Below, piece by piece: positions 1 to 64,000 of a stretch of 64,000 bases of DNA. A program made the position numbers and the translations under genes. The stretch lies in the sequence record MW349128.1; one strand, 5' to 3'. A model generated the notes under the pieces. It worked only from the letters and a program-made list of their open reading frames with translations. It was not told the origin of the DNA and did not search any database. Within the stretch, counting starts at the first letter, position 1. Each line of letters starts with the position of its first letter. Source of the DNA: Staphylococcus phage Machias.

Positions 1-74
1 ATAAAAAAATAAAAAACAGAAATAACTCATAACTTATAAAGTTTTTTATTACCAAGAGGGAGAGTGTCGGATAA

Positions 75-1697
75 TTGAGTAAATACTTAAGTAAAGTTAC
101 AAAGAACATCAACGAAGACATTAGCAAAAAAGAACCATTTAACGAAGACGTAATTTATTTCAGACAAAATGAAAGTTTAGAAAAAATCATCTCAGATATT
201 TATCGATCAGTAGAATTTATTAAAGGAATTAAATTCTTAGATTGTAAAGTTGTTTCACCAAGTCAGGTTTATGAATATAATCAAATGACAGATAAACAAC
301 TTAAATCTAAAGATTATAGAAAAATCAATGTTGAAGAATCTAAATTACTGGAAGTTCAAATTACAGTAGAATTTGAAGATTCAGAAGGTAATAAAGAAGA
401 ATATACACACAAATTAGATTTCCCTGAACTTATTGAAGGTCAATACTACTATATCAATAATAACAAATTTTTCCCAATTCTACAATTAGCTGATGCTGAA
501 TTTTATAAACCAAAAGCTAGTACTGTAGTAATGAAAAACTTATTACAACCACTATCAGTTAACGGATCTAAAAAAGACACTATTATGGATGACGATAATA
601 AGATGTCTAATTTCCAAAGAGGAAGAACTCTATATCTAGAAGTGTTCAATAAAAATAAGAGTGTTCCAGCATTTATGTTCTTTGTTGCAAAAATGGGATT
701 TGACGAAACATTTGAATTTTTAGAAATTAAAGACCATTGTGAAGTAATAGATATTAATGATGATAAAGAAGATAATTACTATTACTTTAAAATTAATAAT
801 AAACTTTCTTTAAAAGTTGAAAAAGAATGGTTAGATGTTGATGATCGTTATAGAAATTCTATGATCCTTTGTATTAAAGATTTATTCAAAGGAATGAGAG
901 CTGGATTAGATAAAATATACGATAGAGAATTCTGGTTAAAGGCTTTAGGTTCTATCTTCAGTGGTTCAACTAATATTGACACTAAAATAGATAAAGCGAA
1001 TTCAATGATACTTTCATTTGATCGTATATTAGATAGTCGTACTCAAGCTATATCACGATTAGAAAAAGAAGATAAAGAATCAACTTATCATGTGGTTAAA
1101 TACATGTTTAAGAACTTTGATAATCTTAACTTATTAGATAATACAGATTTAGCTAATAAACGATTAAGAGTATTAGAATACTTAACTTATCCACTGAATA
1201 GGAAAAATTCTGATACATCTTACCGTATGATTAACTTCTCAGATAAAAAACGTACTATTAAAAACCTTAAAGGTTTATTCTCAGGAGTACCTAGAGATTA
1301 TCTATTGAAAACTATTGGAACTTCTGATGGTATACGTTATTCTAATGCAGTTAATACAATTGATTTATTTACTAGAATTCTTAAAATGACTAAAGCAGGT
1401 CCACAATCAGCTGTAGACACTAGTAAACCATCTATTAGAACAATCAATATCAATAACACTTATTTCGGTAGAATTGATTTGATTGCTACTTCATCAAATA
1501 ATCCAGGTATTACTCGTACGTTAACTCCATTCTGTGAAGTTAAAGATCCTGGTGAGAATGGTTCATTCTATTTTGAAAATAAACCTAATATCAAAGAAAT
1601 TGAAGATATTGAAAATATTGATAAATTAGAGAAAGAAAATGATGATCAGGAAGTTGTTATGGACATTAAAGAAATTGTAGAAGAAGGAGAAGATTAA
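75..1697 (+). CDS. hypothetical protein; possible RNAP-associated subunit fragment
   Basis: 540-aa ORF with TTG start after an AGAGGGAGAG RBS. It ends 4 nt before the beta-prime-like gene, so the two are probably co-transcribed. There is a weak resemblance (EGQYYYINNNKFFPILQL) to the beta-subunit INGxERVxVSQL motif. The identification is not secure. Confidence 0.35.
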   Translation: MSKYLSKVTKNINEDISKKEPFNEDVIYFRQNESLEKIISDIYRSVEFIKGIKFLDCKVVSPSQVYEYNQMTDKQLKSKDYRKINVEESKLLEVQITVEFEDSEGNKEEYTHKLDFPELIEGQYYYINNNKFFPILQLADAEFYKPKASTVVMKNLLQPLSVNGSKKDTIMDDDNKMSNFQRGRTLYLEVFNKNKSVPAFMFFVAKMGFDETFEFLEIKDHCEVIDINDDKEDNYYYFKINNKLSLKVEKEWLDVDDRYRNSMILCIKDLFKGMRAGLDKIYDREFWLKALGSIFSGSTNIDTKIDKANSMILSFDRILDSRTQAISRLEKEDKESTYHVVKYMFKNFDNLNLLDNTDLANKRLRVLEYLTYPLNRKNSDTSYRMINFSDKKRTIKNLKGLFSGVPRDYLLKTIGTSDGIRYSNAVNTIDLFTRILKMTKAGPQSAVDTSKPSIRTININNTYFGRIDLIATSSNNPGITRTLTPFCEVKDPGENGSFYFENKPNIKEIEDIENIDKLEKENDDQEVVMDIKEIVEEGED

Positions 1698-1700
1698 GTT

Positions 1701-2822
1701 ATGGTTAGATTTTTACTCAAGAAAAAGGATTTAGAAAATGTTCCAGTTGTAACTAATCATGAATCAATTGATAAGAAAGGTGATTTCACTGAAGATGGTA
1801 TCTTCAGTGAGAAAATCTTTGGTCCTGATTCAGAAGCAGATAATATTACTAATGAAGCTATTGTAGATTTAGGTAATAATTATATTTTAAATCCGTTAGG
1901 TTATGAACGTGTTAAAAAATTAATTGGTAATAAAAGATTCCAAGAAATTATTAGTTCTGAAAAACCTATTGATGAAAATGGTAATGTAATTGAACCTGAA
2001 GATGATCATAACTCTTATATTGGTTTAATTGAATTTAGAAAGAATTTCTTAAAAATTCTTAAAGAAGAAGTTAAACGTGAAAAACGTAAAACTAAAGATT
2101 ACAATAGAGTAGTACAATGGTATTTATCTGATTTACTATTCCAAAATTATGTAACTGTATTTAGTCCTAAATTAAGACCTGCTACAGTTAATAAAGCTAC
2201 TAAAACTTTTAGACATTCTGAAATTAATAAAGATTATAATTTATTAATTGCTCATAGTAATAGTATTAAAGAACTTGATAGACATTATACAGATGATTCA
2301 GTAGAGTTACAAAAATTAAATCTATTAAGTAAAATTCAAGATGATAGTATTAATATTAGTGATCGTGTAATTAATGAGAATATTAAAGGTAAAGGTGGAA
2401 CTATTCGTAAATTACTAATGGGTAGTCGTGTTGGTTTTTCTGCACGTTCAGTAATTGTTCCAGCACCTGATCTTAAATTAAATGAAATTAGATTAAATTA
2501 TACTATTTTCTTAGAAGTTTATAAACCTATCTTAGCAAATTTAATGTATGTAACAGAAAATATTCCTTTAGCTAAAGGTGAAGAAATATTAGACAGAGCA
2601 CTAGATACATTTAATCCTAAAGTATATAAATATATGAGAGAACTAGTTGATAAAACTGAAAATGGAATGAGAGTTATTTTAAATAGGAATCCCAGTATTA
2701 GTGAAAGCTCAGTTCAAATATTGAAAATTAAAGATATTATTCAAGATATAGAATCATCAGTAGTAGGTATTAGTAATAATATACTTGCTGGTATGGGTTA
2801 TAAAGGTAGCCTTTCATTATAG
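1701..2822 (+). CDS. multisubunit RNA polymerase beta-prime-like subunit, N-terminal fragment, exon 1
   Basis: GKGGTIRKLLMGSRVGFSARSVIVPAPDLKLNEIRL matches the universal beta-prime motif RxNLLGKRVDxSGRSVIVxGPxLKL. Downstream, VILNRNPSISES matches LLNRAPTLHRLG. The ORF stops (TAG) exactly where NADFDGD should be, and the coding sequence resumes after the intron region. The true exon end is probably a few codons before the annotated stop. Confidence 0.75.
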   Translation: MVRFLLKKKDLENVPVVTNHESIDKKGDFTEDGIFSEKIFGPDSEADNITNEAIVDLGNNYILNPLGYERVKKLIGNKRFQEIISSEKPIDENGNVIEPEDDHNSYIGLIEFRKNFLKILKEEVKREKRKTKDYNRVVQWYLSDLLFQNYVTVFSPKLRPATVNKATKTFRHSEINKDYNLLIAHSNSIKELDRHYTDDSVELQKLNLLSKIQDDSINISDRVINENIKGKGGTIRKLLMGSRVGFSARSVIVPAPDLKLNEIRLNYTIFLEVYKPILANLMYVTENIPLAKGEEILDRALDTFNPKVYKYMRELVDKTENGMRVILNRNPSISESSVQILKIKDIIQDIESSVVGISNNILAGMGYKGSLSL

Positions 2823-2975
2823 TGATATAATGTCAAAAGAATTTTAATTGCTGAGAAGATTATTAAATTAATCAGCATCGATCAAAATGATTGTTCAACG
2901 ACTAAATAAATTCACTCACTAATATGAGTTTGATATAGTCTAATCTTCATAGAAAAATCTCTATGAAGTTAATAT
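2823..2975 (+). mobile_element. group I (IA-type) intron, copy 1, in the beta-prime gene
   Basis: Canonical core elements are present: P TTAATTGCTGAGAAG (2845), Q AATCAGCATC (2870), R GTTCAACGACTAAATA (2893), S TGATATAGTCT (2931), and a P9-like hairpin CTTCATAGA/TCTATGAAG (2945-2968). Boundaries are approximate. Confidence 0.65.
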
Positions 2976-3166
2976 ACATGGCCGATTAAATAATAGTCGC
3001 TTTAAATTGAGAGATTTATAGAAAAGAATATTAATTGCTGAGAAGATTATTAAATTAATCAGCATCAAGTTAATACAATTTGTTCAACGACTAAATATAT
3101 TCTACCTTAAATGGTAATGATATAGTCTCGTCTATATGATAATATTTATATAGATTAAGATAAACG
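2976..3166 (+). mobile_element. group I intron, copy 2 (in tandem with copy 1), in the beta-prime gene
   Basis: P TTAATTGCTGAGAAG (3031), Q AATCAGCATC (3057), R GTTCAACGACTAAATA (3082), S GATATAGTCTCG (3118). The element ends before the in-frame YDGD exon. Boundaries are approximate. Confidence 0.6.
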
Positions 3167-3373
3167 TATGATGGTGATACTTTAAATATTATAGCACTAT
3201 TTTCAGAAGAACAATACGAACAGTTAAAAGTTCAAGATCCAGTAAATCAATTAATTTCATATAATGATGGATTATTTAATAGAACTTACTCGCTTAATAA
3301 AGACTCACAAATAGCTGTTTATTTACTAAATAACCCTAAATCAAAAAATGTAGGTATTAAAGCTAGTGAATAA
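3167..3373 (+). CDS. RNAP beta-prime-like N-terminal fragment, exon 2 (begins at the catalytic YDGD)
   Basis: An unlisted in-frame fragment reads (T)YDGDTLNIIALFSEEQYEQLKVQDPVNQLISYNDGLFNRTY...KASE*. It aligns to E. coli beta-prime [21 protein letters not shown]. It has no start codon and an in-frame TAA lies immediately upstream, so it must be joined by splicing. Confidence 0.6.
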   Translation, partial: YDGDTLNIIALFSEEQYEQLKVQDPVNQLISYNDGLFNRTYSLNKDSQIAVYLLNNPKSKNVGIKASE

Positions 3374-3444
3374 GTAATTTTAATGGATAATCTTTATGAT
3401 TATCCATTCTTATTATACTTTATAAATATGGAGGATTTTATAGA

Positions 3445-4020
3445 ATGATAAAATATAAAACGAATAATGAAAAGAATTTAATCGATATGGCTGAAAAATC
3501 GTTAGATATATTTTATGAAGAAATTTATAAAGAATTACTTAAGATTGATCAGGATTATATTAATCAAGATATTATTAATGATATTATAAAAGAATCTAAC
3601 ATTTTTAAAGATAATTCTAAAAAACATATTAAAAAGATTGTTAACAATGATATTAATAAAGTTGTAAGTGTAACTTTAACTACAACACATTATGAAATAT
3701 CTAGATTTTTATGTAATACTTTTGCTGAAAGACTTAATATGGTTTTAAATGCTTTATATAGAGTTAATAAAGGAACTTTAGGACATAAATATGAAAATGA
3801 ATCATTAGGAATAAGTGGTACTTATGATATAACTGATGGAATTAATACGTGGAAAAACGAATTAATTTCAGAAATATATAATACAACTAATTTCTTAGAA
3901 AATGTCATTAAAAGTAGAATTAGAAAATATATTAGAAGTAATTTTAATTATAAAAAATTAGATAATACTGGTGCTTATACATTTAACAATAATATTTTTA
4001 TTGATAGACTATTAAATTGA
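3445..4020 (+). CDS. hypothetical protein
   Basis: 191-aa ORF with a GGAGG RBS and no recognisable motifs. Confidence 0.6.
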   Translation: MIKYKTNNEKNLIDMAEKSLDIFYEEIYKELLKIDQDYINQDIINDIIKESNIFKDNSKKHIKKIVNNDINKVVSVTLTTTHYEISRFLCNTFAERLNMVLNALYRVNKGTLGHKYENESLGISGTYDITDGINTWKNELISEIYNTTNFLENVIKSRIRKYIRSNFNYKKLDNTGAYTFNNNIFIDRLLN

Positions 4021-4668
4021 ATGGAGAAATGCGACATGAATAAACGACAAAGAAAAAAGTTAGAAAAAGAAATTAAATTAGAAAACTCAAATAACGAAAA
4101 AATTATAGATTTGCCAAAAAATAATATTAAAAAGGATGATTCAAAAATGACTAAAAAACAAACAACTACTAAAGGTACACCAAAATTAACTAAAGAACAA
4201 GTTCACTTTATTGCTGGTTTAATCGATAAAGGACATGGTAATACTTACATTTTAAAAGAATTCAAAGAGAAATATGGAATTGAAAGAAAAACTCACACTA
4301 TTACTCATATTCGTAGAGCTGAATATTTTGGACATTTAACTGAAGATTATAGATTTGCTAAAGAAGGATATCCTACATTTAACGAATATAAGAAAATTTT
4401 ACGTGGAGACGATGTTAAACCAAGTAAAGTAGAATTAGCTGTAGAAACTGTAGTTGAATCACCTACAGTAGAGAAAACAAAAGAAGCTGCAGAAGGTCTT
4501 AAAAATAAAACAGAAGAAAAAGCTAAAGATATTAAATCTAAAATGCAAAATGTTCAAAAAGATCCTGAAACTGGTAAAGAATATCGTGATAATGTAGATA
4601 TTAAAAAAGCAGGAAAACAAGAATCTATCTTTGATAAGATTGTTCGAAAAATTATTAATCTATTATAA
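4021..4668 (+). CDS. hypothetical basic protein (start more likely at 4036)
   Basis: Lys-rich 215-aa ORF. The internal ATG at 4036 has a better GGAG spacing. The central region looks like a helix-turn-helix, which is weak evidence. Confidence 0.55.
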   Translation: MEKCDMNKRQRKKLEKEIKLENSNNEKIIDLPKNNIKKDDSKMTKKQTTTKGTPKLTKEQVHFIAGLIDKGHGNTYILKEFKEKYGIERKTHTITHIRRAEYFGHLTEDYRFAKEGYPTFNEYKKILRGDDVKPSKVELAVETVVESPTVEKTKEAAEGLKNKTEEKAKDIKSKMQNVQKDPETGKEYRDNVDIKKAGKQESIFDKIVRKIINLL

Positions 4669-4682
4669 TATAAAAGAAAGAA

Positions 4683-5744
4683 GTGTTAATCTACATGAGT
4701 AAATACGATTTAACTTTATACCATCATTTAAAACAGAATGTTAATCCATGTAGATTAACTTCTTCTCAAGATGAAACAATGGTTAGATGTCCATTTTGTG
4801 GTGATTCTAAAAAATCTAATAAATCAACACATATGTATATTCAAAATAATACACCATTTAAATATTTCTGTCAGAGATGTAATGCTTCAGGAGTTATGAA
4901 TAGTAAAGTATTAGAAATGCTAAACTCTAATCAAGCTGATATTGGTAGTTATATTAATAGTGAATATAATAATTATTTATCTAACTTAAATAGAAAATAC
5001 GGTAAAAGTTTTATAGATAGAAATACTAAAATATTAGATTACTATCCAGATCAATATAATGAATTAGAAATAGGAAAAATTAATTATATCAATGAAAGAT
5101 TAGGAATTAATATTAGTGAATCAGATATTGATTTATATAAACTGATATTAAATATAAATGATTTCTATAGAAAAAATAATTTTGATATGGACAATACGCT
5201 TCAAATAAATACATTAAATCAAAATTATTTTAGTTATATGTTAAATGATAGAAACACTATAAATTGTAGAAAAATGTTTAATGAAGTTACTGGTAGAAAA
5301 CACTTTAAACAAAAGATATTTAAAAATCTAGCAGAAGAAAGTAATAGATTTTATTCAATCACGAATAATTTGGCATTGGATCAAAATGTGTATAACATTC
5401 ATATAGCAGAAGGTTTCTTTGACATTATATCTATATTTAATCATATTCATAATAGGGAGATAAATGACAATGATTTATTTATAGCTAATAATGGAAAAGG
5501 ATATAAATTTGTATTTGATTATTTAAGTAAATTAGGTTTACTTAATATGAATATAAATATTTATTCAGATAAAGATGTTAAATTATCAGATTATAAAAGT
5601 TATAGAATGTTGGGCAATTCAATTGCAGTTAAACTTAATGATGCTAATATTTATTACAATTTACATGAAGAAGAAAAAGACTTTGGAGTTCCTAAAGAAA
5701 GAATTAAATTATCAGATCCAATATTATTTAGTAGTATTAAATAA
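4683..5744 (+). CDS. putative DNA primase (zinc ribbon plus TOPRIM-like)
   Basis: An N-terminal CPFCGDS...CQRCNASG Cys4 zinc ribbon of the kind found in phage primases is followed by IAEGFFDII and YSDKD acidic motifs consistent with a TOPRIM domain. The call rests on motifs only. Confidence 0.4.
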   Translation: MLIYMSKYDLTLYHHLKQNVNPCRLTSSQDETMVRCPFCGDSKKSNKSTHMYIQNNTPFKYFCQRCNASGVMNSKVLEMLNSNQADIGSYINSEYNNYLSNLNRKYGKSFIDRNTKILDYYPDQYNELEIGKINYINERLGINISESDIDLYKLILNINDFYRKNNFDMDNTLQINTLNQNYFSYMLNDRNTINCRKMFNEVTGRKHFKQKIFKNLAEESNRFYSITNNLALDQNVYNIHIAEGFFDIISIFNHIHNREINDNDLFIANNGKGYKFVFDYLSKLGLLNMNINIYSDKDVKLSDYKSYRMLGNSIAVKLNDANIYYNLHEEEKDFGVPKERIKLSDPILFSSIK

Positions 5745-5751
5745 GAAATAA

Positions 5752-5800
5752 ATATATATTATAAATAGGTAATGAGCAAATATTATAACGCTCATTACCT
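5752..5800 (+). promoter_or_regulatory. early-type promoter box TATATTATAA plus 11-bp-stem 5' hairpin
   Basis: ATATATATTATAAATAGG followed by AGGTAATGAGC...GCTCATTACCT. The SD and ATG are about 20 nt downstream. Confidence 0.45.
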
Positions 5801-5816
5801 ATATTAAATTATTAAA

Positions 5817-6344
5817 ATGGAGAGTGAAATGGATATGTCAAACAAACAAGAAATTTTTACATTTGAAGAAATATTTAAAGAATTAACGGATTTTCAAACA
5901 AGTAGTAAATTGGAAGAATTTCCTAATAAGAATATTTTAAAAGGTATATTAGAGAATATCAGTAATAAGAGAGATTTAGAAAATAATAAAATGTATATAA
6001 GTATCAATATTAATAATTCACTAAAAGAATTAAAGAACATTGAAGATAATATAATTGATATCTTCAAAGATAATGAAGTTAATGAAACTGATAAAGAGAA
6101 TATCAGTACTTTATTAAAAACATCAAGTGATATTAAAACAAATATTAATAAAGATGATTATAAATCAGTATTAATATTAGAAACATCTTTAGATGAAATT
6201 ATTAATAAAATTAATAAAGATGAATTTAATAATAAAGATCTTAAAGAACTTTATGTATCAACTTATAATAATTTATCAGTAACATTAATGTCATATAAAT
6301 TACTTAAATTAATAGACGGATTTGACAAAATTAAAAACGGATAA
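5817..6344 (+). CDS. hypothetical protein
   Basis: 175-aa ORF preceded by a TATATTATAA box, a hairpin and a GGAG. Confidence 0.6.
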   Translation: MESEMDMSNKQEIFTFEEIFKELTDFQTSSKLEEFPNKNILKGILENISNKRDLENNKMYISININNSLKELKNIEDNIIDIFKDNEVNETDKENISTLLKTSSDIKTNINKDDYKSVLILETSLDEIINKINKDEFNNKDLKELYVSTYNNLSVTLMSYKLLKLIDGFDKIKNG

Positions 6345-6358
6345 GGGTGAAATGAATT

Positions 6359-6976
6359 ATGAAAAATAAATTTCTAATATTTCAAGATAAAGACAATAAT
6401 AATTATTTATTATTGTCTAATTTTGAATTTAATAAAAAGGTTAAACCAGATTACACGCATGATATAAAAGATATTAATGAAGTTGTTAAATTCAATAAAA
6501 AAGGAAAAAATCAATTTAAAATGAGATTTGATTTCCATACAGGTCATATCGTTAGATTTAATGAATTTTACAATTATCTAGATAATATTGATAAAGACTT
6601 TAAAAATTCAAATGCTAAAATTATTGATAATATTATGAATTCTGATTTAAAATCAGTTGATAAAGTTAATATTATTTATACAGGAAATAAAACAGAAGAT
6701 AATGAAATAATTAAGACTAACTTATACTTTATTATACCTGTTGATATTGATACCATTGAATTAAACGAACATATTTCTAAAATAGATACTACTCTTATGA
6801 ATAAACGTTTAAATGATGTTTTTAAATCAGAGACGGTGAATCAGAAAATTCTTAATCTTAAACCAAGCGTAACAGAGATTAATATACTATCTAAACAGAG
6901 TAAAATTATAGATGAATATTTTAAAGATATTGATCAAGAATATAATTTTATTAATGAATTTAGTAAATCAGAATAG
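6359..6976 (+). CDS. hypothetical protein
   Basis: 205-aa ORF tightly packed after the previous gene. Confidence 0.6.
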   Translation: MKNKFLIFQDKDNNNYLLLSNFEFNKKVKPDYTHDIKDINEVVKFNKKGKNQFKMRFDFHTGHIVRFNEFYNYLDNIDKDFKNSNAKIIDNIMNSDLKSVDKVNIIYTGNKTEDNEIIKTNLYFIIPVDIDTIELNEHISKIDTTLMNKRLNDVFKSETVNQKILNLKPSVTEINILSKQSKIIDEYFKDIDQEYNFINEFSKSE

Positions 6977-6995
6977 AAAGAATGTGTTTTAAATT

Positions 6996-7721
6996 ATGAT
7001 GGATTTAATAAATAAATTAAATTTTATATCATTGATATTAAATATACCTTTCTTATTAATATCAATATATATTACATTTTATTTTTATACCTATAAGAAT
7101 ATAAAAGATAAAAAGAATAGTATATATGATATTGCTCCAGTTTCTTTTACAGTTTATTTAAGTTTATTATTAATAATATTTTTACAAATTATAATTGATG
7201 ATATATCTTCATATGGAAATTTAATATGGAATTGGAGCATTTTAATCGTAATATTAAGTGCAATAATTATTAATATATTATTAGATTTAGCATTTGTTGG
7301 TTTTATTAAAATGAAAAGTATTTTAAGAATATTTATTGTTGCTAATATATTTTTATTTGGTTTATTAATATCCGATTCTTCTATATTAAATTCAGTATTT
7401 ATGTTTTTTATAATGATATTACTTATAATAACGGTATTACATTATTCTTCAGATTATGGAATATATAAAGATAAAAGTATGAGAGTTACTTTTGCCTCAT
7501 TCTTTTCTTTATTTCCATTAATATTTTCAATACTAATTTTAAATATGAATACAATAAATTTTGAATTATCGCATTACAATATTAATAATAATGTCAATGA
7601 AAAATATATAATTATATCAATTCAAATATTATTATTACTATGGAATATGGTTGTAATTATATTTAAAGGTTTCAATATTAATATTTACACAGTAATAAAA
7701 GAATTAATAAAATTGAGGTAA
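6996..7721 (+). CDS. polytopic membrane protein
   Basis: 241 aa with at least six hydrophobic segments, followed by a perfect 13-bp-stem terminator. Confidence 0.6.
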   Translation: MMDLINKLNFISLILNIPFLLISIYITFYFYTYKNIKDKKNSIYDIAPVSFTVYLSLLLIIFLQIIIDDISSYGNLIWNWSILIVILSAIIINILLDLAFVGFIKMKSILRIFIVANIFLFGLLISDSSILNSVFMFFIMILLIITVLHYSSDYGIYKDKSMRVTFASFFSLFPLIFSILILNMNTINFELSHYNINNNVNEKYIIISIQILLLLWNMVVIIFKGFNINIYTVIKELIKLR

Positions 7722-7763
7722 TGATCATTAATTTGATCATTACCTCTAATATTTTTTTTTTTT
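7715..7763 (+). terminator. rho-independent terminator
   Basis: GAGGTAATGATCA TTAATT TGATCATTACCTC perfect 13-bp stem followed by T13. Confidence 0.7.
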
Positions 7764-7785
7764 CGTAATTATCATTTATTTAAAT

Positions 7786-7830
7786 ATATATTATAATAAT
7801 GAAGATATATAATATATAATGATATATCTT
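7786..7830 (+). promoter_or_regulatory. TATATTATAAT box plus hairpin module
   Basis: TATATTATAATAATGAAG then AAGATATAT...ATATATCTT. Confidence 0.45.
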
Positions 7831-7855
7831 AAATAAATAAAAAGGAGATGAATTA

Positions 7856-8098
7856 ATGTTTATATTAGATATAATAATTGCTTTATTATATTATACGTTA
7901 ATACCAGTAGCGATAGCTTTTGGATCTTTTGAAATTTCTAAATATTTATCTACTTATTTAGAGAATTATATATTTAAAAGAAAATTAAGCTTAAGGACAA
8001 AACTTATATTAGCAATATCACTTGTAATGTTAACATCAATAGTAAAATCAATAGTTGAAATGCGAGTACATGTTGTATCTAGTTTTCTAGGTCTATAA
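7856..8098 (+). CDS. small membrane protein
   Basis: 80 aa with two predicted TM segments. It is preceded by a promoter-hairpin module and a GGAG. Confidence 0.55.
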   Translation: MFILDIIIALLYYTLIPVAIAFGSFEISKYLSTYLENYIFKRKLSLRTKLILAISLVMLTSIVKSIVEMRVHVVSSFLGL

Positions 8099-8120
8099 TT
8101 TTCTATGATCCAACAAAAAA
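8089..8120 (+). promoter_or_regulatory. conserved box AGGTCTATAATTTTCTATGATCCAACA (copy 1)
   Basis: One of four copies, each about 30 nt upstream of an SD and ATG, each containing TTTTCTATGATCCA. Confidence 0.4.
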
Positions 8121-8144
8121 TAAGAATTAACGGAGGAATTTATT

Positions 8145-8774
8145 ATGATAAAAGTAAATAAAAAAGTTAAAAAGGGTTTATTCAATAATGGCATTAAAAT
8201 TAAAACAGAAAATACTTATACAAAAGTAATTAATGAATATACAGATATTCTAAATGATACGATTAATGATGAAGATCTTAAAAATAATGTAGTTTTTAAA
8301 GATAGTCTTAAATTTATCATTTATTATGTAGGAAAGCTTAGAGAAGATGCTTTATTACAAAATCAAGATAATGAAACTAAATTAGATATTTTTGAATTAT
8401 CTAAGGATTTAAAATATTTTAAATCTATTCTTGATAGTAAATTATTTGACTCTAAATTGATACTTCAATCAACAGGTTTTAAATTAACAAATGGAAACTC
8501 ATATTCAATGATAATAAAAAGTATTAAAAATTTATTAGATGAATTGATAAAAACAATCAATGATAAAGATAATAAAATAATTTACGAAAATGCTTATCAT
8601 TATCTTAATGAATTAAATATCTTCTTAGAAAATAAAACAAATATTGAAAAGGAGATACGAGTAAATAAATATGACATATTAGAATTTATACCAAATAATG
8701 AAAATATAGATAAAGATGAATTTTATATTATGGTTAACCATTTATATGATTTAGGTGTTTTAGAAAAAGCGTAA
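8145..8774 (+). CDS. hypothetical protein
   Basis: 209-aa ORF with a GGAGG RBS. Confidence 0.6.
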   Translation: MIKVNKKVKKGLFNNGIKIKTENTYTKVINEYTDILNDTINDEDLKNNVVFKDSLKFIIYYVGKLREDALLQNQDNETKLDIFELSKDLKYFKSILDSKLFDSKLILQSTGFKLTNGNSYSMIIKSIKNLLDELIKTINDKDNKIIYENAYHYLNELNIFLENKTNIEKEIRVNKYDILEFIPNNENIDKDEFYIMVNHLYDLGVLEKA

Positions 8775-8792
8775 TGTATACTAAAATAAGTA

Positions 8793-8836
8793 TATATTAT
8801 AATAATGAAGAAAGATAAAATATTAATATCTTTCTA
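8793..8836 (+). promoter_or_regulatory. TATATTATAAT box plus hairpin module
   Basis: TATATTATAATAATGAAGAAAGAT...ATCTTTCT. Confidence 0.45.
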
Positions 8837-8860
8837 ATAAAAATTAAAGGAGAAATTATT

Positions 8861-9028
8861 ATGAAAAACTTAGTATTAAAAACATTAGTGGGATTTGGAG
8901 TAGGAATCGTATTAGGAGTAATTAACAATAAGATTGACGAATTAATTATGCAAAAGGAAATGGAAAAACAAGTTCTTAAAAGAGCTTCAGAAATAACGTT
9001 TGAACATCCGTTTTCTAATTTAGGATAG
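8861..9028 (+). CDS. small single-TM protein (not in the ORF track; paralog of 10201-10368)
   Basis: MKNLVLKTLVGFGVGIVLGV...QKEMEKQVLKRASEITFEHPFSNLG is 55 aa and about 70% identical to the 10201-10368 product, with the same upstream promoter-hairpin-SD module. Confidence 0.55.
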   Translation: MKNLVLKTLVGFGVGIVLGVINNKIDELIMQKEMEKQVLKRASEITFEHPFSNLG

Positions 9029-9054
9029 AGGAGGAAAGAGGATAACTGTTTTAA

Positions 9055-9115
9055 AGACTTAATGAATATAATGTATCAAGTTCATTAGGTCTATAATTTT
9101 CTATGATCCAACAAT
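9055..9115 (+). terminator. 12-bp hairpin (AGACTTAATGAA/TTCATTAGGTCT) fused to the conserved TATAATTTTCTATGATCCAACA box (copy 2)
   Basis: Stem-loop followed by a U-rich ATAATTTTC. The box continues to an SD. Confidence 0.45.
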
Positions 9116-9134
9116 AAAAAGGAGCTAAAAATCA

Positions 9135-9443
9135 ATGAATAACAAAAATAAATTAGTAGAGTTAAGAAAAGAATTAAAAACTGTATATTCAAATATAGGA
9201 ATAAACAGATCATTCACTATAAGAGAAAGACTTCATAAAGAAAAAGAAAGATTAATTAAAGAAATTAATGAACTAGAAAAAGATGAAAAAACTTTCGATA
9301 GAGAAAAACATATAGCGAGAGTTAAAGATCAGAATAATGATAATATTTACAAAGGATCAGATGAATTTTCTAAAGCAGGTAGACTTCATAGAAAATATCA
9401 GAAACAAGAGAAACACGCAATTTTCAATAATTCAGAACAATAA
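9135..9443 (+). CDS. hypothetical protein (paralog of 10754-11077)
   Basis: Shares the AKAGRLH C-terminal motif with the 10754 ORF. Confidence 0.55.
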   Translation: MNNKNKLVELRKELKTVYSNIGINRSFTIRERLHKEKERLIKEINELEKDEKTFDREKHIARVKDQNNDNIYKGSDEFSKAGRLHRKYQKQEKHAIFNNSEQ

Positions 9444-9456
9444 AGGAGAAATAATT

Positions 9457-10104
9457 ATGTTAAAAATAAATAAAAGTAATTTAAAAGAGTCAAATTTAGA
9501 ATTTTCAGGAATTAAAGATTCATATCAAAAAGCTATAGATTATATTGATTTAGCATTTTTAGGAGATCAAAAGCATATAGTTAAAGGAAATGAATTTGTT
9601 AAGTTATTTTTAGAAAAAGAAAAAGAATTAAATACTGAAAAATATAATGGAAAATTAAGTAGATTAGATGTAATTTCAGTTAATGATTCTTTGAAATTCT
9701 TAATGAGAATCATGAATAATGAAATTCTAAATCCTAGAAATATTGTAGAAGAGAATACAATATCTTTATTAAACAAAGAAGATTGGAAATTAACTCATAA
9801 ACATATTATAAGATTATGTAATCAAATTATCCAACTTAATAATGAAGAACCTGAACAACAAAATGGTCTATATTATTTTTACATTATACAAAAAACTTTA
9901 AAAAATAACGAAATAGAAAATGTTAATAACATTGAAGATCTTAGAGAATTAATTATCGAGCTAGTCTATATGGATATTGATATTGAATATTTTGAAGATA
10001 AAAATTATGTAACATGGGATAATGTATTAATAGAAGAATATTTTGGAAGAGATATTGATATTATTGTAGATCAATTAATTAATAGTAAATCAGTTGAATT
10101 TTAA
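9457..10104 (+). CDS. hypothetical protein
   Basis: The track ORF 9337-10104 overlaps the previous gene. The in-frame ATG at 9457 has an AAGGAG RBS, so the start was trimmed to it. Confidence 0.55.
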   Translation: MLKINKSNLKESNLEFSGIKDSYQKAIDYIDLAFLGDQKHIVKGNEFVKLFLEKEKELNTEKYNGKLSRLDVISVNDSLKFLMRIMNNEILNPRNIVEENTISLLNKEDWKLTHKHIIRLCNQIIQLNNEEPEQQNGLYYFYIIQKTLKNNEIENVNNIEDLRELIIELVYMDIDIEYFEDKNYVTWDNVLIEEYFGRDIDIIVDQLINSKSVEF

Positions 10105-10132
10105 AAAGCGTAACGTATAATAAAATAAGCAT

Positions 10133-10178
10133 ATATTATAATTATGAAGAAAGAGTTAATGATAATCTCTTTCTTCAT
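10133..10178 (+). promoter_or_regulatory. TATATTATAAT box plus hairpin module
   Basis: TATATTATAATTATGAAGAAAGAG...CTCTTTCTTCAT (12-bp stem). Confidence 0.45.
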
Positions 10179-10200
10179 AAAATTAATGGAGGAATATATT

Positions 10201-10368
10201 ATGACAAAATTATTATTGAAATTATTAGCAGGATTTGGATTAGGAATTGTGATGGGAGTTGTTTTAGACAAGATTGAAGAAATGTCTATGCAAAAAGAAA
10301 TGGAAAAACAAGTTTTTAAAAGAGCTTCAGAAATAACTTTTGAACATCCGTTCGCTAAATTAAAATAA
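10201..10368 (+). CDS. small single-TM protein (paralog of 8861-9028)
   Basis: The internal Met of track ORF 10144-10368 sits after GGAGGAAT. The product MTKLLLKLLAGFGLGIVMGVV...ITFEHPFAKLK matches the paralog. Confidence 0.55.
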   Translation: MTKLLLKLLAGFGLGIVMGVVLDKIEEMSMQKEMEKQVFKRASEITFEHPFAKLK

Positions 10369-10510
10369 AAAAGGAGGAAACATTATGAAAATCACTATCA
10401 TTAATAAACAGAATGAAAAATCTTCTTATAGAATTAGTCTTAAAACTATTCTATTTGAAAGAAAATTAATTAAGAAATTATAAGGAGTTGAAAAAGATAC
10501 TGTTTTAAAG

Positions 10511-10570
10511 AGACCTAATGGACATGGATCAAGTTCATTAGGTCTATAATTTTCTATGATCCAACAAAAA
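10511..10570 (+). terminator. 10-bp perfect hairpin (AGACCTAATG/CATTAGGTCT) plus conserved box (copy 3)
   Basis: Same architecture as copy 2. Confidence 0.45.
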
Positions 10571-10595
10571 ACTAAAAAGAAAAGGATGATTTATT

Positions 10596-10766
10596 ATGTT
10601 AGACTTATTAAATGAAATTGAATTTATGGAAATTAACGAAGAGGAATTGCTAAACAATTATTCAGATGGAGCAAGATACCCATCTGAACAAACGTATAAA
10701 GAAATAGAATCTATACTAGATAGCTTTGATAATTCAGCTTTCGGATTAAGAAAATGGGGAGTTTAA
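10596..10766 (+). CDS. small hypothetical protein (56 aa, not in the ORF track)
   Basis: An ATG after AAAGGATGA and downstream of the conserved terminator box. This is a weak call. Confidence 0.3.
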   Translation: MLDLLNEIEFMEINEEELLNNYSDGARYPSEQTYKEIESILDSFDNSAFGLRKWGV

Positions 10767-11077
10767 TTAAAATGGTCAGAGAAGAAAAAATCAAACAATT
10801 GAAACAAGAATTACAAGCAATATTAGAAAAAGAAATTAGATTCGGAGATAAACCAATTTCAAATAAACAATTTGAAAGGAAATTAGATTTAATGAAACAA
10901 ATAGAGAAATTAAAATTTGACATTAGATCAGAAAGATATTTAAGAAATGTCAAAAAGAATAAAATTAAGGAATATAAAGTTAACAGTGATTATGCGAAAG
11001 CTGGAAGATTACATCAATCTTTCCAAAGTAAAGAAGAGCATAATCTATGGAAAGACGATTTATTAGTAATTCAATAA
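10754..11077 (+). CDS. hypothetical protein (paralog of 9135-9443)
   Basis: AKAGRLH motif is present. An alternative start is possible at 10772. Confidence 0.55.
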   Translation: MGSLIKMVREEKIKQLKQELQAILEKEIRFGDKPISNKQFERKLDLMKQIEKLKFDIRSERYLRNVKKNKIKEYKVNSDYAKAGRLHQSFQSKEEHNLWKDDLLVIQ

Positions 11078-11082
11078 TATAA

Positions 11083-11340
11083 ATGGAGGATTTTATTATG
11101 AAAATTTTAAGATTAAGAACTGAATGGGCATTAGTTTTAGGTATGACATTAGGATCAACTATTGGTTTAATGTCAAATGATTTCTTTGTAGGAGCTACAA
11201 TTTCTATGTTAACACCATTAATTGCTATAGCAATTAATTATGCAATTGGAGATGAAAGAAAATCTAAAATACAAGAAAGTAAAAGTAATAAAGTATACTA
11301 TATTAGAATAAATAGTGAGAAAGGAGATGTATTTAGATAA
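11083..11340 (+). CDS. small membrane protein
   Basis: 85 aa with two TM segments. It is paralogous to the next ORF. Confidence 0.5.
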   Translation: MEDFIMKILRLRTEWALVLGMTLGSTIGLMSNDFFVGATISMLTPLIAIAINYAIGDERKSKIQESKSNKVYYIRINSEKGDVFR

Positions 11341-11537
11341 TGAATGAAGAAAAAAGATTATTGAAACTAAAGCCATGGATATTATTTTGGTTTACTTTTA
11401 TAATTGGTTTTATCATAGGAGAAATGATTGGATACGTAGAAGGAAAATCTTTAGCACTTGGATTAGTATTATCAGCTGTATCATTATTAATTAATTATAC
11501 AGTAGGAGAAATTAGGAAAGGAAATTTTTGGAAATAA
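11340..11537 (+). CDS. small membrane protein
   Basis: 65 aa with two TM segments. Its start codon overlaps the previous stop. Confidence 0.5.
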   Translation: MNEEKRLLKLKPWILFWFTFIIGFIIGEMIGYVEGKSLALGLVLSAVSLLINYTVGEIRKGNFWK

Positions 11538-11567
11538 TCAATTAAACTATAAGGAGGTGTATCGGAT

Positions 11568-11678
11568 ATGTTAATCGCAAACTTTATTACAATCATCGTG
11601 TTGCTTGTATTCATGAAAGCAACAGGATGTTTCAAATTTATGAAAGAAGTCTTCAATAATAACAATGAAGATAAATAG
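11568..11678 (+). CDS. micro-ORF encoding a 36-aa single-TM peptide (not in the ORF track)
   Basis: MLIANFITIIVLLVFMKATG... follows a GGAGG RBS. It is followed by the GAGTGGAT/ATCCACTC hairpin. Confidence 0.35.
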   Translation: MLIANFITIIVLLVFMKATGCFKFMKEVFNNNNEDK

Positions 11679-11686
11679 ATTTAAAA

Positions 11687-11714
11687 GAGTGGATTATTTT
11701 CTATGATCCACTCT
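11687..11714 (+). terminator. hairpin GAGTGGAT/ATCCACTC whose loop carries TATTTTCTATG (copy 4 of the box)
   Basis: Perfect 8-bp stem. It precedes the GC-rich island gene. Confidence 0.4.
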
Positions 11715-11731
11715 ACATATTAAAAATAAAG

Positions 11732-12013
11732 GTGGACGACAAAATGACAGATACAATTAAAATTATTAAAACAAAAAGAGGATTCCAACCTCAAATAAAT
11801 GGAGTGACAGTTCTAGAGGTGGTAGCTAAAGACAAAGAGGGTCTGGATCTTGCTCTATCTCAAGATGTGTTTGACCTAACTGAAGCCATCGAGAGACAGT
11901 TTCACGATGAGGAGAACAACTTCGGTCTCCTGTTCCACATGGCAGGAGCAGACGGAAGAAAGCAGGAAGAAGTCTTTGAATTCTTTGAAGGCTTTGACGT
12001 TGACGTATTCTGA
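11732..12013 (+). CDS. acidic hypothetical protein encoded by a GC-rich island
   Basis: The 93-aa ORF is roughly 48% GC by eye against an estimated 25% background. It is flanked by hairpins on both sides. Confidence 0.55.
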   Translation: MDDKMTDTIKIIKTKRGFQPQINGVTVLEVVAKDKEGLDLALSQDVFDLTEAIERQFHDEENNFGLLFHMAGADGRKQEEVFEFFEGFDVDVF

Positions 12014-12090
12014 TCATTGTTAGGCTATCTATTAAGGTAGATAGCTTATAGAGTGATTAACTCACTATTAAAATTAAAGGAGAAATTATT

Positions 12091-12681
12091 ATGAAAAAAA
12101 TTTTAGGTGTATTAGGTGTAGTAGTATTATTAGCGGTATTAGGTGTAACAGTTTTATTTGGATACAGTCAATATAAGAATATAAAAAGTAATGATAAAGA
12201 ACTGAAGACAGAACAAAAACAAGAAGTTAAAGAAAAACCTAATAAAAATAACAACGAAGAAAATAACAAAGAAGTAAACAACGAAGAGAATCAATCTTTA
12301 GAAACAGAACAAAGTTCAGATTCAACAGAAGTTAATAGTAATGTTGAAAATACTCAAGAAGTTGATAACAGTGACCAACCAAAAGCAGATGATCCTCAAA
12401 GCATAAACGAAGAAATTATTAAGGCTGATAAGAATGGAGATGGAATTGCCACAACAGATGAAATGACACCAGAGCTAAATAGATTAGCCGAAGAAGGTAA
12501 ATTCCAACCAGTTTCACCTGAAATGGCGAATCCTGAACTTCATAAAAAATATGAATTGAGCGAAGAAGAAAAACATAGTGGTTCTGAAGAAGAAGATATG
12601 GATGCAGAATATGAAAAGCAAAAAGAGATGTATGAGAAAGCATCTAGAGGGGAAATTCCAGAACCAGGCGAAGGTATGTAA
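12091..12681 (+). CDS. signal-anchored protein with low-complexity region and EF-hand-like loop
   Basis: N-terminal MKKILGVLGVVVLLAVLGVTVLFGY, then N/E/Q-rich sequence. DKNGDGIATTDE fits the 12-residue EF-hand loop consensus. First of three tandem paralogs. Confidence 0.55.
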   Translation: MKKILGVLGVVVLLAVLGVTVLFGYSQYKNIKSNDKELKTEQKQEVKEKPNKNNNEENNKEVNNEENQSLETEQSSDSTEVNSNVENTQEVDNSDQPKADDPQSINEEIIKADKNGDGIATTDEMTPELNRLAEEGKFQPVSPEMANPELHKKYELSEEEKHSGSEEEDMDAEYEKQKEMYEKASRGEIPEPGEGM

Positions 12682-12728
12682 TTGATATAATTGAATAGAA
12701 TAAATAAAATATTAAAGGAGAATTTATT

Positions 12729-13184
12729 ATGAAAAAATTATTAGGTGTATTAGGTGTATTAGTATTATTATCAGTATTGGGAGTAACAGTATTATTTGGT
12801 TATTCAGTATATAAAGATCTAAATGAAACTCAAGAAGAGCAAAATAAAGTATCTCAAGAAAATAATCAAAAAGATTCTGAAGAAGATAAAAATCAAGAAA
12901 CGGTAAGTAACACACAAACAAATAACAATCAAGAACAAGCAGTTCAAGAAGAAACTCCAAGTCAAGAAGAAAATAATAATGTAGACACTAGTAATAAAGT
13001 TAATACAGATATCGGTACTATGAGCGATGAAGAATTAATGGAATACTATATGACTTACATGGATGAAAATGACAGAGCTATTACTGAAGGAAAAGTAGAA
13101 GCACAACGTGGTAATGAATATGTTGATAGCATCAGAGAAGAAGTAAACAATAACCCAGACATCATTAAAGAATGGGCAAAATAA
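12729..13184 (+). CDS. signal-anchored low-complexity protein (paralog 2)
   Basis: Same N-terminal anchor, MKKLLGVLGVLVLLSVLGVTVLFGY. Confidence 0.55.
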   Translation: MKKLLGVLGVLVLLSVLGVTVLFGYSVYKDLNETQEEQNKVSQENNQKDSEEDKNQETVSNTQTNNNQEQAVQEETPSQEENNNVDTSNKVNTDIGTMSDEELMEYYMTYMDENDRAITEGKVEAQRGNEYVDSIREEVNNNPDIIKEWAK

Positions 13185-13210
13185 AAATAAATTAAAAGGG
13201 GAAATTAAAA

Positions 13211-13651
13211 ATGAAAAAACTATTAATAGGTTTAAGTGCAATTTTAGTATTGGCAGTATTATTCGTAGGAGCTTTATTTGCATACACAAGTTATAAGGAT
13301 TTACAATTAGAAAAACAAAAATTACAAACTGAACAAAAAGAAGTTAAAAAGGAAAAAGAGAATAAGAAAGAAAAAGAACAACAGCAAAATACAGAATCTC
13401 AACAACAGGCTACAAATGAAAATGATCAACAAACTACAAATAACAATGTAGCAGAAAATGATAATGTAAACACTAGCAATGAAGTTCAACAAAATGAAAC
13501 ATCAACAGAAGAACCAGTATATTCAGCGAATGGTCGTGAAGAAGAGTTAGCTGCAGAAGGTGAAGTTAAATCACCAGGTGAACCAGGAAGTACTTCAAGA
13601 GAAATCACTCCAGAAACAGATCCAGAATTATTTGAACTTGAAGAAGAATAA
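13211..13651 (+). CDS. signal-anchored low-complexity protein (paralog 3)
   Basis: Same architecture, with a Q/N/E-rich tail. Confidence 0.55.
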   Translation: MKKLLIGLSAILVLAVLFVGALFAYTSYKDLQLEKQKLQTEQKEVKKEKENKKEKEQQQNTESQQQATNENDQQTTNNNVAENDNVNTSNEVQQNETSTEEPVYSANGREEELAAEGEVKSPGEPGSTSREITPETDPELFELEEE

Positions 13652-13678
13652 TAATATAAATTATAAGGAGAAATCATA

Positions 13679-13921
13679 ATGATTAAAACGTTAACTAGAA
13701 AAGAAGAAACATTTAATAGATTTATTTCAAATTTAGGACTAACTAATGTGTATGATAGTTTCATTATACATGTACCATCAGGACCTAAATTTATTAAATT
13801 AAATGAATTTGATGAAATTGAAGTGTATAAAAATCATCATAGTGAATTAATCAAAGTAGTTATTATGGATGAATACAATGATGATCTAGATTTATTTCTC
13901 AAAATAACAAGAGGTATTTGA
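13679..13921 (+). CDS. hypothetical protein
   Basis: 80 aa, followed by a 13-bp perfect-stem terminator. Confidence 0.5.
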   Translation: MIKTLTRKEETFNRFISNLGLTNVYDSFIIHVPSGPKFIKLNEFDEIEVYKNHHSELIKVVIMDEYNDDLDLFLKITRGI

Positions 13922-13927
13922 ATTATT

Positions 13928-13977
13928 AGATCATGGATCTTTTTATAGATCCATGATCTTCATTAATTATTTTTTTA
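13928..13977 (+). terminator. rho-independent terminator
   Basis: AGATCATGGATCT...AGATCCATGATCT 13-bp stem followed by a T-run. Confidence 0.65.
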
Positions 13978-13987
13978 CAAGAAAGAA

Positions 13988-14659
13988 GTGTATAAAGTGG
14001 AAGAAATTATAATAACAATTTTAACTGTAATAATGGTATATATTACTTATTTTTCTTTATTTAAAATTCTTGTAACAGCGTATAAAGAAAAATTAGATAA
14101 GAAATTTTTACCAACTGTATTAACATTATCAGGTTTAGTATTTCCAATAGTTTCACTTATATTTAATCATGAAGTAGCTAAATCATATATTGTATATTAT
14201 TTCTTTATAATACTTATGATAAATATAATTATAAGAAAAATTTTAAAAGGTTATGACGTAATTATTTATACAATAATATTTTATTCTTTATATATGGTGA
14301 ATGTAAACTATGAGATAACTGATACTACTTATATGGGTATATTCATTATAATTATAATGAGTCTAATACCTATGATAAGATATACATTATTTCAATATGA
14401 ATTAATAAAAGAAAGTGATGGAAATTTAAGTTTTGAAAACAAGAAATATGTATTTAGTAATTTAGAAATGAAAGATAAAGATGGAAATATAATTAAATTT
14501 GAAGAACTTATAAAAAATTTTAAAGACAATAAGGACTTAGAAAAGTATTTAGATAGTATAATATTTAAAGTATATGAAGAAAGAATAAATAAAAAATTAT
14601 TCTATTTTCATATTATAATGGGATTATTAACTATATACTTTCTATTATCTCAAATTTAA
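13988..14659 (+). CDS. membrane protein
   Basis: 223 aa with about four TM segments. Confidence 0.55.
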   Translation: MYKVEEIIITILTVIMVYITYFSLFKILVTAYKEKLDKKFLPTVLTLSGLVFPIVSLIFNHEVAKSYIVYYFFIILMINIIIRKILKGYDVIIYTIIFYSLYMVNVNYEITDTTYMGIFIIIIMSLIPMIRYTLFQYELIKESDGNLSFENKKYVFSNLEMKDKDGNIIKFEELIKNFKDNKDLEKYLDSIIFKVYEERINKKLFYFHIIMGLLTIYFLLSQI

Positions 14660-14662
14660 ATA

Positions 14663-14702
14663 TATATTATAAAAATGAGTAATATTAATTAATATTACTC
14701 AA
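14663..14702 (+). promoter_or_regulatory. TATATTATAAA box plus hairpin module
   Basis: TATATTATAAAAATGAGTAATATTAATTAATATTACTCA. Confidence 0.45.
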
Positions 14703-14716
14703 AAATAAAATAAAAG

Positions 14717-15241
14717 GTGGAAATAAAAATGAAATATTATTTAATTGGTAAATTTACTAGTAACAGAGAATTTAAAGGAAGAGAATATATTTATAAAGTG
14801 CCAGAAAAATTAGTAACTCCAGAACTTATAGAAAATATTGGATCTTTTGATAGAGATTATGCTTTAGTAACTACTGCAAATTATAGCACAGCTACAACAT
14901 TAGAAGATTTTGCGGTTAGCGTTAAACCAATTAGAGTTGAATCTATTATGACAGAAGATGAATTCATTAGATCAGAATATGTAAAAGATTTAAATGATTT
15001 AGAATATAGAACTGATGAAGAAGATGAAGTTCATGAATATAAAGAAATTATAAGTTTTATTGGTAGAGATATTTTTGAACATTTTAAAAATCTAGATAAG
15101 AAGAAAGAAAAAGAAAAATTAGAAAAGTTAATGAAATTAAGAATGCAGAAATTAGAATCTGAAAAAGATATTGAAGACAAAATTTCTAAATATGAAGATA
15201 AAGAATTATCTGAATTGTATAATAAATACAAAGAACTATAA
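14717..15241 (+). CDS. hypothetical protein
   Basis: 174 aa with a promoter-hairpin module upstream and a Lys/Glu coiled-coil tail. Confidence 0.55.
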   Translation: MEIKMKYYLIGKFTSNREFKGREYIYKVPEKLVTPELIENIGSFDRDYALVTTANYSTATTLEDFAVSVKPIRVESIMTEDEFIRSEYVKDLNDLEYRTDEEDEVHEYKEIISFIGRDIFEHFKNLDKKKEKEKLEKLMKLRMQKLESEKDIEDKISKYEDKELSELYNKYKEL

Positions 15242-15243
15242 TA

Positions 15244-15465
15244 ATGAATCCCAATGAGATAAATATTCTCATTGGGATTATTTTAATTAAATTAATAGGA
15301 GTTGAATTGGATATGTTTGAGACGATATTTTTATTTTCTTTATTATTAATTGCTTTTATAATAGGTTTTATTGGAATGAAAAAAGAATTAATGACAATGG
15401 TATTATTAGCTATGATAATTGCAATTGGAGAAGTCATATTAACAATAACATTTTTATCAATATAA
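15244..15465 (+). CDS. small membrane protein
   Basis: 73 aa with two TM segments. Confidence 0.45.
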   Translation: MNPNEINILIGIILIKLIGVELDMFETIFLFSLLLIAFIIGFIGMKKELMTMVLLAMIIAIGEVILTITFLSI

Positions 15466-15487
15466 TAAATAGGGAGCTGAAACGGAT

Positions 15488-15985
15488 ATGTTAAAAAATA
15501 AAAATATTGAAATTAATCAAGATATTATTAATAATGAATTACTAAAAACAAAATACTTAGAAATGGAGATTACAAAAATGTTTAAAAATGACTTATTATT
15601 AAATTTAAGATATCTAAAAGATAATCTATTATCATCATGGTTATTTGATATGAGTGTAGCACATTTTACTAATTTAGAGGTTTTCTATGATCCTGACTAT
15701 AAAATTAAAATGACTTTTATAGTAGATGATAAAAATATCGAATATACTTTAAATGAATCAGTTCAAGAAATGATTTATAATTTCATGATTAAAAAATCAG
15801 ATGATGAAAGAGCATGTGAGATTATTAAATCTATTATTGAATTTGAATATTTTAAAAAGATGAATAAAAAGGGTCATGATATTGATATGGAGTATGCTAA
15901 TTTACTTATGGATAAAGTTAAAGAATTACAAGATAAATACAATATTAGTAATAAACAAGCTAAGAAATTATATATTGCTTATTAA
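15488..15985 (+). CDS. hypothetical protein
   Basis: 165-aa ORF. Confidence 0.55.
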   Translation: MLKNKNIEINQDIINNELLKTKYLEMEITKMFKNDLLLNLRYLKDNLLSSWLFDMSVAHFTNLEVFYDPDYKIKMTFIVDDKNIEYTLNESVQEMIYNFMIKKSDDERACEIIKSIIEFEYFKKMNKKGHDIDMEYANLLMDKVKELQDKYNISNKQAKKLYIAY

Positions 15986-15996
15986 AGGAGATAGTT

Positions 15997-16191
15997 ATGG
16001 CTGGAAGAAACTATAAATTAACACCTAAAGAACGTAAAGAAGTAATGCAATATATAATTCATAATAATTGGAAAACATTAGATCAATTTGCTGAAAGATT
16101 TAATGTTAGTAGACAGTGTATTACTGATATTATTGATTATTATGAAAATATGTACGGAAGAACATTTTATAGAAGGAAGAAAGAGAAGTGA
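15997..16191 (+). CDS. small HTH DNA-binding protein
   Basis: DQFAERFNVSRQCITDII has a helix-turn-helix-like pattern. The protein is 64 aa and basic. Confidence 0.45.
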   Translation: MAGRNYKLTPKERKEVMQYIIHNNWKTLDQFAERFNVSRQCITDIIDYYENMYGRTFYRRKKEK

Positions 16192-16197
16192 TAAATT

Positions 16198-16821
16198 ATG
16201 AAAAATAAAGTAAATATATTTGACTGGTATCTTTATAAAACAGGTTATGATGCAATGATACCTTTTATAATTAAAATGATAATGATGCTTGGATCAGTAT
16301 TATTATTCTTTTCATTACTAGGAGTTAGCTCTAAATTAGCATTACTATCTTTATTTGTATTAGTTCCAATAATAATTTCTTCTATAATTATAGGTGAAAA
16401 ATATTTTAATTCAAGAATAATGGAAGAGTATCAACATTTAAATAAATCATATAAGTATAAAGGAAAATATTATTCTGCATGGTATATAATATTAAATAGT
16501 AAAGATCCATACTTCAAAGAGTTAATGGATATTATGAGAAATGACGGCACTCTTAGTGAAGACCGTAATATACTTTATAATCTAGACGGACTATATATGC
16601 CTCCATTTAAAAAAGGAGTTATAGAAAGTCATGAAAGGAAATATAAAAATCACTGGAAAAATAATATTGAAACTAATCGTCTTTTAACGTATATTGAATT
16701 CTTAAGATATAAAAAGAATAAACTTAAGATAGAAAAATCAAATGAGATGGTTAAAGAAATAAAAGAATTTCAAGATTACTATAATTTAAACACTAAAGGA
16801 GAAAATAAAAATGAATACTAA
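16198..16821 (+). CDS. membrane protein
   Basis: 207 aa with two N-terminal TM segments. Confidence 0.55.
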   Translation: MKNKVNIFDWYLYKTGYDAMIPFIIKMIMMLGSVLLFFSLLGVSSKLALLSLFVLVPIIISSIIIGEKYFNSRIMEEYQHLNKSYKYKGKYYSAWYIILNSKDPYFKELMDIMRNDGTLSEDRNILYNLDGLYMPPFKKGVIESHERKYKNHWKNNIETNRLLTYIEFLRYKKNKLKIEKSNEMVKEIKEFQDYYNLNTKGENKNEY

Positions 16822-17275
16822 AATTATCGCAGCATTTCCAGGTACAGGTAAATCTTATATTAAAAACAATATCACATTCTTAAAAACATCTGATTCGGAT
16901 TCAACTAGCTTTTCATGGTTAGTAAAAGATGGGGAAAAGATTAGAGATCCTAGATTTCCAAAGAATTATATTCGTTATATTAAAGACCTTTATTATAAGA
17001 ATGTAATGGATTACATTTTTGTATCTACACACAAAGAGGTTATCCAAGAATTGATTGATAATAATTTAGAATTTGTTGTAGCTTATCCTAAACGTTCAGA
17101 TAAAGAAATTTATCTAAATAGATATAAAGAAAGAGGTTCAGATAGTAAATTCATTGAACTTCTTGATAATATGTTTGATAGTTTTATAGATGATATAGAG
17201 AATAAAGTTCCTGAAGAAAACAGAATTGAACTCAATCATAATGAATATCTAGCTAATGTATTAGATAAAATTTAA
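16811..17275 (+). CDS. P-loop NTPase (putative nucleotide kinase)
   Basis: Walker A motif AFPGTGKSY at the N-terminus. The 154-aa size suits a small kinase. Confidence 0.45.
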   Translation: MNTKIIAAFPGTGKSYIKNNITFLKTSDSDSTSFSWLVKDGEKIRDPRFPKNYIRYIKDLYYKNVMDYIFVSTHKEVIQELIDNNLEFVVAYPKRSDKEIYLNRYKERGSDSKFIELLDNMFDSFIDDIENKVPEENRIELNHNEYLANVLDKI

Positions 17276-17291
17276 ATAAGGAGATATTAAT

Positions 17292-17744
17292 ATGAAATAC
17301 TTTAAAACAATTTTGAGAGGAAAAGAATGTTATTTTCAAGGTAAAAGTAAAGAAACGGTCTTTGATGAATTAATAAAAAGTGAAATATTTAAGGTGAATA
17401 GTTTTGTATTAACACTAACCAGCGAAATATCTTTTGATACCGAGACTTTATCCGAAGATATTATATTTTTCTTTTATGGTGAAGAAGATGATGGTTTAAT
17501 AGTTAAAGATGTTAATAATTTAATTATAAGTAAATTAAAAGATGAATTTGAATATGAACAATATTATGATGATACGATACTTATTCCAGAAGATGAAGAA
17601 GGATTAATAAAAATAATAGACAATGTACTATTAATTATTAAAAATAATCTAAGTGAAGGATATTGTAATTCAATGGATTTTAATTTAAGAGATATAACAG
17701 AGAAAGAGTATAAAAATAATTTAATAAAGGACAATTTTAGATAA
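17292..17744 (+). CDS. hypothetical protein; member of the C-terminal EYKxxLIK family
   Basis: Ends ...EKEYKNNLIKDNFR. Confidence 0.5.
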   Translation: MKYFKTILRGKECYFQGKSKETVFDELIKSEIFKVNSFVLTLTSEISFDTETLSEDIIFFFYGEEDDGLIVKDVNNLIISKLKDEFEYEQYYDDTILIPEDEEGLIKIIDNVLLIIKNNLSEGYCNSMDFNLRDITEKEYKNNLIKDNFR

Positions 17745-18214
17745 TGAAGAATAAAAAGAATATAGATAAATTAATAAATAATAACTTAAAATTACCAGTT
17801 GAAGTTACACAAAATTATATCAATAATTTCATATATAAATCATTAGATACAATTAATAAAGAAACTGAAGTTAAACCAAATAGAACTTATATTATTAATG
17901 AAAAACATAATCTATTTCATAAAGCAGAAAATTTTATTGATTGTATATTAGAAATGTTGGATGTTGAAGTGGGAACTTTAATAGACAATGAAGATTTAAA
18001 ATTAGTAAGGAATATTAAAAAGGATGATATAGGTAGAGATATTGAAATATATACAACTATAGAAACCTTAACATACAATAATTCAATTACAATGTTGTTA
18101 GTAAAAAGTATTAATAATAAAAATAAATCTGTAGTTGGAGATTTAATATTTGATATTAATATAGGTAATAAATTAGGTAAGGATAATTATAATAAAAATA
18201 TCTATTTAAATTAA
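17744..18214 (+). CDS. hypothetical protein
   Basis: 156-aa ORF. Confidence 0.5.
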   Translation: MKNKKNIDKLINNNLKLPVEVTQNYINNFIYKSLDTINKETEVKPNRTYIINEKHNLFHKAENFIDCILEMLDVEVGTLIDNEDLKLVRNIKKDDIGRDIEIYTTIETLTYNNSITMLLVKSINNKNKSVVGDLIFDINIGNKLGKDNYNKNIYLN

Positions 18215-18223
18215 TTATAAGTA

Positions 18224-18254
18224 TATATTATATAAATGAAGTTGATAAACTTCA
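18224..18254 (+). promoter_or_regulatory. TATATTATATAA box plus hairpin module
   Basis: TATATATTATATAAATGAAGTTGATAAACTTCAT. Confidence 0.4.
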
Positions 18255-18286
18255 TATCAATTAAAACAATAGGAGTGAAATAGATA

Positions 18287-18619
18287 ATGTTAAAAGATAG
18301 TAAAAAAGTTATAGATAGAATTTATGATAAAATTGTAGGAGACTTAATTGTTATATCTAATTGCAGACATTTGATGGAAGAAAGTTTCTTCTATAATATA
18401 GAAGATTCTAGAGAAAAAGATCTTGATAATTTAGCAGATTCTCTAACAGTAGTATCTTCAGATATATTTACATTAAAAGAAATATTAGAAATTGATGAAG
18501 AAACTATTAATGTAGAATTATTAGAAGAATATGGTTTAAATTATAAAATGATAGAGAACTTTCACCTTAAATTAGAATTAGGAAGTTATCATATGAAAGA
18601 ATTAAATAGTTTTGTATAA
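18287..18619 (+). CDS. hypothetical acidic protein
   Basis: 110 aa, with a promoter-hairpin module upstream. Confidence 0.5.
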   Translation: MLKDSKKVIDRIYDKIVGDLIVISNCRHLMEESFFYNIEDSREKDLDNLADSLTVVSSDIFTLKEILEIDEETINVELLEEYGLNYKMIENFHLKLELGSYHMKELNSFV

Positions 18620-18645
18620 ATAATATATTAAAGGAGATTAAATAT

Positions 18646-19131
18646 ATGAAGTATTTGGAGAATAAAAATAAGGAGGTCTTTCCAGTCACAGAAGAAGGAA
18701 TTGAAGATTTATTATTCTTTCTTCTAGACTACTCACAGAAGAATAACTTTAATACAATGCCTATAGTGAAAGAGATTAATGACCATGTGATGTTAGGGGA
18801 AGATATTAGAAAGAAATTTATTAATTCTAAAACAAATGAAAGTATCTTAGAATTAGGTAATGTAAAAGGAAGTTTAACAAATGAATTAGCTAGAAGTGGT
18901 TATATAACTAATTTTTCCGGTAATAAAAGATCTATTTCAATATATGTAAAAAACAATAATTTTAAATTTATTAGAATTTCAGATCATGCAATTAATAAAA
19001 AAGTAAACAATAAAGGAATCATTACAAATAGGTTTGACGGACAATTAGTATGTAAAAATAATTTAGTTAAATCTTCTGATTTGAAAAAGCATGGAATTGA
19101 TATTAGTGAAGGAATATACTATTTAGAATAG
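18646..19131 (+). CDS. hypothetical protein
   Basis: 161 aa with an AAAGGAG RBS. Confidence 0.55.
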   Translation: MKYLENKNKEVFPVTEEGIEDLLFFLLDYSQKNNFNTMPIVKEINDHVMLGEDIRKKFINSKTNESILELGNVKGSLTNELARSGYITNFSGNKRSISIYVKNNNFKFIRISDHAINKKVNNKGIITNRFDGQLVCKNNLVKSSDLKKHGIDISEGIYYLE

Positions 19132-19148
19132 AATGGAGAAAATAAATT

Positions 19149-19454
19149 ATGAAAAAGATTTTAATGTTATTTGGAGTTATAGTATTAACAACAGTACTGG
19201 CAGGTTGTACATGGTTTGACGATGCTGCTAAAGATCATAAATCAGATACATCAGGTCTAGAAAGAAAAGTAACTATATATAGTAAAGATGGTAAAGTATT
19301 ACATCAATATGAAGGAAAGAAAATCAGAACTAAATATAGTGATGAAGCAGGTGGTAGTTACATTGTTATTAATGTAGATGGTAAACGTTTGCAAGTATTA
19401 AATGCAGATGTAGTTATTGAAGAAAAAGGTATTGAGAAATTTGAAACGAAATAA
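19149..19454 (+). CDS. putative lipoprotein
   Basis: MKKILMLFGVIVLTTVLAGC is a signal peptide with an LAGC lipobox. Confidence 0.55.
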   Translation: MKKILMLFGVIVLTTVLAGCTWFDDAAKDHKSDTSGLERKVTIYSKDGKVLHQYEGKKIRTKYSDEAGGSYIVINVDGKRLQVLNADVVIEEKGIEKFETK

Positions 19455-19464
19455 AGATTAAATA

Positions 19465-19508
19465 TATATTATAATAATGAAGAAAGATAGAATATTAATA
19501 TCTTTCTA
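19465..19508 (+). promoter_or_regulatory. TATATTATAAT box plus hairpin module
   Basis: Near-identical to the 8793 module. Confidence 0.45.
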
Positions 19509-19519
19509 ATATAAAATTA

Positions 19520-19834
19520 ATGGAGGAATTTGTTATGGCAAAATTAAATGAAGAAGTACTAAGAGATTTACAACTTAAAGGTGAAGTAGATGGAGAATAT
19601 GAAGTACTAGAAAGTAATGAATTAGGTGTTGATGAAGGTTATGGAACTGAATCAGGTTTAATTGAAGAATTAGGATTAGATTCAGATTCAAGTATCTTCT
19701 CTTATACAGTAGTTAATATTAATGATGAAAATGACATGTATACTTTAGAATATTCTCATGAAGATGTGTTATTAACTATTCATGATTATGATGAAGAATT
19801 TGTACCTGAAACTATCTATAAAAATGTAATTTAA
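19520..19834 (+). CDS. acidic hypothetical protein
   Basis: 104 aa with a promoter module upstream and a terminator downstream. Confidence 0.5.
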   Translation: MEEFVMAKLNEEVLRDLQLKGEVDGEYEVLESNELGVDEGYGTESGLIEELGLDSDSSIFSYTVVNINDENDMYTLEYSHEDVLLTIHDYDEEFVPETIYKNVI

Positions 19835-19842
19835 TAAAATAT

Positions 19843-19891
19843 GAGATGATACTTTAATTAAAGTATCATCTCTATTATAATTAATTTTTTT
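19843..19891 (+). terminator. rho-independent terminator
   Basis: GAGATGATACTTTA/TAAAGTATCATCTC stem followed by T7. Confidence 0.65.
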
Positions 19892-19915
19892 ATTTGAAGG
19901 AGATGAAAAAGGTAG

Positions 19916-20542
19916 ATGAATTATTTCATGTTGGATTTTAGAGGTTTATTAAGAAATTTTAAAAATATTGATGCACTAAAATTACCATATAAACAAAATA
20001 AAGATAGTATTGATTCTCAAGAATTAAATATTATTTTATTTGAACAATTTTTCAATGAATTTTATACTGATAGAATGAGAAAAATAATTAAATATAACAC
20101 AATCACTATTGAATTGAATAGCTTAAGAAATATTATAGAATTTAAATACCATATAGTATCAAGAGGTAATATAGGTTTATTTAGAGAAGACGTATATGGA
20201 GATTATTATAGATTGACAGATAATATAGAAAATTCTAAAAATATATTTAATCTAATTAAAGAAGATATCAACAATTTAGATTTAGAATTTTCAAACCTAG
20301 AATTAATTATCGATATAAGTGAAAATAGGAATATCGTATTTGAATTAATTTCACATTGTAACTCTAAAGAAATTATCGAACCTATAAATAATAATATTGG
20401 ATATGATAATGGAAATAGTGCAAGAATGTATAAAGTTAATAATATGAGGCTATACAACTTTATGAATATTGTAAATAATAGAATACAAGAAATTAATGAA
20501 AAAGAATATAAAAATGAATTAATAAAAAGGGGATTTAAATAA
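19916..20542 (+). CDS. hypothetical protein; EYKxxLIK-tail family
   Basis: Ends EKEYKNELIKRGFK. Confidence 0.5.
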   Translation: MNYFMLDFRGLLRNFKNIDALKLPYKQNKDSIDSQELNIILFEQFFNEFYTDRMRKIIKYNTITIELNSLRNIIEFKYHIVSRGNIGLFREDVYGDYYRLTDNIENSKNIFNLIKEDINNLDLEFSNLELIIDISENRNIVFELISHCNSKEIIEPINNNIGYDNGNSARMYKVNNMRLYNFMNIVNNRIQEINEKEYKNELIKRGFK

Positions 20543-20543
20543 T

Positions 20544-21083
20544 ATGGAAATCATTAAAAAATTTAGAATAGAACAAGACGGTCACTTTGATATATTTCAT
20601 TTAATAAGAGATGAAGGAGAAATTTCAGATAAGGAAATCATCGACACTTATATGTTTTATAGATTTAAACATAATGTAGAAACTACACCAGGAAATGTAT
20701 TGATTAATTTTAAATTGATAAATATGAATAATGAAGTAGTTAAACATATATCATTTGAGAATAGTCCTGAATGGGTTGAAGATAATCATTTAAATAATAT
20801 AATTCACGTTCATGAAAATGGAGAAGAATATACTAAAAATATTAGTTTCTTAGAAAGTAAAAATATGAATAAATTTATATTTAATAGCTATATACGTAAT
20901 ATTAAAGAAGATATGTATATAGTTTTTTCATACAATTTTGATTTTCTTCCAGAACATGATGGAGAGGAAGAAGATGTTATTTTCTATAGTTCTGATTATA
21001 ATTTATATGAATATAAAGGGTATATAGATGATATGTCTAAAGAAGAATACAAAAAATTTATAGTAAGAGAGACATTTAAATAA
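20544..21083 (+). CDS. hypothetical protein; EYKxxLIK-tail family
   Basis: Begins MEIIKKF and ends EEYKKFIVRETFK. Confidence 0.5.
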   Translation: MEIIKKFRIEQDGHFDIFHLIRDEGEISDKEIIDTYMFYRFKHNVETTPGNVLINFKLINMNNEVVKHISFENSPEWVEDNHLNNIIHVHENGEEYTKNISFLESKNMNKFIFNSYIRNIKEDMYIVFSYNFDFLPEHDGEEEDVIFYSSDYNLYEYKGYIDDMSKEEYKKFIVRETFK

Positions 21084-21101
21084 GGAGATGAAATTGTTAT
21101 T

Positions 21102-21944
21102 ATGGAAATCATTAAAATAGATAAAAGACTAACTAAAAAGGATAATGAGAATACAAAATTGAATATGTTGTATAAAAATAATGAAGATGATAATTTTTAT
21201 AAATTCTTTATCAATTCTGTTGTAGATTATAATTCAAATTATAAAAATGATGGAAAATTTATGCCCCAAGTAGGTACAATATTTGTACATGATATTGTAC
21301 CTGAAGATGAAAGATATAGTGATAATTATTTTGACATAAGTGAAGTAATGCAATTATTTAATAAAAAATTATTTAGACATGTTAAAAAGGATATAGACAA
21401 TAGAATAGATATATTATATATAGAAAATCGTGGTACTAAAGAAAGTTATTATTTAATTTTATCTAATAAAGTAAATAAAAGAATATTAAATAGATTTAAA
21501 GAGTATCAATTTAAATTAGATAATTATGTAAAAGGTAAAAATAGAAAGCAAATCAATCCTTATCTTTTTAATAATTATTCATCTCCAAATAAATTATATG
21601 AAGTTATTTCAAAAACAATAACTTCATATATCAATATATCTAGGAGAGATCGTATAAATAATAAAGAAATGAAAAATATGAAATTCTTTTTAATTCCTAA
21701 TAAAGAAGAATTAAATAATTTCTTATCAGTTTTAATGAAAAAATATAATTATGAAATACTAAATTGCAATTTCTTTAGAGATAAAAAAGGTATTGAATTA
21801 TATTCTTTATATTTTAAAGATGAAGTAATAGATAATTTAGATTCTATATCATATAAAGATATTATTAATAAAAATAAAGAAAAAATAACTTTTGTACCAG
21901 AAGATGAATATAAGAAGATAGCAGTAAAAGAAAGTTTTAAATAG
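21102..21944 (+). CDS. hypothetical protein; EYKxxLIK-tail family
   Basis: Begins MEIIKID and ends EDEYKKIAVKESFK. Confidence 0.5.
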   Translation: MEIIKIDKRLTKKDNENTKLNMLYKNNEDDNFYKFFINSVVDYNSNYKNDGKFMPQVGTIFVHDIVPEDERYSDNYFDISEVMQLFNKKLFRHVKKDIDNRIDILYIENRGTKESYYLILSNKVNKRILNRFKEYQFKLDNYVKGKNRKQINPYLFNNYSSPNKLYEVISKTITSYINISRRDRINNKEMKNMKFFLIPNKEELNNFLSVLMKKYNYEILNCNFFRDKKGIELYSLYFKDEVIDNLDSISYKDIINKNKEKITFVPEDEYKKIAVKESFK

Positions 21945-21952
21945 ATTATATA

Positions 21953-22016
21953 ACATCTCATCCATAAATAATATAGTAACTTTTTATTATATTATAATAT
22001 AGAAATGGATGAGATG
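21953..22016 (+). promoter_or_regulatory. TATTATATTATAATAT box embedded in a 12-bp inverted repeat
   Basis: CATCTCATCCAT...TATTATATTATAATAT...ATGGATGAGATG upstream of the 22022 ORF. Confidence 0.35.
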
Positions 22017-22021
22017 CTTTT

Positions 22022-22684
22022 ATGGTTAACTACTTATATCGTTTTAACAAAGAAAATGTAAATATATTTTATCATAAGAGAAGTGCCAATGGTAATAAAA
22101 AGATCTATGACTTTAATGATAATAAAGACAGATCAATTTATTTAATTAATTCTGATGAAGAAATTAATAATATGGAAAAAGCATCTAAATGTATAGCTAA
22201 TAAAATATTTGAAATTCTTAATAGAGAAAATATGAAAGTAGTTCATATGGATTTCTTTAATAGTAAATTAGAATTCTTTATTAGTAAAACATCTAAAAAT
22301 AGATATATAATGAATATGTATTTCAGTTTAAAAAGTTATTCAGATTTAATTGAAAACGAAAAAGAATTTATAGATAGTATACATGAAATTGATCTAGATT
22401 TTTTAAAATCTGTTTCTCTGGATCATTACAATACAGAGTATGTATTAGATTTGACATTAATATTTTTAATAGATAAAAATAAAATAGATGAATTTATAGA
22501 GAATTTATTTTACTCAAACTATATTAAGATCATTCAATTCATTTTGGATAATATTGCAGTATATGCAGATGATTATAATAAATTCAATAATGAGATAAAA
22601 GTTCTTTTGGATCATAGAAATTTTATAGAAAGTATAGATAAAAAAGAATATAAATCAATATTAACTAAAGAATTATTTATATAA
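22022..22684 (+). CDS. hypothetical protein; EYKxxLIK-tail family
   Basis: Ends KKEYKSILTKELFI. Confidence 0.5.
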   Translation: MVNYLYRFNKENVNIFYHKRSANGNKKIYDFNDNKDRSIYLINSDEEINNMEKASKCIANKIFEILNRENMKVVHMDFFNSKLEFFISKTSKNRYIMNMYFSLKSYSDLIENEKEFIDSIHEIDLDFLKSVSLDHYNTEYVLDLTLIFLIDKNKIDEFIENLFYSNYIKIIQFILDNIAVYADDYNKFNNEIKVLLDHRNFIESIDKKEYKSILTKELFI

Positions 22685-22697
22685 TAATAGAAAGAAA

Positions 22698-23396
22698 GTG
22701 ATTAATATCAGAATACTTAAAGAAAAAGAACTAATAGGTCCTAGAGTAATTCCTTTAAGTTTTAATCAATTATGTGATCTATATAAAGATAATCCAGTTT
22801 ATTTAAGAATACCAAACATGGTTAATAATTTTAATAAATCAGTAAAATTAAATGACATGCATCTAGACTATTTAAAAACTTTTATAAATAAAGAAACTAT
22901 AGTTGATATACTGAAATCTTTAAATGATTATAATAATATGGATTATTATAACAATGAAGACTTTTTAAATATAGTGTTATATAAAAGTAATTACAATAGA
23001 CCTTATAATCCTAATGATGAAAGAGCATTATTAAATATGAGCTTTGAATTCATGATTAGTAATAAAGAACAAAAAGAACAAGCTGAATTATTAATAAAAA
23101 ATATTCATAAAGAAATAAAATATTTAAGGGATAAGTATACCTATATATTTACATTAAGTAAACCTAAAAATAGAAAACGAGATAGAATAATAATTAATAT
23201 AAAGAATTATAATGATGAAGACACTTTTTCTATAATAGATTTGATAAGTAATTTAGGAGAAGAATATTGTAAGAAAAGTCCTATTTTTAATACATTGACT
23301 TATGCATTAATGTCTAATTATAATTTTGATTTTATAGAAGAAGATGAATTCAAAGATATAGAAAGAAAAGCAAAAATTAAAAATGCATTTATTTAA
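22698..23396 (+). CDS. hypothetical protein; divergent member of the tail-motif family
   Basis: Ends EDEFKDIERKAKIKNAFI, followed by a terminator. Confidence 0.5.
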   Translation: MINIRILKEKELIGPRVIPLSFNQLCDLYKDNPVYLRIPNMVNNFNKSVKLNDMHLDYLKTFINKETIVDILKSLNDYNNMDYYNNEDFLNIVLYKSNYNRPYNPNDERALLNMSFEFMISNKEQKEQAELLIKNIHKEIKYLRDKYTYIFTLSKPKNRKRDRIIINIKNYNDEDTFSIIDLISNLGEEYCKKSPIFNTLTYALMSNYNFDFIEEDEFKDIERKAKIKNAFI

Positions 23397-23413
23397 TGTT
23401 TATTAATAACATT

Positions 23414-23457
23414 CACATATCTTAATTAATTTTAAGATATGTGATTTATTTTTTTTT
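23414..23457 (+). terminator. rho-independent terminator
   Basis: CACATATCTTAA/TTAAGATATGTG 12-bp stem followed by T10. Confidence 0.65.
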
Positions 23458-23585
23458 ATCAGAAATTGTATTTTTTAGATTAATATGAACAATTTTTTAT
23501 TAATCTGTACACGTATTTAGAAAAATAACAAAACATAATTTTTATATCATTATATAAATATTTTGAAAAAGGAGAATTACTTATT

Positions 23586-24197
23586 ATGGAAAAACAAAAT
23601 GCAATTCAAGAAGAGTTAGAACAACTTTTCGAACAAGCTCAGGAAGAAGCTCTTGAAGAACAATTCGAAAGTATCATTGAATCAGCAGATGAAGATGAAA
23701 GTAAATCTAAAGAAGATTCTGAAACAAAATCTGATGAAGATGATGATGAAACTTCAGTAGAAGAACAATTCGAAAGTATCATTGAATCAGCAGATGAAGA
23801 TGATTCTGAAGATGATGAAGATTCAGTTGAAGAGTCTGATGAAGATGATTCTGAAGATGATGAAGATTCAGTTGAAGAAGACGAAGATGAAGATTCTGAA
23901 GATGATGAGGATTCAGTTGAAGAAGACGAAGATGAAGATTCTGAAGATGATGAAGATTCATTAGAAGAAGAATTAGAACGTCTATTCGAAGAAAATGAAA
24001 AGCCTGAGATGGATGTTTCTAAACAAACAACTAAAGCTAACAAAATGAATTCAGAAAAATCTCCAGATTCTAAAGAACACCCAGAAGAAGATGTAGATAA
24101 AATTACTAAAGAAGATGAAGACGAAGAAGAAGATTCAGAAGATGAAGAAAGCACAAACGAATCATTAGAAGAATCATTAGATCGTATCTTTGGATAA
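23586..24197 (+). CDS. hyper-acidic Asp/Glu-rich repeat protein
   Basis: 203 aa, more than half D or E, built on a 45-bp tandem repeat (SEDDEDSVEEDEDED units). It has its own terminator. Confidence 0.55.
   Translation: MEKQNAIQEELEQLFEQAQEEALEEQFESIIESADEDESKSKEDSETKSDEDDDETSVEEQFESIIESADEDDSEDDEDSVEESDEDDSEDDEDSVEEDEDEDSEDDEDSVEEDEDEDSEDDEDSLEEELERLFEENEKPEMDVSKQTTKANKMNSEKSPDSKEHPEEDVDKITKEDEDEEEDSEDEESTNESLEESLDRIFG
23790..23960 (+). repeat. 45-bp tandem repeat (about 3.5 copies) inside the acidic-protein gene
   Basis: GATTCTGAAGATGATGAAGATTCAGTTGAAGA... repeats with minor variants. Confidence 0.7.
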
Positions 24198-24216
24198 TTA
24201 AAATTTAAAAATATAT

Positions 24217-24260
24217 CCCCTAACCTATTAATTTAGGTTAGGGGAATTTTATTATTTTTT
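24217..24260. terminator. bidirectional terminator between convergent genes
   Basis: CCCCTAACCTA/TAGGTTAGGGG 11-bp stem with T-runs on both sides. Confidence 0.65.
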
Positions 24261-24261
24261 T

Positions 24262-24696
24262 TTAATATATACGATTACCAAAAGCATCAATACCATCTAA
24301 AGGATTTGTTTTGCTACCTAATGACTGGAAGTCGTCTCCACCATAAGTTCCTTTAAAGTTTGTATCTACACCTTTAGATAACTCTTCACTCATAAGATTC
24401 ATATTCTTAATACGATCTATTTTACGTCTTTGATGATCTTCAATATCAGATTCTGACATTAATCTATTTTCATCAATTTCTTCATTTTCTTTTAATTTAG
24501 TTACCGGTTTAAATCCTTCCATAACTACATAAAATTTATCTATTTGATCTTTATATTTAAAAGGTATTTTTGTTTTTAAATGTAAAGTTGTAGGTTCATC
24601 TTCATATTGAAGAGTTTCATAGTCAATAATATTTCCTTCTTTATCAACTGTTACCGCTAAATCTAACATAACTTCTTCTTTATTTTCTTCTGACAA
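24262..24696 (-). CDS. hypothetical protein
   Basis: 144-aa ORF on the opposite strand after a bidirectional terminator. Confidence 0.5.
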   Translation of the reverse strand: MSEENKEEVMLDLAVTVDKEGNIIDYETLQYEDEPTTLHLKTKIPFKYKDQIDKFYVVMEGFKPVTKLKENEEIDENRLMSESDIEDHQRRKIDRIKNMNLMSEELSKGVDTNFKGTYGGDDFQSLGSKTNPLDGIDAFGNRIY

Positions 24697-24717
24697 AGTT
24701 CTTCATCCTTTCATATA

Positions 24718-27714
24718 TTAATTTCTACCATAAATATAAGAGTTTAAGAACCAAGCATTACCTTTTTGACCCGGTTTAACTCTAGCTCTAATAGCAATGG
24801 ATGCTATAGATTGGTGAGGAGTTCCCATATCTACTCTTATCTCTTTAAATTTAGTCTTAGTTACACTAGTTGAAGTATCTTTAGCTATAGAAATAGTTTT
24901 ATCAAAGATAACACCATTTTGTTCATTAAATGAATCTACTTTAATATCTATTCCACATTGTGGAGTAGCATACCAAATACCTATATGCAACCATCTAGTT
25001 TCATGTTGACCGTATAGAGTCATTGCACGTCTGAAATAACTACCTGTAGTTTTATCACTAAACATAAATGCATTACCAACATTTTTAAATCTAGGTGTAC
25101 CATTAGACATTAAATCTTGTACCCCTGGTTCTGAACGTACATAAGCTGTAGCAAACTGAGGCATACCATTGTATATAATATAACCTCCATCTGGACGTTT
25201 TATCGTCATACCACCTTTAACTTGTCCCATTGCATCCATCATAGTTTGGATAACTATATTTTTAGACATCAAATTAGTAATAGAAGCTTCTTTAATAGTA
25301 GCTCTACCATTTTGAATAATAACGTCTCCATCATTAATATTAACCATATTAGATTTAAGAGCAATACTATTAGGATCAATATCAAAAGTAGATAGCTTAT
25401 CATTTGAACTAGATGACATAGAAATACCGTTTGCTAATATAGATAATGCAGAACCCATTTTTTCCATTTTAGATTTATCTGCATTATATGTTTCTTTTGT
25501 TACAGATAAGTCTATTTTAGATTCAGTTTGACTGATTCTACTTTCCATATTAGTTATTCTAGCATTACTATCATTTATTGAAGGTTGCCAAGCAGTAGCT
25601 TTATTACCTTCTTCTACTTTTAATCCTTCTACATCTACAGATAATGGGAATGCACCATTACGATTAATAACCATTTCTATAAGATTACTAGCTGTGAAAC
25701 TGTCATTAGGTATAAATACAACTTCAATAAATGTTAATGATGTTGTATCGTTAAATGTAATACTTCTAGAATCACTTCCAATTTTATTACCATTAACAGA
25801 ACAAGAAGTTACAGAAGCATTAGGAATATTAATATCAACATTTGTAAGTGTCCCAGTTTTCTTTTCTAAATTAAAACCTAATACATGTTCACGTCTATTT
25901 CTCACTTTATCTAATTTAAATTTAATACCTTGTCCGTTAGCAGTTAAAGCTACATTCATTTCACCGTTCTCTTTATAAGTATTCTTATTTAGAGTTGCAG
26001 ATCCTATAGCTAAAATATTTTCATAACTTACTAAGTTCATTCCACCTACAGTGATTTTGCTAGCTTCATCAACTGCATATCCATTAGAAATATTATCTAC
26101 TGCCTTTTGAATAGATGATTTAATATTTGACTGTGCTTCATTATATCTTAAGAAATTTGTATTAAATTGAGCTACTTCTTCTTTAGTAGCTATTCCATCT
26201 GAAATTGTATTAGTTATATCTTGTAGTAATATATTATATTTTTCATTGAATAAATCATAATTATTTTTCAATTCAGTTTTAACACTATTTGTCATCATTT
26301 TATTTGCATATAATGAATTAAATATTTGATCTATTTCTTTTTTATCTTTATCAATGATATTCTTTTGCTTTTCAATAGCTATTTTTTCTGCATTAGATAT
26401 AATACCATCTTTAAAAGCTTCAGTAACAGTATCTCCTAATCCAATGGCATTCTCTTCAATATTATCTATTTTACTATTGATATCTTTGTTATAATTCTCT
26501 AACATATTATCAAAGTCTTCTGGAGCAGGAGTCCAGTCAGATGATACACTACCTCTTTCAACTTTAACACTAGATATATCAAATGTACCATTTAATTGAT
26601 TTAAATTAGTATCCACACCAATTAATAATTTTGTACTATTTCTTCCAGTTAAAGTTTGTTTATATACAAATGAATATCTATGCCATTCTTCATCAATATC
26701 TAAATATTTTTCAGAAATAGGTGTAGTATAATTACCTGAAGGATCAATAAAGTAACAATGATCAAGTCTATTAAATGTATCTGATCTAAAATCAAATGAA
26801 ATAGTATAAGTCTCATTATATTTTAAAGGGAAAGAATTATAGCTTATAGCTCCAACTTCTCCTTCTATTCCATCGGTATTAATAGTAAAATAACTCTTAC
26901 CGTTATTATCTTGACCGAATGTTAAAGCATTCTCTTTAGTTGAAGATAAACTTTCAGGGTATAATAACCAATTACCTTTAATAGCTAATGAATTTTCTAG
27001 TAAGTTTTTACCACCAATAGTAATTCCGTCAATTTCTGATTTAGAAACAGTCTGTTCTATTAAATCTGCAAACTGAGATACTTGACTTTCAAATTCAGTT
27101 ACTTTATTATTCATAGTATCTATATCAGCTCTAGTAACTGTATCTTGTAAAACTCTAGCTGTTTGTTCTCTAAATGATTCTAATTTAGTAATACTTTGAT
27201 TAATTTCATTAAGTGTGTAATCAGTAGCAATACTCTTAATAGACTCAGCTGTTTGTTCAACTTTAGTACTTAAATATTGTATAGATGATTCATATTTATT
27301 AACTTTAGACATAGTTGAAGAAATTGATTCTTCATTAGCTGAGACTCTGCCATTAAGGTTTTCTAAATTACCTTTAATATCAGAATCCCAACCACCTTCA
27401 GCTAATCTATCAATATAGTCAATACTTAATTTTTGATATTTTCTTAATTCTGTTTTAAGTGTATCAAGTGTAACATAATTAGAAAGATCTAAATCAATAT
27501 CATGACTACCATCTAAATTTCTTAATTTTTCTATTAAGTTATCATTTTCTTTATCAATATTATCCAGATTTTCATTAAGTACATTAATCTTATTCTTATT
27601 ATCTTCTGATAAATTCTTAATACTATCTTGATCTTGAACTAAAGAATTTATCTTAGACTTAATAGAATTCATCTCTTCACTTATTTGTAAGAGATTTTTA
27701 TCTTTATCTTCCAT
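24718..27714 (-). CDS. tail fibre or receptor-binding-like structural protein
   Basis: 998 aa with N-terminal coiled-coil heptads, then beta-rich modules. It contains the ERGSVSSDWTPAPEDFD linker motif that recurs in the 3084-aa protein. Confidence 0.5.
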   Translation of the reverse strand: MEDKDKNLLQISEEMNSIKSKINSLVQDQDSIKNLSEDNKNKINVLNENLDNIDKENDNLIEKLRNLDGSHDIDLDLSNYVTLDTLKTELRKYQKLSIDYIDRLAEGGWDSDIKGNLENLNGRVSANEESISSTMSKVNKYESSIQYLSTKVEQTAESIKSIATDYTLNEINQSITKLESFREQTARVLQDTVTRADIDTMNNKVTEFESQVSQFADLIEQTVSKSEIDGITIGGKNLLENSLAIKGNWLLYPESLSSTKENALTFGQDNNGKSYFTINTDGIEGEVGAISYNSFPLKYNETYTISFDFRSDTFNRLDHCYFIDPSGNYTTPISEKYLDIDEEWHRYSFVYKQTLTGRNSTKLLIGVDTNLNQLNGTFDISSVKVERGSVSSDWTPAPEDFDNMLENYNKDINSKIDNIEENAIGLGDTVTEAFKDGIISNAEKIAIEKQKNIIDKDKKEIDQIFNSLYANKMMTNSVKTELKNNYDLFNEKYNILLQDITNTISDGIATKEEVAQFNTNFLRYNEAQSNIKSSIQKAVDNISNGYAVDEASKITVGGMNLVSYENILAIGSATLNKNTYKENGEMNVALTANGQGIKFKLDKVRNRREHVLGFNLEKKTGTLTNVDINIPNASVTSCSVNGNKIGSDSRSITFNDTTSLTFIEVVFIPNDSFTASNLIEMVINRNGAFPLSVDVEGLKVEEGNKATAWQPSINDSNARITNMESRISQTESKIDLSVTKETYNADKSKMEKMGSALSILANGISMSSSSNDKLSTFDIDPNSIALKSNMVNINDGDVIIQNGRATIKEASITNLMSKNIVIQTMMDAMGQVKGGMTIKRPDGGYIIYNGMPQFATAYVRSEPGVQDLMSNGTPRFKNVGNAFMFSDKTTGSYFRRAMTLYGQHETRWLHIGIWYATPQCGIDIKVDSFNEQNGVIFDKTISIAKDTSTSVTKTKFKEIRVDMGTPHQSIASIAIRARVKPGQKGNAWFLNSYIYGRN

Positions 27715-27793
27715 TATGAATATTCACCAAACTTTCGCTCCTATTTTTATTATTATAAGAGAATGTTTTACTAGTTTTAATAGTATTCATGTA

Positions 27794-28309
27794 TTAAATA
27801 AATAATGAAAGATTGATTGCATTAGTATAAGGATCTGATAATTTATATACATAAATATTTGTAATCATTAAATCTTTCATTTCTAGCTCATTATCTTTTA
27901 ATAATCTATCTAATTCACTATCATCTTTAATAGAATCAAAAATAGCTTTACCTATATATTTTAAAACTTCTCTATCAAGCTTATCAGCTACATCTTTTTC
28001 ATAATTATCTATATAACTTTGATAATCACTTTCACTACCTTCAAAGCTTTGTTTATTCTTAGCAGATAGTTCACTATCATCTAACTTAATAACAAATACA
28101 GGTTTTTTAACATCAATAAATTTTTCAGCTTGTTTAGATCTAAAGCTAAAGTTTTCAGAATCATTAATTACATCTCGAATAATATCAATTGTATTTTCTA
28201 CATCTACATAATTCATAATATTATTTCTAATTCTCATTAATAATTGTAAATCTCTAATATCTTTTTCTTCTCCGATTAATACATCTCTACTATTTTTCAT
28301 TTCAGCCAT
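27794..28309 (-). CDS. hypothetical protein
   Basis: 171-aa ORF. Confidence 0.5.
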   Translation of the reverse strand: MAEMKNSRDVLIGEEKDIRDLQLLMRIRNNIMNYVDVENTIDIIRDVINDSENFSFRSKQAEKFIDVKKPVFVIKLDDSELSAKNKQSFEGSESDYQSYIDNYEKDVADKLDREVLKYIGKAIFDSIKDDSELDRLLKDNELEMKDLMITNIYVYKLSDPYTNAINLSLFI

Positions 28310-28310
28310 T

Positions 28311-28940
28311 TTATAAAATACCTCTTTCTTTATACATTTTAATTTTTTCTATTAATTCTTTATATTGCTCTTTTTCTTCTTTAGTTAATGAACCTTTTTC
28401 ATAATCTTTATGATCTTCATGATAAGTCAGTTTTATGTAAGTCTTATCTTTAAAATCATATGAGTATTTTTTCTCTGCATTAATTTTAACAATTTGTGCA
28501 TCATCTTTCCAAAATATATCATTCATAATATCGAATATAGTTTTTTGAAAATTATCTGTATCAGGCGTTTTAACTCTAAAAACTTTACCTAATAATTTAT
28601 ATAATATTTTTTTAATAGAGTCTGTATTGTTAACTGGATTACATTCTACTATTAAAGTTATATCTATTGCATTATTGAAATTTTCTTTAACTAACTCATT
28701 TATATCATCATTTATTATTAATAAATTTTTAAACATATCTTCTAATACTTTTTTATAAGCATGTAGAGGATCATACATTCTATAACCATTTCTACGGTGT
28801 CTTAAGTATTGATAAACTTCATGGTCTTCAATATCTATTATAATAGAATTTTCTTTTTTATTCATATTTATATTACATTTTTTAGCTTCTTCAATTTTGT
28901 CTAGTATTTTTTTAGGAACTTCTTTTTTCTTTTTTGCCAC
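28311..28940 (-). CDS. rusA: RusA-like Holliday junction resolvase
   Basis: KTPDTDNFQKTIFDIMNDIFWKDDAQIV matches the RusA core pattern (PDxDN..K...D.....DD.Q). There is an N-terminal extension. Confidence 0.45.
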   Translation of the reverse strand: MAKKKKEVPKKILDKIEEAKKCNINMNKKENSIIIDIEDHEVYQYLRHRRNGYRMYDPLHAYKKVLEDMFKNLLIINDDINELVKENFNNAIDITLIVECNPVNNTDSIKKILYKLLGKVFRVKTPDTDNFQKTIFDIMNDIFWKDDAQIVKINAEKKYSYDFKDKTYIKLTYHEDHKDYEKGSLTKEEKEQYKELIEKIKMYKERGIL

Positions 28941-29069
28941 CCCTAAACTCCCTTTCTAAGTAACACATTAATTTATAATATTAACGTTATATATGTATTA
29001 AAAATTTTTATAAAATAACGGTAACACTCAGTTAAGAGCGTTACCGTAAATTATATTTATTATTGATTT

Positions 29070-29594
29070 TTAATTATCTTCAGAAGAAGATCCTCCACCA
29101 AATATTTCTGGATTGTAATTAGAATCTATATTAACTTCATTATCAATAGTTTCATTACCTACTGATCCACCACCAAAATTACTTTCATTGGAATTTTGAT
29201 TGTTTTGCAAGTTTGTAGTTTCTTGGTTGTTGTTTTGCTCCAAAAAAGGTTTAACTGGAGGTAAAACTGAACCATCATAATCCATTGCTTGAAGAGATTT
29301 TTCATCATTTGTAGTTAATCGAGTTTTAGCTAAGTTACGTTCAGAGTCTGCTGTTCCACTAGTTGTAGGATCCATAAATCTACCTACTATACTTGAAATG
29401 GCCATTGCTGCAACTTGAATAATACTACCTATATTTTCTTCAGTACTACCTGAAACATTCCCACCAAATGCTCTAATCATAAAAATTACAAAGTTTACAA
29501 TTTGAACTAATAATGCTGCTGTCCAAGTAGTATTTTTAAATCTTAAAGCTACATTAATATATTTATCTTTACCTACTTTTAAATTCTTTGCCAT
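29070..29594 (-). CDS. membrane protein with Gly/Asn-rich tail
   Basis: Two to three TM segments followed by low-complexity GGGS/N-rich sequence. Confidence 0.45.
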   Translation of the reverse strand: MAKNLKVGKDKYINVALRFKNTTWTAALLVQIVNFVIFMIRAFGGNVSGSTEENIGSIIQVAAMAISSIVGRFMDPTTSGTADSERNLAKTRLTTNDEKSLQAMDYDGSVLPPVKPFLEQNNNQETTNLQNNQNSNESNFGGGSVGNETIDNEVNIDSNYNPEIFGGGSSSEDN

Positions 29595-29621
29595 TAAATT
29601 TTCCTACTTTCTATATTATTG

Positions 29622-30170
29622 TTACCAAAATTTTTGGATTAAATATAAAACAACTGAAGGTGATAGTAATACCGTTAGTATAGTTAAAGAAGCATTACGT
29701 CTAAAAGCTTTGGTCTCTTTGTCACTATCATTTTCAGCCTTTTCTATATCATCAAATTTAGTCTCAAAATCATCAATATTAAGTTTTGTATCTAACCCTA
29801 ATTTAACTTCTTTAATTTCATCACTAAGTTTTCTCTCTACAGTCTCTACATTATCATTCAATTCATCTTTGACAGACATTATTTGTTTTTCTAAATCATT
29901 ATGTCTTCTAATTCTGTCTTCTTCTTCTAATTTTCTGACTGCACGATCTTCTTTCATTTCTTTTCTAATTTCTTCTGTATTTTTCCCCATATTTTCTAAT
30001 AGTACTTCAACTCTCACTAAAGTATTATTAGTTTTAACATTGTCTGTTTTTATATCTTCAATTTTTTTATCGAATTTTTCTTCTATTTCCTCTTTTAAAG
30101 AATTATTAACTTTATATAGGTCTAACTCTGTTATATTTTTGTTATTTTGAAAATGTTTATTTTCGGACAT
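29622..30170 (-). CDS. coiled-coil protein with C-terminal TM anchor
   Basis: Charged heptad-rich region, then LTILTVLLSPSVVLYLI at the C-terminus. Confidence 0.5.
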   Translation of the reverse strand: MSENKHFQNNKNITELDLYKVNNSLKEEIEEKFDKKIEDIKTDNVKTNNTLVRVEVLLENMGKNTEEIRKEMKEDRAVRKLEEEDRIRRHNDLEKQIMSVKDELNDNVETVERKLSDEIKEVKLGLDTKLNIDDFETKFDDIEKAENDSDKETKAFRRNASLTILTVLLSPSVVLYLIQKFW

Positions 30171-30663
30171 CTATAATATTCTCAACTTTCATTTCTAAAA
30201 ATGTAAATATTGCTAAGAATAAGTTAACAAAAGAAAATACAATTCGAATAATCATAGTAGATTGCATTCCTGCACTATCTAAAGATATAACAGCGTATAT
30301 GAAGAATAATACGAAAGATATAAATGAACCGACAATTAAAAAAGGTCTTCCTATATATTTGTTTAAAAATAATGAAATACCTATACAAAAACCTGAGACT
30401 AATAAAAATACACCGTATATTTGCAAATCCATAAATTTTGATAACGCAATATATAATTCAGATGTCCTATACGCTTCTCTAGTTCTAAAAACAAATTGAA
30501 TACCGTAAATTATTGCGTAAACAGAAAGGAAAATTGGGGTTAAATAAAATTTAAATTGCTTAATATAGTAGTATATTTTTACAATTAGATTTTCATTAGT
30601 ATCATTATTAATGTCAATTTCATTTTCATCTTCTACAATATTTTTATCTTTACTATTTTCCAT
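30157..30663 (-). CDS. four-TM membrane protein
   Basis: 168 aa with four hydrophobic helices. Confidence 0.5.
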   Translation of the reverse strand: MENSKDKNIVEDENEIDINNDTNENLIVKIYYYIKQFKFYLTPIFLSVYAIIYGIQFVFRTREAYRTSELYIALSKFMDLQIYGVFLLVSGFCIGISLFLNKYIGRPFLIVGSFISFVLFFIYAVISLDSAGMQSTMIIRIVFSFVNLFLAIFTFLEMKVENIIDVRK

Positions 30664-30958
30664 TTTATAAATTACCTTCCTTTCTTCTATTTAATTAATT
30701 TATTTATTTATAAATCATTGTTCCAATAGAATGAACAAGAGATATGATAGATTTGATCGACTTGCAAATAAATAGTCCTAACAATCATTGAGATTGTTAG
30801 GACATTTTGAAGACTTTGCCAAAAATTAATAGAAAAAGAATAAAGCTTTATAGAGTCAACTCAGAAAAGAACAAAGAAAAAGTTAGTATGAAAGCTAAAT
30901 ACTATGTAAATAACTTTCATATATTTTTGTTCTATTTTTATTAACTTAATGAACTCTA

Positions 30959-31384
30959 TTATTGAGGTAAAATTCCTCCACGAGCAGAATTTTCATTTTC
31001 AGAATCTTCTTGAGGTTCAACTTCAGTAGCTCTACCAATACCTTGAACTTCTGAATCTTCATTAAAACCTTCTACACGATGTTCTTCTTCAATCGGATCG
31101 ATCTCAGCTTCAACAGGTGTATTTTCAGGTTTTGAAGGAATAGGTTCCTCATCTGAATATTCATAATCTGGTAAAGATTTTGGTAATACTAGATTTGAAG
31201 ATTGAATTGATGCAGTAGTCCAATCATCATTATTTTCTTTTTCTCCAAAACCAATTTCATTTAAAACTTCTTCAACTAATGATTTTAATCCATTACCTTC
31301 AGACACTTCTTCTAATTCTAACAAACCTTTAACTACTAAAGTAGCATGGAATGTTACAATAAAAGATTTTTTATTTAAAACCAT
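30959..31384 (-). CDS. acidic hypothetical protein
   Basis: 141 aa, downstream of the giant gene. Confidence 0.5.
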   Translation of the reverse strand: MVLNKKSFIVTFHATLVVKGLLELEEVSEGNGLKSLVEEVLNEIGFGEKENNDDWTTASIQSSNLVLPKSLPDYEYSDEEPIPSKPENTPVEAEIDPIEEEHRVEGFNEDSEVQGIGRATEVEPQEDSENENSARGGILPQ

Positions 31385-31443
31385 AATTTAATTTCCTCCT
31401 TGGAATTATTATAATTATATGTTGTTGTATGAAATATAATGTT

Positions 31444-31815
31444 TTATTCATCCCTTTTCATATTTTCTAACATAAATTTTAACTCTCTATTTTCTCTTTC
31501 CATTTCTTCTCTCTCTCTTTCTCTTTTTTCTTCTTCTGTTTCTACTTTTGGTACAAATGTTTCTCCTTCCTTAACAACTAATTCGTTTCTTCCATCCACT
31601 GTTTTAACTGCAAGTTTGTCAATTTGTTCATAGGTATATTCATCTATAACAAAAGAAATTGCTGGTGAAGATGAACTAAACATATTGCCTATAGACATTG
31701 CATTGAACGAACCATCTTCTTCAATTTGTTTATTTTCAATAACAAGCAAAAGTCTTCCCGGAATTAACTCTCCAGTTTTATCTCTTATATCTTCATAAGT
31801 TTTTATAATCTCCAT
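31444..31815 (-). CDS. hypothetical protein (possible fibre chaperone by position)
   Basis: 123 aa, immediately downstream of the 3084-aa gene. Confidence 0.45.
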   Translation of the reverse strand: MEIIKTYEDIRDKTGELIPGRLLLVIENKQIEEDGSFNAMSIGNMFSSSSPAISFVIDEYTYEQIDKLAVKTVDGRNELVVKEGETFVPKVETEEEKREREREEMERENRELKFMLENMKRDE

Positions 31816-31837
31816 ATTATTTTAAATTCCTTTCTTT

Positions 31838-34800
31838 TTAATCTTTGAAATTACTCATAGTCATACGTGTTATACGGAATTCTCCTGTATTGAAATTGGC
31901 ATTAGCTTTTGACAAACCTGCTTGCAATTCAAAGAATTTATTTCTATTATCAGGCTTTCCTAAATCTATTACTATATCAGGAAAAACAAATGATGTCTCG
32001 GTTACTATAAGTTCATGATATATAGTCCCTCCAGTAGTAGACATCCATCTGAGATGAAGTCTCATACCACTTGTATTGACTCGACATGATAATTTTACTT
32101 TAAGATATCTTTGATTGTGAAAATATGTGTATCTATTAACACGAGCAAATGCAGTATTATTTTTTTCAATTAACTGTTTTTTGTCTCTCCCTAAACTGTA
32201 TGCTCCCCAGTCTATTCCATATAACCCATTTATGCCTTCGGTAACTATTTTCCTACTATCGTATTGACTGCCAGTCCCTGCAAAGTTCCACGTAACAAAC
32301 TGAGGTTCATATGCTTGGACATTGGACTCACCCAAGTCAAGTCCATCAATCATTTTATTTACTCCATCTTTTCTTATAGTTATTCCTTCTGAATTCATTT
32401 CAACATAGTTGTCTTTATCTGAAGAAGTTTTAGATATTTGTAATTTATCATCTACAAATGTTAAGTTGCCTTTATCATTGTATATTCTTGCATTATTTGT
32501 ATTGATATTTAAATGATTACTTATGATGTCAATTGATTCTGGATTCATAGATATTTTACTTGCCATAGATTCTGTACTAAAAGTATCTAATCTGGATGGT
32601 GTCCATTTAGTTAATTTGTCGTTTATTTCTATCTGAGGCAGTCCATAGTAAAATGTAGCATTTGTATTTTTTGGTTGACCTGGTCCTGAGAATCTCATTA
32701 AGAATCTGATATAATTAGTTTTACCATTACTAGAAGTAGAAGGTATTTTTCCTTTAAAAGAAACTCTTACCCATTCATCATATTTAAAATCTTTAGGTAA
32801 ATATTCATATCTAGCAAACATAGAATTGGAACCCTGAGATTTATTTTCGTAAGTTGCAAATTCAATATAAGGATTACTAACCAAATTATCTAAAGAAGAT
32901 GATGGAACATATATATAAACTGAACCAGTGATCGTATCACCAATGTCAAAATCTCCACCTTTACCAATAGACATGTAATTAGACGTAATGGAAGGCCATG
33001 AATCAGTTCCTGTCATAGAAAATTTAAAAACTCTTTTAGAAGATCCATAACTGTAAGGTAAAGAATCTTTTTCGCTTTCTCCTTCTATCATAGTTACATT
33101 TTCAAATAAAGCATTTGCATTAGCATTATCATCTGTACCTGCTTTAGCTGCATAAAGTAAGATTTGGTTAGCATCTCTATTTGCAGTGAATTTGATTATA
33201 TTTCTTTTACTAGAACTTACAGGTGCCTCAAATCTGTCACTATCTGGTGCCATATCCGGTAATTTGGGATTTGATCTACTATGTGGATATATATAAGGGA
33301 ACACACTTACTTCATTAGTTGTATTACTACCGGAAAGTAGAGTATAATCAAATGAAAGTATATACGTTTTACCTTTTTTAATAGGTCTTGTTAAGTAAAA
33401 AGTTGTACGCTTATATGTTCCAGATGAAATATGATCGTCTCTATATCTACCTCCGACAATCATATTATTGTCAGTATTAATCGACATCGTATTAACGTCC
33501 TCTATATTATAGTATCCAGAAGAATACCCACTTATTTCCCATCCTTCCATACCATTACGTAAATCACTGTTAATAAGCATATTATTACTATCAAAATAAC
33601 TTTTCATTTGACTAACAGATAATTCTATAGAATCGGTTTTTTGGTCTATTTTAGATGATACAGTTGAAATAGATGTTTGAACGTCTTCAGGAGATGGAGA
33701 CCAATCAGTAGCTTTATTACCTTTTTCAATTTTAATATTAGATACATAAATAGGAGCAGTGGAATTTGCTTCTCTCGTTAAATAAAAACGCATATAATTA
33801 CATTCATAAGAATTAAATGGAATACTATATCTAACTATATCATTTGTAAGAGATTTATTAAATTCATTATACCCAAAAATAGCAACAAATGGATCAAAAT
33901 CAGTCTTATCATCTTTTAATTTTCTAATTTGAGGATAAATATTTCCTGTATTCGAACCATCTTTATAAGCATCAAAAGATATAATATATTCTGTATTAGG
34001 ATCTGTTTTAAAGGTTTGATTGATCCAATTTTGAGTTCCGTTTGTATTTTGTAAAGGTACAAAAATTCTTCCATTATTTTGAAATTTATTTGTAAAATTA
34101 CCATTCCAAAAAATTGGATTAAAATCACTAGTTCCATTTAATATATTTTTACCACCAACCTCAATTTTACCAATTTCAGTTATAGTGGTTTTCTTAGCTT
34201 CTAATAATATTTGTTCAGGTAATTGATTGATAGATGTAGTTAATGAAATTACGCTATTATCAATATCTTCTGGTGCTAAACCATAACCAGTTAATTTAGA
34301 TCCTTCAACTAAAATAGCATCTTTTATAGTAGCACTTATAGTTCCATTATTTGTAGTTCCTGTTTGAGCTGGATATAAATAGAATTCTGTACTAGCTGCA
34401 GTAGGTATGAATGTATATTCATTTCTATTATTTTCATTATTTTCAAAAGTTAAAACTTTAGATGCTGGTGTATAAGGATAAATTGAGAATTTACCTCCAT
34501 CATCACCTGAATTAACAACCTTAGTAAAAGCAAAAGTATATTCCACATTAGGTTTTAAAGGTTCAGAAAGTTTGTATTGAATACGTCTTGAATTAGTTCC
34601 TCCAACAATATCATTACGAACTCTACTATTTAATAGTAAGTTTCTAGAACCTATTTTAATATTATTAATTTTGCTATCAACATCTTCAGGAGCCGGTGTC
34701 CAATCAGTAGCTTTATTACCTTTTTCAAGTTTAGCATTTATTATACTACCATTAGAATTTAGATTTTCATCAGTGTATCCAGTTCCAAAATAAATAGATA

Positions 34801-37800
34801 TTTCATTAGAATTTGCACTTGCGACAAAAGTATATGCATTTCTTATTTTTGTGTCTAATGTTACATTTTTTCTATCGGATGAGTTATTTGTAAATTGTAA
34901 TGAAGTTTTGTTATTGATATTTCCAGAAGTAACATTAATTTCATAAGTTAATGTATAAGTTTCTCCAGCTATTATATTATTACTTAAATTATAAGTAACT
35001 CTTTTAGAGTTTGTAGAACCATTTATAGGAGCTCTATTTTTAGAATCTAATAATAGGTTTCTAGCACCAACTTGAATATTATTAATATTCTCATTAACTC
35101 TACTTTCGACAGCAGAAACTTGTGATGTTATTTGACCTGGTAACTGTTCAATACTAGAAGTATTAGCAGAAATTTTACCATCCATTTCATCTTGTTTATT
35201 AACAATACTACTAATCTTATCAGTCTCTACTTTTAATTCACTATACTGATTAGTAGTTTTAGTATCTAATTTTGTAATAGAAGATGCATTTAAACTTATA
35301 TCTTTTTCAGTTTGAGTTATACGAGTTTCACTTGCAACTAATCTACTTTCAATATCTTCTGGTGCTGGAGACCAATCAGTTGCTTTATTACCTTTTTCTA
35401 ATTTAGGTTTATTATAAGTTAAAACTAAATCTGTAGCAGAAGTTTTTATTACTATAGGTATATTAGTTATAGCATTTGAATTTATCCATTTAAATGTGTA
35501 ATAAATTCTTTTAAATTCTCCTACATTTAATGAATAAGTATTAACCTTAATTGTATTACTATTAGGATTAATAACTCCTGAACTATTTATTCCAATATCA
35601 ATATCAGTTGATTTATTACTTTTAACATCCATAGAAAAAGTATACCATTCATTAAGAACAATAGGTTCTGAAGTTATATTGTCTGTATTATTTTTTAAAA
35701 ATACATATGAACTTATATAATTACCTGAAGTTGGTGTTATATTCCAACTATTGTCACTATTTTTTACAGGTGTACCTAAACCAACATTATTAGGTTTAAA
35801 AATTATATTTGTTAAACTTTTTAATAGTAAATTTCTACTACCTATCTGAATATTATCAATTTGATCATCTACATCTTCAGGAGCAGGTGTCCAATCTGTG
35901 ACTTTATTACCTTTTTCTAATTTTAAATTTTTAATTTTTATTTTATTACTGTATCTATCTGTAGCTGAAGTTCCATCAGGAGTATATAACCCAGAATAAA
36001 TTATAAATCTATGATCAGTTAATTTAGGACATACAAAAGTTTGACTTACTTTTATTTTATTTCCTATAATTGCTTCTATACTTTGGTAACCCATTACTCT
36101 ATCGGATACAACAGAATCACTATAAAAAATTATACCATGACTTCTACTATTTATCTTATATCCTTTAGTATCTACTTCTAAAATTTCTAAATCATAAGAG
36201 TAAGTGTAAGTTTCTCCTTCAGTTAAAACATTTTTTAAATAATCAACGGTATATAAGTTCGTAGCCCAATAACTTCCTGTAAATTCTCCTGTTGATGTGA
36301 CATCTTTATTTATTGATGTACTGTATTTAGGTTTATATTTTTGGAATAAGTTTCTTCCACCAATTTGAATATTATTGATATTATTATTAACTCTATTCTC
36401 TACAGCAGAAACTTGACTAGTAATTTGATTTGGTAACTGTTCAATACTAGATCGGTTAGCAGAAATTTTACCATCCATTTCATCTTGTTTGATAACAATG
36501 GAAGTGATTTTATCAGTTTCTACTTTTAATTCACTGTATTGGTTAGTAGTTTTGGTATCTAATTGAGATATAGATGAAGCATTCAAAGTAATATCTTTCT
36601 CAGTTTGAGTTATACGAGTTTCATTTTTAGCAAATCTACTTTTATAATCTTCAGGAGAAATATCCCAAGCAGAAGCTACATTACCTTCTTCTAATTGAAT
36701 ATGACCAACATAAGTATCTTTAGTTGTATTATCTGAAGTGAACTGAATTTTAATGAAATTGTTAGTTCTAGAATTAAATTTCAACTCATAACGAGTAGGA
36801 GTTGTTGTCAATGTTTTAGCACTTTCAGTTAAAGTAATTAAATAGTTTTTAGGTGAAACTTCAGTAGTTAGACTTGAAGCTTTCGTAATAGGTGTTTTAA
36901 TTACTGGAGATGCAGCTGCTGAATAAGCATCATAACTTAACACATAATTTGTATTAGGTTTAACTGCTACTATCTGAGATACTTCAGCTAAATTTGTTTT
37001 GGTATTAGCATAAGTAATACCATTATTATCTTTTTTAGTAATACTAGCTAAGAAAGGTAAATCAAATTTTTCAGTTCCAGCAAGCATATTCTTAGTACCA
37101 ATTTTAATTTTACCTGAAATAGCTTCAGTACTTGTCTCAGAAGTTACTCTTTGATCAATTCTACCAATTTCAGCTGTAATATTAGTATTTAGATTTGATA
37201 CAGTTTCATTAACAGAATTTTTGGTAGCATAATCTTTAGAAATATCTTGTTTAATAGAATCAGCTGTAGCAGTAATACTAGCTTGTAAAGTTTGTGTAGT
37301 ATCATCAATAGCCGATTTTCTATCAGTAACTTCTTGAGTAATGGCATCATTTGCTACAGTTAATTTACCCGAAAGATCTGTTATATTTTCACCTTGTTTT
37401 TCAACCTTTTCGGCAGTAATAGAATAACTACTATCAAGTTGTTCTACTTTAGTTGATAAATCACTATAGTTATCTTCAGTTGCTGTTATTCTTTGTACTA
37501 ATGATGTAATTTTATCAGTTTCAATTTTTATTTGACCGATTTGTTTTTCTAATTCTTCTTTATCTACTTTTTGAGCTTCAGAAACTAAGTCAATCTGACC
37601 TGCAATAGTTTCTATTCTTGAAGTAACTTCATTAATAACTTTATCATCAAGATCATTAATCTTTTTAGTTACTTCTTGTCGAATCATATCTACTGTTTGA
37701 CTAACCTCAGAGAAACCTTCGATTACTTGTTTACGGTAATCATCCATTTCTTTTTTAGTCATCATAGTAGCTACTAATTCATTAGTATCAATTACAGTTT

Positions 37801-40800
37801 TCTTAACAGATTCTAATCCAGTAACATCATACATTTCTAAATTAGTAACCCAGAATTTAGGTTCATTAGATCCATCTTCAAATTCAACAACATCTGAATC
37901 TTCAGATTGGTTTACTTTAAAGTATAGTGTCATATAGAAAGCACCATATAAGAAACCATTAGTACCTCTAACATTCTCTTTAGTTATTAAACCTTGACGA
38001 TGATACCAACCATTAAATTCTTCTGGATCGTCATCTTCTTCTGTATTAGGAATATCTTCATCTTTAATTAAAGACCATTCTACATTATTGTCAGTGAATG
38101 TTCCTGAAACTTTAGTTCCAGCAGGGAAACCTCCATCTTCAGAATCATAATTAATTAAATCAAAAGGTCTATTTAAATAGATACAATTATTTTCTCTATC
38201 AATAGCACCAAAATCCCAACCATTCATGAATACATTTCTAGAATAAGTTGATTCTCCGTAATTATAACCATCATTACTCTTGAAGTTCCAAATAACTAAT
38301 GAGTGATTATCATTATAATCTGTTAAATTAGGATTGATATTTTTATTAACAATTCCTGCATTAGATACGTTATAATTATTAGTCATATTCTTAATAGCTT
38401 CTTCTTCATCTACTGGAGTTGAATTAGTTTCAACTGGTTCTTCAGATTCTGACATAGGTAAATCAGGTTCTGTAGTTTTATCTTCTTCAGGTGTATCATC
38501 TGCATATATTACACTATCTTCTTCTTCATCAGGTAATGCGTTAGGATCATCTATAGAAAGAATATCGTCTGCATCGTTAGGTAATACAACTGAACCGTCT
38601 CTATCATAATCATAAGCAGGTGTGTCATCTTCTTCATCTAAAGGTGCAGATTGAAATCTATAAGTGTCATCAAGACCATCAAGACTATTGAAATAAATAA
38701 CTTTATCTCCTTGTCTTAATTCTTGAGCTAATTCAATTACAGGTTTCTCACTACCCATTACATGTTGAGATTCTATTAATTGTCCGTCTTTATCATAACT
38801 TAAATGACCTATAGAAGAAGGAAGAGAATTATTATTTTTCATAAACATAGAAAGTTTGTATGTCTTCTCTGGATTAATCGGTATTAATCTTTCAGAAGAA
38901 GTAGTGGAGTTAAATCCTTCCATTCTAAATGAAGCTGCTGACTGAAAGGCATCTGAATTATCGTAATACATTCCAGGGAAGTTTGATTCATCTCCTTGAT
39001 CTGCATTACCGTTAAAAATTAAATTATCTCCACGAGAATCCATATAGTAATTAAACTCTTTTTGAGAAACTTCTAATTCTTGACCTAAATCTTCTCTAAC
39101 ACTATTAGCTTCAGCCATAGCTTTATCTATATCTTTAGATTTTTGATCTAACTCTTCTTGTTGTTTTTCTAATTCTGTTTTAGTATTTTCTAAATTAGCT
39201 TTAGATTCATTAATTTCATCTTTAGTTTTCTGAATCTGTTCTTGGATAAGGTCAAACATGTCTTGTTTATCTATAGTTCCATCTATTAAACCAGATTCAG
39301 AATTAAGAGGTAAACCTAATACGCTGGATAGATTTTCTTTCAGTTTAGTTAAGTTTTCTTTTAATCCTCTATCAGAATCATTAAGATCATTTTCAATTCT
39401 ATTAACTTTTACTTTCATTAATTCTAAAGAAGTTTTTACTTCATTGATATCCTCAGTTACATTGATATTTCCTGTTAATTTTTGAGTTTTACTATCATAA
39501 GATAATCCTAAAACTCTTCCAATTTCAGAAAATACAGTATCTTTAATACCATGAGAATATTCATTTTGAAGCTTATTCATTTCTAAATTAATAGCTTCAT
39601 TAGATAATTCAATAATATTTTTAGTACTATTAACTACAGAATAGAATCCTACAAAAGATTTATTAATATCTTTCATTAATGATTCATTCTGATCAGCTCT
39701 ATTAAGTTTATTAACTTCGGATTTTATTTTATCAAAATCATTATTAATTTCTTTAATTTTGTCTCTAACTTGAATTTTAATTGCATCTTCTTTAAGATAA
39801 GCAGAATCAAATATGGATTTCAATTGGTTAACAACTTGATCTTTTTGAGATTTAATTAAATTAAAATCAGAAATAATAGCATCAAAGTTAAGCTCTTTAT
39901 TTGATTGTAATACACTTGAACCATCTGTACCACTATTACTATTATTACTGATATCATTAATATAATTTTTAAATGACTCTAATTGTTTATTAACTAAAGA
40001 TTCAACTAATTTAACATCATTACTTTTAGAAGATGTATTGTCTTTAATAAAGATGTTATCATTAGCGTATTTAGTATAATTCTCTAACATTTCAGGTTTA
40101 TAAACTTCATTAGAATCTTTATACTTAGCAAAGAAGTTAAATTTCTCTATATTATAATCGAATAAACTTCTCTCTAATTTATATATTTGGAAACCTGCTG
40201 TTAATTCAGGTTTTATATTTTTATAATTGATGAATATTTGACTTGATATAAATTTATTATAATGACAGTTAGTCCAATTTCTTAATACTAAACCAGTCAT
40301 TTTTAAATCTATAGCATTCAAAGAACTATCGTTAAGGTATTTAGAAGCAATTTCTTCCATTTCATCTCTAGTTTTTCCTTTAACTTCCATAGTGTCAAAT
40401 ATATAATTTTCATCTTTAATAAATCTAGCTTGGTTTAATGAGTCTTTAACAGTAATAGATTCATTATTATCATTATACATGATTAAACCAGTTTTAATAT
40501 TTGATTTGTCTACATTAAATTCAAAACCAGGTATTCTACCAGAAATTTCTTTAGGATTAGATTTTCTTAAATCTTTACCTTTATTAATTATTAAAGTTCT
40601 TTCATTTGTATTAATATCATATTTATGTCTAATAGATAAATCTTTTTCAAATACAATATCTAATAATTTCTTAAATACAGATTTATTATCTTCAGGTAAA
40701 GTGATTTCCTCATCAACAACTAAATCATTATACTCAATACTATATCCTGTATTCAATAATAAAGTACTTAACACTGATTTTAATTGTCCATTTAATTCTT

Positions 40801-41092
40801 TATTAGAATTCATAAAGACATTATCTAAATCTTTTACATAAGCAGGAATTAATGAAGATTTTAAACCATTTTCTTCAATACAAACAAACTCAGAATCATT
40901 CTTACTTTCATCTTTAATAATTATATGTGTATTTTCTGAAATGTAGTTTTTACTTTTGAATTCAATATTGATAATTTCAGTTTTTTTACTAAAATCATAT
41001 ACTAATTTCTCACTAGAGATTACATTTTCAAAAGTTTCTGCAACTAATTTACCTTCAATTCTTTTATGTTCTTTATCTAGAATACTAATCAA
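31838..41092 (-). CDS. giant tail-associated adhesin or fibre protein (3084 aa)
   Basis: One continuous ORF. After an N-terminal region and long coiled coils it carries at least five beta-rich modules, each ending in a (L/V)EKGNKATDW(T/S)PAPED(V/I) linker. An acidic Pro/Asp/Glu-rich stretch and internal near-identical repeats are also present. Confidence 0.55.
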   Translation of the reverse strand: MISILDKEHKRIEGKLVAETFENVISSEKLVYDFSKKTEIINIEFKSKNYISENTHIIIKDESKNDSEFVCIEENGLKSSLIPAYVKDLDNVFMNSNKELNGQLKSVLSTLLLNTGYSIEYNDLVVDEEITLPEDNKSVFKKLLDIVFEKDLSIRHKYDINTNERTLIINKGKDLRKSNPKEISGRIPGFEFNVDKSNIKTGLIMYNDNNESITVKDSLNQARFIKDENYIFDTMEVKGKTRDEMEEIASKYLNDSSLNAIDLKMTGLVLRNWTNCHYNKFISSQIFINYKNIKPELTAGFQIYKLERSLFDYNIEKFNFFAKYKDSNEVYKPEMLENYTKYANDNIFIKDNTSSKSNDVKLVESLVNKQLESFKNYINDISNNSNSGTDGSSVLQSNKELNFDAIISDFNLIKSQKDQVVNQLKSIFDSAYLKEDAIKIQVRDKIKEINNDFDKIKSEVNKLNRADQNESLMKDINKSFVGFYSVVNSTKNIIELSNEAINLEMNKLQNEYSHGIKDTVFSEIGRVLGLSYDSKTQKLTGNINVTEDINEVKTSLELMKVKVNRIENDLNDSDRGLKENLTKLKENLSSVLGLPLNSESGLIDGTIDKQDMFDLIQEQIQKTKDEINESKANLENTKTELEKQQEELDQKSKDIDKAMAEANSVREDLGQELEVSQKEFNYYMDSRGDNLIFNGNADQGDESNFPGMYYDNSDAFQSAASFRMEGFNSTTSSERLIPINPEKTYKLSMFMKNNNSLPSSIGHLSYDKDGQLIESQHVMGSEKPVIELAQELRQGDKVIYFNSLDGLDDTYRFQSAPLDEEDDTPAYDYDRDGSVVLPNDADDILSIDDPNALPDEEEDSVIYADDTPEEDKTTEPDLPMSESEEPVETNSTPVDEEEAIKNMTNNYNVSNAGIVNKNINPNLTDYNDNHSLVIWNFKSNDGYNYGESTYSRNVFMNGWDFGAIDRENNCIYLNRPFDLINYDSEDGGFPAGTKVSGTFTDNNVEWSLIKDEDIPNTEEDDDPEEFNGWYHRQGLITKENVRGTNGFLYGAFYMTLYFKVNQSEDSDVVEFEDGSNEPKFWVTNLEMYDVTGLESVKKTVIDTNELVATMMTKKEMDDYRKQVIEGFSEVSQTVDMIRQEVTKKINDLDDKVINEVTSRIETIAGQIDLVSEAQKVDKEELEKQIGQIKIETDKITSLVQRITATEDNYSDLSTKVEQLDSSYSITAEKVEKQGENITDLSGKLTVANDAITQEVTDRKSAIDDTTQTLQASITATADSIKQDISKDYATKNSVNETVSNLNTNITAEIGRIDQRVTSETSTEAISGKIKIGTKNMLAGTEKFDLPFLASITKKDNNGITYANTKTNLAEVSQIVAVKPNTNYVLSYDAYSAAASPVIKTPITKASSLTTEVSPKNYLITLTESAKTLTTTPTRYELKFNSRTNNFIKIQFTSDNTTKDTYVGHIQLEEGNVASAWDISPEDYKSRFAKNETRITQTEKDITLNASSISQLDTKTTNQYSELKVETDKITSIVIKQDEMDGKISANRSSIEQLPNQITSQVSAVENRVNNNINNIQIGGRNLFQKYKPKYSTSINKDVTSTGEFTGSYWATNLYTVDYLKNVLTEGETYTYSYDLEILEVDTKGYKINSRSHGIIFYSDSVVSDRVMGYQSIEAIIGNKIKVSQTFVCPKLTDHRFIIYSGLYTPDGTSATDRYSNKIKIKNLKLEKGNKVTDWTPAPEDVDDQIDNIQIGSRNLLLKSLTNIIFKPNNVGLGTPVKNSDNSWNITPTSGNYISSYVFLKNNTDNITSEPIVLNEWYTFSMDVKSNKSTDIDIGINSSGVINPNSNTIKVNTYSLNVGEFKRIYYTFKWINSNAITNIPIVIKTSATDLVLTYNKPKLEKGNKATDWSPAPEDIESRLVASETRITQTEKDISLNASSITKLDTKTTNQYSELKVETDKISSIVNKQDEMDGKISANTSSIEQLPGQITSQVSAVESRVNENINNIQVGARNLLLDSKNRAPINGSTNSKRVTYNLSNNIIAGETYTLTYEINVTSGNINNKTSLQFTNNSSDRKNVTLDTKIRNAYTFVASANSNEISIYFGTGYTDENLNSNGSIINAKLEKGNKATDWTPAPEDVDSKINNIKIGSRNLLLNSRVRNDIVGGTNSRRIQYKLSEPLKPNVEYTFAFTKVVNSGDDGGKFSIYPYTPASKVLTFENNENNRNEYTFIPTAASTEFYLYPAQTGTTNNGTISATIKDAILVEGSKLTGYGLAPEDIDNSVISLTTSINQLPEQILLEAKKTTITEIGKIEVGGKNILNGTSDFNPIFWNGNFTNKFQNNGRIFVPLQNTNGTQNWINQTFKTDPNTEYIISFDAYKDGSNTGNIYPQIRKLKDDKTDFDPFVAIFGYNEFNKSLTNDIVRYSIPFNSYECNYMRFYLTREANSTAPIYVSNIKIEKGNKATDWSPSPEDVQTSISTVSSKIDQKTDSIELSVSQMKSYFDSNNMLINSDLRNGMEGWEISGYSSGYYNIEDVNTMSINTDNNMIVGGRYRDDHISSGTYKRTTFYLTRPIKKGKTYILSFDYTLLSGSNTTNEVSVFPYIYPHSRSNPKLPDMAPDSDRFEAPVSSSKRNIIKFTANRDANQILLYAAKAGTDDNANANALFENVTMIEGESEKDSLPYSYGSSKRVFKFSMTGTDSWPSITSNYMSIGKGGDFDIGDTITGSVYIYVPSSSLDNLVSNPYIEFATYENKSQGSNSMFARYEYLPKDFKYDEWVRVSFKGKIPSTSSNGKTNYIRFLMRFSGPGQPKNTNATFYYGLPQIEINDKLTKWTPSRLDTFSTESMASKISMNPESIDIISNHLNINTNNARIYNDKGNLTFVDDKLQISKTSSDKDNYVEMNSEGITIRKDGVNKMIDGLDLGESNVQAYEPQFVTWNFAGTGSQYDSRKIVTEGINGLYGIDWGAYSLGRDKKQLIEKNNTAFARVNRYTYFHNQRYLKVKLSCRVNTSGMRLHLRWMSTTGGTIYHELIVTETSFVFPDIVIDLGKPDNRNKFFELQAGLSKANANFNTGEFRITRMTMSNFKD
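35060..36640 (-). repeat. pair of roughly 290-bp near-identical direct repeats inside the giant gene (about 35060-35345 and 36350-36640)
   Basis: Both encode ETRITQTEKDI(T/S)LNASSI...SELKVETDKI(T/S)SIV...ISAN(R/T)SSIEQLP...VE(N/S)RVN(N/E)NINNIQ(I/V)G(G/A)RNL with about 90% nucleotide identity. Confidence 0.65.
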
Positions 41093-41136
41093 ATTTTTTC
41101 ACCATCCTTCCGTCTTATTGATATTAATGTGTTTTA

Positions 41137-41556
41137 TTAATCTTCTAACTGCTCTGCTACACTATCAATAATAATTGCAGTTTCTCCTGATAATTGAGTT
41201 TCCATTCCATCGATAATATTTAATAATATTTCTCTATCTTTTACAGGAATATACGCATATTCAACATCAATAGCAAGTATATCTTCTTTAGCGTTTGGAA
41301 ATTCTTGAATATTAAGAATAATACTATTAGGATCATTAGGATCTTGAATTGAATTTCCTTCACTATCTTTTTTAGAAAATTCATTTATCATTTCTTCTCT
41401 ATCTTTAGCAAACTCTTCATGAGCTTCTTTAATATTATTAATAAATTTAGTACGATGTCTAGATTTATTACCATTTAATGGGATATTAAAAAGAATTTCA
41501 TGTACTTTATTAAGATCTTTATTTTTAATTTTTACTCTTTCAATTGTTTCAGTCAT
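41137..41556 (-). CDS. hypothetical protein
   Basis: 139-aa ORF. Confidence 0.5.
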   Translation of the reverse strand: MTETIERVKIKNKDLNKVHEILFNIPLNGNKSRHRTKFINNIKEAHEEFAKDREEMINEFSKKDSEGNSIQDPNDPNSIILNIQEFPNAKEDILAIDVEYAYIPVKDREILLNIIDGMETQLSGETAIIIDSVAEQLED

Positions 41557-41667
41557 TTTTAAATTTCTCCTTCATTTTTAATAATATATAATAAAAGTTA
41601 ATAATGCACTTTAAAAAATTACTCAACATTTTTATTATTATAATGATAATAGAAAGTAGGTAAATAT

Positions 41668-42930
41668 ATGCCTCAATTAGGAGAAAATAGTAATTATTCA
41701 ATGTGTACTGCATCGCCTTCATTATCAAGTGTCATAAGTGGTGTACAGTCATTTATGTGGAATTATTTTAAATCAATGTTCCCTAGCAATTTTTTTGCTT
41801 CAACTTATGTAAGTACAGCTTTGAATTCAAATTCTTTAAAAGATATGAAGAATTTAAAAAAGGGATATCCTCATTTAGCTATGACTACACAATTTGAATT
41901 AGGCGATGGTTTTATGTCTAGTTTACCGATGTGGCATAAAACAGATAGATTTGTAATGAAGAATTTAAAAAGAAATTATAGAATGATATTTGAAGATGAT
42001 ACAAGAGGTATAAGAATATTCATGGTACCTCAAAGATATAAAATAGTATTTAATTATGGTATATTATTGCAAACACAAATGGGTGCTTGGAATACTCTTA
42101 ATCATATTAATCAAACTTTTGAATCTGGTGGATATAATTTTGCAAATGAAATAAGAATACCAACACAATTACCAGAAATATTTATTGTAAATATATGTAA
42201 GAAATTAAATTTAGATATTAATAACAATGAAGATAGACTTAAGTTAAATGATTATATGATGTCTAATGGTTTAGGTCCAATAACTAACAAAAAAAATTTA
42301 GCCAATGGTAAAGAGAAATATACTTACGATTTTACAACTAATATACTTTTAAATTATCCAGATTTAGTTAATTATGAAAATGAAATAAGTAACTTAATAA
42401 ATAAACAGAGTGCAGTTAAATATGCAATATCTGCTGAATTATGGGTACCTGGTAGTTATATATTAGAAATTGAAGAAGACTTTAATATTCAAAGGGAGAT
42501 AGAAAATCCTGGTGAAGATATATTACAATTTGATATTGCTATTTTACAAGATATGATTCCTAAAGAAAATGATAGAGGAATGAAATTATTACTTGAAAGA
42601 AATTTCAATACTGAAATGAATGTTAAATTTGATAGTACTCCAATAGAGTCTATAATGGATAAAGACATAATAAAATCTATTAAAGAAATTAATAAAATTG
42701 GTGGAAATATAGAAAAAATTATTGAATTCAAATTATTCAGAAATAATAAACCTATGGACAAAAGTGAATTTTATATTGACTATGATAATTTCGAATTGAT
42801 TGTTAAAGAACCTCAGTCTAATGTAGTTCATACACTTGTATTATATGCAGATATGAGAAAGATTAATATGATTAATGAATTAATTAATCAAGGAAGAAAA
42901 AAAGATATTCATAAAATGGATATTTTTTAG
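41668..42930 (+). CDS. hypothetical protein (420 aa)
   Basis: Long ORF followed by a bidirectional 13-bp-stem terminator. Confidence 0.55.
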   Translation: MPQLGENSNYSMCTASPSLSSVISGVQSFMWNYFKSMFPSNFFASTYVSTALNSNSLKDMKNLKKGYPHLAMTTQFELGDGFMSSLPMWHKTDRFVMKNLKRNYRMIFEDDTRGIRIFMVPQRYKIVFNYGILLQTQMGAWNTLNHINQTFESGGYNFANEIRIPTQLPEIFIVNICKKLNLDINNNEDRLKLNDYMMSNGLGPITNKKNLANGKEKYTYDFTTNILLNYPDLVNYENEISNLINKQSAVKYAISAELWVPGSYILEIEEDFNIQREIENPGEDILQFDIAILQDMIPKENDRGMKLLLERNFNTEMNVKFDSTPIESIMDKDIIKSIKEINKIGGNIEKIIEFKLFRNNKPMDKSEFYIDYDNFELIVKEPQSNVVHTLVLYADMRKINMINELINQGRKKDIHKMDIF

Positions 42931-42945
42931 AAAAAAAAAATATTA

Positions 42946-42977
42946 GAGGTAATGATCAAATTAATGATCATTACCTC
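42946..42977. terminator. bidirectional terminator; same palindrome as at 7715
   Basis: GAGGTAATGATCA AATTAA TGATCATTACCTC with an A10 run upstream and a T-rich run downstream. Confidence 0.65.
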
Positions 42978-42988
42978 AATTTTATTAA

Positions 42989-43780
42989 TTATTTTTTATA
43001 TTCAATTAGAGTATTTACTAGTGACATATCTACATTATTTTCATTAGCAATTTTACTTGCTTGTTTCTTAATTTCATGTAGTAAACTATTAATATCAGGT
43101 TTAACTTGTGGTGGAAAATTCTTTAATATACTACTATTAATTTCATCAAATATTTCTGTAGCTTTTATAGATTCATTTAAGAAATCATTAATATAACTTT
43201 CAGAGAATAATTTAATTTCATTAGATTCTTCTTTTAATTCTAAAATATTATTACCGTTCATTAATTCTTCTTTATAGAAGAAAATATACATATCAATATA
43301 AGTAGCTACCATAATATTGTATATATTATAATAATTTAAATTATATTTCTTATTATATTCTTCTGTAATATAACTAGACATTAATGCAATTAATCTATCT
43401 TCAATATTTTCTTTTCCATCTGGAAACATTTCTGATTTATCTTGTTTTCTTAAGATTGTTAAAAACTCAAATATATTTTTAGCAAAGTTATAATCTTTAT
43501 TAAGTTCTAAACTATCTAAAAAGAAATCATTAAAATTATCAAAAGCAATTCCTTTAATAAAATCTGATTTTCTTCTAATCATTTTAAAACTATAAAAATC
43601 TCTAAATGTTTTTGTATCTTCAATATTGATTAATCTTCTTTCTAAATCATCAAATTCTTTTCGATTATCCTCTTCTTTAAGTTCATCCATAATATTTTTA
43701 GCTATATCAATTTCAATATCTTTCTTATCTTCCTTAAATAAATATATAGCCTTGATTAAAGCTTCTTCTGTCATATCCAT
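42989..43780 (-). CDS. hypothetical protein
   Basis: 263-aa ORF. Confidence 0.5.
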   Translation of the reverse strand: MDMTEEALIKAIYLFKEDKKDIEIDIAKNIMDELKEEDNRKEFDDLERRLINIEDTKTFRDFYSFKMIRRKSDFIKGIAFDNFNDFFLDSLELNKDYNFAKNIFEFLTILRKQDKSEMFPDGKENIEDRLIALMSSYITEEYNKKYNLNYYNIYNIMVATYIDMYIFFYKEELMNGNNILELKEESNEIKLFSESYINDFLNESIKATEIFDEINSSILKNFPPQVKPDINSLLHEIKKQASKIANENNVDMSLVNTLIEYKK

Positions 43781-43863
43781 TTCATCTCCTAATTTTTATA
43801 TAATATATAAATCTTTAATGATTTACATTTATATAATATATATTTAAAATAAATATTAAAAAT

Positions 43864-44499
43864 TTATATATCTGAAGCTTCTATAAGTTCATTATACTGT
43901 TCTATTTGATGGTCAAGTATATAGTCTTTATAATAACTTACAAATTCATTTACTTTACCAAATATTGATGATAATGGTATTATAATCTTACCTGCATGAG
44001 CTAATTGATGATTTGTTTTTGTTAATAATACTAATCCTACTTTATTCTCAAAATGTAATTTTAAAACTCTTTCAGCTATATCTATTGATGTAAACTGTTC
44101 ATCTTCCATGATAGCTTTATTTGTAACAATTTCAACAATTTCATAAAGAGTAAAAGGAAAGTGATGATATTCTGTAGTTGCCATATCTTCTGTAATATTT
44201 GACATTATTATATCATTTTTCAAATTGTATTCTTCTTTTAATATTGATAAATACTTTTTATATTCATTTGATCTTCTTACTAATCCTTCTACATTTTTAA
44301 TGAATTTCTTTAAACTGTTTTCTGATTCTATTTCAAAATATAGACTTGATATTTGAAACTTACTTTGTTTATTTACTAATATTGTATTATTATTAGAATC
44401 TTTTTTTATTAATACATTATTGATCTTATTATTTTTATTTAACTTTACTTTTTTATTATTTAAGTTATTGAATTTTATATCAATATTTTTATTATCCAT
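43864..44499 (-). CDS. hypothetical protein
   Basis: 211-aa ORF. Confidence 0.5.
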   Translation of the reverse strand: MDNKNIDIKFNNLNNKKVKLNKNNKINNVLIKKDSNNNTILVNKQSKFQISSLYFEIESENSLKKFIKNVEGLVRRSNEYKKYLSILKEEYNLKNDIIMSNITEDMATTEYHHFPFTLYEIVEIVTNKAIMEDEQFTSIDIAERVLKLHFENKVGLVLLTKTNHQLAHAGKIIIPLSSIFGKVNEFVSYYKDYILDHQIEQYNELIEASDI

Positions 44500-44991
44500 T
44501 TTTATTCAATTCCTTTTTATTAATTAATATCAAATTCATTATTACTTTTTCTTTGAAATTTTCTTTTATTAAATTTAATATATTAATTTATTTTTAATAA
44601 TATTTTTAATTACTATTATTTTTTATAATATTAATTAAAATTAAAGAAAATTTTAAAAATTATTCCCCTAAAAAATATTTATTTATTATTTATATAATTT
44701 TATATTAAAAATATAATAATATATTCTGGAGATTTTCTAAAAAAATTTGTATAAATATTTCATTTCTTTAATTTTAATAATCTTCATTAATATATTATTA
44801 AGTTAATTTTATTTGTATGAATTTCATTATAATTTTTAATTTAATATATTTATTAATACCAATTTTAATATAAAAAATTAAAAATCAAAATAAATATATT
44901 ATTATATTTTGATAGAAATATAATAATATATTATTTTTTATTTGATAAAAATATAAATTCTCAAGTAACAACTAAATATTAAGAAAAATAA
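44500..44991. promoter_or_regulatory. 490-bp extremely AT-rich intergenic region with repeated 17-mers
   Basis: Roughly 10% GC by eye. AAATATAATAATATATT occurs near 44712 and near 44920. It separates a - strand block from a + strand block. Confidence 0.4.
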
Positions 44992-47556
44992 ATGAAAGAG
45001 AGGATTTCAATGGCCATAGAATACACTGATTATAAGAACTTCAGTAAAGATGATTTAAGAAAATACAATCCTCTTTATTTTTATAAAGCCTTTACTGAAG
45101 AAGATATAGAAAATTTAGATGATATAGTTAAATTCTGTCAAGGTTTAATAATAAAAGATCAAGAATTTGCAGATAGATTAGAATCAAATGATTCTATGAT
45201 GGAGTCAGATTTATATATTAGAGCTAAAGAAAACACTTTAGATGATTACTATTCAGTATTTGATAAAGATAGTATTTTAAGAAACTATAAAGAACGTAAT
45301 CCATACTATGGAAAATTACAAAATATATATGATATTGATCCATATGTATCACGTACAGCAAATGATTTTGATATTATTAAAATAAGTAACCATACATTGG
45401 ATAAAAAAGAAGAATCATTATTATTAGAAAGTTATTCTGAAGCTCTTAATTATTTTAAAAAAGTAACACATACTAGAGCTTTTAATAATCAAGTTTATTA
45501 TAGAGAAATGTATTATATGTATTTAATTAATGCAACTATACATAGATATATAAACAAAACAATGTATAGAGTATTTGATGTTGATAGATATACTAAAAGA
45601 GATTTAAAGAATGCTTTCATTTCTAATGGACTTGATTACTTTGATGATTTCCCTTTAGAATATCAAAGAAGAACATACAAACGCATAAATGATTTAATTC
45701 GTAATAAAGGCACAAATGAAATATTTCCAATTATAGAAGATATATTCTCCATTAACTCCATAGACATTAATAAATATTATTTGGCTAAACATGAAGATGA
45801 TCTAAAGTTTTATAAAACAAATGTAAATGATAATCTTGATGTATACAATGATAATCAATACGGTTATAATGAAATCATTGATCTTGATCCATACTGGAGA
45901 AATACTAAAGAAGAAGTTATGGATAAAGCATTTAATGTAATACAAACTAAATATCTTTCTACCGATGCTGTTATAGATATAATTAATAATAGTAAATCTT
46001 TATCATTCTTATACAGTTTAATTAACTTAATGAAAGAAGATAAAGATATTATTGAAGATGATAGCTTTAATATGACTAACTCAAGAATCAGTTCTAGAAA
46101 GTTTAATGTTTTTGATGGAATTGTTACACTTAATACACTTGTCATAAATTATATTAAATGGAATGATAGAATCAAGAATGATAAGAATATGAATATTTAT
46201 GGTTATAATTTTAATGCAGATATTAAAGATACCGTAGATGATATTCGTAGTTATATTTATTCCAGACAATTTGATAAATCAGATTACACTGATTTTGCTA
46301 GAGAACTAAATTTCCTTAATATTAAGAAATTTAAAAATAGAAATACGCTAAGCTATGAAGATATTGTTAAAGAATATGAAATGTCTGATTTAGCTCAAAG
46401 ACAATTTAAATTTATTTCAGAAATAATGACCGGTATAAATGGTTCTACGCAATTAGAATACTATATTGAAAATGATTTAATTATAGATGGAATGAGATAT
46501 TTGTGGACACAGATATCTAAACCTGAAAGAGAATTTGATTTTAAAAATATATCTTACTATAAGAACTTTATGGAAATATACAAAAAATTTTTAAATGTAA
46601 TGATTCATGATGGTCGTATAAATAAAGAAGATGTATATTTAATTATGATAGAAGATAATTCTATTGATAAAGATATTGATGAATTTGTTAAAGTTATGAA
46701 TGTTAAGTTTTTAGATAAATCTTATCAAGATTATAAACAAAATAAAAATGAAGAAAATATAGATAATTTAGTAACATCTATAAGAAGATCAATAGATTAT
46801 TCAATTAAGAATAAATTATACACTCCTAAAAAGCAAATAACTAGATATCCAGCTTTAAATTCTTACATCAGTGATATATTAGCTTACAGTGATTCTGATA
46901 AAGATCTTATTAACATTTATGATATTATTGAAATGTATAAATATAATGAAGAATTTCGTAAAGAATTAGAAGAGTTAATATATAATTCAAATGATCCTCA
47001 TTTACGAAAAAAATTTACTAATCTCCATAAACAGCTATTTATAACTAATTCTAGTAATGATATTTTTAAAGGTTTTAAAACTTATTCAGATTATCTTAAA
47101 TTTAAAGAACCTGATTTGTATTATTATACAGTTGTTGAAAGTGAAATTTATGATGAAGATGTTTTTGATAGAGAAAATATTTTTAGAGAAAGAATATTTG
47201 AATTAGTAAGTAGTATTGATAATCATCTTAATCTTAAAGAACAGTACTTCACAAATAGTAATTTTGTAGGTGTTGTTAATTTTATTAGAGATTATATTAC
47301 TATATTGATAACTCTATTCAAATCATATACAACTGATTTAATTTATACAAGTCTATTATTTAAATTGGATGATAAATTTGAAAATAGTATTCATTTAATT
47401 GATGAAGGAAATATTAAATATACTGGAACTACAAAATATGTAGATAAGATTAATACATTAGATAATAGAAATATAACTGATAAGATCATCAGAAAAGAAA
47501 ATATTGAGATGAAAGACAATGTTAACATTTCAATAATCAAAAGGGAGGAAAATTAA
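44992..47556 (+). CDS. large hypothetical protein (854 aa; virion protein by size and position)
   Basis: Long ORF following a 490-bp AT-rich intergenic region. No motif recognised. Confidence 0.55.
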   Translation: MKERISMAIEYTDYKNFSKDDLRKYNPLYFYKAFTEEDIENLDDIVKFCQGLIIKDQEFADRLESNDSMMESDLYIRAKENTLDDYYSVFDKDSILRNYKERNPYYGKLQNIYDIDPYVSRTANDFDIIKISNHTLDKKEESLLLESYSEALNYFKKVTHTRAFNNQVYYREMYYMYLINATIHRYINKTMYRVFDVDRYTKRDLKNAFISNGLDYFDDFPLEYQRRTYKRINDLIRNKGTNEIFPIIEDIFSINSIDINKYYLAKHEDDLKFYKTNVNDNLDVYNDNQYGYNEIIDLDPYWRNTKEEVMDKAFNVIQTKYLSTDAVIDIINNSKSLSFLYSLINLMKEDKDIIEDDSFNMTNSRISSRKFNVFDGIVTLNTLVINYIKWNDRIKNDKNMNIYGYNFNADIKDTVDDIRSYIYSRQFDKSDYTDFARELNFLNIKKFKNRNTLSYEDIVKEYEMSDLAQRQFKFISEIMTGINGSTQLEYYIENDLIIDGMRYLWTQISKPEREFDFKNISYYKNFMEIYKKFLNVMIHDGRINKEDVYLIMIEDNSIDKDIDEFVKVMNVKFLDKSYQDYKQNKNEENIDNLVTSIRRSIDYSIKNKLYTPKKQITRYPALNSYISDILAYSDSDKDLINIYDIIEMYKYNEEFRKELEELIYNSNDPHLRKKFTNLHKQLFITNSSNDIFKGFKTYSDYLKFKEPDLYYYTVVESEIYDEDVFDRENIFRERIFELVSSIDNHLNLKEQYFTNSNFVGVVNFIRDYITILITLFKSYTTDLIYTSLLFKLDDKFENSIHLIDEGNIKYTGTTKYVDKINTLDNRNITDKIIRKENIEMKDNVNISIIKREEN

Positions 47557-48392
47557 TGTTCAATTTTGAACGTTTTTCACGTAAATTGGTTGAAAATGGA
47601 GCTATGGAACAAGATCAAATAGATGATATAAGTTCTAGAGTTGAAACAAGAGATTCAAATTCTATAAATGTAAAATCTGGTTTTAAAGAAAATTTAAATA
47701 ATTATATTAAGGGTATTGTTAAATTTACAAATCCTAAAACAGGTGAGTTAATTCATCAAGAAGAAAATTTAGTTTTAATGAGAACTAGAGTTTGGATTTT
47801 AGAAAAACTATTCGGTCAAGGTATACCGTCTAATTATAATGGTGATGAAACTGAAGGAAGAACAATATGCTTATTTTCAGTAGGTTCAGGTGGAGCTGAT
47901 GTAAATAACTCTGCATTTACTCCATACACTGTAAAATTCTCAGATCAAAAATTAAACCGTCCTGTTCCTTTTGTAGTAGAAAATCCAGATAAAGAAAATT
48001 CGGATTTAACTGCAAATAATCCTAGTATGATAGAAGAACTATCAGAACAACAAAAGAAAAAATATTATCTATCAGAAGATAAACAAGATGGTACTACTAG
48101 TTTTTACGGTAAAAGATTTACTAATGCTACAAAAGATAAACCTTTAGGTGAATCAAAAGGATTTATTATTGATAATGAAGATGGTTCAGTTGCATTTTCT
48201 TTAAAAATGTCTGTAGAACCAGATGAATGTAGAGGAAGTATTATTAATGAGTTAGGTCTTTGGTTAGCTAAATATAATGAAGATACTAATAAATTTGATG
48301 GAACTGAATTAGCTACACGTTTAACATTTGATAGTCGTTCATTAAAGAATCTATCTGATGGTTTAGATATAGAATATATTATTTATATTTAG
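47556..48392 (+). CDS. hypothetical protein with expressed-gene codon usage
   Basis: 278 aa. Its start overlaps the upstream stop. A terminator follows. Confidence 0.55.
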   Translation: MFNFERFSRKLVENGAMEQDQIDDISSRVETRDSNSINVKSGFKENLNNYIKGIVKFTNPKTGELIHQEENLVLMRTRVWILEKLFGQGIPSNYNGDETEGRTICLFSVGSGGADVNNSAFTPYTVKFSDQKLNRPVPFVVENPDKENSDLTANNPSMIEELSEQQKKKYYLSEDKQDGTTSFYGKRFTNATKDKPLGESKGFIIDNEDGSVAFSLKMSVEPDECRGSIINELGLWLAKYNEDTNKFDGTELATRLTFDSRSLKNLSDGLDIEYIIYI

Positions 48393-48402
48393 TGCAATAA
48401 TT

Positions 48403-48437
48403 CCCACAACGATATTTTATTATCGTTGTGGATTTTT
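48403..48437. terminator. bidirectional terminator
   Basis: CCACAACGAT/ATCGTTGTGG stem between convergent genes. Confidence 0.6.
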
Positions 48438-48864
48438 ATTGCCTATCTTTTTCTTGTTCTTTTATTTCTTCTAAAAGAGCTTCATTAAACTTAGATAATC
48501 TGAAAATTAAATTTCTTTGATTATTTGTTTCCTTTTCTATTTTTGTTAATTTTTCTCTTAAAGAATTCAACTGTTTAGTAATTCTAAAATAACCTAAAAT
48601 CAGTGGAAAACTAAAAATCAAAAAATAAATAAAGAGGCATAGTAAGACTAACTGTAACAAGACATTTCCCCCTCGATGCATTATAAATAGAAAGGAGCTC
48701 ATAAAATACATGCAATATAAAGAATCGTTTAAAGAATTTGATTTTAGTAGAGACTTTGAAGCTGTAGTTATAGATAATACAGATTTCGATGAAAAGTATG
48801 AAGTAAAGCTATTTGTGTATGAACTTATTATGACTAAATTGCAGGATTCCCCAAGAAATATCAA
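48436..48864 (-). CDS. small TM plus coiled-coil protein (true start probably near 48684)
   Basis: The C-terminal half has one TM segment (VLLQLVLLCLFIYFLIFSFPLILGYF) and a charged coiled coil. The N-terminal part overlaps the + strand gene, so the product is probably shorter. Confidence 0.35.
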   Translation of the reverse strand: MIFLGESCNLVIISSYTNSFTSYFSSKSVLSITTASKSLLKSNSLNDSLYCMYFMSSFLFIMHRGGNVLLQLVLLCLFIYFLIFSFPLILGYFRITKQLNSLREKLTKIEKETNNQRNLIFRLSKFNEALLEEIKEQEKDRQ

Positions 48865-49378
48865 AAGAAACCTAAATATTAATAATATAATAAACGTAGA
48901 AGATTTAGATGTAAGAAGTCAAGTAGATATAGGTAATTATTTAATTTGTCAACCATTAATGAATAATGATTTAGATAAACCTTTAAGAAAACCTAACCTT
49001 TATGATAAAGTTATACTTAAATTCCATAATGGTAATCCTAAATTTCCTTATTACTATGATATGCATTTACCTAGAAAATATAAACCTGAAGAACCAATTA
49101 TTTCAAATAATAGAAATCTTAAAGGAAGTTATTACAGATTATTAATGTATAGGGAAGATAACATGAAAGGTAATGATGTTAATACAGTAGGTATCGCACT
49201 GACAGGTTTGGGGTATTCTGCTAATAAATACGATAGTGAAAACTATGTATTTGATAGAACTATGTTAAGTTCTTTATTACAGTTTCAGAGTGATAATAAT
49301 CTTAAACAAGATGGAGACGTTGGTCCTATTACATTTAATAAATTGATAGAGAAATATAATTCAATTAGTTATTGCTAA
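48710..49378 (+). CDS. peptidoglycan-binding-domain protein (putative cell-wall hydrolase or lysin)
   Basis: C-terminus VGIALTGLGYSANKYDSENYVFDRTMLSSLLQFQSDNNLKQDGDVGPITFNKL fits the PG_binding_1 pattern (G.LGY....DG.FG..T...V..FQ...GL..DG.VGP.T...L). AGGAG RBS upstream. Confidence 0.5.
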   Translation: MQYKESFKEFDFSRDFEAVVIDNTDFDEKYEVKLFVYELIMTKLQDSPRNIKRNLNINNIINVEDLDVRSQVDIGNYLICQPLMNNDLDKPLRKPNLYDKVILKFHNGNPKFPYYYDMHLPRKYKPEEPIISNNRNLKGSYYRLLMYREDNMKGNDVNTVGIALTGLGYSANKYDSENYVFDRTMLSSLLQFQSDNNLKQDGDVGPITFNKLIEKYNSISYC

Positions 49379-49403
49379 TTTTTAGAAAGAAGTGAAATAA
49401 AGA

Positions 49404-49988
49404 TTGTATTATGATATAAAACAAGATAGACGTAGAAGAAGTAATACATTTCAAACCCATGTAGTTATTACTCATATGAATAATTTAATACTTAAAGAAA
49501 ATAAGTTTAATGACAGAAATATATTAAAGGGATCTTACAAATATTCTTGGGGTAAAGTTCAGAATTATTTAATCAGACATGCTAATATAAGAGCTTTACC
49601 TATGCATTATTTCGTTGAATTGATAGACAAGGATTATGTAGTTATAGAAGCACTATCAGATTATAAACCTAGTTATTATTTACAAGAATTAGCAGATAAA
49701 GGTATCATACCTCAAAAATATAGAAATAGTATTCTAATAGCTATATCTGATGATTTTAGTTTATATAATCCTGACACTAGAATGTTTAAACATTTATCTG
49801 ATAAATTATTAATTCCTTTAGCTAAAAGACATAGACTTAGTTTTCATGAAATAAAATTAATAGATGAGATATATTCAGATGATTATATTGATAAACTCAA
49901 TACAAATCGTTTTGAAACTAAATCAATGATTAAATTTGATAAGCAAAGATTAAAAAATCAATTTAATATGTATAATGTAATGAAATAA
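49404..49988 (+). CDS. hypothetical protein
   Basis: 194-aa ORF. Confidence 0.5.
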   Translation: MYYDIKQDRRRRSNTFQTHVVITHMNNLILKENKFNDRNILKGSYKYSWGKVQNYLIRHANIRALPMHYFVELIDKDYVVIEALSDYKPSYYLQELADKGIIPQKYRNSILIAISDDFSLYNPDTRMFKHLSDKLLIPLAKRHRLSFHEIKLIDEIYSDDYIDKLNTNRFETKSMIKFDKQRLKNQFNMYNVMK

Positions 49989-50140
49989 ATTTATGATATA
50001 AATTAGTATTGTAACAAATTTTTATAGAAATTTATTTTTCTATAATTTATTCCTTTTTAAGTAATAAATTAGCGTATAGTTATAATGAAATTACTTATAC
50101 AAAGTTCTTTAATTTTATCCATATCCATTACTCCCTTATC

Positions 50141-50182
50141 CTAAAAATATATCCCAATACCTAAATTAATAGGTATTGGGAT
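50141..50182 (-). terminator. terminator downstream of the 50187-50900 gene
   Basis: ATCCCAATACCT/AGGTATTGGGAT 12-bp stem, with an A-run on the + strand giving a U-run for the - strand transcript. Confidence 0.6.
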
Positions 50183-50186
50183 TTTA

Positions 50187-50900
50187 TTATCCGAAAAATA
50201 ATTTTTTTCTATTAGAATTATAAATAGAGTTATTTTCCATTTTTTCAACTAATTCTCTTCTTTTTTCTCTAGCATCTCTTAAATCATCCATATTTAGATT
50301 TAATTCACCAAAAGTAGTTTGTAAATTTTGAAATCTACCTCTCATAGAGTATAATGACATTTGAACATCATATGAAGCTAATTCTAAAAAGTAATCATGC
50401 ATATTATTTGGTATTGAACCAAAATGTTTATCATGATAAGTATTTGCAATTATTAATAGATTAGTTGTACTCATAACAGATCCATTCATTATCTCTATTT
50501 TATTAGGATGAAGATATCTAAATGTAGATGGATTTAAATTAATAGCCATTAAATCTGCCATCATTTGAGAGTCAATAGGTGAACCCATCATAAAACCTGC
50601 ATAAGGACTCATACTACCAGCATACCCAGTTAAATTAGAAATATTGTTATTAGCACCAATCACTCTATTAATATTAACTATTGGATTTGGTGAATCAATA
50701 TAATAAACATTCTGAGTTCCTTCTACTTTATCTTCAGGCTTTACTATTATTCTTTCTTGTTTAGGATGAAATTTACTAAAAGTAGGAATTGTAAATCTTT
50801 CTACTGTTTTAATAATCTCATCAGGATTTAGTTCTAACTCATTAAACAGAAATCCTGTATCACGTTCTATATAATTAAGTACTTCTGTATTAGTTATCAT
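50187..50900 (-). CDS. hypothetical protein (morphogenesis-region gene)
   Basis: 237 aa, directly downstream of the protease gene, followed by a 12-bp-stem terminator. Confidence 0.5.
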   Translation of the reverse strand: MITNTEVLNYIERDTGFLFNELELNPDEIIKTVERFTIPTFSKFHPKQERIIVKPEDKVEGTQNVYYIDSPNPIVNINRVIGANNNISNLTGYAGSMSPYAGFMMGSPIDSQMMADLMAINLNPSTFRYLHPNKIEIMNGSVMSTTNLLIIANTYHDKHFGSIPNNMHDYFLELASYDVQMSLYSMRGRFQNLQTTFGELNLNMDDLRDAREKRRELVEKMENNSIYNSNRKKLFFG

Positions 50901-50923
50901 AAACTATATCACTTCCATACATA

Positions 50924-51252
50924 TTATTTAAAGTTTCTATAGAAATCATCAAGTCCATTAAGAACAGATTCTTCTAAGAAAACTTTAATAGTTTTATTAC
51001 TTTCTTTAATTGAAGCTAATTGAGATCCTTTATCGTAAATGATATTAGATTCATCAGCTTTATCAAATCCCATATCTTCAGCGATATATTTGATATTGTC
51101 TGAATTTTCTTTAATATAAGTTAAAACTTCTCTAGGAGAAAATTCTGTAACTTTACCGTTAGAAAACATATCAATTGATTCATTAACCATTTGTAAATCA
51201 CTAGTATTGTAATTATTATGATTCTCTGAAATTATATTTTGGATATAAGAAT
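50924..51252 (-). CDS. prohead protease (T4 gp21-like), exon 3
   Basis: The reading frame is open upstream of the annotated Met to about 51250 (IPSHQDSYIQNI...). It continues the protease past RLIC. Junctions are approximate. Confidence 0.45.
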
Positions 51253-51425
51253 CTTGATGTGATGGAATTACACGTTATCTTAACTATATGATTTTCATAT
51301 AGACGAGACTATATCTTCCTAATTTATATTAGGTAATATATTTAGTCGTTGAACGGAATTTAATCCGATGCTGATTATCTTAATAAAGATTTCCAGCAAT
51401 TAATATTATTTATACTAAGCAATAA
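51253..51425 (-). mobile_element. group I intron, copy 5 (minus orientation)
   Basis: Reverse-complement core elements: S AGACGAGACTATATC (51301), R TATTTAGTCGTTGAAC (51338), Q GATGCTGATT (51366), P CCAGCAATTAA (51393). Confidence 0.6.
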
Positions 51426-51624
51426 TTTTTTACCCAGTCATACGTACATCTTAGCTATATGGTTTCCATATAGACGAGACTATATCATACTCTTAGTAAG
51501 AGCGAATATATTTAGTCGTTGAACAACTTGTATTAAGTTGATGCTAATTGGCTTAATTAAACTTCTTAGCAATTAATATTCTTTTTCATTATATATCACT
51601 ATATAAAGCTGCTATAATTTAACA
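51426..51624 (-). mobile_element. group I intron, copy 4 (minus orientation)
   Basis: S (51471), R (51507), Q GATGCTAATT (51540), P CTTAGCAATTAATATT (51565). Its 5' leader TATAGTGATATATAATG matches copy 1. Confidence 0.6.
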
Positions 51625-51884
51625 GATTAATCTTAAAGGTTTAGTAACTTCTACTTCACCATTAGGTTTTCTTTCTATTTTACTAAAACCACGCATTGAG
51701 AAAGATACATCAGATTTTTGTCCAATTAAACCTTTCATATCCTTACCAGCTGATGTTTGAGCTGTTTCTACTTCTCCCATTAATTTATTACCATTCCACC
51801 AAGTTCTAGTGATAATATGAGAAATATTACGTTGATCAATATACATTTGACGTTTAGGTTCATCACTTAAAGGATGACCTGCAA
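51625..51884 (-). CDS. prohead protease (T4 gp21-like), exon 2
   Basis: AGHPLSDEPKRQMYIDQRNISHIITRTWWNGNKLMGEVE...DVSFSMRGFS resembles T4 gp21 ELNHP...HRITKLWWDGNTLMGEV...VSSRGMGS (catalytic His and Ser contexts). The gp21 comparison is from memory. Confidence 0.5.
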
Positions 51885-52033
51885 ATTATTATTCTTTATT
51901 ATTTTAATAAAGATTAGACTATATCATCTAGGTTATATATTTAGTCGTTGAACAACTTGTATTAAGTTGATGCTGATTACTTTAAATAAGATTTCAGCAA
52001 TTAATATAATTTAACGTGAGCCATTTTAACCTA
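51885..52033 (-). mobile_element. group I intron, copy 3 (minus orientation)
   Basis: S AGACTATATC (51915), R ATATTTAGTCGTTGAAC (51936), Q GATGCTGATT (51969), P TCAGCAATTAATA (51994). Confidence 0.6.
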
Positions 52034-52258
52034 AAACTCACCATAAAAAGTTCTTCTTGCTAATTTTTCTTGTACTACTGGACTATCTAAACCACTTTGG
52101 ATAACATCTTTACGATAAACACGACCATTACGGTTTTGTCTATCAGCTTCTTGTAACTCAGCAATGAATCTAACTGATTTATTATTATCTTGAACTACTT
52201 CTGGTTGAGAAGTTGTATTAGATTCATTAATAATGTAAGCTTTAATATCTTTAGACAT
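52034..52258 (-). CDS. prohead protease (T4 gp21-like), exon 1
   Basis: MSKDIKAY...NGRVYRKDVIQSGL...RRTFYGEF. The reading frame continues as AGHPL after the intron. Confidence 0.5.
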
Positions 52259-52345
52259 CTATTTATACTTCCTTTCAAATTTTGATTGTAAATTAAGAAT
52301 ATTTCTATGTTATTCTTCTGAATTTAACAATCTTTTATTAGATTA

Positions 52346-53383
52346 ATGAAATATATGATAGGAGGAAAATCTTTGAAAAGTTTTGAAGAAGTAAAAGATA
52401 TATTACTTAATATTAAAGAACAAACGGATGAAAATTCTTTTCCTAATGAAGCTTATGATTATTTAGTTGATATTGAGAAGTATGCTAATATTGATAGTTT
52501 TACGAATGATCAAATTAGAAAAATTGTAAAATATCTAGTAGGTATTAAAGATTCATTAGAAAGATACGAAATTGAAAATGAACAATCTGAAATGGCAATA
52601 AATATGGTTCTTCATAAAATAGAAACTCTTAAAGATAGATATAATACACTTTATATCAATAATCGTATTCCTAATAATGGTTATATTGATAGTTTATATA
52701 AAGAAGATTTTAGTTCAAATAAAAGTGCAGAATTTAATTTTAAACAATTAACTGTAGCTTTAGCTGAAAGTCCTGCTGGTTCTAAATTAGAAAGAAAAGC
52801 TGTTATTAACTTCTTAATGGAAGGTAGTATGAATTATCTTAATGAAGCTTATGATGATGACGATGATGAAGATTATCTTGATGGTCTTGATAGTAGCTTT
52901 GAAACCTCTAAAGAACCTAAAGTTGCTGAAAAGAATTTAAATAAATTAATTGGTTCTGTTAAGAAAGCTACTGCTTCATCTAAAAATATGGATGACAAAC
53001 AATTAGCTAAAGCAAATAGAATTCGTTTTGTAAGAGCTATTTTAACAGCAATAATCTTCTGTATTGGATTAGAAGTAAGTGCTGGTGTTATTGGTAAAGC
53101 TAAAACTGCTTTATTAGGATTATTGGTTGCTATTGTGTATAATAGTACTAAAAATAGTGAACTTAATAGATTAATTATTGTACTAGAAGAAAGAATTCAA
53201 TCATTAGAAAATAAAATCGATTCAACTGATAATGAACAAAAGAGAAAAGAATTAAGAATATTAAAATCAGACTTAGAAGGTCAATTGAAAAAAGCAAATT
53301 TCCAAAAGAAAGCTATAGATAAAACTAAAAATGCTATCTCTCGTGGAGATGTAAATGACAGTGGTAATGACTATGGATATTAA
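52346..53383 (+). CDS. hypothetical protein (scaffold or inner-body candidate by position)
   Basis: 345 aa, coiled-coil rich with a DDDDDEDY acidic patch and a central hydrophobic stretch. It lies upstream of the capsid gene. Confidence 0.5.
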   Translation: MKYMIGGKSLKSFEEVKDILLNIKEQTDENSFPNEAYDYLVDIEKYANIDSFTNDQIRKIVKYLVGIKDSLERYEIENEQSEMAINMVLHKIETLKDRYNTLYINNRIPNNGYIDSLYKEDFSSNKSAEFNFKQLTVALAESPAGSKLERKAVINFLMEGSMNYLNEAYDDDDDEDYLDGLDSSFETSKEPKVAEKNLNKLIGSVKKATASSKNMDDKQLAKANRIRFVRAILTAIIFCIGLEVSAGVIGKAKTALLGLLVAIVYNSTKNSELNRLIIVLEERIQSLENKIDSTDNEQKRKELRILKSDLEGQLKKANFQKKAIDKTKNAISRGDVNDSGNDYGY

Positions 53384-54044
53384 TAGAGATTTACTAACTG
53401 AATCAATAAATAAACTAATGAAACAAAATATTCTTAATGAAGCTGAAGGTGATGAAGATAATCAAGATCAGAATTCATTAGATGATACTGAATCAACTTC
53501 ATCAGAAGAAGAGAATAACGAAGAAACTGAAGAAGATAATTCTAATGATGATTCTAGTGATGATTCTACAGAAGATCAAGAAGAAAATGAAGATGAATTA
53601 GATAGTGATCCTGAACAACCTGAAGCTGAAGAAACTGACACAGATAATCCAGAAGAAACACCTGAAGAAACTCCAGAAGAAACACCTGAAGAACCCAAAG
53701 AAAGTAATTCAGATAAGTTTTTAAAATTACAAATATTTAATAAATTAGTTGAATTAAAAGATGTAATGGACAAATTTAACTACATTATTAATGACAGAAA
53801 TATGGAAAATTTTTCAGATTCAGAAAGAAACGATATGTTTGATATAACTGAATTAACTACAAAATCTCTTGATCAACTTAAAGATAATATAAATTTATTT
53901 AACAATAAATTTATAAATATTGTCGATGTAGATAAATCTGAGAAGTTATATAAAAAATTTGAAAATACTTACAAAGAAATATTTGACAATTATTTAAAAG
54001 AATACAATAAGTTAGAAAGTACAAAAAAGCGTAGTAAAAAGTAA
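53355..54044 (+). CDS. acidic scaffold-like protein
   Basis: 229 aa with an EETPEETPEETPEEP repeat. N-terminal half is highly acidic and C-terminal half is K-rich helical. Confidence 0.5.
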   Translation: MTVVMTMDINRDLLTESINKLMKQNILNEAEGDEDNQDQNSLDDTESTSSEEENNEETEEDNSNDDSSDDSTEDQEENEDELDSDPEQPEAEETDTDNPEETPEETPEETPEEPKESNSDKFLKLQIFNKLVELKDVMDKFNYIINDRNMENFSDSERNDMFDITELTTKSLDQLKDNINLFNNKFINIVDVDKSEKLYKKFENTYKEIFDNYLKEYNKLESTKKRSKK

Positions 54045-54228
54045 AATAAATGAATTTAATTACTTTTAATAATAGTTTTATTATTCTTTTTAAATTTAAT
54101 AACAATAACATATGAAAGTAAAAATACCCTTGAATATAATGGTTATTTTATTTCTTAACAAATTTATATAATAAAATTAATAATATAAAACTACACGCTA
54201 ATATATTTGAAAAGGAGCAGAAAAAATT

Positions 54229-55824
54229 ATGTTGAGTGCAAATAGAATTAAAGATGAATTCTCTAAACTCTTAGAGGATATCGAACAAAATATCAACGAA
54301 CAGTACAAATTAAGTACAGTTGGTAATGACTTCGCTTCAATTGCTACTGATGACGTAGTATTTGAAAGTTATAAAGATCAATTATTAGAAGGTTTTGATG
54401 AAGAGGAGCAGCTTTCTTTAGAAAGTATGTTAGATAATACTCGTGAAGAAATCTTATTAGAGTCTTCAATGGGACCTATCCAACCTTATGCTTCATTATC
54501 TATGCCTATCTTAGTTAAACTTTGGGCTCGTTTAGCTTTAACTGAAGCTTTACCAACTCAAGTTGCTAATAAACCACAATTCACAGTGCCAATCTTAACA
54601 CCTTACGTTGTAGATGCTGATGGAAACAAACATGCATTACCTGAATCAATTAATAACACACCTGAAACTTTAGTAGGATTAGTTCCTCTTAAAGAAGAAG
54701 TTACAATTTCTGGTGGTAAAGTTGAAGCTTACGATTTATTCGATGGCTTAAAAGAAGGTAAAGAAGTTCGTAAAGGCATTGATCGTGTTGACCGTAAATT
54801 CAAAGTTGTAGAAGCTAAATGGAGCGATTCTTTTGATGTACGTACAAACGAAAAAGGATTTGTTGAATTAGGTTCTCAAGTTATTAAAATGGAAAATGAC
54901 TCTCTAATGGCAGAAGTTAAATACCCTACAAATGGTGACGGTGAAGTTGCTGTTGATACAGTATTAGGTAAAGTTGACGTTTCTAACGGTACTTTAGCTT
55001 TAGCTTCAACTTCTGGTAAATTAGAAGCAATTAAAATTAAAGGTTATGTAGCTTCTGAACAACATACTTCAGCTACTAACATTGAGCTTGGTTTAGATCG
55101 TAAAGATATCACTATCGATACAGCTCAACACATCGAGGCTACAGTACCTCTTGAAGTAATTCAAGATATGAAAGCTACTTATGATATCGATGGAGTTGCT
55201 CGTTTATCTGAAACAATGTCTCAATTATCTAGTCAAAAAGTTGACTTAGATATCATTGAATTCTTAGATCACGAATACGAAGAAACTGATGCTAAATATC
55301 ACTTCAGCTTCGATGTTTATCCACATAGTGATTACAGTGCTCACCCTAAAGATTGGTTAGAAGGTCTACGTGAAGTAATTGACCATACTACACAATCAAT
55401 GAAAAATGATTACAAACTTTACGATGTACAATTCGTTATCGTAGGTAACCCAGTTGACGTTCGTTTAATCCCTAACGTTTCTTGGACATTTAATGGTGGT
55501 ACTGAAGATTCTTACTCTAACGGAATCAAAATTAACTATTCATTAGGTGCTGCTTCAGGTACTGCTAACTACCGTATTATCGGTTCTGACTTAGTTCGTC
55601 AAGGTGAATTGACTATTATTGCAATTCCTCAACAAGACAACTATAAAACATTCATGTTCTACCCTTACACATTCAACGTTGTAAATGGTGGAGGATACTT
55701 GAATACTCGTAACCCTAATGTTCCTAACATGATGATGACTCGTAGATATACAGTTGAATCATTTGTTCCGATCATTGGTCGTATTACAATCAAAAACAAC
55801 AACGGTTCAGTATACGCTCGTTAA
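54229..55824 (+). CDS. major capsid protein (T4 gp23-like, HK97 fold), putative
   Basis: 531 aa. Codon usage is strongly biased toward GGT, GCT, CGT and AAC, the most expression-biased gene in the window. Loose matches to gp23: PILVKLWARLALTEALPTQVANKPQFTVPILTPYV against VMGMVRRAIPNLIAFDICGVQPMNSPTGQVFAL, and a C-terminal ...YPY...TRRY pattern. A strong terminator follows. Confidence 0.5.
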   Translation: MLSANRIKDEFSKLLEDIEQNINEQYKLSTVGNDFASIATDDVVFESYKDQLLEGFDEEEQLSLESMLDNTREEILLESSMGPIQPYASLSMPILVKLWARLALTEALPTQVANKPQFTVPILTPYVVDADGNKHALPESINNTPETLVGLVPLKEEVTISGGKVEAYDLFDGLKEGKEVRKGIDRVDRKFKVVEAKWSDSFDVRTNEKGFVELGSQVIKMENDSLMAEVKYPTNGDGEVAVDTVLGKVDVSNGTLALASTSGKLEAIKIKGYVASEQHTSATNIELGLDRKDITIDTAQHIEATVPLEVIQDMKATYDIDGVARLSETMSQLSSQKVDLDIIEFLDHEYEETDAKYHFSFDVYPHSDYSAHPKDWLEGLREVIDHTTQSMKNDYKLYDVQFVIVGNPVDVRLIPNVSWTFNGGTEDSYSNGIKINYSLGAASGTANYRIIGSDLVRQGELTIIAIPQQDNYKTFMFYPYTFNVVNGGGYLNTRNPNVPNMMMTRRYTVESFVPIIGRITIKNNNGSVYAR

Positions 55825-55851
55825 GAGTAACTTTACTTTTGTTATTTATAT

Positions 55852-55888
55852 ACCCATACATCTCTCTGAGGTGTATGGGTTTATTTTA
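55852..55888 (+). terminator. terminator after the capsid gene
   Basis: ACCCATACA...TGTATGGGT stem followed by TTATTTTAT. Confidence 0.6.
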
Positions 55889-55908
55889 TAAAAAGAAAGG
55901 AAAATTAT

Positions 55909-57078
55909 ATGGTATCTTTAAAAGAAGAAATACAATTAAATAAAATAAATAAAATAATGAACATCAATGAAGATGCATTTAACTTTGGTAAAAATACTTC
56001 ATTACTAAAAGAAATAGATGAAGAATTTGATTCATTAATTAGTAAATATAATTTTGAAAAATCTGATTTTGATGTAATTGATAAGAATGAATACAATGAT
56101 ATTGCAAAAAGAATATCAGATATTGCTAAGAAATTATTTAACACTAATATGAAATTAAAATTTATTGAAGCCGATAAGCGTGGAAAAGATAAATTTAGAG
56201 TAGGTTCAGTAGCACATACATTAATTAAACCTGAAGATATTAGAAATATTACAGATGGAATCACTAAAATTGTTATTGAAGAAAAAAATGGTATTTACTA
56301 TTCTAAACCTAGAGAAATTGAAGTAAATATTGAATTATCTTCATTGAGATATTTTATAGAAAAGAAAGAATCAGGTCAAAAAGAATTTACTACTCTTAAT
56401 GGTAGAATGTATACCTTTTTATTATTACATGAAATAGGTCATAATTTATTTTTCCCTGTAGAAATTAATGTACTCTCTGGTGGTAAAACTCCTACATTCG
56501 AACTCAAATATAAAGATAATAAACCAGTTCAGTTTAAGTACACTAAAGAAATAGAAGCTGACACTAGAAGAAATAGAGTATTAGCAGCTCCTATGATTCT
56601 TGCAATGTCAACATTAGTAATGTGTTTAACTGCTGTATTTATAGGTGCTAGCATATCAATGGGTTCATTTATGGGAACAGGAATGTTACTAACAAGTGCA
56701 AGTTTCAATAGAAAAACTACTATGGATTATAATCTTTCAGAAAGATCTGCCAACCAATTACCTGCTCTTTATGGATATTCTGTAGAAATGGTTAAATTTT
56801 ATGATTTAGTGTATAAAGCATTTAGAATGAAATCTGAAAAAAGACCTAATAACTTAATAGCTAAAGCTATGAGAGGACTTTTATATCCTATGAGTGGTTT
56901 TATTAAAAGTTATAAAGATTATCCAACAGATTCAATTGATGCAGTTATTAAGACATTAAAATTTGAAATTAGTAACAATAATAATTCTAATGAAGTTAAA
57001 AAAGAACTCAAAAGACAATTAGATGAAATTCAAAGAATAATAAAATATTCTAATAGACTTAATACTAAGACAAGATAG
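55909..57078 (+). CDS. HExxH-motif protein with C-terminal TM region
   Basis: LLLHEIGHNLFFP zincin-like motif. TM helices LAAPMILAMSTLVMCLTAVFIGASISMGSFMGTGMLL. It sits between the capsid and terminase genes. Confidence 0.45.
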   Translation: MVSLKEEIQLNKINKIMNINEDAFNFGKNTSLLKEIDEEFDSLISKYNFEKSDFDVIDKNEYNDIAKRISDIAKKLFNTNMKLKFIEADKRGKDKFRVGSVAHTLIKPEDIRNITDGITKIVIEEKNGIYYSKPREIEVNIELSSLRYFIEKKESGQKEFTTLNGRMYTFLLLHEIGHNLFFPVEINVLSGGKTPTFELKYKDNKPVQFKYTKEIEADTRRNRVLAAPMILAMSTLVMCLTAVFIGASISMGSFMGTGMLLTSASFNRKTTMDYNLSERSANQLPALYGYSVEMVKFYDLVYKAFRMKSEKRPNNLIAKAMRGLLYPMSGFIKSYKDYPTDSIDAVIKTLKFEISNNNNSNEVKKELKRQLDEIQRIIKYSNRLNTKTR

Positions 57079-57092
57079 TAAGAAAGAAGTGA

Positions 57093-57737
57093 ATGAAGAC
57101 TATGGCTATAACAAAATTAAAGAAAAAAATTTATTACGATTATAAAACTAATAACGTAAGCTTTTTAAGAGTTGCTAAAGAACTTAAAGATAATAATATA
57201 CAAAATTATGGTCTACCATTAACTCTATATGATAAGAAATTAATTGGCGTTGATCCTTGGGATGAAGATTTAGATAATGAAATGAAAACTCGTGTTATTA
57301 GGGAAGCTAAACTTAATATATGGTTTTATTTAAGAGAAGTTATCAGAGTTCCAGTTCCAGGTGGTAAGGTAATGTATGAACTTCATAGAGGTAACTTAGC
57401 TATGACGTTTTGTATGCTGCATAATTTAGATACTGCAATAATGTTACCACGTCAGCACTATAAAACATATTCTGCAGTATGTTATTATTCATGGATTATG
57501 TTATTGGTAGGTAATAACTATACAATGTTATTTACACATAAATCATACTCGGACACTACTGAAAACCTTAAAAGATTAAAAAATCTATTCAAAGAGAAGT
57601 GTTTACCTGAATATGTATTAGCTAACTTTGGAGATAAAAATGATAGAGATAAAATTAATGAATTTTCTTTAGCAAGTAATAACAACACAATAAAAACAGT
57701 ATCACCTCCAACAAATGCTGAGAGTAAAATACGTGCT
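57093..57737 (+). CDS. terL: large terminase (T4 gp17-like), exon 1 (ATPase N-terminal part)
   Basis: Walker A-like LPRQHYKTYS against T4 SRQLGKT. IKTVSPPTNAESKIRA against T4 IGAYASSPDAVRGNSFA. The annotated stop at 57755 lies inside the intron leader. The exon end is approximate. Confidence 0.6.
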
Positions 57738-57884
57738 CTCATTAAACTCTATTAACTGCTGAAAAAGATACTAAACCAATCAGCATCAATCAAATTGATT
57801 GTTCAACGACTAAATATAGAGATAATTAATATTATAAGATATAGTCTAGTGTGTATGAATATCATACAATGTATTACGGCAAAC
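57738..57884 (+). mobile_element. group I intron, copy 6 (terL)
   Basis: P TTAACTGCTGAAAAAG (57752), Q AATCAGCATC (57778), R GTTCAACGACTAAATA (57801), S AAGATATAGTCTAG (57837). Confidence 0.6.
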
Positions 57885-59118
57885 AAAGCAGGAAGAGGTA
57901 GCACCGTATGTAGATGCAGTGCATAAAGATTTTTAATTGCTGGAAGACTAATAATGAAGTTAATCAGCATCACTTTAATTAGTGTTCAACGACTAAATAA
58001 AATCAATTTTAATAATTTTTACTGTTAACATTCCTTTATCAGTACGATAACGGAGGGATAAAATGCCTAAAGGTGTTAAAAGTAAAGAAAAATTCATAGA
58101 ACAAAAAAATAAAACTTTTAAAGAAATAAAAGATATCAATGGAGATAAATTTGAAATACTGGGAGAGTATAAAAATTCTAAAGAACCAATTAAATGTCAT
58201 TGTAATATATGTGATAGAGATTTTTTCTTACCTACTGAAAAACTAAGATTAAAAAGAAAATTCTGTAATAGAAAAGATTGTAGATATTCAGAAAAACCCA
58301 AGAATTCTAAAGGTAAAGAAACTTTTTTAATAGAATTAAAAGATAAGTTCGGATTTAATTATACTTATATTGAAGGATTCAATGGAATGAATAAAAAGTG
58401 TAGATTCCGTTGTGGAAAATGTGGAAATATAAGATATTTTGCAAAGCCTTCTACTCTAATGGATAAAAGAAAGAAGTATAATTCAGTAAACTGTAACAGA
58501 TGTATAAATAATGAAAATTATATCATATTAGATAGTCAAGAATTATCTAAAAAGACAACAGAAGAGTTTCAAGGTGAATTAGATATGATATTTGGATATA
58601 ATAAATTTAATGTGTTAACTGAATATACTAGGAGCAAAGATTATATCTATTTGAAGAGTAATGACTGTGGACACAAATTTAAAACGAGACCAGATGATAT
58701 ACTTAAAAGAAAAAGATGTAGTGTATGTTCTAAAAGTATAGGAGAAATTGCCATCATTGAATTACTTCAAGAGAATAATGTAGAATATGAGAATGAAGTT
58801 ACTTTTGAAGGATCTAGTTTTAGATTTGATTTTTATTTTAAAAAAATAAATACTGTAGTTGAAGTAGATGGAAAAGGTCATATAAAAGGTTATGGAAATT
58901 TCATTAATGATAAAAGAAACAAAAGCAAAAGAACACCTGAAGATATAAAAAAATTAGATAATGAAAAAGATGAATTTATAAGAAGCAAAGGAATAAATAT
59001 GATACGTCTCCCTTACCAGAATAGAATAAATGAAGAATTAATTATCCCTATGAAAAAATTATTAAAATTATGATATAGTCTGATCTGCATGGATTATCAT
59101 GTAGTTTAACGTAAATGA
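57885..59118 (+). mobile_element. group I intron, copy 7 (terL), carrying a homing endonuclease ORF in P8
   Basis: P TTAATTGCTGG (57934), Q AATCAGCATC (57962), R GTTCAACGACTAAATA (57985). The HEG ORF spans 58063-59073. S TGATATAGTCTGA (59071) overlaps the HEG stop codon. P9 hairpin CTGCATG/CATGTAG follows. Confidence 0.6.
58063..59073 (+). CDS. intron-encoded homing endonuclease, EDxHD/Vsr-like (PD-(D/E)xK) with tandem CxxC zinc ribbons
   Basis: 336 aa with GGAGGG RBS. Three C-x2-C...C-x2-C pairs. C-terminal VVEVDGKGHIKGY...MIRLPY fits the E-x-D-G-x-x-H Vsr/DUF559-like catalytic core (compare I-Bth0305I). Confidence 0.5.
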   Translation: MPKGVKSKEKFIEQKNKTFKEIKDINGDKFEILGEYKNSKEPIKCHCNICDRDFFLPTEKLRLKRKFCNRKDCRYSEKPKNSKGKETFLIELKDKFGFNYTYIEGFNGMNKKCRFRCGKCGNIRYFAKPSTLMDKRKKYNSVNCNRCINNENYIILDSQELSKKTTEEFQGELDMIFGYNKFNVLTEYTRSKDYIYLKSNDCGHKFKTRPDDILKRKRCSVCSKSIGEIAIIELLQENNVEYENEVTFEGSSFRFDFYFKKINTVVEVDGKGHIKGYGNFINDKRNKSKRTPEDIKKLDNEKDEFIRSKGINMIRLPYQNRINEELIIPMKKLLKL

Positions 59119-59202
59119 CCTATGGTTTGGCTTGATGAGTGGGCGTTTATACCGCATAATCAAGTAATGTTTGAAGCGATGAGTAAAAAGGCTCCATCTT
59201 TA
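59119..59202 (+). CDS. terL: terL micro-exon (Walker B)
   Basis: (P)MVWLDEWAFIPHNQVMFEAMSKKAPSL aligns to T4 gp17 [23 protein letters not shown]. An in-frame TGA lies immediately upstream and a TAG at the end. Boundaries are approximate. Confidence 0.55.
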
Positions 59203-59355
59203 TAGAAATATAGATGATGAATAATATTAACTGCTGAAAAGTTTAAAAACCAATCAGCATCATTAAATAATGTTCAACGACTAAATTTATTAAATCTTAA
59301 AAAGATTATGATATAGTCTGATCTGCATGGATTATCATGCAGCTAACATAAATGA
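59203..59355 (+). mobile_element. group I intron, copy 8 (terL)
   Basis: P TTAACTGCTGAAAAG (59227), Q AATCAGCATC (59252), R GTTCAACGACTAAAT (59272), S TGATATAGTCTGA (59309), P9 CTGCATGGATTATCATGCAG. Confidence 0.6.
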
Positions 59356-59442
59356 CCAGCAATAAGTACAGCTTCAAGAATTGCAAAAGAAAATGGTTCT
59401 CCTTATGGACTTCTTATCACAACTACACCTAAAATGACTGGG
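59356..59442 (+). CDS. terL: terL micro-exon (ATPase motif III region)
   Basis: TAISTASRIAKENGSPYGLLITTTPKMTG against T4 ISSGRRSKIIITTTPNGLN. It is bounded by in-frame stops. Confidence 0.55.
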
Positions 59443-60975
59443 TGAAGATAAATTAAAATTTATCTTAAGGACTTTATTAATTGCTGAAAGGTCCTTAGAG
59501 CTTAATGAGCTACAACGTGACTGGCAACAGTGAGCGTGATATGCTTAAAAATCATTAAGATTGGAAAATCAGCAGCTAATTTTCAATTTAATAAATTATT
59601 AAATCAATAATGAACAACTCTTTATACAAAAGATGTAGGAGTTGGTAATTTTGGATTTTTATGAAAAATTAAATAAAAAATTTGATAACAGTATAATAAC
59701 AAAAGAAAAATATATAAACGGCAATGAAAAGATTAAATTCTATTGTAAAAATTGTAAAAATTATTTTTATTCTAAACCTAGAAAAATTATTGAATCATCT
59801 TATAAATCATGTCATTTATGTAGGAAAAGGGAAAAAGAAAATATATTTAGGAATAATCTCATTAATATGATAAATAAAGAAATATATGAAATTATTGAAA
59901 TGAAAGATCCTATAAAAAATAATGAAAAATTTTCTTTAAAACATAAAGAATGTGGAAATATCTTTTCTATATCAGTGAGTAATTTTAAAAAAGGAAGAAA
60001 ATGCCCATATTGCTCAAATAAGCCTATGAAAAGGGATCAAAATTTCTTTTTAGAAAAAATAAATAATATTGATTCAAGTTTCTTAAAAGAATATGAATTA
60101 AAAAGCAATTATATAAGCGTTAACGAAAATATTAAAATTAAACATAAAGAATGTGGAAATATCTTTAATACTACCCCTAATAGAATTTATAGAGGTAATA
60201 GATGTAGTATGTGTTCACATAAATCTGATAAATATAATTTTAAAGAGGTAAAGAGTATAATAGAAAAAGATGGAAAATTTAAACTTTTATCTAATAATTA
60301 TATAAATAATAAATATAAATTAAAAATAAAATGTCTTAACTGTGGTAATATACAAGAGAAAAGTTTAGTTACATTTCAAGATAAAAGAAATAGAAAATGT
60401 ATATGTGAAAAATATTCTTTACCAATTCGTTATATAACAAATTTTTTAATAGATAAAAATATAAATTTTGAGCTAGAAAAAAGATTTGATAATTGTAGAA
60501 ATATTAGACCTTTACCCTTCGATATTTTTATAAATGATTTTAATATTCTAATTGAATATGATGGGGAACAACATTTTAAACCAATATATGGTATAGAAAA
60601 ACTCAATAAAACTAAAATAAATGATGAAATAAAAAATAATTTTTGTAATAAAGAAGGAATAGAATTAATTAGAATAAACTGTTATGATAATTATGAAGAT
60701 AAAATTGAAAATTTAGTTCAACGACTATCGAAAGTTGAGTATACATCGTGAGGATATATACAATATAAATGAGTAGAGTACAGCCAAGCGGTTAGTTTTT
60801 AAGTGATATTAGCTTAATATAATTCTATTAAATGGAAACATAAAGACGTGTATATTAACACATATACGTAAGATATAGTCTCAACGTTTAGGGAAAACCT
60901 AAAGAAGTTCATAAGAGAACTGGTATAGATTAGCGATCTATATTGAAGATTTTGAGTACTCTCGACACATCTCAA
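59443..60975 (+). mobile_element. group I intron, copy 9 (terL), carrying a second homing endonuclease ORF
   Basis: P TTAATTGCTGAAAGG (59477), Q AAATCAGCAGC (59567), HEG 59642-60751, S AAGATATAGTCTC (60870). The R element was not confidently located. The 3' end is set where the T4-aligned exon (GQFFFQQMNEAAQ against LNHFYDIWTAA) starts. Confidence 0.5.
59642..60751 (+). CDS. intron-encoded homing endonuclease, EDxHD/Vsr-like, paralog of 58063-59073
   Basis: 369 aa with TTG start after AGGAG. Repeated KHKECGNIF...C.YC zinc-ribbon units. C-terminal ILIEYDGEQHFKP...LIRIN has the E-x-D-G-x-x-H core. Confidence 0.5.
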   Translation: MVILDFYEKLNKKFDNSIITKEKYINGNEKIKFYCKNCKNYFYSKPRKIIESSYKSCHLCRKREKENIFRNNLINMINKEIYEIIEMKDPIKNNEKFSLKHKECGNIFSISVSNFKKGRKCPYCSNKPMKRDQNFFLEKINNIDSSFLKEYELKSNYISVNENIKIKHKECGNIFNTTPNRIYRGNRCSMCSHKSDKYNFKEVKSIIEKDGKFKLLSNNYINNKYKLKIKCLNCGNIQEKSLVTFQDKRNRKCICEKYSLPIRYITNFLIDKNINFELEKRFDNCRNIRPLPFDIFINDFNILIEYDGEQHFKPIYGIEKLNKTKINDEIKNNFCNKEGIELIRINCYDNYEDKIENLVQRLSKVEYTS

Positions 60976-62190
60976 GGGCAATTTTTCTTTCAACAAATGA
61001 ATGAAGCAGCTCAATGGAATGAAAAAATATATGATTATTTTATTGATAGTGAAGAAGAAGGAAATTCTAAATTAGAAAAATACATGGAAGATAATTCAAA
61101 TAATGAATTCATGTATATAGAATATTCATATAAAGAATTAGGTAAAGATGAAAATTGGTTAGAAAAACAAAAGAGACAAATTGGTTCTTTAGAAGCTGTT
61201 AAACGTGAGATATTATTGGAATGGGCTTATAGTTCTGATGATTCATTATTCTCTGAAGAACAAATGACTGAAATATCTATGTATGCTAATAAAGAAATAT
61301 ATAATACTCTTGAATTTAATATTGATGGTAGAACTTATTATGTAAATATGATTAAATATATGGATAATATTACAGAGAAAAATTGGCTTATTGGTATTGA
61401 TATGTCTGGTGGTTTAGGACGAGATAATACAGCGTTTACTGTAGTGGATCCAGCTACTTTGGAACCAGTAATGACTTTTAAAAATAATGTAATTAATGGA
61501 CCTACATTCAGAAAATTAATTAAAGAATTGGTTAGTTTCTATATACCTAACGCTATATTAATACCTGAACGTAACTATGCAGGTTTAACAGTAATTGATC
61601 ATATGATATCTTATGATGGTTTAGAATCTAATTTATTCTATACGCTTAAAACTCGTGTAGCTGAAAAGCAAGTAGAAAATAAAAGTTTATTTAATGAAAT
61701 GTCTAGATATAGCAAAACTGAAAAAGTTAAAAAAGAAACTCGTAGATATGGTATTGATACAACTAAAAAATCTCGTGATATAATGTTAAATGAAATATTA
61801 TCTATGCTTGTTGAAGAAAAACCACATTTAATTAATAATAAACCACTTTTCCAAGAAATCAAATCTTTACAAATGATTAAAGGACGTATTGACCATCCAC
61901 CGGGAGGTCACGATGACTTAATGATGTCTTATTTATTCTGTTTATATGCGTATTACTATGAAAAAGATATTAATAAATTTGTAAAAATTAAATATGGTTC
62001 TAAACTCTCACCTAACAGTGAAAATGCAGAAGGAATGAAAAAAGAACAAGAAGCTAGAAGAAAAGATATTGCTTCAATTAAACGTATCAATAGTGTTATT
62101 GAAGGAAATGATATGAGTAATTCTATATTTGGTCAACAACAAAAACCAATGGATAACAATAATAAACGTATTATGGATTTATTCAAATAA
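60976..62190 (+). CDS. terL: large terminase (T4 gp17-like), final exon (nuclease domain)
   Basis: DHPPGGHDDLMMSYLFCLY against T4 EEGYHDDLVMSLVIFGWL. Also LIGIDMSGGLGRDNTAFTVV (RNaseH-like Asp). The track ORF start at 60943 is upstream of the likely 3' splice site. Confidence 0.6.
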   Translation, partial: GQFFFQQMNEAAQWNEKIYDYFIDSEEEGNSKLEKYMEDNSNNEFMYIEYSYKELGKDENWLEKQKRQIGSLEAVKREILLEWAYSSDDSLFSEEQMTEISMYANKEIYNTLEFNIDGRTYYVNMIKYMDNITEKNWLIGIDMSGGLGRDNTAFTVVDPATLEPVMTFKNNVINGPTFRKLIKELVSFYIPNAILIPERNYAGLTVIDHMISYDGLESNLFYTLKTRVAEKQVENKSLFNEMSRYSKTEKVKKETRRYGIDTTKKSRDIMLNEILSMLVEEKPHLINNKPLFQEIKSLQMIKGRIDHPPGGHDDLMMSYLFCLYAYYYEKDINKFVKIKYGSKLSPNSENAEGMKKEQEARRKDIASIKRINSVIEGNDMSNSIFGQQQKPMDNNNKRIMDLFK

Positions 62191-62198
62191 AATATATA

Positions 62199-62238
62199 AG
62201 AGTAATGATGATTAACTTCGTCATTACTCTATTTTATT
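62199..62238 (+). terminator. terminator after terL
   Basis: AGAGTAATGA...TCATTACTCT stem followed by a T-run. Confidence 0.6.
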
Positions 62239-62362
62239 GGAAATTTTTATAAAATGTTATTAACTAAGTTGTATAGTAGAGTTGATTTTAGAAAAGATAA
62301 AAGAAAATTTTAGTTATTCGTCAGAATAATATATTATATAAAAATAAAAAGATAAATGGGAA

Positions 62363-63163
62363 GTGAAAATTTTGACTAAGACATACTTAATTGATGACAA
62401 AGATGATTTAGAAATGGTTAAAGAAGAATACGATGAAATTATTATGAATATTTCTGAAGATATTATGGTAGATAATATTAAAGATCAAATTCATGAATCT
62501 AATACAAAGCAATTTTATACTGATCAACATCATAAGAATTTCTTTGAATACTTTGAAATCCGATTTAATTTTGTATTAGAAAGATATAAAGATGATAATG
62601 ATATTTTAAATAGAACTAAAGAAGTTTATAATGATATTTTAAATGAAATATTAGAATCAATTCAAGATACTTATCAATTATCTATTGAATTTTCAGAAGA
62701 TATTTTAGTTGAAGATAAAGCTCAGTATATTAAATCATTATACTATTTCTTTGTATTAAATAAAAAAGAAATGATTAATAATCTATTTATTAATTATATT
62801 GAAAAGAATATTGTACATTTATCTAAGACTTATGAAGATAATTTAAATGATGATATTAATACTTCATTATCATATAACAATTTAAAGAAAACTATTGATA
62901 ATGAATACACAGCTATGATTTATTCTATTCCAGATATTATTGAAGGAATTTATATTGGAGATAATGAAGATATTATTGAAACTATAATTCTAGATGAAGA
63001 ATCTGAATTGAATAATTATCAGATTGATAAAATGTTAGTAGAACAATCAATTACTGATGTTAGATTTGATAATAATCTTATTAACGTATTAAGAGAAACA
63101 TTTGAAGATAATAACGTATTATTTAGAGAAATCCAGTATTATTTCATTAATAAATATAAATAA
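62363..63163 (+). CDS. acidic hypothetical protein
   Basis: 266-aa ORF after the terL terminator. Confidence 0.5.
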   Translation: MKILTKTYLIDDKDDLEMVKEEYDEIIMNISEDIMVDNIKDQIHESNTKQFYTDQHHKNFFEYFEIRFNFVLERYKDDNDILNRTKEVYNDILNEILESIQDTYQLSIEFSEDILVEDKAQYIKSLYYFFVLNKKEMINNLFINYIEKNIVHLSKTYEDNLNDDINTSLSYNNLKKTIDNEYTAMIYSIPDIIEGIYIGDNEDIIETIILDEESELNNYQIDKMLVEQSITDVRFDNNLINVLRETFEDNNVLFREIQYYFINKYK

Positions 63164-63169
63164 GGAGAT

Positions 63170-63922
63170 TTGTCAAAAATGGTAGAAGAGAATAAATATG
63201 TTGAAGAATTAGAAAAAGATTTACAAAATGCGATGGAAGAATTTGATAAAGAAAATGAAGAATTAGAAAAAGAAATCGAAGAAAAAAAGAAAGATATCAA
63301 TAAAGAATTATCAACTTACTATGGTAAAGATAATATTGATATCAATGACGTACTATCTGTAGATTCTAAAGTTCAAAGATATCAAGAAAAATTAGATTTC
63401 ATTAATGGGGATTTAACTTTTGAAAAAGATGAAGATATTCCTGAAAGATTAAAACCTTTAAAAGATTTAAAGATTAATGATACCAAACAAATTGAAAATA
63501 TCATTGAACAAATTAAAGATAGTAAAGAAGCTAAACATATGTTAGATAATATTACTATTAGTAAATTACCTGTTAAAGAAAATAAACTTAAAAAAGTAAA
63601 TGAAAAATTAAATATGAAAATTTACAATCATAATAAAATTCATGGAAATGAAAATAATGAATACAATTATATTGATCTAGAAGAGATCTATGAAAATCTA
63701 AAAAATGCATTAGACAGTGATAGTTTCAAAGAAACAAATTCATTGTATAAATTTATGTGTTCATTAGGTTCATACATGTTACAAAATTATGAAAAATCTC
63801 CTTATTATATAAAATCTCTTTCTGAAAATGTTGATTATATTGGAAAATTCGGTAATAAATTAGAACAGAACGAAGATTTTATCAAAGTAATTAATAGTAT
63901 CTTAATTAGATACCAAAAATAA
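63170..63922 (+). CDS. hypothetical coiled-coil protein
   Basis: 250-aa ORF. Confidence 0.5.
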   Translation: MSKMVEENKYVEELEKDLQNAMEEFDKENEELEKEIEEKKKDINKELSTYYGKDNIDINDVLSVDSKVQRYQEKLDFINGDLTFEKDEDIPERLKPLKDLKINDTKQIENIIEQIKDSKEAKHMLDNITISKLPVKENKLKKVNEKLNMKIYNHNKIHGNENNEYNYIDLEEIYENLKNALDSDSFKETNSLYKFMCSLGSYMLQNYEKSPYYIKSLSENVDYIGKFGNKLEQNEDFIKVINSILIRYQK

Positions 63923-64000
63923 ATTATAAAAATTAGAATAGAAAGAGGTTAGAGTTAGTTATGCCAGAAATTAAATTTTATACAAAGAATAATTGTAGTA

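Follow-up and report, generated by a model that had tools for sequence, protein, structure and literature searches.

The closest described counterpart of the locus studied here is gene g270 of Bacillus phage AR9, an orthologous gene for beta-prime N, the N-terminal part of beta-prime in the non-virion RNA polymerase (nvRNAP), which carries a group I intron inside the same GDYDGD motif and whose CDS in the GenBank record is a two-piece join. The first aspartate of the DxDGD motif belongs to the universally conserved Mg-binding triad. The AR9 gene has a single intron, located between DYDG and the following D (site C), and no micro-exon; this intron carries the HNH homing endonuclease g271, and its core differs from those described below (only 17.5 bits with our family model R1). 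Staphylococcus phage vB_StaM_PB50 is a close relative: its exon 1 is 96% identical at the DNA level and the same motif is interrupted by an intron with a core of the same family (96 bits with R1), but this is again a single intron of ~1.7 kb at site C (GADYDG/DTLN), encoding a 504-aa endonuclease of phrog_559, while the two sites occupied in our phage (A and B, for introns 1 and 2, respectively) are unoccupied and have the codons GCAGAC. Site C lies 9 nt downstream of site B and 15 nt downstream of site A.

Very short exons between self-splicing introns are known from other systems. Introns 2 and 3 of orf142 in Staphylococcus phage Twort (Landthaler and Shub 1999, as summarised in PMC10136302) are tandem phage group I introns around a 23-nt exon, for which skipping is reported, and the shortest phage and bacterial precedents have exons of 23 and 34 nt (PMC10136302). 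The Twort pair resembles the one described here in consisting of similar ORF-less tandem introns within one phage protein gene, separated by a very short exon at risk of being skipped, but the exon is 23 nt in contrast to 6 nt here, and the host gene and the intron family are different. In organelles, a single-base exon has been described in placozoan cox1 (PMC5436844), and fungal mitochondrial genes have mini-exons and introns lying side by side (PMC12308204). Similarly to our case, these are exons of a few bases between self-splicing introns in a gene for a conserved catalytic protein; however, the genomes are organellar, and in them the introns are usually large, with ORFs, and splicing involves protein cofactors. 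In the literature searched there was no report of a comparable few-base exon between self-splicing introns in a phage or bacterium. Finally, the homing endonuclease of an RNAP-subunit intron in phage PhiPA3 serves interference competition (PMC12908238). This is also a group I intron at a conserved site of a jumbo-phage multisubunit RNAP gene, although from another phage family and subunit and endonuclease-bearing, in contrast to the ORF-less introns described here, for which a competitive role can only be inferred. Introns in the DxDGD motif are already known one site away (AR9, PB50), and the 6-nt exon is a new extreme. The exon counts given for Machias in Table 4 of Korn et al. may already include three exons for the beta-prime gene.

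Exons of the beta-prime gene

The analysed window is a stretch of 64,000 nt of the Staphylococcus jumbo phage Machias (MW349128.1). The gene starting at position 1701 was resolved into the following features:

1701-2798, plus strand: exon 1 of the nvRNAP beta-prime N gene, 366 codons, ending in ...ILAGMG with GGT as the last codon
2795-2812, plus strand: P1 of intron 1, exon GGGU and intron UAU paired with the guide GUAGCCU
2799-2980, plus strand: intron 1, 182 nt, ORF-less group I, P1-P9, GNRA loop on P2, terminal G2980
2981-2986, plus strand: micro-exon GCCGAT (Ala-Asp), carrying the first catalytic Asp of (N/G)ADxDGD as read from intron-less homologues
2987-3166, plus strand: intron 2, 180 nt, ORF-less group I, P1-P9, GAGA (GNRA) loop on P2, terminal G3166
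3167-3373, plus strand: exon 3, YDGDTLNIIALFSEEQYEQL...KASE, 68 codons and the stop TAA at 3371-3373

The translation of the ORF 1701-2822 contained SARSVIVPAP and ILNRNPS, and the ORF matched Pfam PF00623 (RNA_pol_Rpb1_2) with 30.4 bits at a cut-off of 25.3 over profile positions 1-120 of 166, the match ending ahead of the DxDGD part. This bore out the beta-prime identity assigned in the first-pass annotation, all the described elements of which were present, albeit with different boundaries. Thus, exon 1 had been extended to 2822, while its true end is at 2798: the first 24 nt of intron 1 carry the ORF on to a TAG at 2820-2822, and its last eight codons (YKGSLSL*) are intron sequence. The naive junction KGSL/TYDGD was wrong; KGSL lies in intron 1. 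The start-less in-frame fragment (T)YDGDTLNIIALFSEEQYEQL... was found as described, at 3164/3167-3370 with the stop at 3371-3373.

The exon/intron boundaries were fixed by uninterrupted homologues from two other phages. The Madawaska gene has ...ILAGMGADYDGDTLN, reading AGMG-AD-YDGDTLN, and that of LY01, also without an intron, has the exact ligated-exon DNA, ATGGGTGCCGATTATGATGGTGAT and GGTGCCGATTATGATGGTGAT. The codons at the micro-exon position are GCAGAC in Madawaska and GCCGAT in LY01; GCAGAC is also found in PB50 and SA1, which, like Madawaska, have no introns at sites A and B. Megablast homology of exon 1 to the intron-less relatives broke at query position 1298-1299, corresponding to 2797-2798 of the window, and the tblastn match of exon 3 to phage AH12 began at Tyr. 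A micro-exon containing GCCGAT had been suspected within 2971-3013; it does supply Ala-Asp, but the bracket was far too wide and the exon measures exactly 6 nt. The predicted spliced junction is ...GGTATGGGT GCCGAT TATGATGGT..., i.e., GGT/GCCGAT/TAT, and the predicted junction peptide of the subunit is ...NILAGMGADYDGDTLNIIALFSEEQYEQLK (also DIIQDIESSVVGISNNILAGMGADYDGDTLNIIALFSEEQYEQLK).

The assembled exons gave a 436-aa protein with an intact catalytic motif, which reads GADYDGD and not NADFDGD as had been anticipated. Its score with Rpb1_2 rose to 43.8 bits (profile positions 1-155), and the motif restored the metal-binding loop of the PF00623 beta-prime of jumbo-phage split nvRNAPs. The product aligned over residues 18-424 with chain d of the AR9 structures (PDB 7S00/7S01; E 1.8e-70), with gmgADYDGDtlnii facing alsGDYDGDvlnii at the motif, and was identical to the Madawaska protein at 386 of 436 positions with zero gaps. 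These comparisons identify the gene from 1701 as that for beta-prime N of a phage nvRNAP. The first catalytic Asp would be encoded on a 6-nt exon between two introns and would require splicing at both of its sides, from which it can be soundly inferred that an essential active site relies on two splicing events.

Structure of the two introns

Two tandem group I cores had been claimed between the exons, and a search of 801 nt with RF00028 recovered both of them, at 2789-2962 (intron 1; 26.8 bits, E 1.1e-4) and at 2977-3148 (intron 2; 38.8 bits, E 2.8e-8). The E-values are significant for 801 nt, but neither hit reaches the gathering score of 50 bits, so that a default Rfam scan of the whole window was empty; the E-value mode applied to 12.5-kb and 50-kb stretches also gave zero matches. 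The long P2, P5, P6, P8 and P9 insertions of RF00028 are missing from both ~180-nt introns.

All designated pairs were canonical or wobble in intron 1 (55/55) and in intron 2 (48/48). In both introns P1 has a U.G wobble at the cleavage site, U2798.G2809 marking the 5' splice site of intron 1 and U2986.G2996 that of intron 2. The P1 hairpins of both introns fold as predicted in isolation, and the minimum free energy structure of the whole intron 1 has the same P1, with a z of -3.4 for the whole-intron fold. With the junctions set by the intron-less homologues, the last intron bases are the terminal guanosines (omega G) G2980 and G3166. No ORF of at least 40 aa lies wholly between 2823 and 3444 on either strand, and neither intron encodes the homing endonuclease of mobile group I introns. 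A twintron was considered and rejected: each intron has its own complete P1-P9 and the two are separated by coding sequence kept by the homologues, making them tandem and not nested. The 191-aa ORF downstream (3445-4020) was considered as a free-standing endonuclease and rejected, as it had zero Pfam or PHROG matches.

The two introns share a 45-nt stretch of 98% identity at a regular spacing of 187 nt, which might suggest that a single intron was duplicated through a repeat during assembly. This is hardly credible: the copies are 69.5% identical overall and differ in P1, P2, P6, P8 and P9, the same layout recurs in AH12, which was sequenced independently, and in a diverged metagenome contig, and one intron alone, at either site, would break the frame or the motif.

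Mini-intron family and covariation

Since Rfam matched the introns only in the 801-nt search, a family model (R1) was built, with which introns 1 and 2 scored 158 and 162 bits, respectively. They are members of a family of group I introns of 150-180 nt that lack an ORF. Matches to this family by blastn were confined to five Staphylococcus jumbo phages, each genome having 10-31 such places. Covariation was assessed in a sequence-only MAFFT alignment of nine family members, excluding P5, because its register shifts among the members in this alignment. Across P3-P9, 98.3% of the cells were paired, compared to 26-41% with the partners slid; compensatory changes were present in 18 of the 35 pairs, and the observed values were reached by none of 500 shuffles. 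P7 is invariant across the family and, therefore, uninformative in this respect. RNAalifold unaided recovered P4, P6, P7, P8 and P9. Overall, the group I core P3-P9 with its P3/P7 pseudoknot is strongly backed by covariation. As read directly from the sequences, the U.G rule at P1 also holds for the other family members in the window, leaving aside the TerL intron T3.

The nearest relative of intron 2 is the protease-gene intron Px (81-83% identical). Endonucleases of phrog_559 are encoded in the related introns of PB50 and of the terminase gene. In the protease gene two family introns flank TATGACTGGGT, which is similar to the TATGATGGT between beta-prime sites B and C. Copying of an intron pair as a unit from the protease gene was considered and rejected: the site-C intron of PB50 is only ~76% identical to the protease-gene intron Py, no nearer than other members of the family.

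Conservation in related phages

The cassette of intron, GCCGAT and intron is common to the window, AH12 (97.5% identical to the window) and the metagenome contig L010, which has 88% identity in the protein and 82% and 87% in the cores of the introns. Neither AH12 nor L010 shows any change in P1, in the guide sequences or in the terminal Gs, and the L010 introns scored 133 and 127 bits with R1, though they were absent from its building set. A scan of IMG/VR with the spliced protein gave zero relatives, and no contigs on record encoding the 373-aa read-through ORF of exon 1 were found.

The available annotations could be taken to indicate a decaying pseudogene, whose introns splice no longer, the phage using another polymerase or copy. 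The pieces are annotated as separate ORFs: the AH12 annotation has a 373-aa 'rpoBC' and no entry for exon 3, and in Machias the read-through ORF of 373 aa is recorded as protein QQO92396.1; moreover, both introns are under the Rfam gathering threshold. However, the joined CDS of the window and AH12 differ in 29 synonymous and 2 non-synonymous codons, the differences in exon 3 being synonymous only, and there is no frameshift or stop in any exon, which indicates that the joined frame is under purifying selection. The substitutions in the introns are compensatory or neutral in two lineages, all eight intron differences from AH12 being structure-neutral (a GUGA to GUAA loop, G.U to A-U, C-G to U.G, and the rest in loops or the tail). 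Together with the presence of beta-prime N in single copy among the core subunits of the solved AR9 enzyme (7S00/7S01), this makes decay very improbable.

Proposed splicing and its difficulties

The locus very probably contains two independent group I introns, both ORF-less and both from one phage-specific mini-intron family, which are inserted 6 bp apart in the GADYDGD codons and spliced to yield the 436-aa subunit. Each ribozyme would fold separately into P1-P9 with a P3/P7 pseudoknot and remove itself by two guanosine-started transesterifications, intron 1 by a cut after U2798 and rejoining before G2981, and intron 2 by a cut after U2986 and rejoining before U3167. The resulting mRNA would join exon 1, GCCGAT and exon 3 and encode a subunit with the catalytic triad intact. 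Splicing in vivo, its order and efficiency and the origin of the introns are deduced here from sequence; two separate insertions are likely, because the introns are only ~70% identical.

The micro-exon would take part in both reactions. GCCGAT is the complete 5' strand of the P1 of intron 2, with its T at -1 and C at -4 paired with G10 and G13 of the intron, and the synonymous choice of GCC GAT, compared to GCA GAC in intron-less relatives, suits the guide sequence of intron 2. The guide of intron 1 is in perfect P10 register with the UAU of exon 3, while the GCC of the micro-exon can pair with it only when shifted by one base. Given this register and the identity of the long-range P7 strands in the two introns, exon skipping with loss of Ala-Asp is plausible in some fraction of the transcripts. 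The terminal G of intron 1 is only six bases away from the cleavage site of intron 2, and simultaneous docking of both cores may be impossible.

Skipping might also be the rule, the 5' site of intron 1 being joined to the 3' site of intron 2 and the 368-nt block 2799-3166, including GCCGAT, being removed as one unit; the product GMG/YDGD without the first catalytic Asp would then be a waste product or a regulatory form of the subunit kept inactive on purpose. Exon skipping was reported both for Twort orf142 with its 23-nt exon and for Coxiella 23S rRNA with a 34-nt exon (PMC10136302), the guide GUA of intron 1 (intron nt 8-10) is in register with the UAU of exon 3, and hybrid cores could form, since the two introns hardly differ in P4-P5 and in either strand of P7. 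Nevertheless, such an arrangement is improbable: all the intron-less homologues keep Ala/Gly-Asp at this position, where the first Asp is part of the Mg-binding triad; GCCGAT, the U at -1 and the intron 2 guide are conserved in three genomes, which is unexpected for mere intron sequence; and P3, P6, P8 and P9 have diverged with internal compensation, favoring independent folding.

A bolder reading can be offered as a tentative and rather unlikely one, namely that the 6-nt exon is at the physical lower limit of what two ribozymes can recognise, that splicing is ordered or cooperative, that the pair is one cassette shielding the gene from the site-C intron, and that the skipped beta-prime is a cost or a timing device. 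If so, the first half of the exon would be engaged in the P10 of intron 1 (with the offset) and the whole exon in the P1 of intron 2, so that the two ribozymes could not act independently. The intron pair would be inherited and moved together, and its presence would break up the 15-bp active-site target of the endonuclease-bearing intron that PB50 and AR9 have at site C. A measurable amount of exon-skipped, catalytically dead beta-prime would then represent a built-in cost or a timer for the switch to the non-virion polymerase.

Implications

The two-codon exon escapes ORF callers and exon prediction based on protein alignment. The public records of these phages have the 373-aa read-through ORF in place of the correct 436-aa subunit, which is missing from a collection of 15 billion proteins. 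The intron family is likewise missed by Rfam at default settings, and in one published genome analysis (PMC10638138) Rfam was reported to give no introns.

If spliced as proposed, the locus would provide a natural example in which two group I ribozymes have a 6-nt exon in common, which forms the entire P1 substrate strand of one ribozyme and abuts the terminal G of the other, with a bearing on splice-site choice, on the avoidance of exon skipping and on the order of splicing. Among close relatives, three different intron sites lie no more than 15 bp from the polymerase active site, and the locus is also well suited to studies of how introns and endonucleases compete in jumbo phages, for which the PhiPA3 case provides a framework of why such RNAP sites are contested.

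Gene identity and exon-intron junctions

The sequence, with a G+C content of about 25%, is most closely related to Staphylococcus jumbo phages: AH12 (97.5%) and S6, PALS_2, Madawaska, MarsHill, DC4 and SA1 (~85%). According to the Madawaska annotation, the gene at 75-1697 codes for the N-terminal fragment of the non-virion RNA polymerase (RNAP) beta subunit and the gene starting at 1701 for that of beta-prime. The 373-aa product of an ORF at 1701-2819 is the same protein as QQO92396.1 from phage Machias, which makes Machias the probable identity of the window. ORF 1701-2822 includes both SARSVIVPAP and ILNRNPS, while its match to Pfam RNA_pol_Rpb1_2 in unspliced form ends at profile position 120. 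The fragment YDGDTLNIIALF... follows at 3167-3370, and no ORF of at least 40 aa lies wholly inside 2823-3444 on either strand.

Megablast identity to uninterrupted relatives ended at query position 1298-1299, corresponding to 2797-2798. The uninterrupted Madawaska gene (436 aa) codes for ...VVGISNNILAGMGADYDGDTLNIIALF... and reads GGA ATG GGA GCA GAC TAT GAT GGC GAC, while LY01, also uninterrupted here, reads ATGGGTGCCGATTATGATGGTGAT, the exact join of position 2798, 2981-2986 and position 3167. Together, these comparisons lead to a three-exon, two-intron architecture:

Predicted structure of the beta-prime N-terminal gene
1701-2798, exon 1, 366 codons
2799-2980, intron 1, 182 nt
2981-2986, micro-exon GCCGAT, 6 nt
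2987-3166, intron 2, 180 nt
3167-3373, exon 3, 68 codons and stop

The protein is unchanged if either intron is shifted by one base; only with the boundaries 2798/2799, 2980/2981, 2986/2987 and 3166/3167 does a U precede each 5' splice site and each intron end in G. The first-pass annotation was thus right about the beta-prime signatures of exon 1 and wrong about its 3' end, placed at 2822 instead of 2798. Its direct junction KGSL-TYDGD has to be abandoned, since the uninterrupted homologues have two further codons between the end of exon 1 and the Tyr; its alternative, a micro-exon with GCCGAT supplying Ala-Asp, agrees with the Ala-Asp found there in the Madawaska and LY01 genes.

The joined coding sequence (1311 nt) gives a product identical to that of Madawaska at 386 of 436 positions without gaps. 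Its Rpb1_2 match extends over profile positions 1-155 (43.8 bits), and the catalytic motif, expected earlier as NADFDGD, is restored there as GADYDGD. Among solved structures, the AR9 non-virion RNAP beta-prime N subunit (7S00/7S01 chain d) gave the best match, with E 1.8e-70. Because the motif aligns with that of AR9 (gmgADYDGDtlnii against alsGDYDGDvlnii), the micro-exon is predicted to code for Ala and for the aspartate that comes first in the catalytic triad.

Evidence for group I introns

The full Rfam group I model RF00028 matched intron 2 with 38.8 bits (E 2.8e-8) and intron 1 with 26.8 bits (E 1.1e-4), both below its gathering score of 50 bits; at that threshold, Rfam found no member of the mini-intron family in the window. 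The window holds eight exact copies of the core word GTTCAACGACTAAAT, against about three near-matches expected by chance, and an intron family was therefore suspected. Nine members (introns 1 and 2, three prohead protease and two terminase introns and two AH12 orthologues) were aligned with MAFFT without structural input. RNAalifold recovered P4, P6, P7, P8 and P9 from this alignment, and 98.3% of the cells in P3, P4, P6, P7 (pseudoknot), P8 and P9 were standard pairs, dropping to 26-41% when the 3' partner was slid by 1-3 columns. Changes on both sides were present in 18 of 35 pairs, and none of 500 shuffles reached any observed measure. P7 was uninformative for covariation because it is invariant, and P5 was left out of the scoring because its register shifts between members.

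All designated P1-P9 pairs were canonical or G.U (55/55 in intron 1, 48/48 in intron 2). The P1 hairpins folded as expected, with U2798.G2809 in intron 1 and U2986.G2996 in intron 2; the minimum free energy fold of intron 1 gave P1, P2, P4-P7 and P9 (z = -3.4), and the P2 loop was of the GNRA type in all orthologues (GUGA, GUAA, GAGA, GAAA).

Conservation and origin of the intron pair

AH12 has the same intron/GCCGAT/intron layout. Between it and the window, the joined frame differs by 29 synonymous and 2 non-synonymous codons, while all eight intron differences are in loops or tails or preserve pairing. The metagenome contig L010 (Ga0079226_10064759) codes for a beta-prime N protein with 88% identity and carries both introns:

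Introns of L010 at the same positions
1655-1832, intron 1
1839-2018, intron 2, separated from intron 1 by GCCGAT

The family model R1, built without these two introns, scored them at 133 and 127 bits. Core identity to the window introns is 82% and 87%, with compensatory changes in P3, P4, P6 and P8. None of the three genomes differs in the 5' exon end, the hexamer, or the guide sequence and terminal G of either intron.

A recent duplication of one intron and an assembly artefact were both considered as sources of the pair. Introns 1 and 2 share only 69.5% identity and the nearest relative of intron 2 is the protease intron Px (81%), which on sequence divergence rules out both.

Distribution of the intron family

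Family members are ORF-less group I introns of 150-180 nt; 141-182 nt would be small for natural group I introns. With blastn, the family was detected in the phage collection only in five Staphylococcus jumbo phages (AH12, LY01, PB50, MarsHill and Madawaska), at 10-31 places per genome. R1 matches within the window were confined to three genes: beta-prime N, prohead protease and terminase.

Other intron-bearing genes of the window
52258 to 50924, minus, prohead protease/scaffold gene, three family introns, reconstructed with the intact PALS_2 gene as guide
~52035-51882, minus, protease intron Pa
51621-51443, minus, protease intron Px
51442-51432, minus, second micro-exon TATGACTGGGT, 11 nt, Y-D-W-V (partial), flanked by Px and Py
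51431-51273, minus, protease intron Py
57093-62190, large terminase gene, four introns, two with endonuclease ORFs, reconstructed with the intact S6 gene as guide
57726-57878, terminase intron T1
57879-57907, internal exon, 29 nt, ANKAGRGSTV
~57908-59118, T2, endonuclease ORF 58063-59073
~59183-59354, T3
~59431-60954, T4, endonuclease ORF 59642-60751

With the PALS_2 guide, the joined protease product reads ...RLIC-YDWV-VIPSHQ; Pa splits a Ser codon (T/CA) where PALS_2 has AGT. The second and third internal terminase exons are ~63-65 nt (a Walker-B-like WLDEW segment) and ~76 nt. Korn et al. state that the terminase gene could not be reconstructed; the intact S6 copy allows a predicted reconstruction. 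For T3, the S6 frame requires the upstream exon to end in ...ATGAG and the next to start with ACCAGCA, and no boundary combination within 59176-59186 and 59350-59358 satisfied both the U and the terminal-G rules, ATGAGT with a terminal G resulting in a frameshift.

The same gene in other phages

The AR9 record gives g270 as a join, with an HNH endonuclease-encoding intron between DYDG and D. PB50 has a family intron at the same site (site C, between GADYDG and DTLN), in its case coding for a 504-aa phrog_559 endonuclease. LY01 and L010 carry a family intron between LNR and NPS of the same gene:

Introns at LNR/NPSISE
1-139 of the LY01 contig
1387-1545 of L010, its third family intron

LNR/NPSISE is another conserved beta-prime motif, and the intron there apparently lacks P9, with P7 followed only by AAUGAAAAG.

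Sites A and B (introns 1 and 2) and site C all lie within 15 bp. Among the genomes compared, A and B occur together in all three that have either and never with C, a sample too small for a conclusion. In LY01, A and B are empty and hold the exact ligated-exon sequence, as would fit introns that were lost precisely or, alternatively, an allele that was the ancestral target. Korn et al. describe RNAP genes of these phages as disrupted by introns, with beta-prime N disrupted in AR9 and intact in MarsHill. The PhiPA3 case shows that phage competition can involve an endonuclease encoded by an intron of a jumbo-phage RNAP gene (PMC12908238, review). Introns A and B might conceivably protect against a site-C endonuclease.

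Region downstream of the beta-prime gene

An 18-nt inverted repeat (3375-3415, 83% complementary, 5-nt loop) begins two bases past the beta-prime stop and could act as a terminator or as a hairpin that stabilises the RNA. In the window and in AH12, the gene is directly followed by a 191-aa ORF (3445-4020 in the window) that is absent from that place in Madawaska and PB50; Pfam and PHROG gave no match for it. AH12 (3367-3567 of its sequence) also has a 189-nt insertion immediately after the beta-prime stop, with the 8-nt direct repeat GTGAATAA on both sides. The insertion contains a 66-aa ORF resembling, by eye, a small helix-turn-helix protein.

Novelty and possible exon skipping

The earlier observation and its main interpretation, a beta-prime gene with two introns and a micro-exon, hold, the group I nature of both introns following from the RF00028 matches and the family covariation. 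Phage core genes, and this very motif, are already known to contain group I introns, and tandem introns separated by short exons are known as well. The arrangement predicted here, two ORF-less mini-introns 6 nt apart enclosing a two-codon exon with a catalytic Asp and conserved in three genomes, had no precedent in the literature and databases searched and is missing from public annotation.

The hexamer is GCCGAT in the intron-bearing alleles and LY01, and GCAGAC (Madawaska, PB50, SA1) or GCTGAC (S6) in intron-less alleles. All six exon bases are used by the intron 2 P1, with one bulged C, and the terminal G of intron 1 can pair as well; the hexamer T provides the U of the U.G pair and the C at -4 pairs with G13 of the intron 2 guide. 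P10 of intron 2 with exon 3 has 3 bp in register (UAU/AUA). The intron 1 guide, read against the micro-exon, matches only at a one-base offset (GCC/GGU), while its GUA (2806-2808) pairs with the UAU that opens the intron itself and, in register, with exon 3 UAU (3167-3169); the metagenome orthologue has the same relations to both exons. Since this guide is in register with exon 3 and the P7 strands of both introns are identical, formation of some exon-skipped mRNA without Ala-Asp is plausible. Reported cases of exon skipping are those of a 23-nt exon in Twort orf142 and a 34-nt exon in Coxiella 23S rRNA (PMC10136302). Without Ala-Asp, any skipped product would be expected to be inactive.

What the first reader, a model, noticed from the sequence alone, without database searches (positions are those of the whole stretch)
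2823..60975. At least nine copies of one group IA intron family, inserted only in essential genes and mostly as tandem pairs
All nine cores share near-identical P (TTAAYTGCTGARAAG), Q (AATCAGCATC), R (GTTCAACGACTAAATA) and S ((A)GATATAGTCT) elements. Several also share a 5' leader (TTATAG...TGATATAATG). Five of the nine form head-to-tail pairs: 2823-3166, 51253-51624 and 57738-59118. Nine related introns in about 12 kb of target sequence, three per gene, suggests recent intra-genomic spread, or a twintron-like organisation in which the second intron sits at the very end of the first.
Basis: seen in the sequence. Interest (0 to 1): 0.75.

Follow-up and report, generated by a model that had tools for sequence, protein, structure and literature searches.

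The report
Nine miniature group I introns, micro-exons
Three essential genes of a Staphylococcus jumbo phage are interrupted by nine group I introns, most only 153-182 bases long. Neighbouring introns are separate elements split by real exons of 6, 11 and 29 bases, not nested introns; introns in these genes were already known in this phage group.

Summary
Nine group I intron cores lie in three genes of an AR9-like Staphylococcus jumbo phage (closest relative AH12): RNA polymerase beta' (2 introns), prohead protease (3) and large terminase (4).

Intron-less homologues fix every boundary. Removing the nine elements restores open reading frames of 436, 280 and 679 aa that are colinear with those homologues. 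All nine end in G. Eight follow a U that pairs with an internal guide sequence. One (C3) follows a G.

Seven are ORF-less mini-introns of 153-182 nt. C2 has the same kind of core plus a homing-endonuclease gene in its P8 loop. C4 is a larger, different intron with a second endonuclease gene.

The "tandem pairs" are not twintrons. They are independent introns separated by micro-exons of 6, 11 and 29 nt that encode conserved active-site residues. The 6-nt exon GCCGAT supplies the first Asp of DxDGD.

Copies within the genome are 63-82% identical. Same-site copies in other phages are 87-95% identical. The spread is therefore old, not recent.

Rfam scores are 25-45 bits, below the cut-off of 50. 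Covariation in P3, P4, P6, P8 and the guide sequences is strong. Splicing was not tested.

The parts
1701..2798 (+). RNA polymerase beta' (N-terminal part) exon 1; ends ...GGT ATG GGT (GMG)
   Evidence: tblastn of intron-less S6_2210, aa 1-366, 88% identity
2799..2980 (+). Intron A1 (182 nt). P1 is GGGU/GCCU. P2 is CATTATA-GTGA-TATAATG. P3 is GAATTT/AAATTC. The last base is G.
   Evidence: RF00028 26.8 bits; R1 107.4 bits; boundaries; P1 and P3
2981..2986 (+). Micro-exon GCCGAT (6 nt) = Ala-Asp. This Asp is the first Asp of the catalytic DxDGD motif (ADYDGD).
   Evidence: S6 has GMGADYDGD uninterrupted; the spliced ORF is 436 aa with no stops; the same micro-exon is in AH12
2987..3166 (+). Intron A2 (180 nt). 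P1 is CGAU/GUCG. P3 is GAATAT/ATATTC. The last base is G.
   Evidence: RF00028 38.8 bits; R1 109 bits
3167..3373 (+). RNA polymerase beta' exon 3 (YDGDTLNI... to the stop codon)
   Evidence: tblastn aa 369-437, 93% identity
52036..52258 (-). Prohead core scaffold/protease exon 1 (ends ...GGTGAGT)
   Evidence: tblastn of the SA1 protease, aa 1-74
51882..52035 (-). Intron B1 (154 nt). P1 is GUGAGU/GCUCAC. There is no P2. The P8 position holds only CCTAGAT.
   Evidence: RF00028 32.6 bits; R1 97.3 bits
51622..51881 (-). Protease exon 2 (260 nt)
   Evidence: tblastn aa 75-161
51443..51621 (-). Intron B2 (179 nt). P1 is CUGU/GCAG. The L2 loop is GTGA and the L9 loop is GAAA.
   Evidence: RF00028 45.5 bits; R1 115.3 bits
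51432..51442 (-). Micro-exon TATGACTGGGT (11 nt) = Tyr-Asp-Trp plus the first 2 nt of a Val codon
   Evidence: SA1 has LICYDWVVIPSHQ; the spliced ORF is 280 aa
51273..51431 (-). Intron B3 (159 nt). P1 is ACUGGGU/GCUUAGU. There is no P2.
   Evidence: RF00028 41.6 bits; R1 110 bits
50924..51272 (-). Protease exon 4
   Evidence: tblastn aa 166-281
57093..57725 (+). Terminase large subunit exon 1 (ends ...GAGAGT)
   Evidence: tblastn of SA1 TerL
57726..57878 (+). Intron C1 (153 nt). P1 is UGAGAGU/GCUCUCA. There is no P2. P3 is CTCTAT/ATAGAG.
   Evidence: RF00028 25.3 bits; R1 96.6 bits
57879..57907 (+). Mini-exon of 29 nt (ANKAGRGST plus the first 2 nt of a Val codon)
   Evidence: Matches SA1 aa 210-219
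57908..59117 (+). Intron C2 (1210 nt). It has a mini-type core, with a homing-endonuclease ORF inside the loop of a 15-bp P8.
   Evidence: R1 68.2 bits for the 5' part and 18.9 bits for the 3' part
58063..59073 (+). Intron-encoded endonuclease ORF (336 aa)
   Evidence: phrog_559 'HNH endonuclease', E = 3.9e-36
59118..59183 (+). TerL exon 3 (66 nt; PMVWLDEWAF..., which I read as the Walker B region)
59184..59354 (+). Intron C3 (171 nt). The reading frame requires the 5' exon to end in G (ATGAG|UAAAAAGG). The last base of the intron is G.
   Evidence: RF00028 37.3 bits; R1 84.8 bits; identical junction in PB50
59355..59430 (+). TerL exon 4 (76 nt)
59431..60954 (+). Intron C4 (1524 nt), a larger and different group I intron. 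P1 is CACCU/GGGUG. It has a 10-bp P2 and a long P5 extension. An ORF lies between Q and R. R is GTTCAACGACTATCGA and S is AAGATATAGTCTC.
   Evidence: partial R1 hits only; an intron with an ORF occupies the same site (after P266) in PALS_2
59642..60751 (+). Intron-encoded endonuclease ORF (369 aa). Its 3' end overlaps element R.
   Evidence: phrog_559, E = 2.7e-59; weak matches to a zinc-finger domain and DUF2726
60955..62190 (+). TerL exon 5

Best explanation
What is there. The window carries nine independent group I introns in three essential genes of an AR9/PBS1-like Staphylococcus jumbo phage. Seven are ORF-less miniature ribozymes of 153-182 nt. An eighth (C2) has the same core plus a homing-endonuclease gene in its P8 loop. 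The ninth (C4) is a larger intron of another lineage with an endonuclease gene between Q and R.

Architecture of the mini-introns:
- a 4-7 bp P1, formed between the last exon bases and an internal guide sequence about 9-15 nt into the intron, with a U.G pair at the splice site;
- an optional P2;
- a 6-bp P3;
- a 6-bp P4;
- a 3-5 bp P5;
- a roughly 5-bp P6;
- P7 of GACUA/UAGUC with a bulged C;
- a short P8 directly after P3';
- usually one P9 hairpin;
- a terminal G.

How it most likely works (inferred). Each intron is excised from the mRNA by the standard two-step guanosine-initiated transesterification. This joins the exons and restores the reading frames.

The close pairs. The pairs are two introns that inserted independently at sites a few codons apart inside active-site motifs. 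That leaves micro-exons of 6, 11 and 29 nt. Each micro-exon serves both as the 3' exon of the upstream intron and as the P1 substrate of the downstream intron. Either order of splicing would work.

How the family spreads (inferred). It spreads among related phages by homing or recombination at occupied sites. Occasionally it moves to new sites whose last 4 nt match the guide sequence, in the manner of reverse splicing.
For: Shown here:
- Removing the nine elements gives ORFs of 436, 280 and 679 aa with no internal stops, colinear with intron-less S6 and SA1 homologues of 436, 280 and 677 aa.
- All nine end in G. Eight follow a U.
- The guide sequence changes with the target: GGGU/GCCU, CGAU/GUCG, GUGAGU/GCUCAC, ACUGGGU/GCUUAGU, UGAGAGU/GCUCUCA and others.
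- P3 is fully paired in 19 of 21 family members, using 12 different 5'-strand sequences. Swapped partners pair at 3.3 of 6 positions and are never perfect.
- On 31 cores, 97.5% of cells pair, against 69.9% in shuffles and 29-52% with slid partners. Fifteen of 22 pairs show compensatory changes.
- RF00028 is the only significant Rfam match in each of the four local scans that covered the seven ORF-less introns, with local E-values from 3e-10 to 9e-5.
- Site occupancy differs between relatives, including single occupancy of paired sites.
- The ORFs in C2 and C4 match phage homing-endonuclease families.
- A2 and the protease-D163 introns share the guide GTCGCTT and the target CGAT|. LY01 P242 and P266 share the guide GGGCTT and the target GCCT|, and are 82% identical.

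From the literature:
- Introns in RNA polymerase, protease and TerL genes of this phage clade are reported by Korn et al. (bioRxiv 10.1101/2020.12.14.422802).
- Tandem group I introns flanking short exons are known from Twort orf142 (23 nt) and Coxiella 23S rRNA (34 nt) (PMC10136302).
Against: - There are no RNA data, so splicing is inferred.
- Rfam scores are below the gathering threshold. Scans of 3.3 kb or more give no hits.
- C3 needs a 5' exon ending in G, while the U that could form the U.G pair lies one base into the intron.
- B1 has essentially no P8, and C1 has a barely paired P5.
- The introns are 22-27% G+C and lack peripheral stabilising domains, so autonomous folding is not assured.
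- The alignment used for pair counts was fitted to the model's structure, which inflates the percentage paired.
Confidence: 0.85

Rival explanations
1. Twintron-like organisation: the second core sits inside or at the very end of the first. The two must then be removed in a fixed order as one nested unit.
For: Cores lie only 170-190 nt apart. A1 and A2 share an identical 35-nt P4-P5 segment.
Against: The sequence between the cores encodes conserved residues that intron-less homologues have: AD, YDWV and ANKAGRGSTV. Each member has its own P1 with its own guide sequence, its own U/G boundaries and its own P3. Relatives have one member without the other.
Confidence: 0.02
2. Non-splicing dispersed repeats that have broken the genes into pseudogenes or separately translated fragments.
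For: GenBank records of AH12, PB50 and LY01 annotate the pieces as separate proteins. Rfam at its gathering score finds nothing.
Against: The three genes are essential. Excision at U|...G| restores the exact frame three times over. The guide sequences co-vary with the exons. The micro-exons encode catalytic residues. Homologous introns in AR9 have experimentally determined mature mRNAs, according to Korn et al..
Confidence: 0.03
3. The mini-introns are degenerate ribozymes that are spliced in vivo only with help. The helper could be a phage or host protein cofactor or RNA chaperone. Alternatively a neighbouring intron could help by forming a composite ribozyme. This modifies the best explanation rather than replacing it.
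For: The introns are very small: 153-182 nt here and 127 nt for one in LY01. P5 is tiny and there are no peripheral domains. B1 lacks P8. G+C is 22-27%. The non-coding part of Bastillevirinae phage introns averages 350 +/- 108 nt (PMC11878797). P3 strands of adjacent introns differ by only one base in pairs A and B, so hybrid folds are conceivable. Tandem similar introns can form a single large ribozyme (PMC10136302).
Against: The whole catalytic core (P3-P8, the G-binding P7, J8/7) is conserved and co-varies. GNRA loops in L2 and L9 of several members could give tertiary contacts like those of Azoarcus; that comparison is my inference. No maturase-like ORF is present in seven of the nine.
Confidence: 0.3
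4. Recent burst of intra-genomic duplication in this particular phage.
For: Intron-rich relatives hold many matching places per genome: AH12 at least 22, LY01 at least 31, PB50 16-21. S6, PALS_2, DC4 and SA1 show no place beyond the homologous gene itself and are absent from the hits of an intron-only query. Short identical segments are shared between neighbours (A1/A2 in P4-P5; C2/C3 in P9).
Against: Paralogues in the window are 63-82% identical. Same-site copies in other phages are 87-95% identical and cluster by site, not by genome. The identical segments fit local gene conversion better than recent whole-intron duplication.
Confidence: 0.12

Closest known systems
Group I introns of AR9-like jumbo phages (Bacillus AR9; Staphylococcus MarsHill, Madawaska, Machias)
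   Same: Same phage clade and the same target genes: RNA polymerase subunits, prohead protease and TerL. Site occupancy varies between phages, and some introns carry homing endonucleases (Korn et al.).
   Different: In the text I could read, that work predicts exon numbers from protein alignment. It could not reconstruct TerL. It does not describe ribozyme size, structure or micro-exons. Micro-exons of 29 nt here, and 14 nt in Madawaska and LY01, would account for the TerL failure.
Staphylococcus phage Twort orf142 introns I2/I3 (subgroup IA2)
   Same: Several similar group I introns in one phage gene, two of them flanking a short exon (23 nt). A Staphylococcus phage host (PMC10136302).
   Different: From memory, the Twort introns are about 250 nt with P7.1/P7.2. 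Here the cores are 153-182 nt with no room for P7.1/P7.2, and the exons go down to 6 nt. Exon skipping is documented in Twort and is untested here. BLAST similarity to Twort/K-like phage introns is limited to about 40 nt around S and P9.
Azoarcus pre-tRNA-Ile intron (IC3), the classic small self-splicing group I intron
   Same: A minimal architecture without large peripheral domains. Short hairpins with GNRA loops (L2, L9) could make tertiary contacts.
   Different: Azoarcus is about 205 nt and G+C-rich (from memory, not checked here). These introns are 153-182 nt at 22-27% G+C, sit in protein-coding genes, and their self-splicing is untested.
Mini-exons between organellar group I/II introns (fungal mitochondrial cox1 and others)
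   Same: Exons shorter than about 4 codons flanked by self-splicing introns occur regularly and defeat annotation tools (PMC10352661).
   Different: Those are organellar and often depend on maturases. I found no report of exons of 11 nt or less between group I introns in a phage. The search covered open-access text only.

Membership tests
Group I intron (Rfam RF00028) | Conserved core helices P3, P4, P6, P8 with P/Q/R/S elements in the canonical order | tested here: met
   R, P, Q and S are present in all nine. On 31 cores 97.5% of cells pair, and 15 of 22 pairs show compensatory change.
Group I intron (Rfam RF00028) | P3/P7 pseudoknot with the guanosine-binding P7 | tested here: met
   P3 co-varies, with 12 distinct 5'-strand sequences and 19 of 21 perfect. 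P7 GACUA/UAGUC with a bulged C is invariant, so it is consistent but gives no covariation evidence. G binding itself was not tested.
Group I intron (Rfam RF00028) | 5' splice site after a U that forms a U.G pair with an internal guide sequence (P1) | tested here: met
   Met for 8 of the 9 window introns and for 13 of 13 relatives examined. Not met for C3, whose exon ends in G.
Group I intron (Rfam RF00028) | The last intron nucleotide is G (omega-G) | tested here: met
   9 of 9 in the window and 13 of 13 in relatives.
Group I intron (Rfam RF00028) | Score at or above the Rfam gathering threshold (50 bits) | tested here: not met
   The seven ORF-less introns score 25.3-45.5 bits. There are no hits in scans of 3.3 kb or more.
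Group I intron (Rfam RF00028) | Guanosine-dependent self-splicing | not testable with these tools
   This needs in vitro transcription with GTP, or RT-PCR of infected cells.
Subgroup IA (IA1/IA2) | Extra helices P7.1/P7.2 between P3' and P8 | tested here: not met
   In the eight mini cores P8 starts directly after the 6-nt P3'. The stretch between P3' and S is 7-20 nt in the seven ORF-less introns, and in C2 it is a 15-bp P8 stem. C4 has about 140 nt between R and S, and its status is unresolved.
Twintron | One intron inserted within another, with no exon sequence between them | tested here: not met
   The 6, 11 and 29 nt between the cores encode conserved residues and are needed to restore the ORFs.
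Mobile (homing) group I intron | An intron-encoded homing endonuclease | tested here: inconclusive
   C2 and C4 carry ORFs that match phrog_559 and phrog_9084 endonuclease families. Seven introns have no ORF. Presence/absence polymorphism between phages is observed. Endonuclease activity was not tested.
[quoted passage not shown] | [quoted passage not shown] | tested here: inconclusive
   The arrangement is met, with exons of 6, 11 and 29 nt. Exon skipping cannot be tested here.

The most novel reading that the evidence does not exclude
These may be the smallest natural self-splicing group I ribozymes: 153-182 nt here, and 127 nt without P2 or P9 in LY01 TerL. They would splice accurately across exons as short as 6 nt, where one hexamer is both the 3' exon of one ribozyme and the P1 substrate of the next. 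The family would colonise active-site codons by guide-sequence-directed (reverse-splicing-like) transposition. Similar arrays of up to five in a row in an RNA polymerase-like gene occur in uncultivated jumbo phages.
Probability: 0.35. Interest if true: 0.7.

Novelty: new variant of a known kind. Interest (0 to 1): 0.5.

Why it matters
- Annotation. It gives exact gene models for three essential genes that public records of this phage clade leave fragmented or mislabelled. It also explains why the large terminase of MarsHill-like phages could not be reconstructed.
- Detection. Genome-scale Rfam scans miss this intron family entirely, so intron loads of AT-rich jumbo phages are probably underestimated.
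- Ribozyme biology. If the mini-introns self-splice, they would be attractive minimal group I ribozymes. The 6-nt and 11-nt exons would be a natural test of how two adjacent ribozymes share one short substrate without skipping it. Skipping the 6-nt exon would delete a catalytic aspartate of the RNA polymerase.

Tried and rejected
- Whole-window Rfam scans at the gathering score and at E up to 10 gave no group I hit. So did a 3.3-kb scan. Only scans of 0.9 kb or less recover RF00028.
- MAFFT alignments A1 and A2 put P3' out of register in 8 of 21 sequences. RNAalifold therefore found only P4, P6, P7 and P9. I scored P3 at a fixed register in a script and on the model-fitted alignment A3.
- A weak model hit at 26764-26809 (18.8 bits, E = 0.45) has no P/Q/R/S elements and was rejected.
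- For C3 I considered three alternatives to a 5' exon ending in G:
  1. Cleavage after the U at 59184 with the terminal G. This shifts the frame and runs into a stop at the next junction.
  2. Cleavage after that U with a terminal A. This would give Ser in place of an Arg that is conserved even in the divergent AH12 TerL.
  3. Cleavage after GCGAT. This would delete a residue of the conserved MRP.
  None is better than G at -1 with a terminal G.
- The AH12 match to window 2000-4500 spans about 186 nt more than the query, which suggested a third intron there. The intron region itself has the same length in both (368 nt), so the extra sequence lies elsewhere.
- Literature searches for 'smallest group I intron' found nothing usable. 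Landthaler & Shub 1999 (PMC22036) is not held.
- One strand folding failed on the length limit and was not repeated. MFE folding cannot represent the P3/P7 pseudoknot.


Full report
**Origin of the window.** The window is from a Staphylococcus jumbo phage of the AR9/PBS1-like group. The region 2000-4500 is 97.7% identical to phage AH12. The prohead protease region is 99.3% identical to AH12. Other relatives are PB50, LY01, Madawaska, MarsHill, S6, PALS_2, DC4 and SA1.

**Checking the observation.**
- The R element occurs nine times at up to 3 mismatches, against 1.19 expected by chance. A P element lies next to each.
- Rfam at its gathering score finds nothing in the 64 kb. A permissive scan at E up to 10 also finds nothing.
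- Scans of short stretches make RF00028 (group I intron) the only significant match in each stretch that covered an ORF-less intron:

| Intron | RF00028 bits (cut-off 50) |
|---|---|
| A1 | 26.8 |
| A2 | 38.8 |
| B1 | 32.6 |
| B2 | 45.5 |
| B3 | 41.6 |
| C1 | 25.3 |
| C3 | 37.3 |

- All of these scores are below the cut-off.
- A 3.3-kb scan again found nothing. The speed filters lose these small, AT-rich elements.

**Boundaries.** I aligned three intron-less homologues to the window with tblastn: S6_2210 (RNA polymerase beta', N-terminal part), the SA1 prohead protease and SA1 TerL. The sequence at each break was then read directly. This gives nine introns:

| Intron | Gene | Coordinates | Length (nt) | Note |
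|---|---|---|---|---|
| A1 | RNA polymerase beta' | 2799-2980 | 182 | |
| A2 | RNA polymerase beta' | 2987-3166 | 180 | |
| B1 | protease (minus strand) | 52035-51882 | 154 | |
| B2 | protease (minus strand) | 51621-51443 | 179 | |
| B3 | protease (minus strand) | 51431-51273 | 159 | |
| C1 | TerL | 57726-57878 | 153 | |
| C2 | TerL | 57908-59117 | 1210 | carries an ORF |
| C3 | TerL | 59184-59354 | 171 | 5' exon ends in G |
| C4 | TerL | 59431-60954 | 1524 | carries an ORF |

- Every intron ends in G. Eight follow a U.
- Joining the exons gives ORFs of 436, 280 and 679 aa without internal stops. They are colinear with homologues of 436, 280 and 677 aa.

**The 'tandem pairs'.** Between A1 and A2 lie six bases, GCCGAT. 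Intron-less S6 reads ...GMG-AD-YDGDTLN.... The hexamer therefore encodes Ala-Asp, and this Asp is the first Asp of the beta' DxDGD motif. That motif is universally conserved and required for catalysis (PMC7598289).
- Between B2 and B3 lie 11 bases, TATGACTGGGT. They encode YDW and part of a Val in the conserved LICYDWVVIPSHQ.
- Between C1 and C2 lie 29 bases that encode ANKAGRGST(V).
- These are real exons, so the pairs are not twintrons.
- Each member of a pair has its own P1, its own guide sequence and its own P3.

**Relatives show independent insertions**.
- In beta', the window and AH12 have introns after GMG and after AD. PB50 has one ORF-containing intron after YDG. LY01 has one intron elsewhere in the gene.
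- In the protease, LY01 occupies the sites after C161 and D163, which leaves a 6-nt exon TACGAT. Madawaska and PB50 occupy only the D163 site. The window occupies C161 and V165.
- In TerL, LY01 and Madawaska have a 14-nt exon between introns after G214 and within V219.

**Structure.** From 21 family members (8 from the window, 13 from relatives) I derived the fold.
- P3 is the 6 nt before TAAYTGC paired with the 6 nt after GACTAAAT.
- P3 is perfect in 19 of 21 members and uses 12 different 5'-strand sequences. Swapped partners pair at 3.3 of 6 positions and are never perfect.
- I built a covariance model of the core, R1. It finds eight full cores in the window at 68-115 bits and no further copy.
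- On 31 cores aligned to the model, 97.5% of cells pair. The figure is 69.9% in shuffles and 29-52% with slid partners. Fifteen of 22 pairs show compensatory changes in P3, P4, P6 and P8. This alignment was fitted to the structure, which inflates the percentage paired.
- P7 is invariant, so it adds no covariation evidence.
- Guide sequences follow their targets: GGGU/GCCU, CGAU/GUCG, GUGAGU/GCUCAC, ACUGGGU/GCUUAGU, UGAGAGU/GCUCUCA. For elements that sit at different sites, this is strong evidence of function.
- The introns are stripped down. P5 has 3-5 bp. P8 follows P3' directly, so there is no P7.1/P7.2. P2 is absent in B1, B3 and C1.
- C2 carries its ORF inside the loop of a 15-bp P8.
- C4 is different. 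It has a long P5 extension, an ORF between Q and R whose end overlaps R, and about 140 nt between R and S.
- Both ORFs match phage homing-endonuclease families.

**Age and spread.**
- Copies within the window are 63-82% identical. Same-site copies in other phages are 87-95% identical and cluster by site. The family diversified before these phages split, so recent intra-genomic spread is not supported.
- Short identical segments are shared between neighbours: P4-P5 in A1/A2 and P9 in C2/C3. These suggest local gene conversion.
- Two sets of related introns at different sites share both the guide sequence and the last four target bases. A2 and the protease-D163 introns share GTCGCTT and CGAT|. 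LY01 P242 and P266 share GGGCTT and GCCT|. This fits guide-directed ectopic insertion, but the sample is small.
- BLAST finds many matching places in some genomes: at least 22 in AH12, at least 31 in LY01, 16-21 in PB50, 10-15 in Madawaska and 8-13 in MarsHill. S6, PALS_2, DC4 and SA1 show no place beyond the homologous gene itself and are absent from the hits of an intron-only query.
- Beyond this clade, an exact R-N(12-42)-S pattern hits at least 120 IMG/VR stretches, including contigs of 200-400 kb and giant-virus bins.
- The model finds dense arrays in those contigs. One example is five cores within about 920 nt in L064, inside an RNA polymerase beta'-like gene where a 17-nt exon encodes FDGDTV.

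**Comparison with the literature.**
- Introns in RNA polymerase, protease, TerL, DNA polymerase and gyrB genes of MarsHill-like phages are reported. The TerL mature peptide could not be reconstructed. Micro-exons explain that failure.
- The DC4 study found no introns with Rfam.
- Tandem group I introns around short exons are known from Twort orf142 (23 nt, with exon skipping) and Coxiella 23S rRNA (34 nt).
- Mini-exons below four codons occur regularly in mitochondrial genes.
- The non-coding part of Bastillevirinae phage introns averages 350 +/- 108 nt. The mini-introns here are about half that size.
- From memory, the Azoarcus intron (about 205 nt) is the usual 'smallest self-splicing' example. 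I could not verify this here.

**Open points.**
- C3 requires a 5' exon ending in G. The junction is identical in PB50, and the Arg it encodes is conserved.
- B1 and its LY01 orthologue have only CCTAGAT where P8 should be.
- No splicing data exist for any of the nine.

**Verdict.** The twintron and recent-burst readings are wrong. The kind of element is known in this phage clade. The miniature architecture and the 6-11 nt exons are the noteworthy part.

Noticed in passing
window 59176-59200 (also L005 3677-3700): Intron C3 has a non-canonical 5' splice site. The reading frame and the conserved Arg241 require the exon to end in G (ATGAG|TAAAAAGGCTCC). The U that could pair with the guide G is the first intron base. 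PB50 has the identical junction.
   Followed up: partly
window 51914-51935 (minus strand); L012 about 760-770: Intron B1 and its LY01 orthologue have only CCTAGAT between P3' and S, so there is essentially no P8. The PB50 orthologue at the same site has a normal P8 hairpin. The P1 loop of B1 contains TAGGTT, which is complementary to AACCTA at the P8 position. Whether that matters is unknown.
   Followed up: partly
L008 3250-3376 (LY01 TerL): A family member of only 127 nt, with no P2 and no P9 hairpin (S is followed by AAAATAG|). It sits upstream of a 14-nt exon CGTGGTTCTACTGT.
   Followed up: partly
L064 12383-13302 (IMG/VR contig 3300045988_181237, 269 kb): Five compact group I cores within about 920 nt in an RNA polymerase beta'-like gene of an uncultivated jumbo phage. 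A 17-nt exon TTTGATGGTGATACTGT encodes FDGDTV of the catalytic motif. Similar arrays occur in L041, L049 and L036.
   Followed up: partly
IMG/VR loci L018, L021, L034, L035 and other GVMAG contigs: Exact R and S elements with the same short spacing also occur in giant-virus metagenome bins. The compact core type may reach well beyond phages of Firmicutes.
   Followed up: no
L015 1250-1908; L002, L005, L007, L008 and L012 generally: Public annotations leave these genes fragmented or mislabelled. In PB50, protease exon 1 is called 'terminase large subunit' and exon 2 'homing endonuclease'. AH12 and LY01 list the exons as separate hypothetical proteins.
   Followed up: yes
L007 5079-5186 and 9988-10096 (AH12): Further family members: one at the TerL P266 site (tblastn bridged it as a gap) and one between the two annotated nrdE fragments.
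   Followed up: partly
L014 650-1820 (MarsHill protease): MarsHill has a different, larger intron with a LAGLIDADG endonuclease 4 nt upstream of the B1 site (after TATGGT). Unrelated introns therefore target the same few codons.
   Followed up: no
window 24196-24252 and 50146-50190: G+C-rich perfect hairpins followed by T runs produced weak, spurious Rfam matches (NsiR1, mir-3036). They look like intrinsic terminators.
   Followed up: no

Follow-up and report, generated by a model that had tools for sequence, protein, structure and literature searches.

Several genes in a 64,000-nucleotide stretch of Staphylococcus phage Machias DNA (sequence record MW349128.1; the whole stretch is called the window here) are preceded by an AT-rich box, a hairpin, a Shine-Dalgarno (SD) sequence and a start codon. 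This arrangement raises the questions of which RNA polymerase (RNAP) reads the box and what the hairpin does for the transcript. The window is 97% identical to PB50 and belongs to a Staphylococcus jumbo phage from the S6/MarsHill/PALS_2 group. The window encodes an RNAP beta' domain, and the annotation of PB50 lists subunits of both a virion and a non-virion RNAP.

Anatomy of the module

A first-pass annotation of this DNA had listed eight copies of the module, of which seven are real. Their boxes start at positions 5755, 7787, 8793, 10132, 14663, 18224 (TATATTATAT) and 19465, with 7787 and 10132 correcting the values 7786 and 10133. The eighth, at 21986/21988, reads TTATATTAT and was rejected as a copy, being without the upstream AAAT, the +1 hairpin and the GGAG; the box at 21988 is part of the 39-nt loop between the arms of a perfect 12-bp inverted repeat (21954-21965 / 22005-22016). 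A minus-strand copy outside the range of that annotation had been missed (box 43840-43833, +1 at 43826, gene 43780-42989).

The box TATATTAT is the 3' portion of TAAATATATATTAT, which occupies positions -20 to -7 and is followed by six A/T-rich bases and then a G. In all seven confirmed copies from the original list, AAATA, AAGTA or AAGCA lies immediately 5' of the box, the G falls exactly 7 nt past TATATTAT, the 5' arm of the hairpin begins at this G or 1-2 nt later, and the hairpin is followed by an A-rich linker, a GGAG-type SD and an ATG. All eight true copies are intergenic and co-oriented with a downstream SD-led gene. Their features are given below, with minimum free energies (MFEs) for +1 to +36.

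5749..5769, + strand: putative early promoter 1; block -20 to -7 (TAAATATATATTAT) at 5749-5762, spacer AAATAG, predicted +1 G at 5769; matches the AR9 consensus
5769..5798, + strand: 5'-terminal hairpin 1; GUAAUGAGC / GCUCAUUAC, 9 bp, -11.1 kcal/mol, z -6.7
5829..6344, + strand: gene of module 1; ATG from the PB50 annotation, SD GGAGAG at ~5819-5824
7715..7758, + strand: terminator-like hairpin; GAGGTAATGATCA...TGATCATTACCTC, then a T12 run; closes the upstream unit just before promoter 2; its sequence family is common to several +1 hairpins elsewhere in the genome
7781..7801, + strand: putative early promoter 2; predicted +1 G at 7801
7802..7830, + strand: 5' hairpin 2; AT-rich stem, -5.9 kcal/mol, z -1.8; SD AGGAG 7843-7847; gene 7856-8098
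8787..8807, + strand: putative early promoter 3; predicted +1 G at 8807
8809..8835, + strand: 5' hairpin 3; AGAAAGAUA / UAUCUUUCU, -7.6 kcal/mol; gene 8861-9028 (55 aa)
10126..10146, + strand: putative early promoter 4; predicted +1 G at 10146; paralogue of promoter 3
10146..10176, + strand: 5' hairpin 4; GAAGAAAGAG / CUCUUUCUUC, -13.2 kcal/mol, z -4.4
10201..10368, + strand: gene of module 4; 55 aa, paralogue of 8861-9028
14657..14677, + strand: putative early promoter 5; predicted +1 G at 14677; the TAA at -20 to -18 is the stop codon of the upstream gene
14677..14700, + strand: 5' hairpin 5; GAGUAAUAUU / AAUAUUACUC, -9.7 kcal/mol, z -7.8; gene 14729-15241
18218..18238, + strand: putative early promoter 6; box TATATTATAT, predicted +1 G at 18238
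18238..18253, + strand: 5' hairpin 6; GAAGUU / AACUUC, -6.1 kcal/mol, z -1.9; gene 18287-18619
19459..19479, + strand: putative early promoter 7; predicted +1 G at 19479
19481..19507, + strand: 5' hairpin 7; AGAAAGAUA / UAUCUUUCU, -8.5 kcal/mol
19535..19834, + strand: gene of module 7; probable ATG at 19535, SD GGAGG 19522-19526
43826..43846, - strand: putative early promoter 8; block -20 to -7 at 43846-43833, predicted +1 G at 43826
43807..43826, - strand: 5' hairpin 8; GUAAAUC / GAUUUAU, -4.3 kcal/mol, z -1.7; gene 43780-42989

The exact sequence TATATTATAA occurs 11 times in the window against 5.0 expected, a count reached in none of 100 shuffles. Versions with one mismatch are about as frequent as chance predicts. 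For the extended pattern ATATATTAT-N6-G the count is 9 where 1.8 would be expected, again reached in 0 of 100 shuffles. The remaining exact matches to the 10-mer (4663 on the minus strand, 40148 and 43322 on the plus strand) are within or at the edge of coding sequence and carry no module. Three of the copies (8793, 10132 and 19465) are paralogues of one another, which leaves about six independent copies. The earlier description of the hairpins as differing in sequence between copies holds only in part. The consensus of 35 sites in PB50 is tTAAATATATATTATAAaAaTG. The invariance of positions -15 to -7 and of the +1 G was imposed by the search pattern ATATATTAT-N6-G; the positions independent of this pattern (T at -20, A at -19/-18, T at -16) are conserved in 33-35 of the 35 sites.

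Identity of the promoter

Homology to mapped AR9 promoters indicates that the box is very probably the early promoter of the virion RNAP of AR9-like Staphylococcus jumbo phages, in agreement with the original proposal of a jumbo-phage virion-RNAP promoter. The AR9 early promoter, mapped by dRNA-seq and primer extension, is AAATATATATTAT-(6N)-G(+1), and AR9 transcribes its early genes even without new protein synthesis, which is ascribed to the injected virion RNAP (Lavysh et al. 2017, PMC5312081). The promoter of the window agrees with that of AR9 base for base in the 13-nt block, the 6-nt spacer and the starting G, the promoters of both phages are placed directly 5' of early genes, and both phages encode split beta/beta' RNAPs. 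The Staphylococcus clade differs from AR9 by an extra T at -20 and at -1, by transcripts predicted to begin with GAAG, GAGG or GUAA rather than GAU, and by the insertion of a hairpin of approximately 28 nt, whereas AR9 leaders are short (median SD position +18.5, versus +46 in PB50). The predicted +1 lies 5 nt past the 10-mer of the first-pass annotation, which had placed the start 5-10 nt past the box, and the 'GAAG' it saw at the stem corresponds to predicted positions +1 to +4.

The TATATTAT motif was previously predicted by MEME 5' of 29 genes in MarsHill (Korn et al., bioRxiv 10.1101/2020.12.14.422802), and therefore the promoter was already known; the boxes in the window are orthologues of the MarsHill sites. 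The text of that report has 0 mentions of a hairpin, stem-loop, terminator or start site; the +1 register is contributed here, along with a census of the hairpins and the class of promoters without one. The SA1 RNA-seq paper contains no promoter analysis.

A resemblance to a TATATTAC-like phiKZ consensus had also been suggested in the earlier annotation. Early promoters of phiKZ-family virion RNAPs have an extended AT-rich element with a start 6 nt downstream (summarised in PMC5312081), a likeness of general architecture, and AR9 is the much closer match. It is very unlikely that host sigma-A recognises the box as an ordinary promoter (TATAAT within TATATTATAAT) and that the hairpin is a leader structure of host-RNAP transcripts. 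Although TATAAT is present in four of the eight boxes and a consensus scan gave one match (TTATCA-17-TATAAT, 7769-7797), sigma-70-type matches are about as numerous as chance predicts for DNA this rich in A and T (194 found, 187 expected), a conserved -35 element is absent, and the conserved block lies upstream of the -10 hexamer and out of register with it. Moreover, the consensus is that of the AR9 early promoters, for which transcription is attributed to the injected virion RNAP (PMC5312081).

A stem-loop at the predicted 5' end

Because the +1 G precedes or opens the stem, the hairpin resides at the very 5' end of the predicted transcript, as had been proposed. Of 53 unique hairpins from seven genomes, 37 have a stem that begins at +1 and 11 have one that begins at +3. 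The mean MFE of the eight copies is -8.3 kcal/mol, compared with -2.28 (sd 2.21) for window 36-mers beginning with G, and was unmatched in 200,000 resamples. Per-site z-scores span -1.7 to -7.8, and three of the eight hairpins (z of about -1.7 to -1.9) are therefore individually weak.

The structure of the hairpin is kept while its sequence changes among relatives. For example, orthologous genes bear different stems (three in the 14677 group), and the 32 non-redundant hairpins have 28 distinct 5' arms. Of 8 possible pairs, native arms make 7.8 and swapped arms 4.6, and each stem position is represented by 4-7 pair types with a few non-pairs included, although these pairing percentages are partly circular because the hairpins were chosen by folding. 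The sense fold contains 34 G·U pairs versus 4 in the antisense fold; in 38 cases the sense fold is the stabler of the two, and in 8 the antisense fold is (p = 2e-5). This sense-strand excess of G·U pairs favours an element that acts at the RNA level.

The stem-loop is not 'obligatory', as had been supposed. In PB50, approximately 25 of 35 promoters carry it and approximately 10 have short leaders instead. Two orthologous promoters are hairpin-less in Madawaska, PALS_2 and LY01, and hairpin 6 (18238) is retained in SA1 and lost in these same three phages. The element is present in Listeria phage LPJP1. In the first 150 kb of AR9 the motif matches at 22 places, none of them with a +1 hairpin, and 0 of 20 SD-led sites are at or below -5.9 kcal/mol, which indicates that the hairpin is dispensable for this promoter class. 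It is the promoter rather than the hairpin that defines the transcript 5' end. No mention of the +1 hairpin was found in the literature searched. At about 70% of the Staphylococcus-clade promoters, nucleotides 1 to 16-32 of the RNA very probably form a stem-loop with 0-2 unpaired 5' nucleotides, as a sense-strand element acting at the RNA level.

Possible functions of the stem-loop

Most likely, the hairpin acts as a stem-loop at the 5' terminus that protects early mRNAs against 5'-end-dependent decay. We consider it reasonably probable that each module as a whole is the head of an early transcription unit, combining a virion-RNAP promoter with an mRNA-protecting 5' stem-loop, in a uracil-DNA-type (AR9/PBS1-like) Staphylococcus jumbo phage. 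A multisubunit virion RNAP would enter with the DNA, bind T-AAATATATATTAT at -20 to -7 and start at the G seven bases past TATATTAT. There is perhaps an even chance that the flush 5'-triphosphate hairpin prolongs early-mRNA lifetime, by blocking single-stranded 5'-end access by RppH, RNase J1 and RNase Y, while an A-rich unstructured linker of 10-20 nt leaves the GGAG SD open. More speculatively, the same hairpins might serve as internal exonuclease roadblocks on read-through transcripts.

BsRppH requires at least 2 unpaired 5' nucleotides and favours 3 or more, secondary structure at the 5' end makes mRNAs more stable, and a 5'-end stem-loop and a strong SD both hinder RppH and 5'-end-dependent RNases (review PMC3997798). 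Known 5'-terminal stem-loop stabilisers include the E. coli ompA and papA 5' UTRs and the B. subtilis aprE leader (cited in review PMC3997798). These resemble the present element in having a stable stem-loop 0-2 nt from the 5' end and then a strong SD. However, the phage element is serial, with dozens of copies tied to one promoter class, its stems are diverse, and its stabilising effect is inferred from sequence. The AR9 host, B. subtilis, has the same RNase J1 and RppH machinery. Since AR9 is nonetheless hairpin-less, an argument from host RNases fails to explain the distribution of the element.

It is unlikely that the hairpin is instead a transcription stop, attenuator or 3'-end protector, which would end or cap the upstream transcript or terminate the promoter's own RNA early to yield short 5' RNAs. 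In most modules the upstream stop codon is 3-21 nt 5' of the promoter block, and in six of eight no other hairpin intervenes between the two. Identical hairpin families also form T-tailed terminators at window positions 7717, 42948 and 62201 (13 copies in PB50), and the giant phage 201phi2-1 has been reported to produce short 5'UTR RNAs by premature termination. However, the +1 hairpins have A-rich 10-nt tails (4.4 T, 5.5 A) and lack the T-rich tail typical of the phage's own terminator-like hairpins (mean 5.9 T for hairpins after genes), and a terminator has no need of a strict +1 register. Furthermore, the hairpin is present at divergent-intergenic promoters that have no upstream co-directional gene (PB50 3331 plus, 201312 minus and 271184 minus), and at promoter 2 despite its own upstream T12 terminator. 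The use of families such as RGTAATGA...TCATTACY and ATCCCAATACC... both as +1 hairpin and as T-tailed terminator is compatible with a less specialised role for the hairpin, or with its spread through duplication.

The recurrence of families (GAAGAAAGA..., GAGGUAAUGA...) and the common occurrence of UUAAUU-type loops suggest that the element is not structure alone, as would be expected of a site for a phage or host RNA-binding protein that mediates early-mRNA switch-off, or selective translation or protection during host-RNA shut-off. The clade-specific occurrence of the element, found in the Staphylococcus phages and Listeria phage LPJP1 but not in AR9, would likewise suit a co-evolving factor. 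We regard such a site as quite improbable, because the diversity of 5' arms and pair types leaves no common sequence determinant, duplication of modules along with paralogous genes explains the families equally well, and a candidate protein was not found.

Although the palindrome adjoins the start site, it is extremely unlikely to act as DNA, whether as a dimeric-repressor operator or as a polymerase-required cruciform as in N4, given that the stem sequences are diverse, that an asymmetry of G·U (sense) over C·A is meaningless in duplex or cruciform DNA, and that the homologous promoters of AR9 and a third of those in PB50 work, or are predicted to work, hairpin-less. The N4 virion RNAP is a single-subunit enzyme whose promoter hairpin is a DNA structure upstream of +1 that is required for recognition. 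Both systems associate a virion-packaged RNAP with a hairpin at an early promoter, but the hairpin described here lies downstream of +1, is dispensable and is under RNA-level constraint.

Predicted early promoters of the AR9 type

A module comprising an early promoter box, a hairpin at the predicted +1 nucleotide, an A-rich linker, a GGAG SD sequence and an ATG start codon occurs at the following predicted +1 positions.

5769, plus strand, module
7801, plus strand, module (promoter 2 in the text below)
8807, plus strand, module
10146, plus strand, module
14677, plus strand, module
18238, plus strand, module
19479, plus strand, module
43826, minus strand, module ahead of gene 43780-42989

Eight such sites had been placed within 5752-22016 by the first-pass annotation, and seven of these share a long common design. 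As judged from their flanks, this design reads (T)AA[A/G][T/C]ATATATTAT, then six A/T-rich bases, then a G, followed downstream by the hairpin, the A-rich linker, GGAG and ATG. The 5' arm of the hairpin opens at the G or 1-2 nt past it. The remaining proposed site, at 21988, does not belong with the modules: its sequence is TTATATTAT, it has no upstream AAAT, hairpin or SD and lies inside the loop of an inverted repeat, and it was excluded on this basis. The eighth module is instead found on the minus strand, beyond the range originally considered.

The inverted repeat at 21954-22016 is a perfect 12-bp repeat (CATCTCATCCAT / ATGGATGAGATG) with a 39-nt loop that holds the palindrome TATATTATAATATA. 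Its right arm stops 6 nt ahead of the ATG of ORF 22022-22684, an ORF without a clear GGAG SD; the repeat may have a structural role in translation or termination.

In the window, exact TATATTATAA was observed 11 times versus 5.0 expected, and its one-mismatch versions are not above chance frequency. The longer pattern ATATATTAT-N6-G was observed nine times versus 1.8 expected, a count reached in 0 of 100 shuffles, and eight of these nine matches are the modules. The ninth, 62334 on the minus strand, was excluded because it has no hairpin, SD or AAAT upstream bases. This match arises from the palindromic ATAATATATTATAT at 62319-62344 and is antisense to local genes. The same palindrome also gives a plus-strand ATATATTAT-N6-A site approximately 20 nt upstream of ORF 62363-63163, which may be a deviant promoter.

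The modules correspond to a promoter class that has been mapped in the Bacillus jumbo phage AR9, where 41 early promoters were located by dRNA-seq and primer extension, yielding the consensus AAATATATATTAT-(6N)-G(+1) (Lavysh et al. 2017, PMC5312081). Because these AR9 promoters work without protein synthesis, they were attributed to the injected virion RNAP (PMC5312081). The window copies agree with the AR9 consensus base for base, which places the predicted +1 on the G of 'GAAG'. All eight carry AAATATATATTAT, a 6-nt spacer and the G, and the first four bases of the block vary among them (AAAT, AAGT or AAGC). As expected for promoters of this type, they are over-represented, intergenic, and co-oriented with a nearby SD-led gene. 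Likewise, the motif TATATTAT has been noted ahead of 29 genes of phage MarsHill and equated with the AR9 early promoter (Korn et al., 10.1101/2020.12.14.422802). For the related phage SA1, the published RNA-seq study describes transcription by gene clusters only.

For a promoter census, the whole genome of the 97%-identical relative PB50 was assembled from database records. It holds 39 exact promoter sites, of which approximately 35 are credible, and the consensus of these 35 is tTAAATATATATTATAAaAaTG. A scan of IMG/VR for AAATATATATTAT-N6-G yielded, among the matches listed, seemingly scattered singles in unrelated contigs, and was left out of our conclusions. A host sigma-A (sigma-70-type) promoter is not supported, since the scan yields about as many hits as chance would (194 versus 187 expected) and a score of 10/12 is attained in one module only; a conserved -35 column is absent from the 35-site PB50 profile. 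Given the fit to the AR9 consensus and the prior report of the MarsHill motif, we consider the predicted promoters to be AR9-type virion-RNAP early promoters, a class that is real but already known. The promoter itself carries no new biology, the AR9 early-promoter code being unchanged in Staphylococcus jumbo phages, but the match fixes the likely start base of early transcripts in the window.

The lineage of the phage is consistent with this assignment. By megablast, region 5000-23000 matches only Staphylococcus jumbo phages, with vB_StaM_PB50 (97% identity) and AH12 (93%) as the best relatives and Madawaska, MarsHill, PALS_2, S6, DC4 and LY01 at 77-86%. The G+C content of the window DNA is 18-32%. 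An RNA polymerase beta' domain at 1701-2822 matches RNA_pol_Rpb1_2, and by tblastn the nearest kin of this protein outside Staphylococcus is in Listeria phage LPJP1 (42%), followed by the Bacillus phages BpSp, AR9 and PBS1 (~37%). Both viral and non-viral RNAP subunits are annotated in PB50, and the virion multisubunit RNAP with split beta/beta' subunits that goes with AR9-type promoters is represented. Judged from these similarities, the phage is a member of the AR9/PBS1-like lineage and a predicted bearer of two multisubunit RNA polymerases.

Several further features of these genomes were observed. At 5742-5749, 14657-14659, 18212-18218 and 19452-19459, early promoters directly adjoin the upstream gene's stop codon or share bases with it; at 14657 the stop codon is the TAA of the promoter block, indicating extreme packing of the early region. 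None of the eight promoter-driven proteins has a Pfam match above the curated cut-off, and the sole match, GvpK for the product of 18287-18619, is sub-threshold. Segments 8787-9028 and 10126-10368 contain paralogous 55-aa genes (MKNLVLKTLVGFG... and MTKLLLKLLAGFG...), each with its own promoter-hairpin-SD module. They probably encode small membrane proteins, and the whole unit of module plus gene was duplicated; copy number and order of the 55-aa genes vary in AH12, PALS_2, Madawaska and LY01. A 490-bp divergent intergenic region at 44500-44990 is extremely AT-rich, with imperfect inverted repeats and ATATATTATTATATTT motifs densely packed on either strand. A canonical early promoter is absent, and the region could be an origin or have a regulatory role. 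On the minus strand of PB50 (~205561-205638), a tRNA-like gene, called by ARAGORN as a tRNA with an odd anticodon loop, begins six nt downstream of an early-promoter +1, with a tRNA-Asn 350 nt beyond. This placement suggests that virion RNAP may transcribe PB50 tRNAs early; no tRNA was found in the window.

A stem-loop at the predicted transcript 5' end

For the eight window copies, the mean MFE of nucleotides +1 to +36 is -8.3 kcal/mol, compared with -2.3 kcal/mol (sd 2.2) for background G-initial 36-mers of the window. Shuffle z-scores of the module hairpins range from -1.7 to -7.8, versus +0.4 and +0.6 for two non-module sites. Across the window, PB50, AH12, Madawaska, PALS_2, LY01 and the more distant SA1 we gathered 53 unique hairpins, whose stems open at +1 in 37 cases, at +2 in 2 and at +3 in 11, counts that hinge on the predicted +1. 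Rfam 15 gives no match at gathering score across the whole window.

Sequences of the stems are diverse, with 28 distinct 5' arms among 32 non-redundant hairpins. Even among orthologues of the gene after +1 14677 the stem differs (GAGTAATATTAA in the window, GAGATTAATGA in Madawaska, GAAGATAA in SA1). Out of 8 pairs, native arms make 7.8 and swapped arms 4.6, although such pairing percentages are partly circular because the hairpins were picked by folding. The independent evidence comes from the background MFE comparison and from strand asymmetry. Among the 53 hairpins, the sense fold is the more stable in 38 (p = 2e-5). G·U pairs number 34 in the sense-strand folds versus 4 in the antisense folds, a bias that rejects, as the main function, an antisense terminator in which the spacer, read on the other strand, would supply an ATTTTT-like tail. 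Structure is kept on the RNA (sense) strand despite sequence change, and the sense bias in G·U pairs and stability points to selection on the transcript rather than on duplex DNA or the opposite strand.

These per-sequence folds, the arm-swap control and the G·U strand counts replace alignment covariation. MAFFT with RNAalifold misaligned the 3' arms of both the +1 regions and the hairpin-only segments and gave no consensus structure, and an arms-only construct was likewise displaced by MAFFT, which we regard as a technical failure.

Distribution among related phages

The stem-loop had been described as obligatory, a view that the relatives contradict. It is present at approximately 25 of the 35 PB50 promoters, where leaders are 46-70 nt; the other ~10 are stemless with short leaders of 19-43 nt. 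SA1 has the hairpin at five of nine promoters (42 kb examined). Two hairpin promoters of the window lineage have no hairpin in Madawaska, PALS_2 and LY01, and since one of these two hairpins occurs in the outgroup SA1, it was lost in those three phages. LPJP1, a Listeria grayi jumbo phage, has the hairpin at 2 of ~5 candidate promoters. There, TATATTAT-N6-G is followed by a +1 hairpin at +1 6374 and 24964 (GTAATATA/TATATTAC and a long GACTATGTAAT.../...ATTACATAGTC stem), and three further candidates are stemless with short leaders.

In contrast, the first 150 kb of AR9 contains 22 matches to the early-promoter motif, and a +1 hairpin follows none of them (mean MFE -1.7 versus a background of -2.5). 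The median SD start is +18.5 in AR9 and +46 in PB50, a gap of about one hairpin length. Because the hairpin is dispensable and absent from these 22 AR9 sites, the predicted stem-loop is best described as an add-on of the Staphylococcus/Listeria branch that lies outside promoter recognition.

Thus, the promoter class is known, and what is new is its clade-specific fusion to a 5'-terminal stem-loop. Neither the AR9 transcriptome paper, the MarsHill preprint, the DC4 paper nor the PALS2 paper mentions a hairpin or stem-loop, within a literature coverage that is incomplete and leaves room for a prior description elsewhere. Hairpin-bearing S6-like phages, SA1 and LPJP1 versus hairpin-free AR9 form a natural comparison set, and promoters with and without the hairpin within one genome form a second.

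Possible functions of the stem-loop

We rank first the reading that the hairpin is likely a putative 5'-terminal stabiliser of virion-RNAP transcripts. For its activity, B. subtilis RppH requires a minimum of two unpaired 5' nucleotides, with a preference for three or more, and the ompA, papA and aprE leaders are classical cases of stabilisation by 5' secondary structure (review PMC3997798). The 0-2 unpaired 5' nucleotides of the hairpins fit this known block to 5'-end-dependent decay and, given the predicted +1, both their terminal position and their stability are those of a stem-loop stabiliser. The stem-loop would protect virion-RNAP transcripts from such decay, and the open A-rich linker would present the SD downstream of the stem. 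The weak point of this reading is that AR9 does without the hairpin in a host having the same nucleases. The +1 hairpin thus offers a cheap, testable prediction of how early mRNA decay in a Gram-positive host may be controlled by a phage that also supplies its own polymerase. Promoter, hairpin, linker and SD together constitute a compact cassette that could serve for gene expression from engineered S. aureus jumbo phages.

The +1 hairpin might also act as a terminator or 3'-protector of the upstream gene's transcript, given that an upstream stop codon 3-21 nt before the promoter block in most modules makes it the first hairpin after that gene as well. Moreover, an RGTAATGA-loop-TCATTACY family is seen both as T-tailed terminator-like hairpins and at promoter +1.

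7715, 15247, 19843, 23413 and 24216: T-tailed terminator-like hairpins from the terminator scan
7717-7744: RGTAATGA-loop-TCATTACY copy, terminator-like
42948-42975: RGTAATGA-loop-TCATTACY copy, terminator-like
62201-62228: RGTAATGA-loop-TCATTACY copy, terminator-like
5768-5799: RGTAATGA-loop-TCATTACY copy at promoter +1

PB50 has 13 copies of this family, five at early-promoter +1 and some T-tailed after genes. However, the U-rich tract that should directly follow the hairpin of an intrinsic terminator or attenuator is lacking: per 10 nt of tail, +1 hairpins have a mean of 4.4 T and 5.5 A, and 27% of them have at least 6 T, compared with 5.9 T and 67% for post-gene hairpins. The terminator scan lists none of the eight window +1 hairpins. 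Furthermore, the exact +1 register would be superfluous for a terminator, the hairpin is present even at promoters in divergent intergenic regions, and promoter 2 (+1 at 7801) has its own +1 hairpin despite a T12 terminator immediately upstream. We therefore keep this role alive, but not as the main one.

A third and quite improbable reading is that the hairpins mark RNA ends in a system peculiar to the phage, one recognised by a phage factor and acquired by the Staphylococcus/Listeria branch once it had separated from AR9. It is suggested by the same hairpin families standing at the first base of transcripts and at T-tailed 3' ends. If true, the marking factor could protect phage mRNAs amid virus-induced RNA degradation or, alternatively, set the timing of early-message shut-off, and the hairpins would be more than passive nuclease blocks.

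Two further observations concern the hairpin families. The RGTAATGA-loop-TCATTACY copy at PB50 117272 comes after a seemingly decayed promoter, and a second family, ATCCCAATACC.../AATCCCAATGAG..., occurs in the window at 50151 and 15247.
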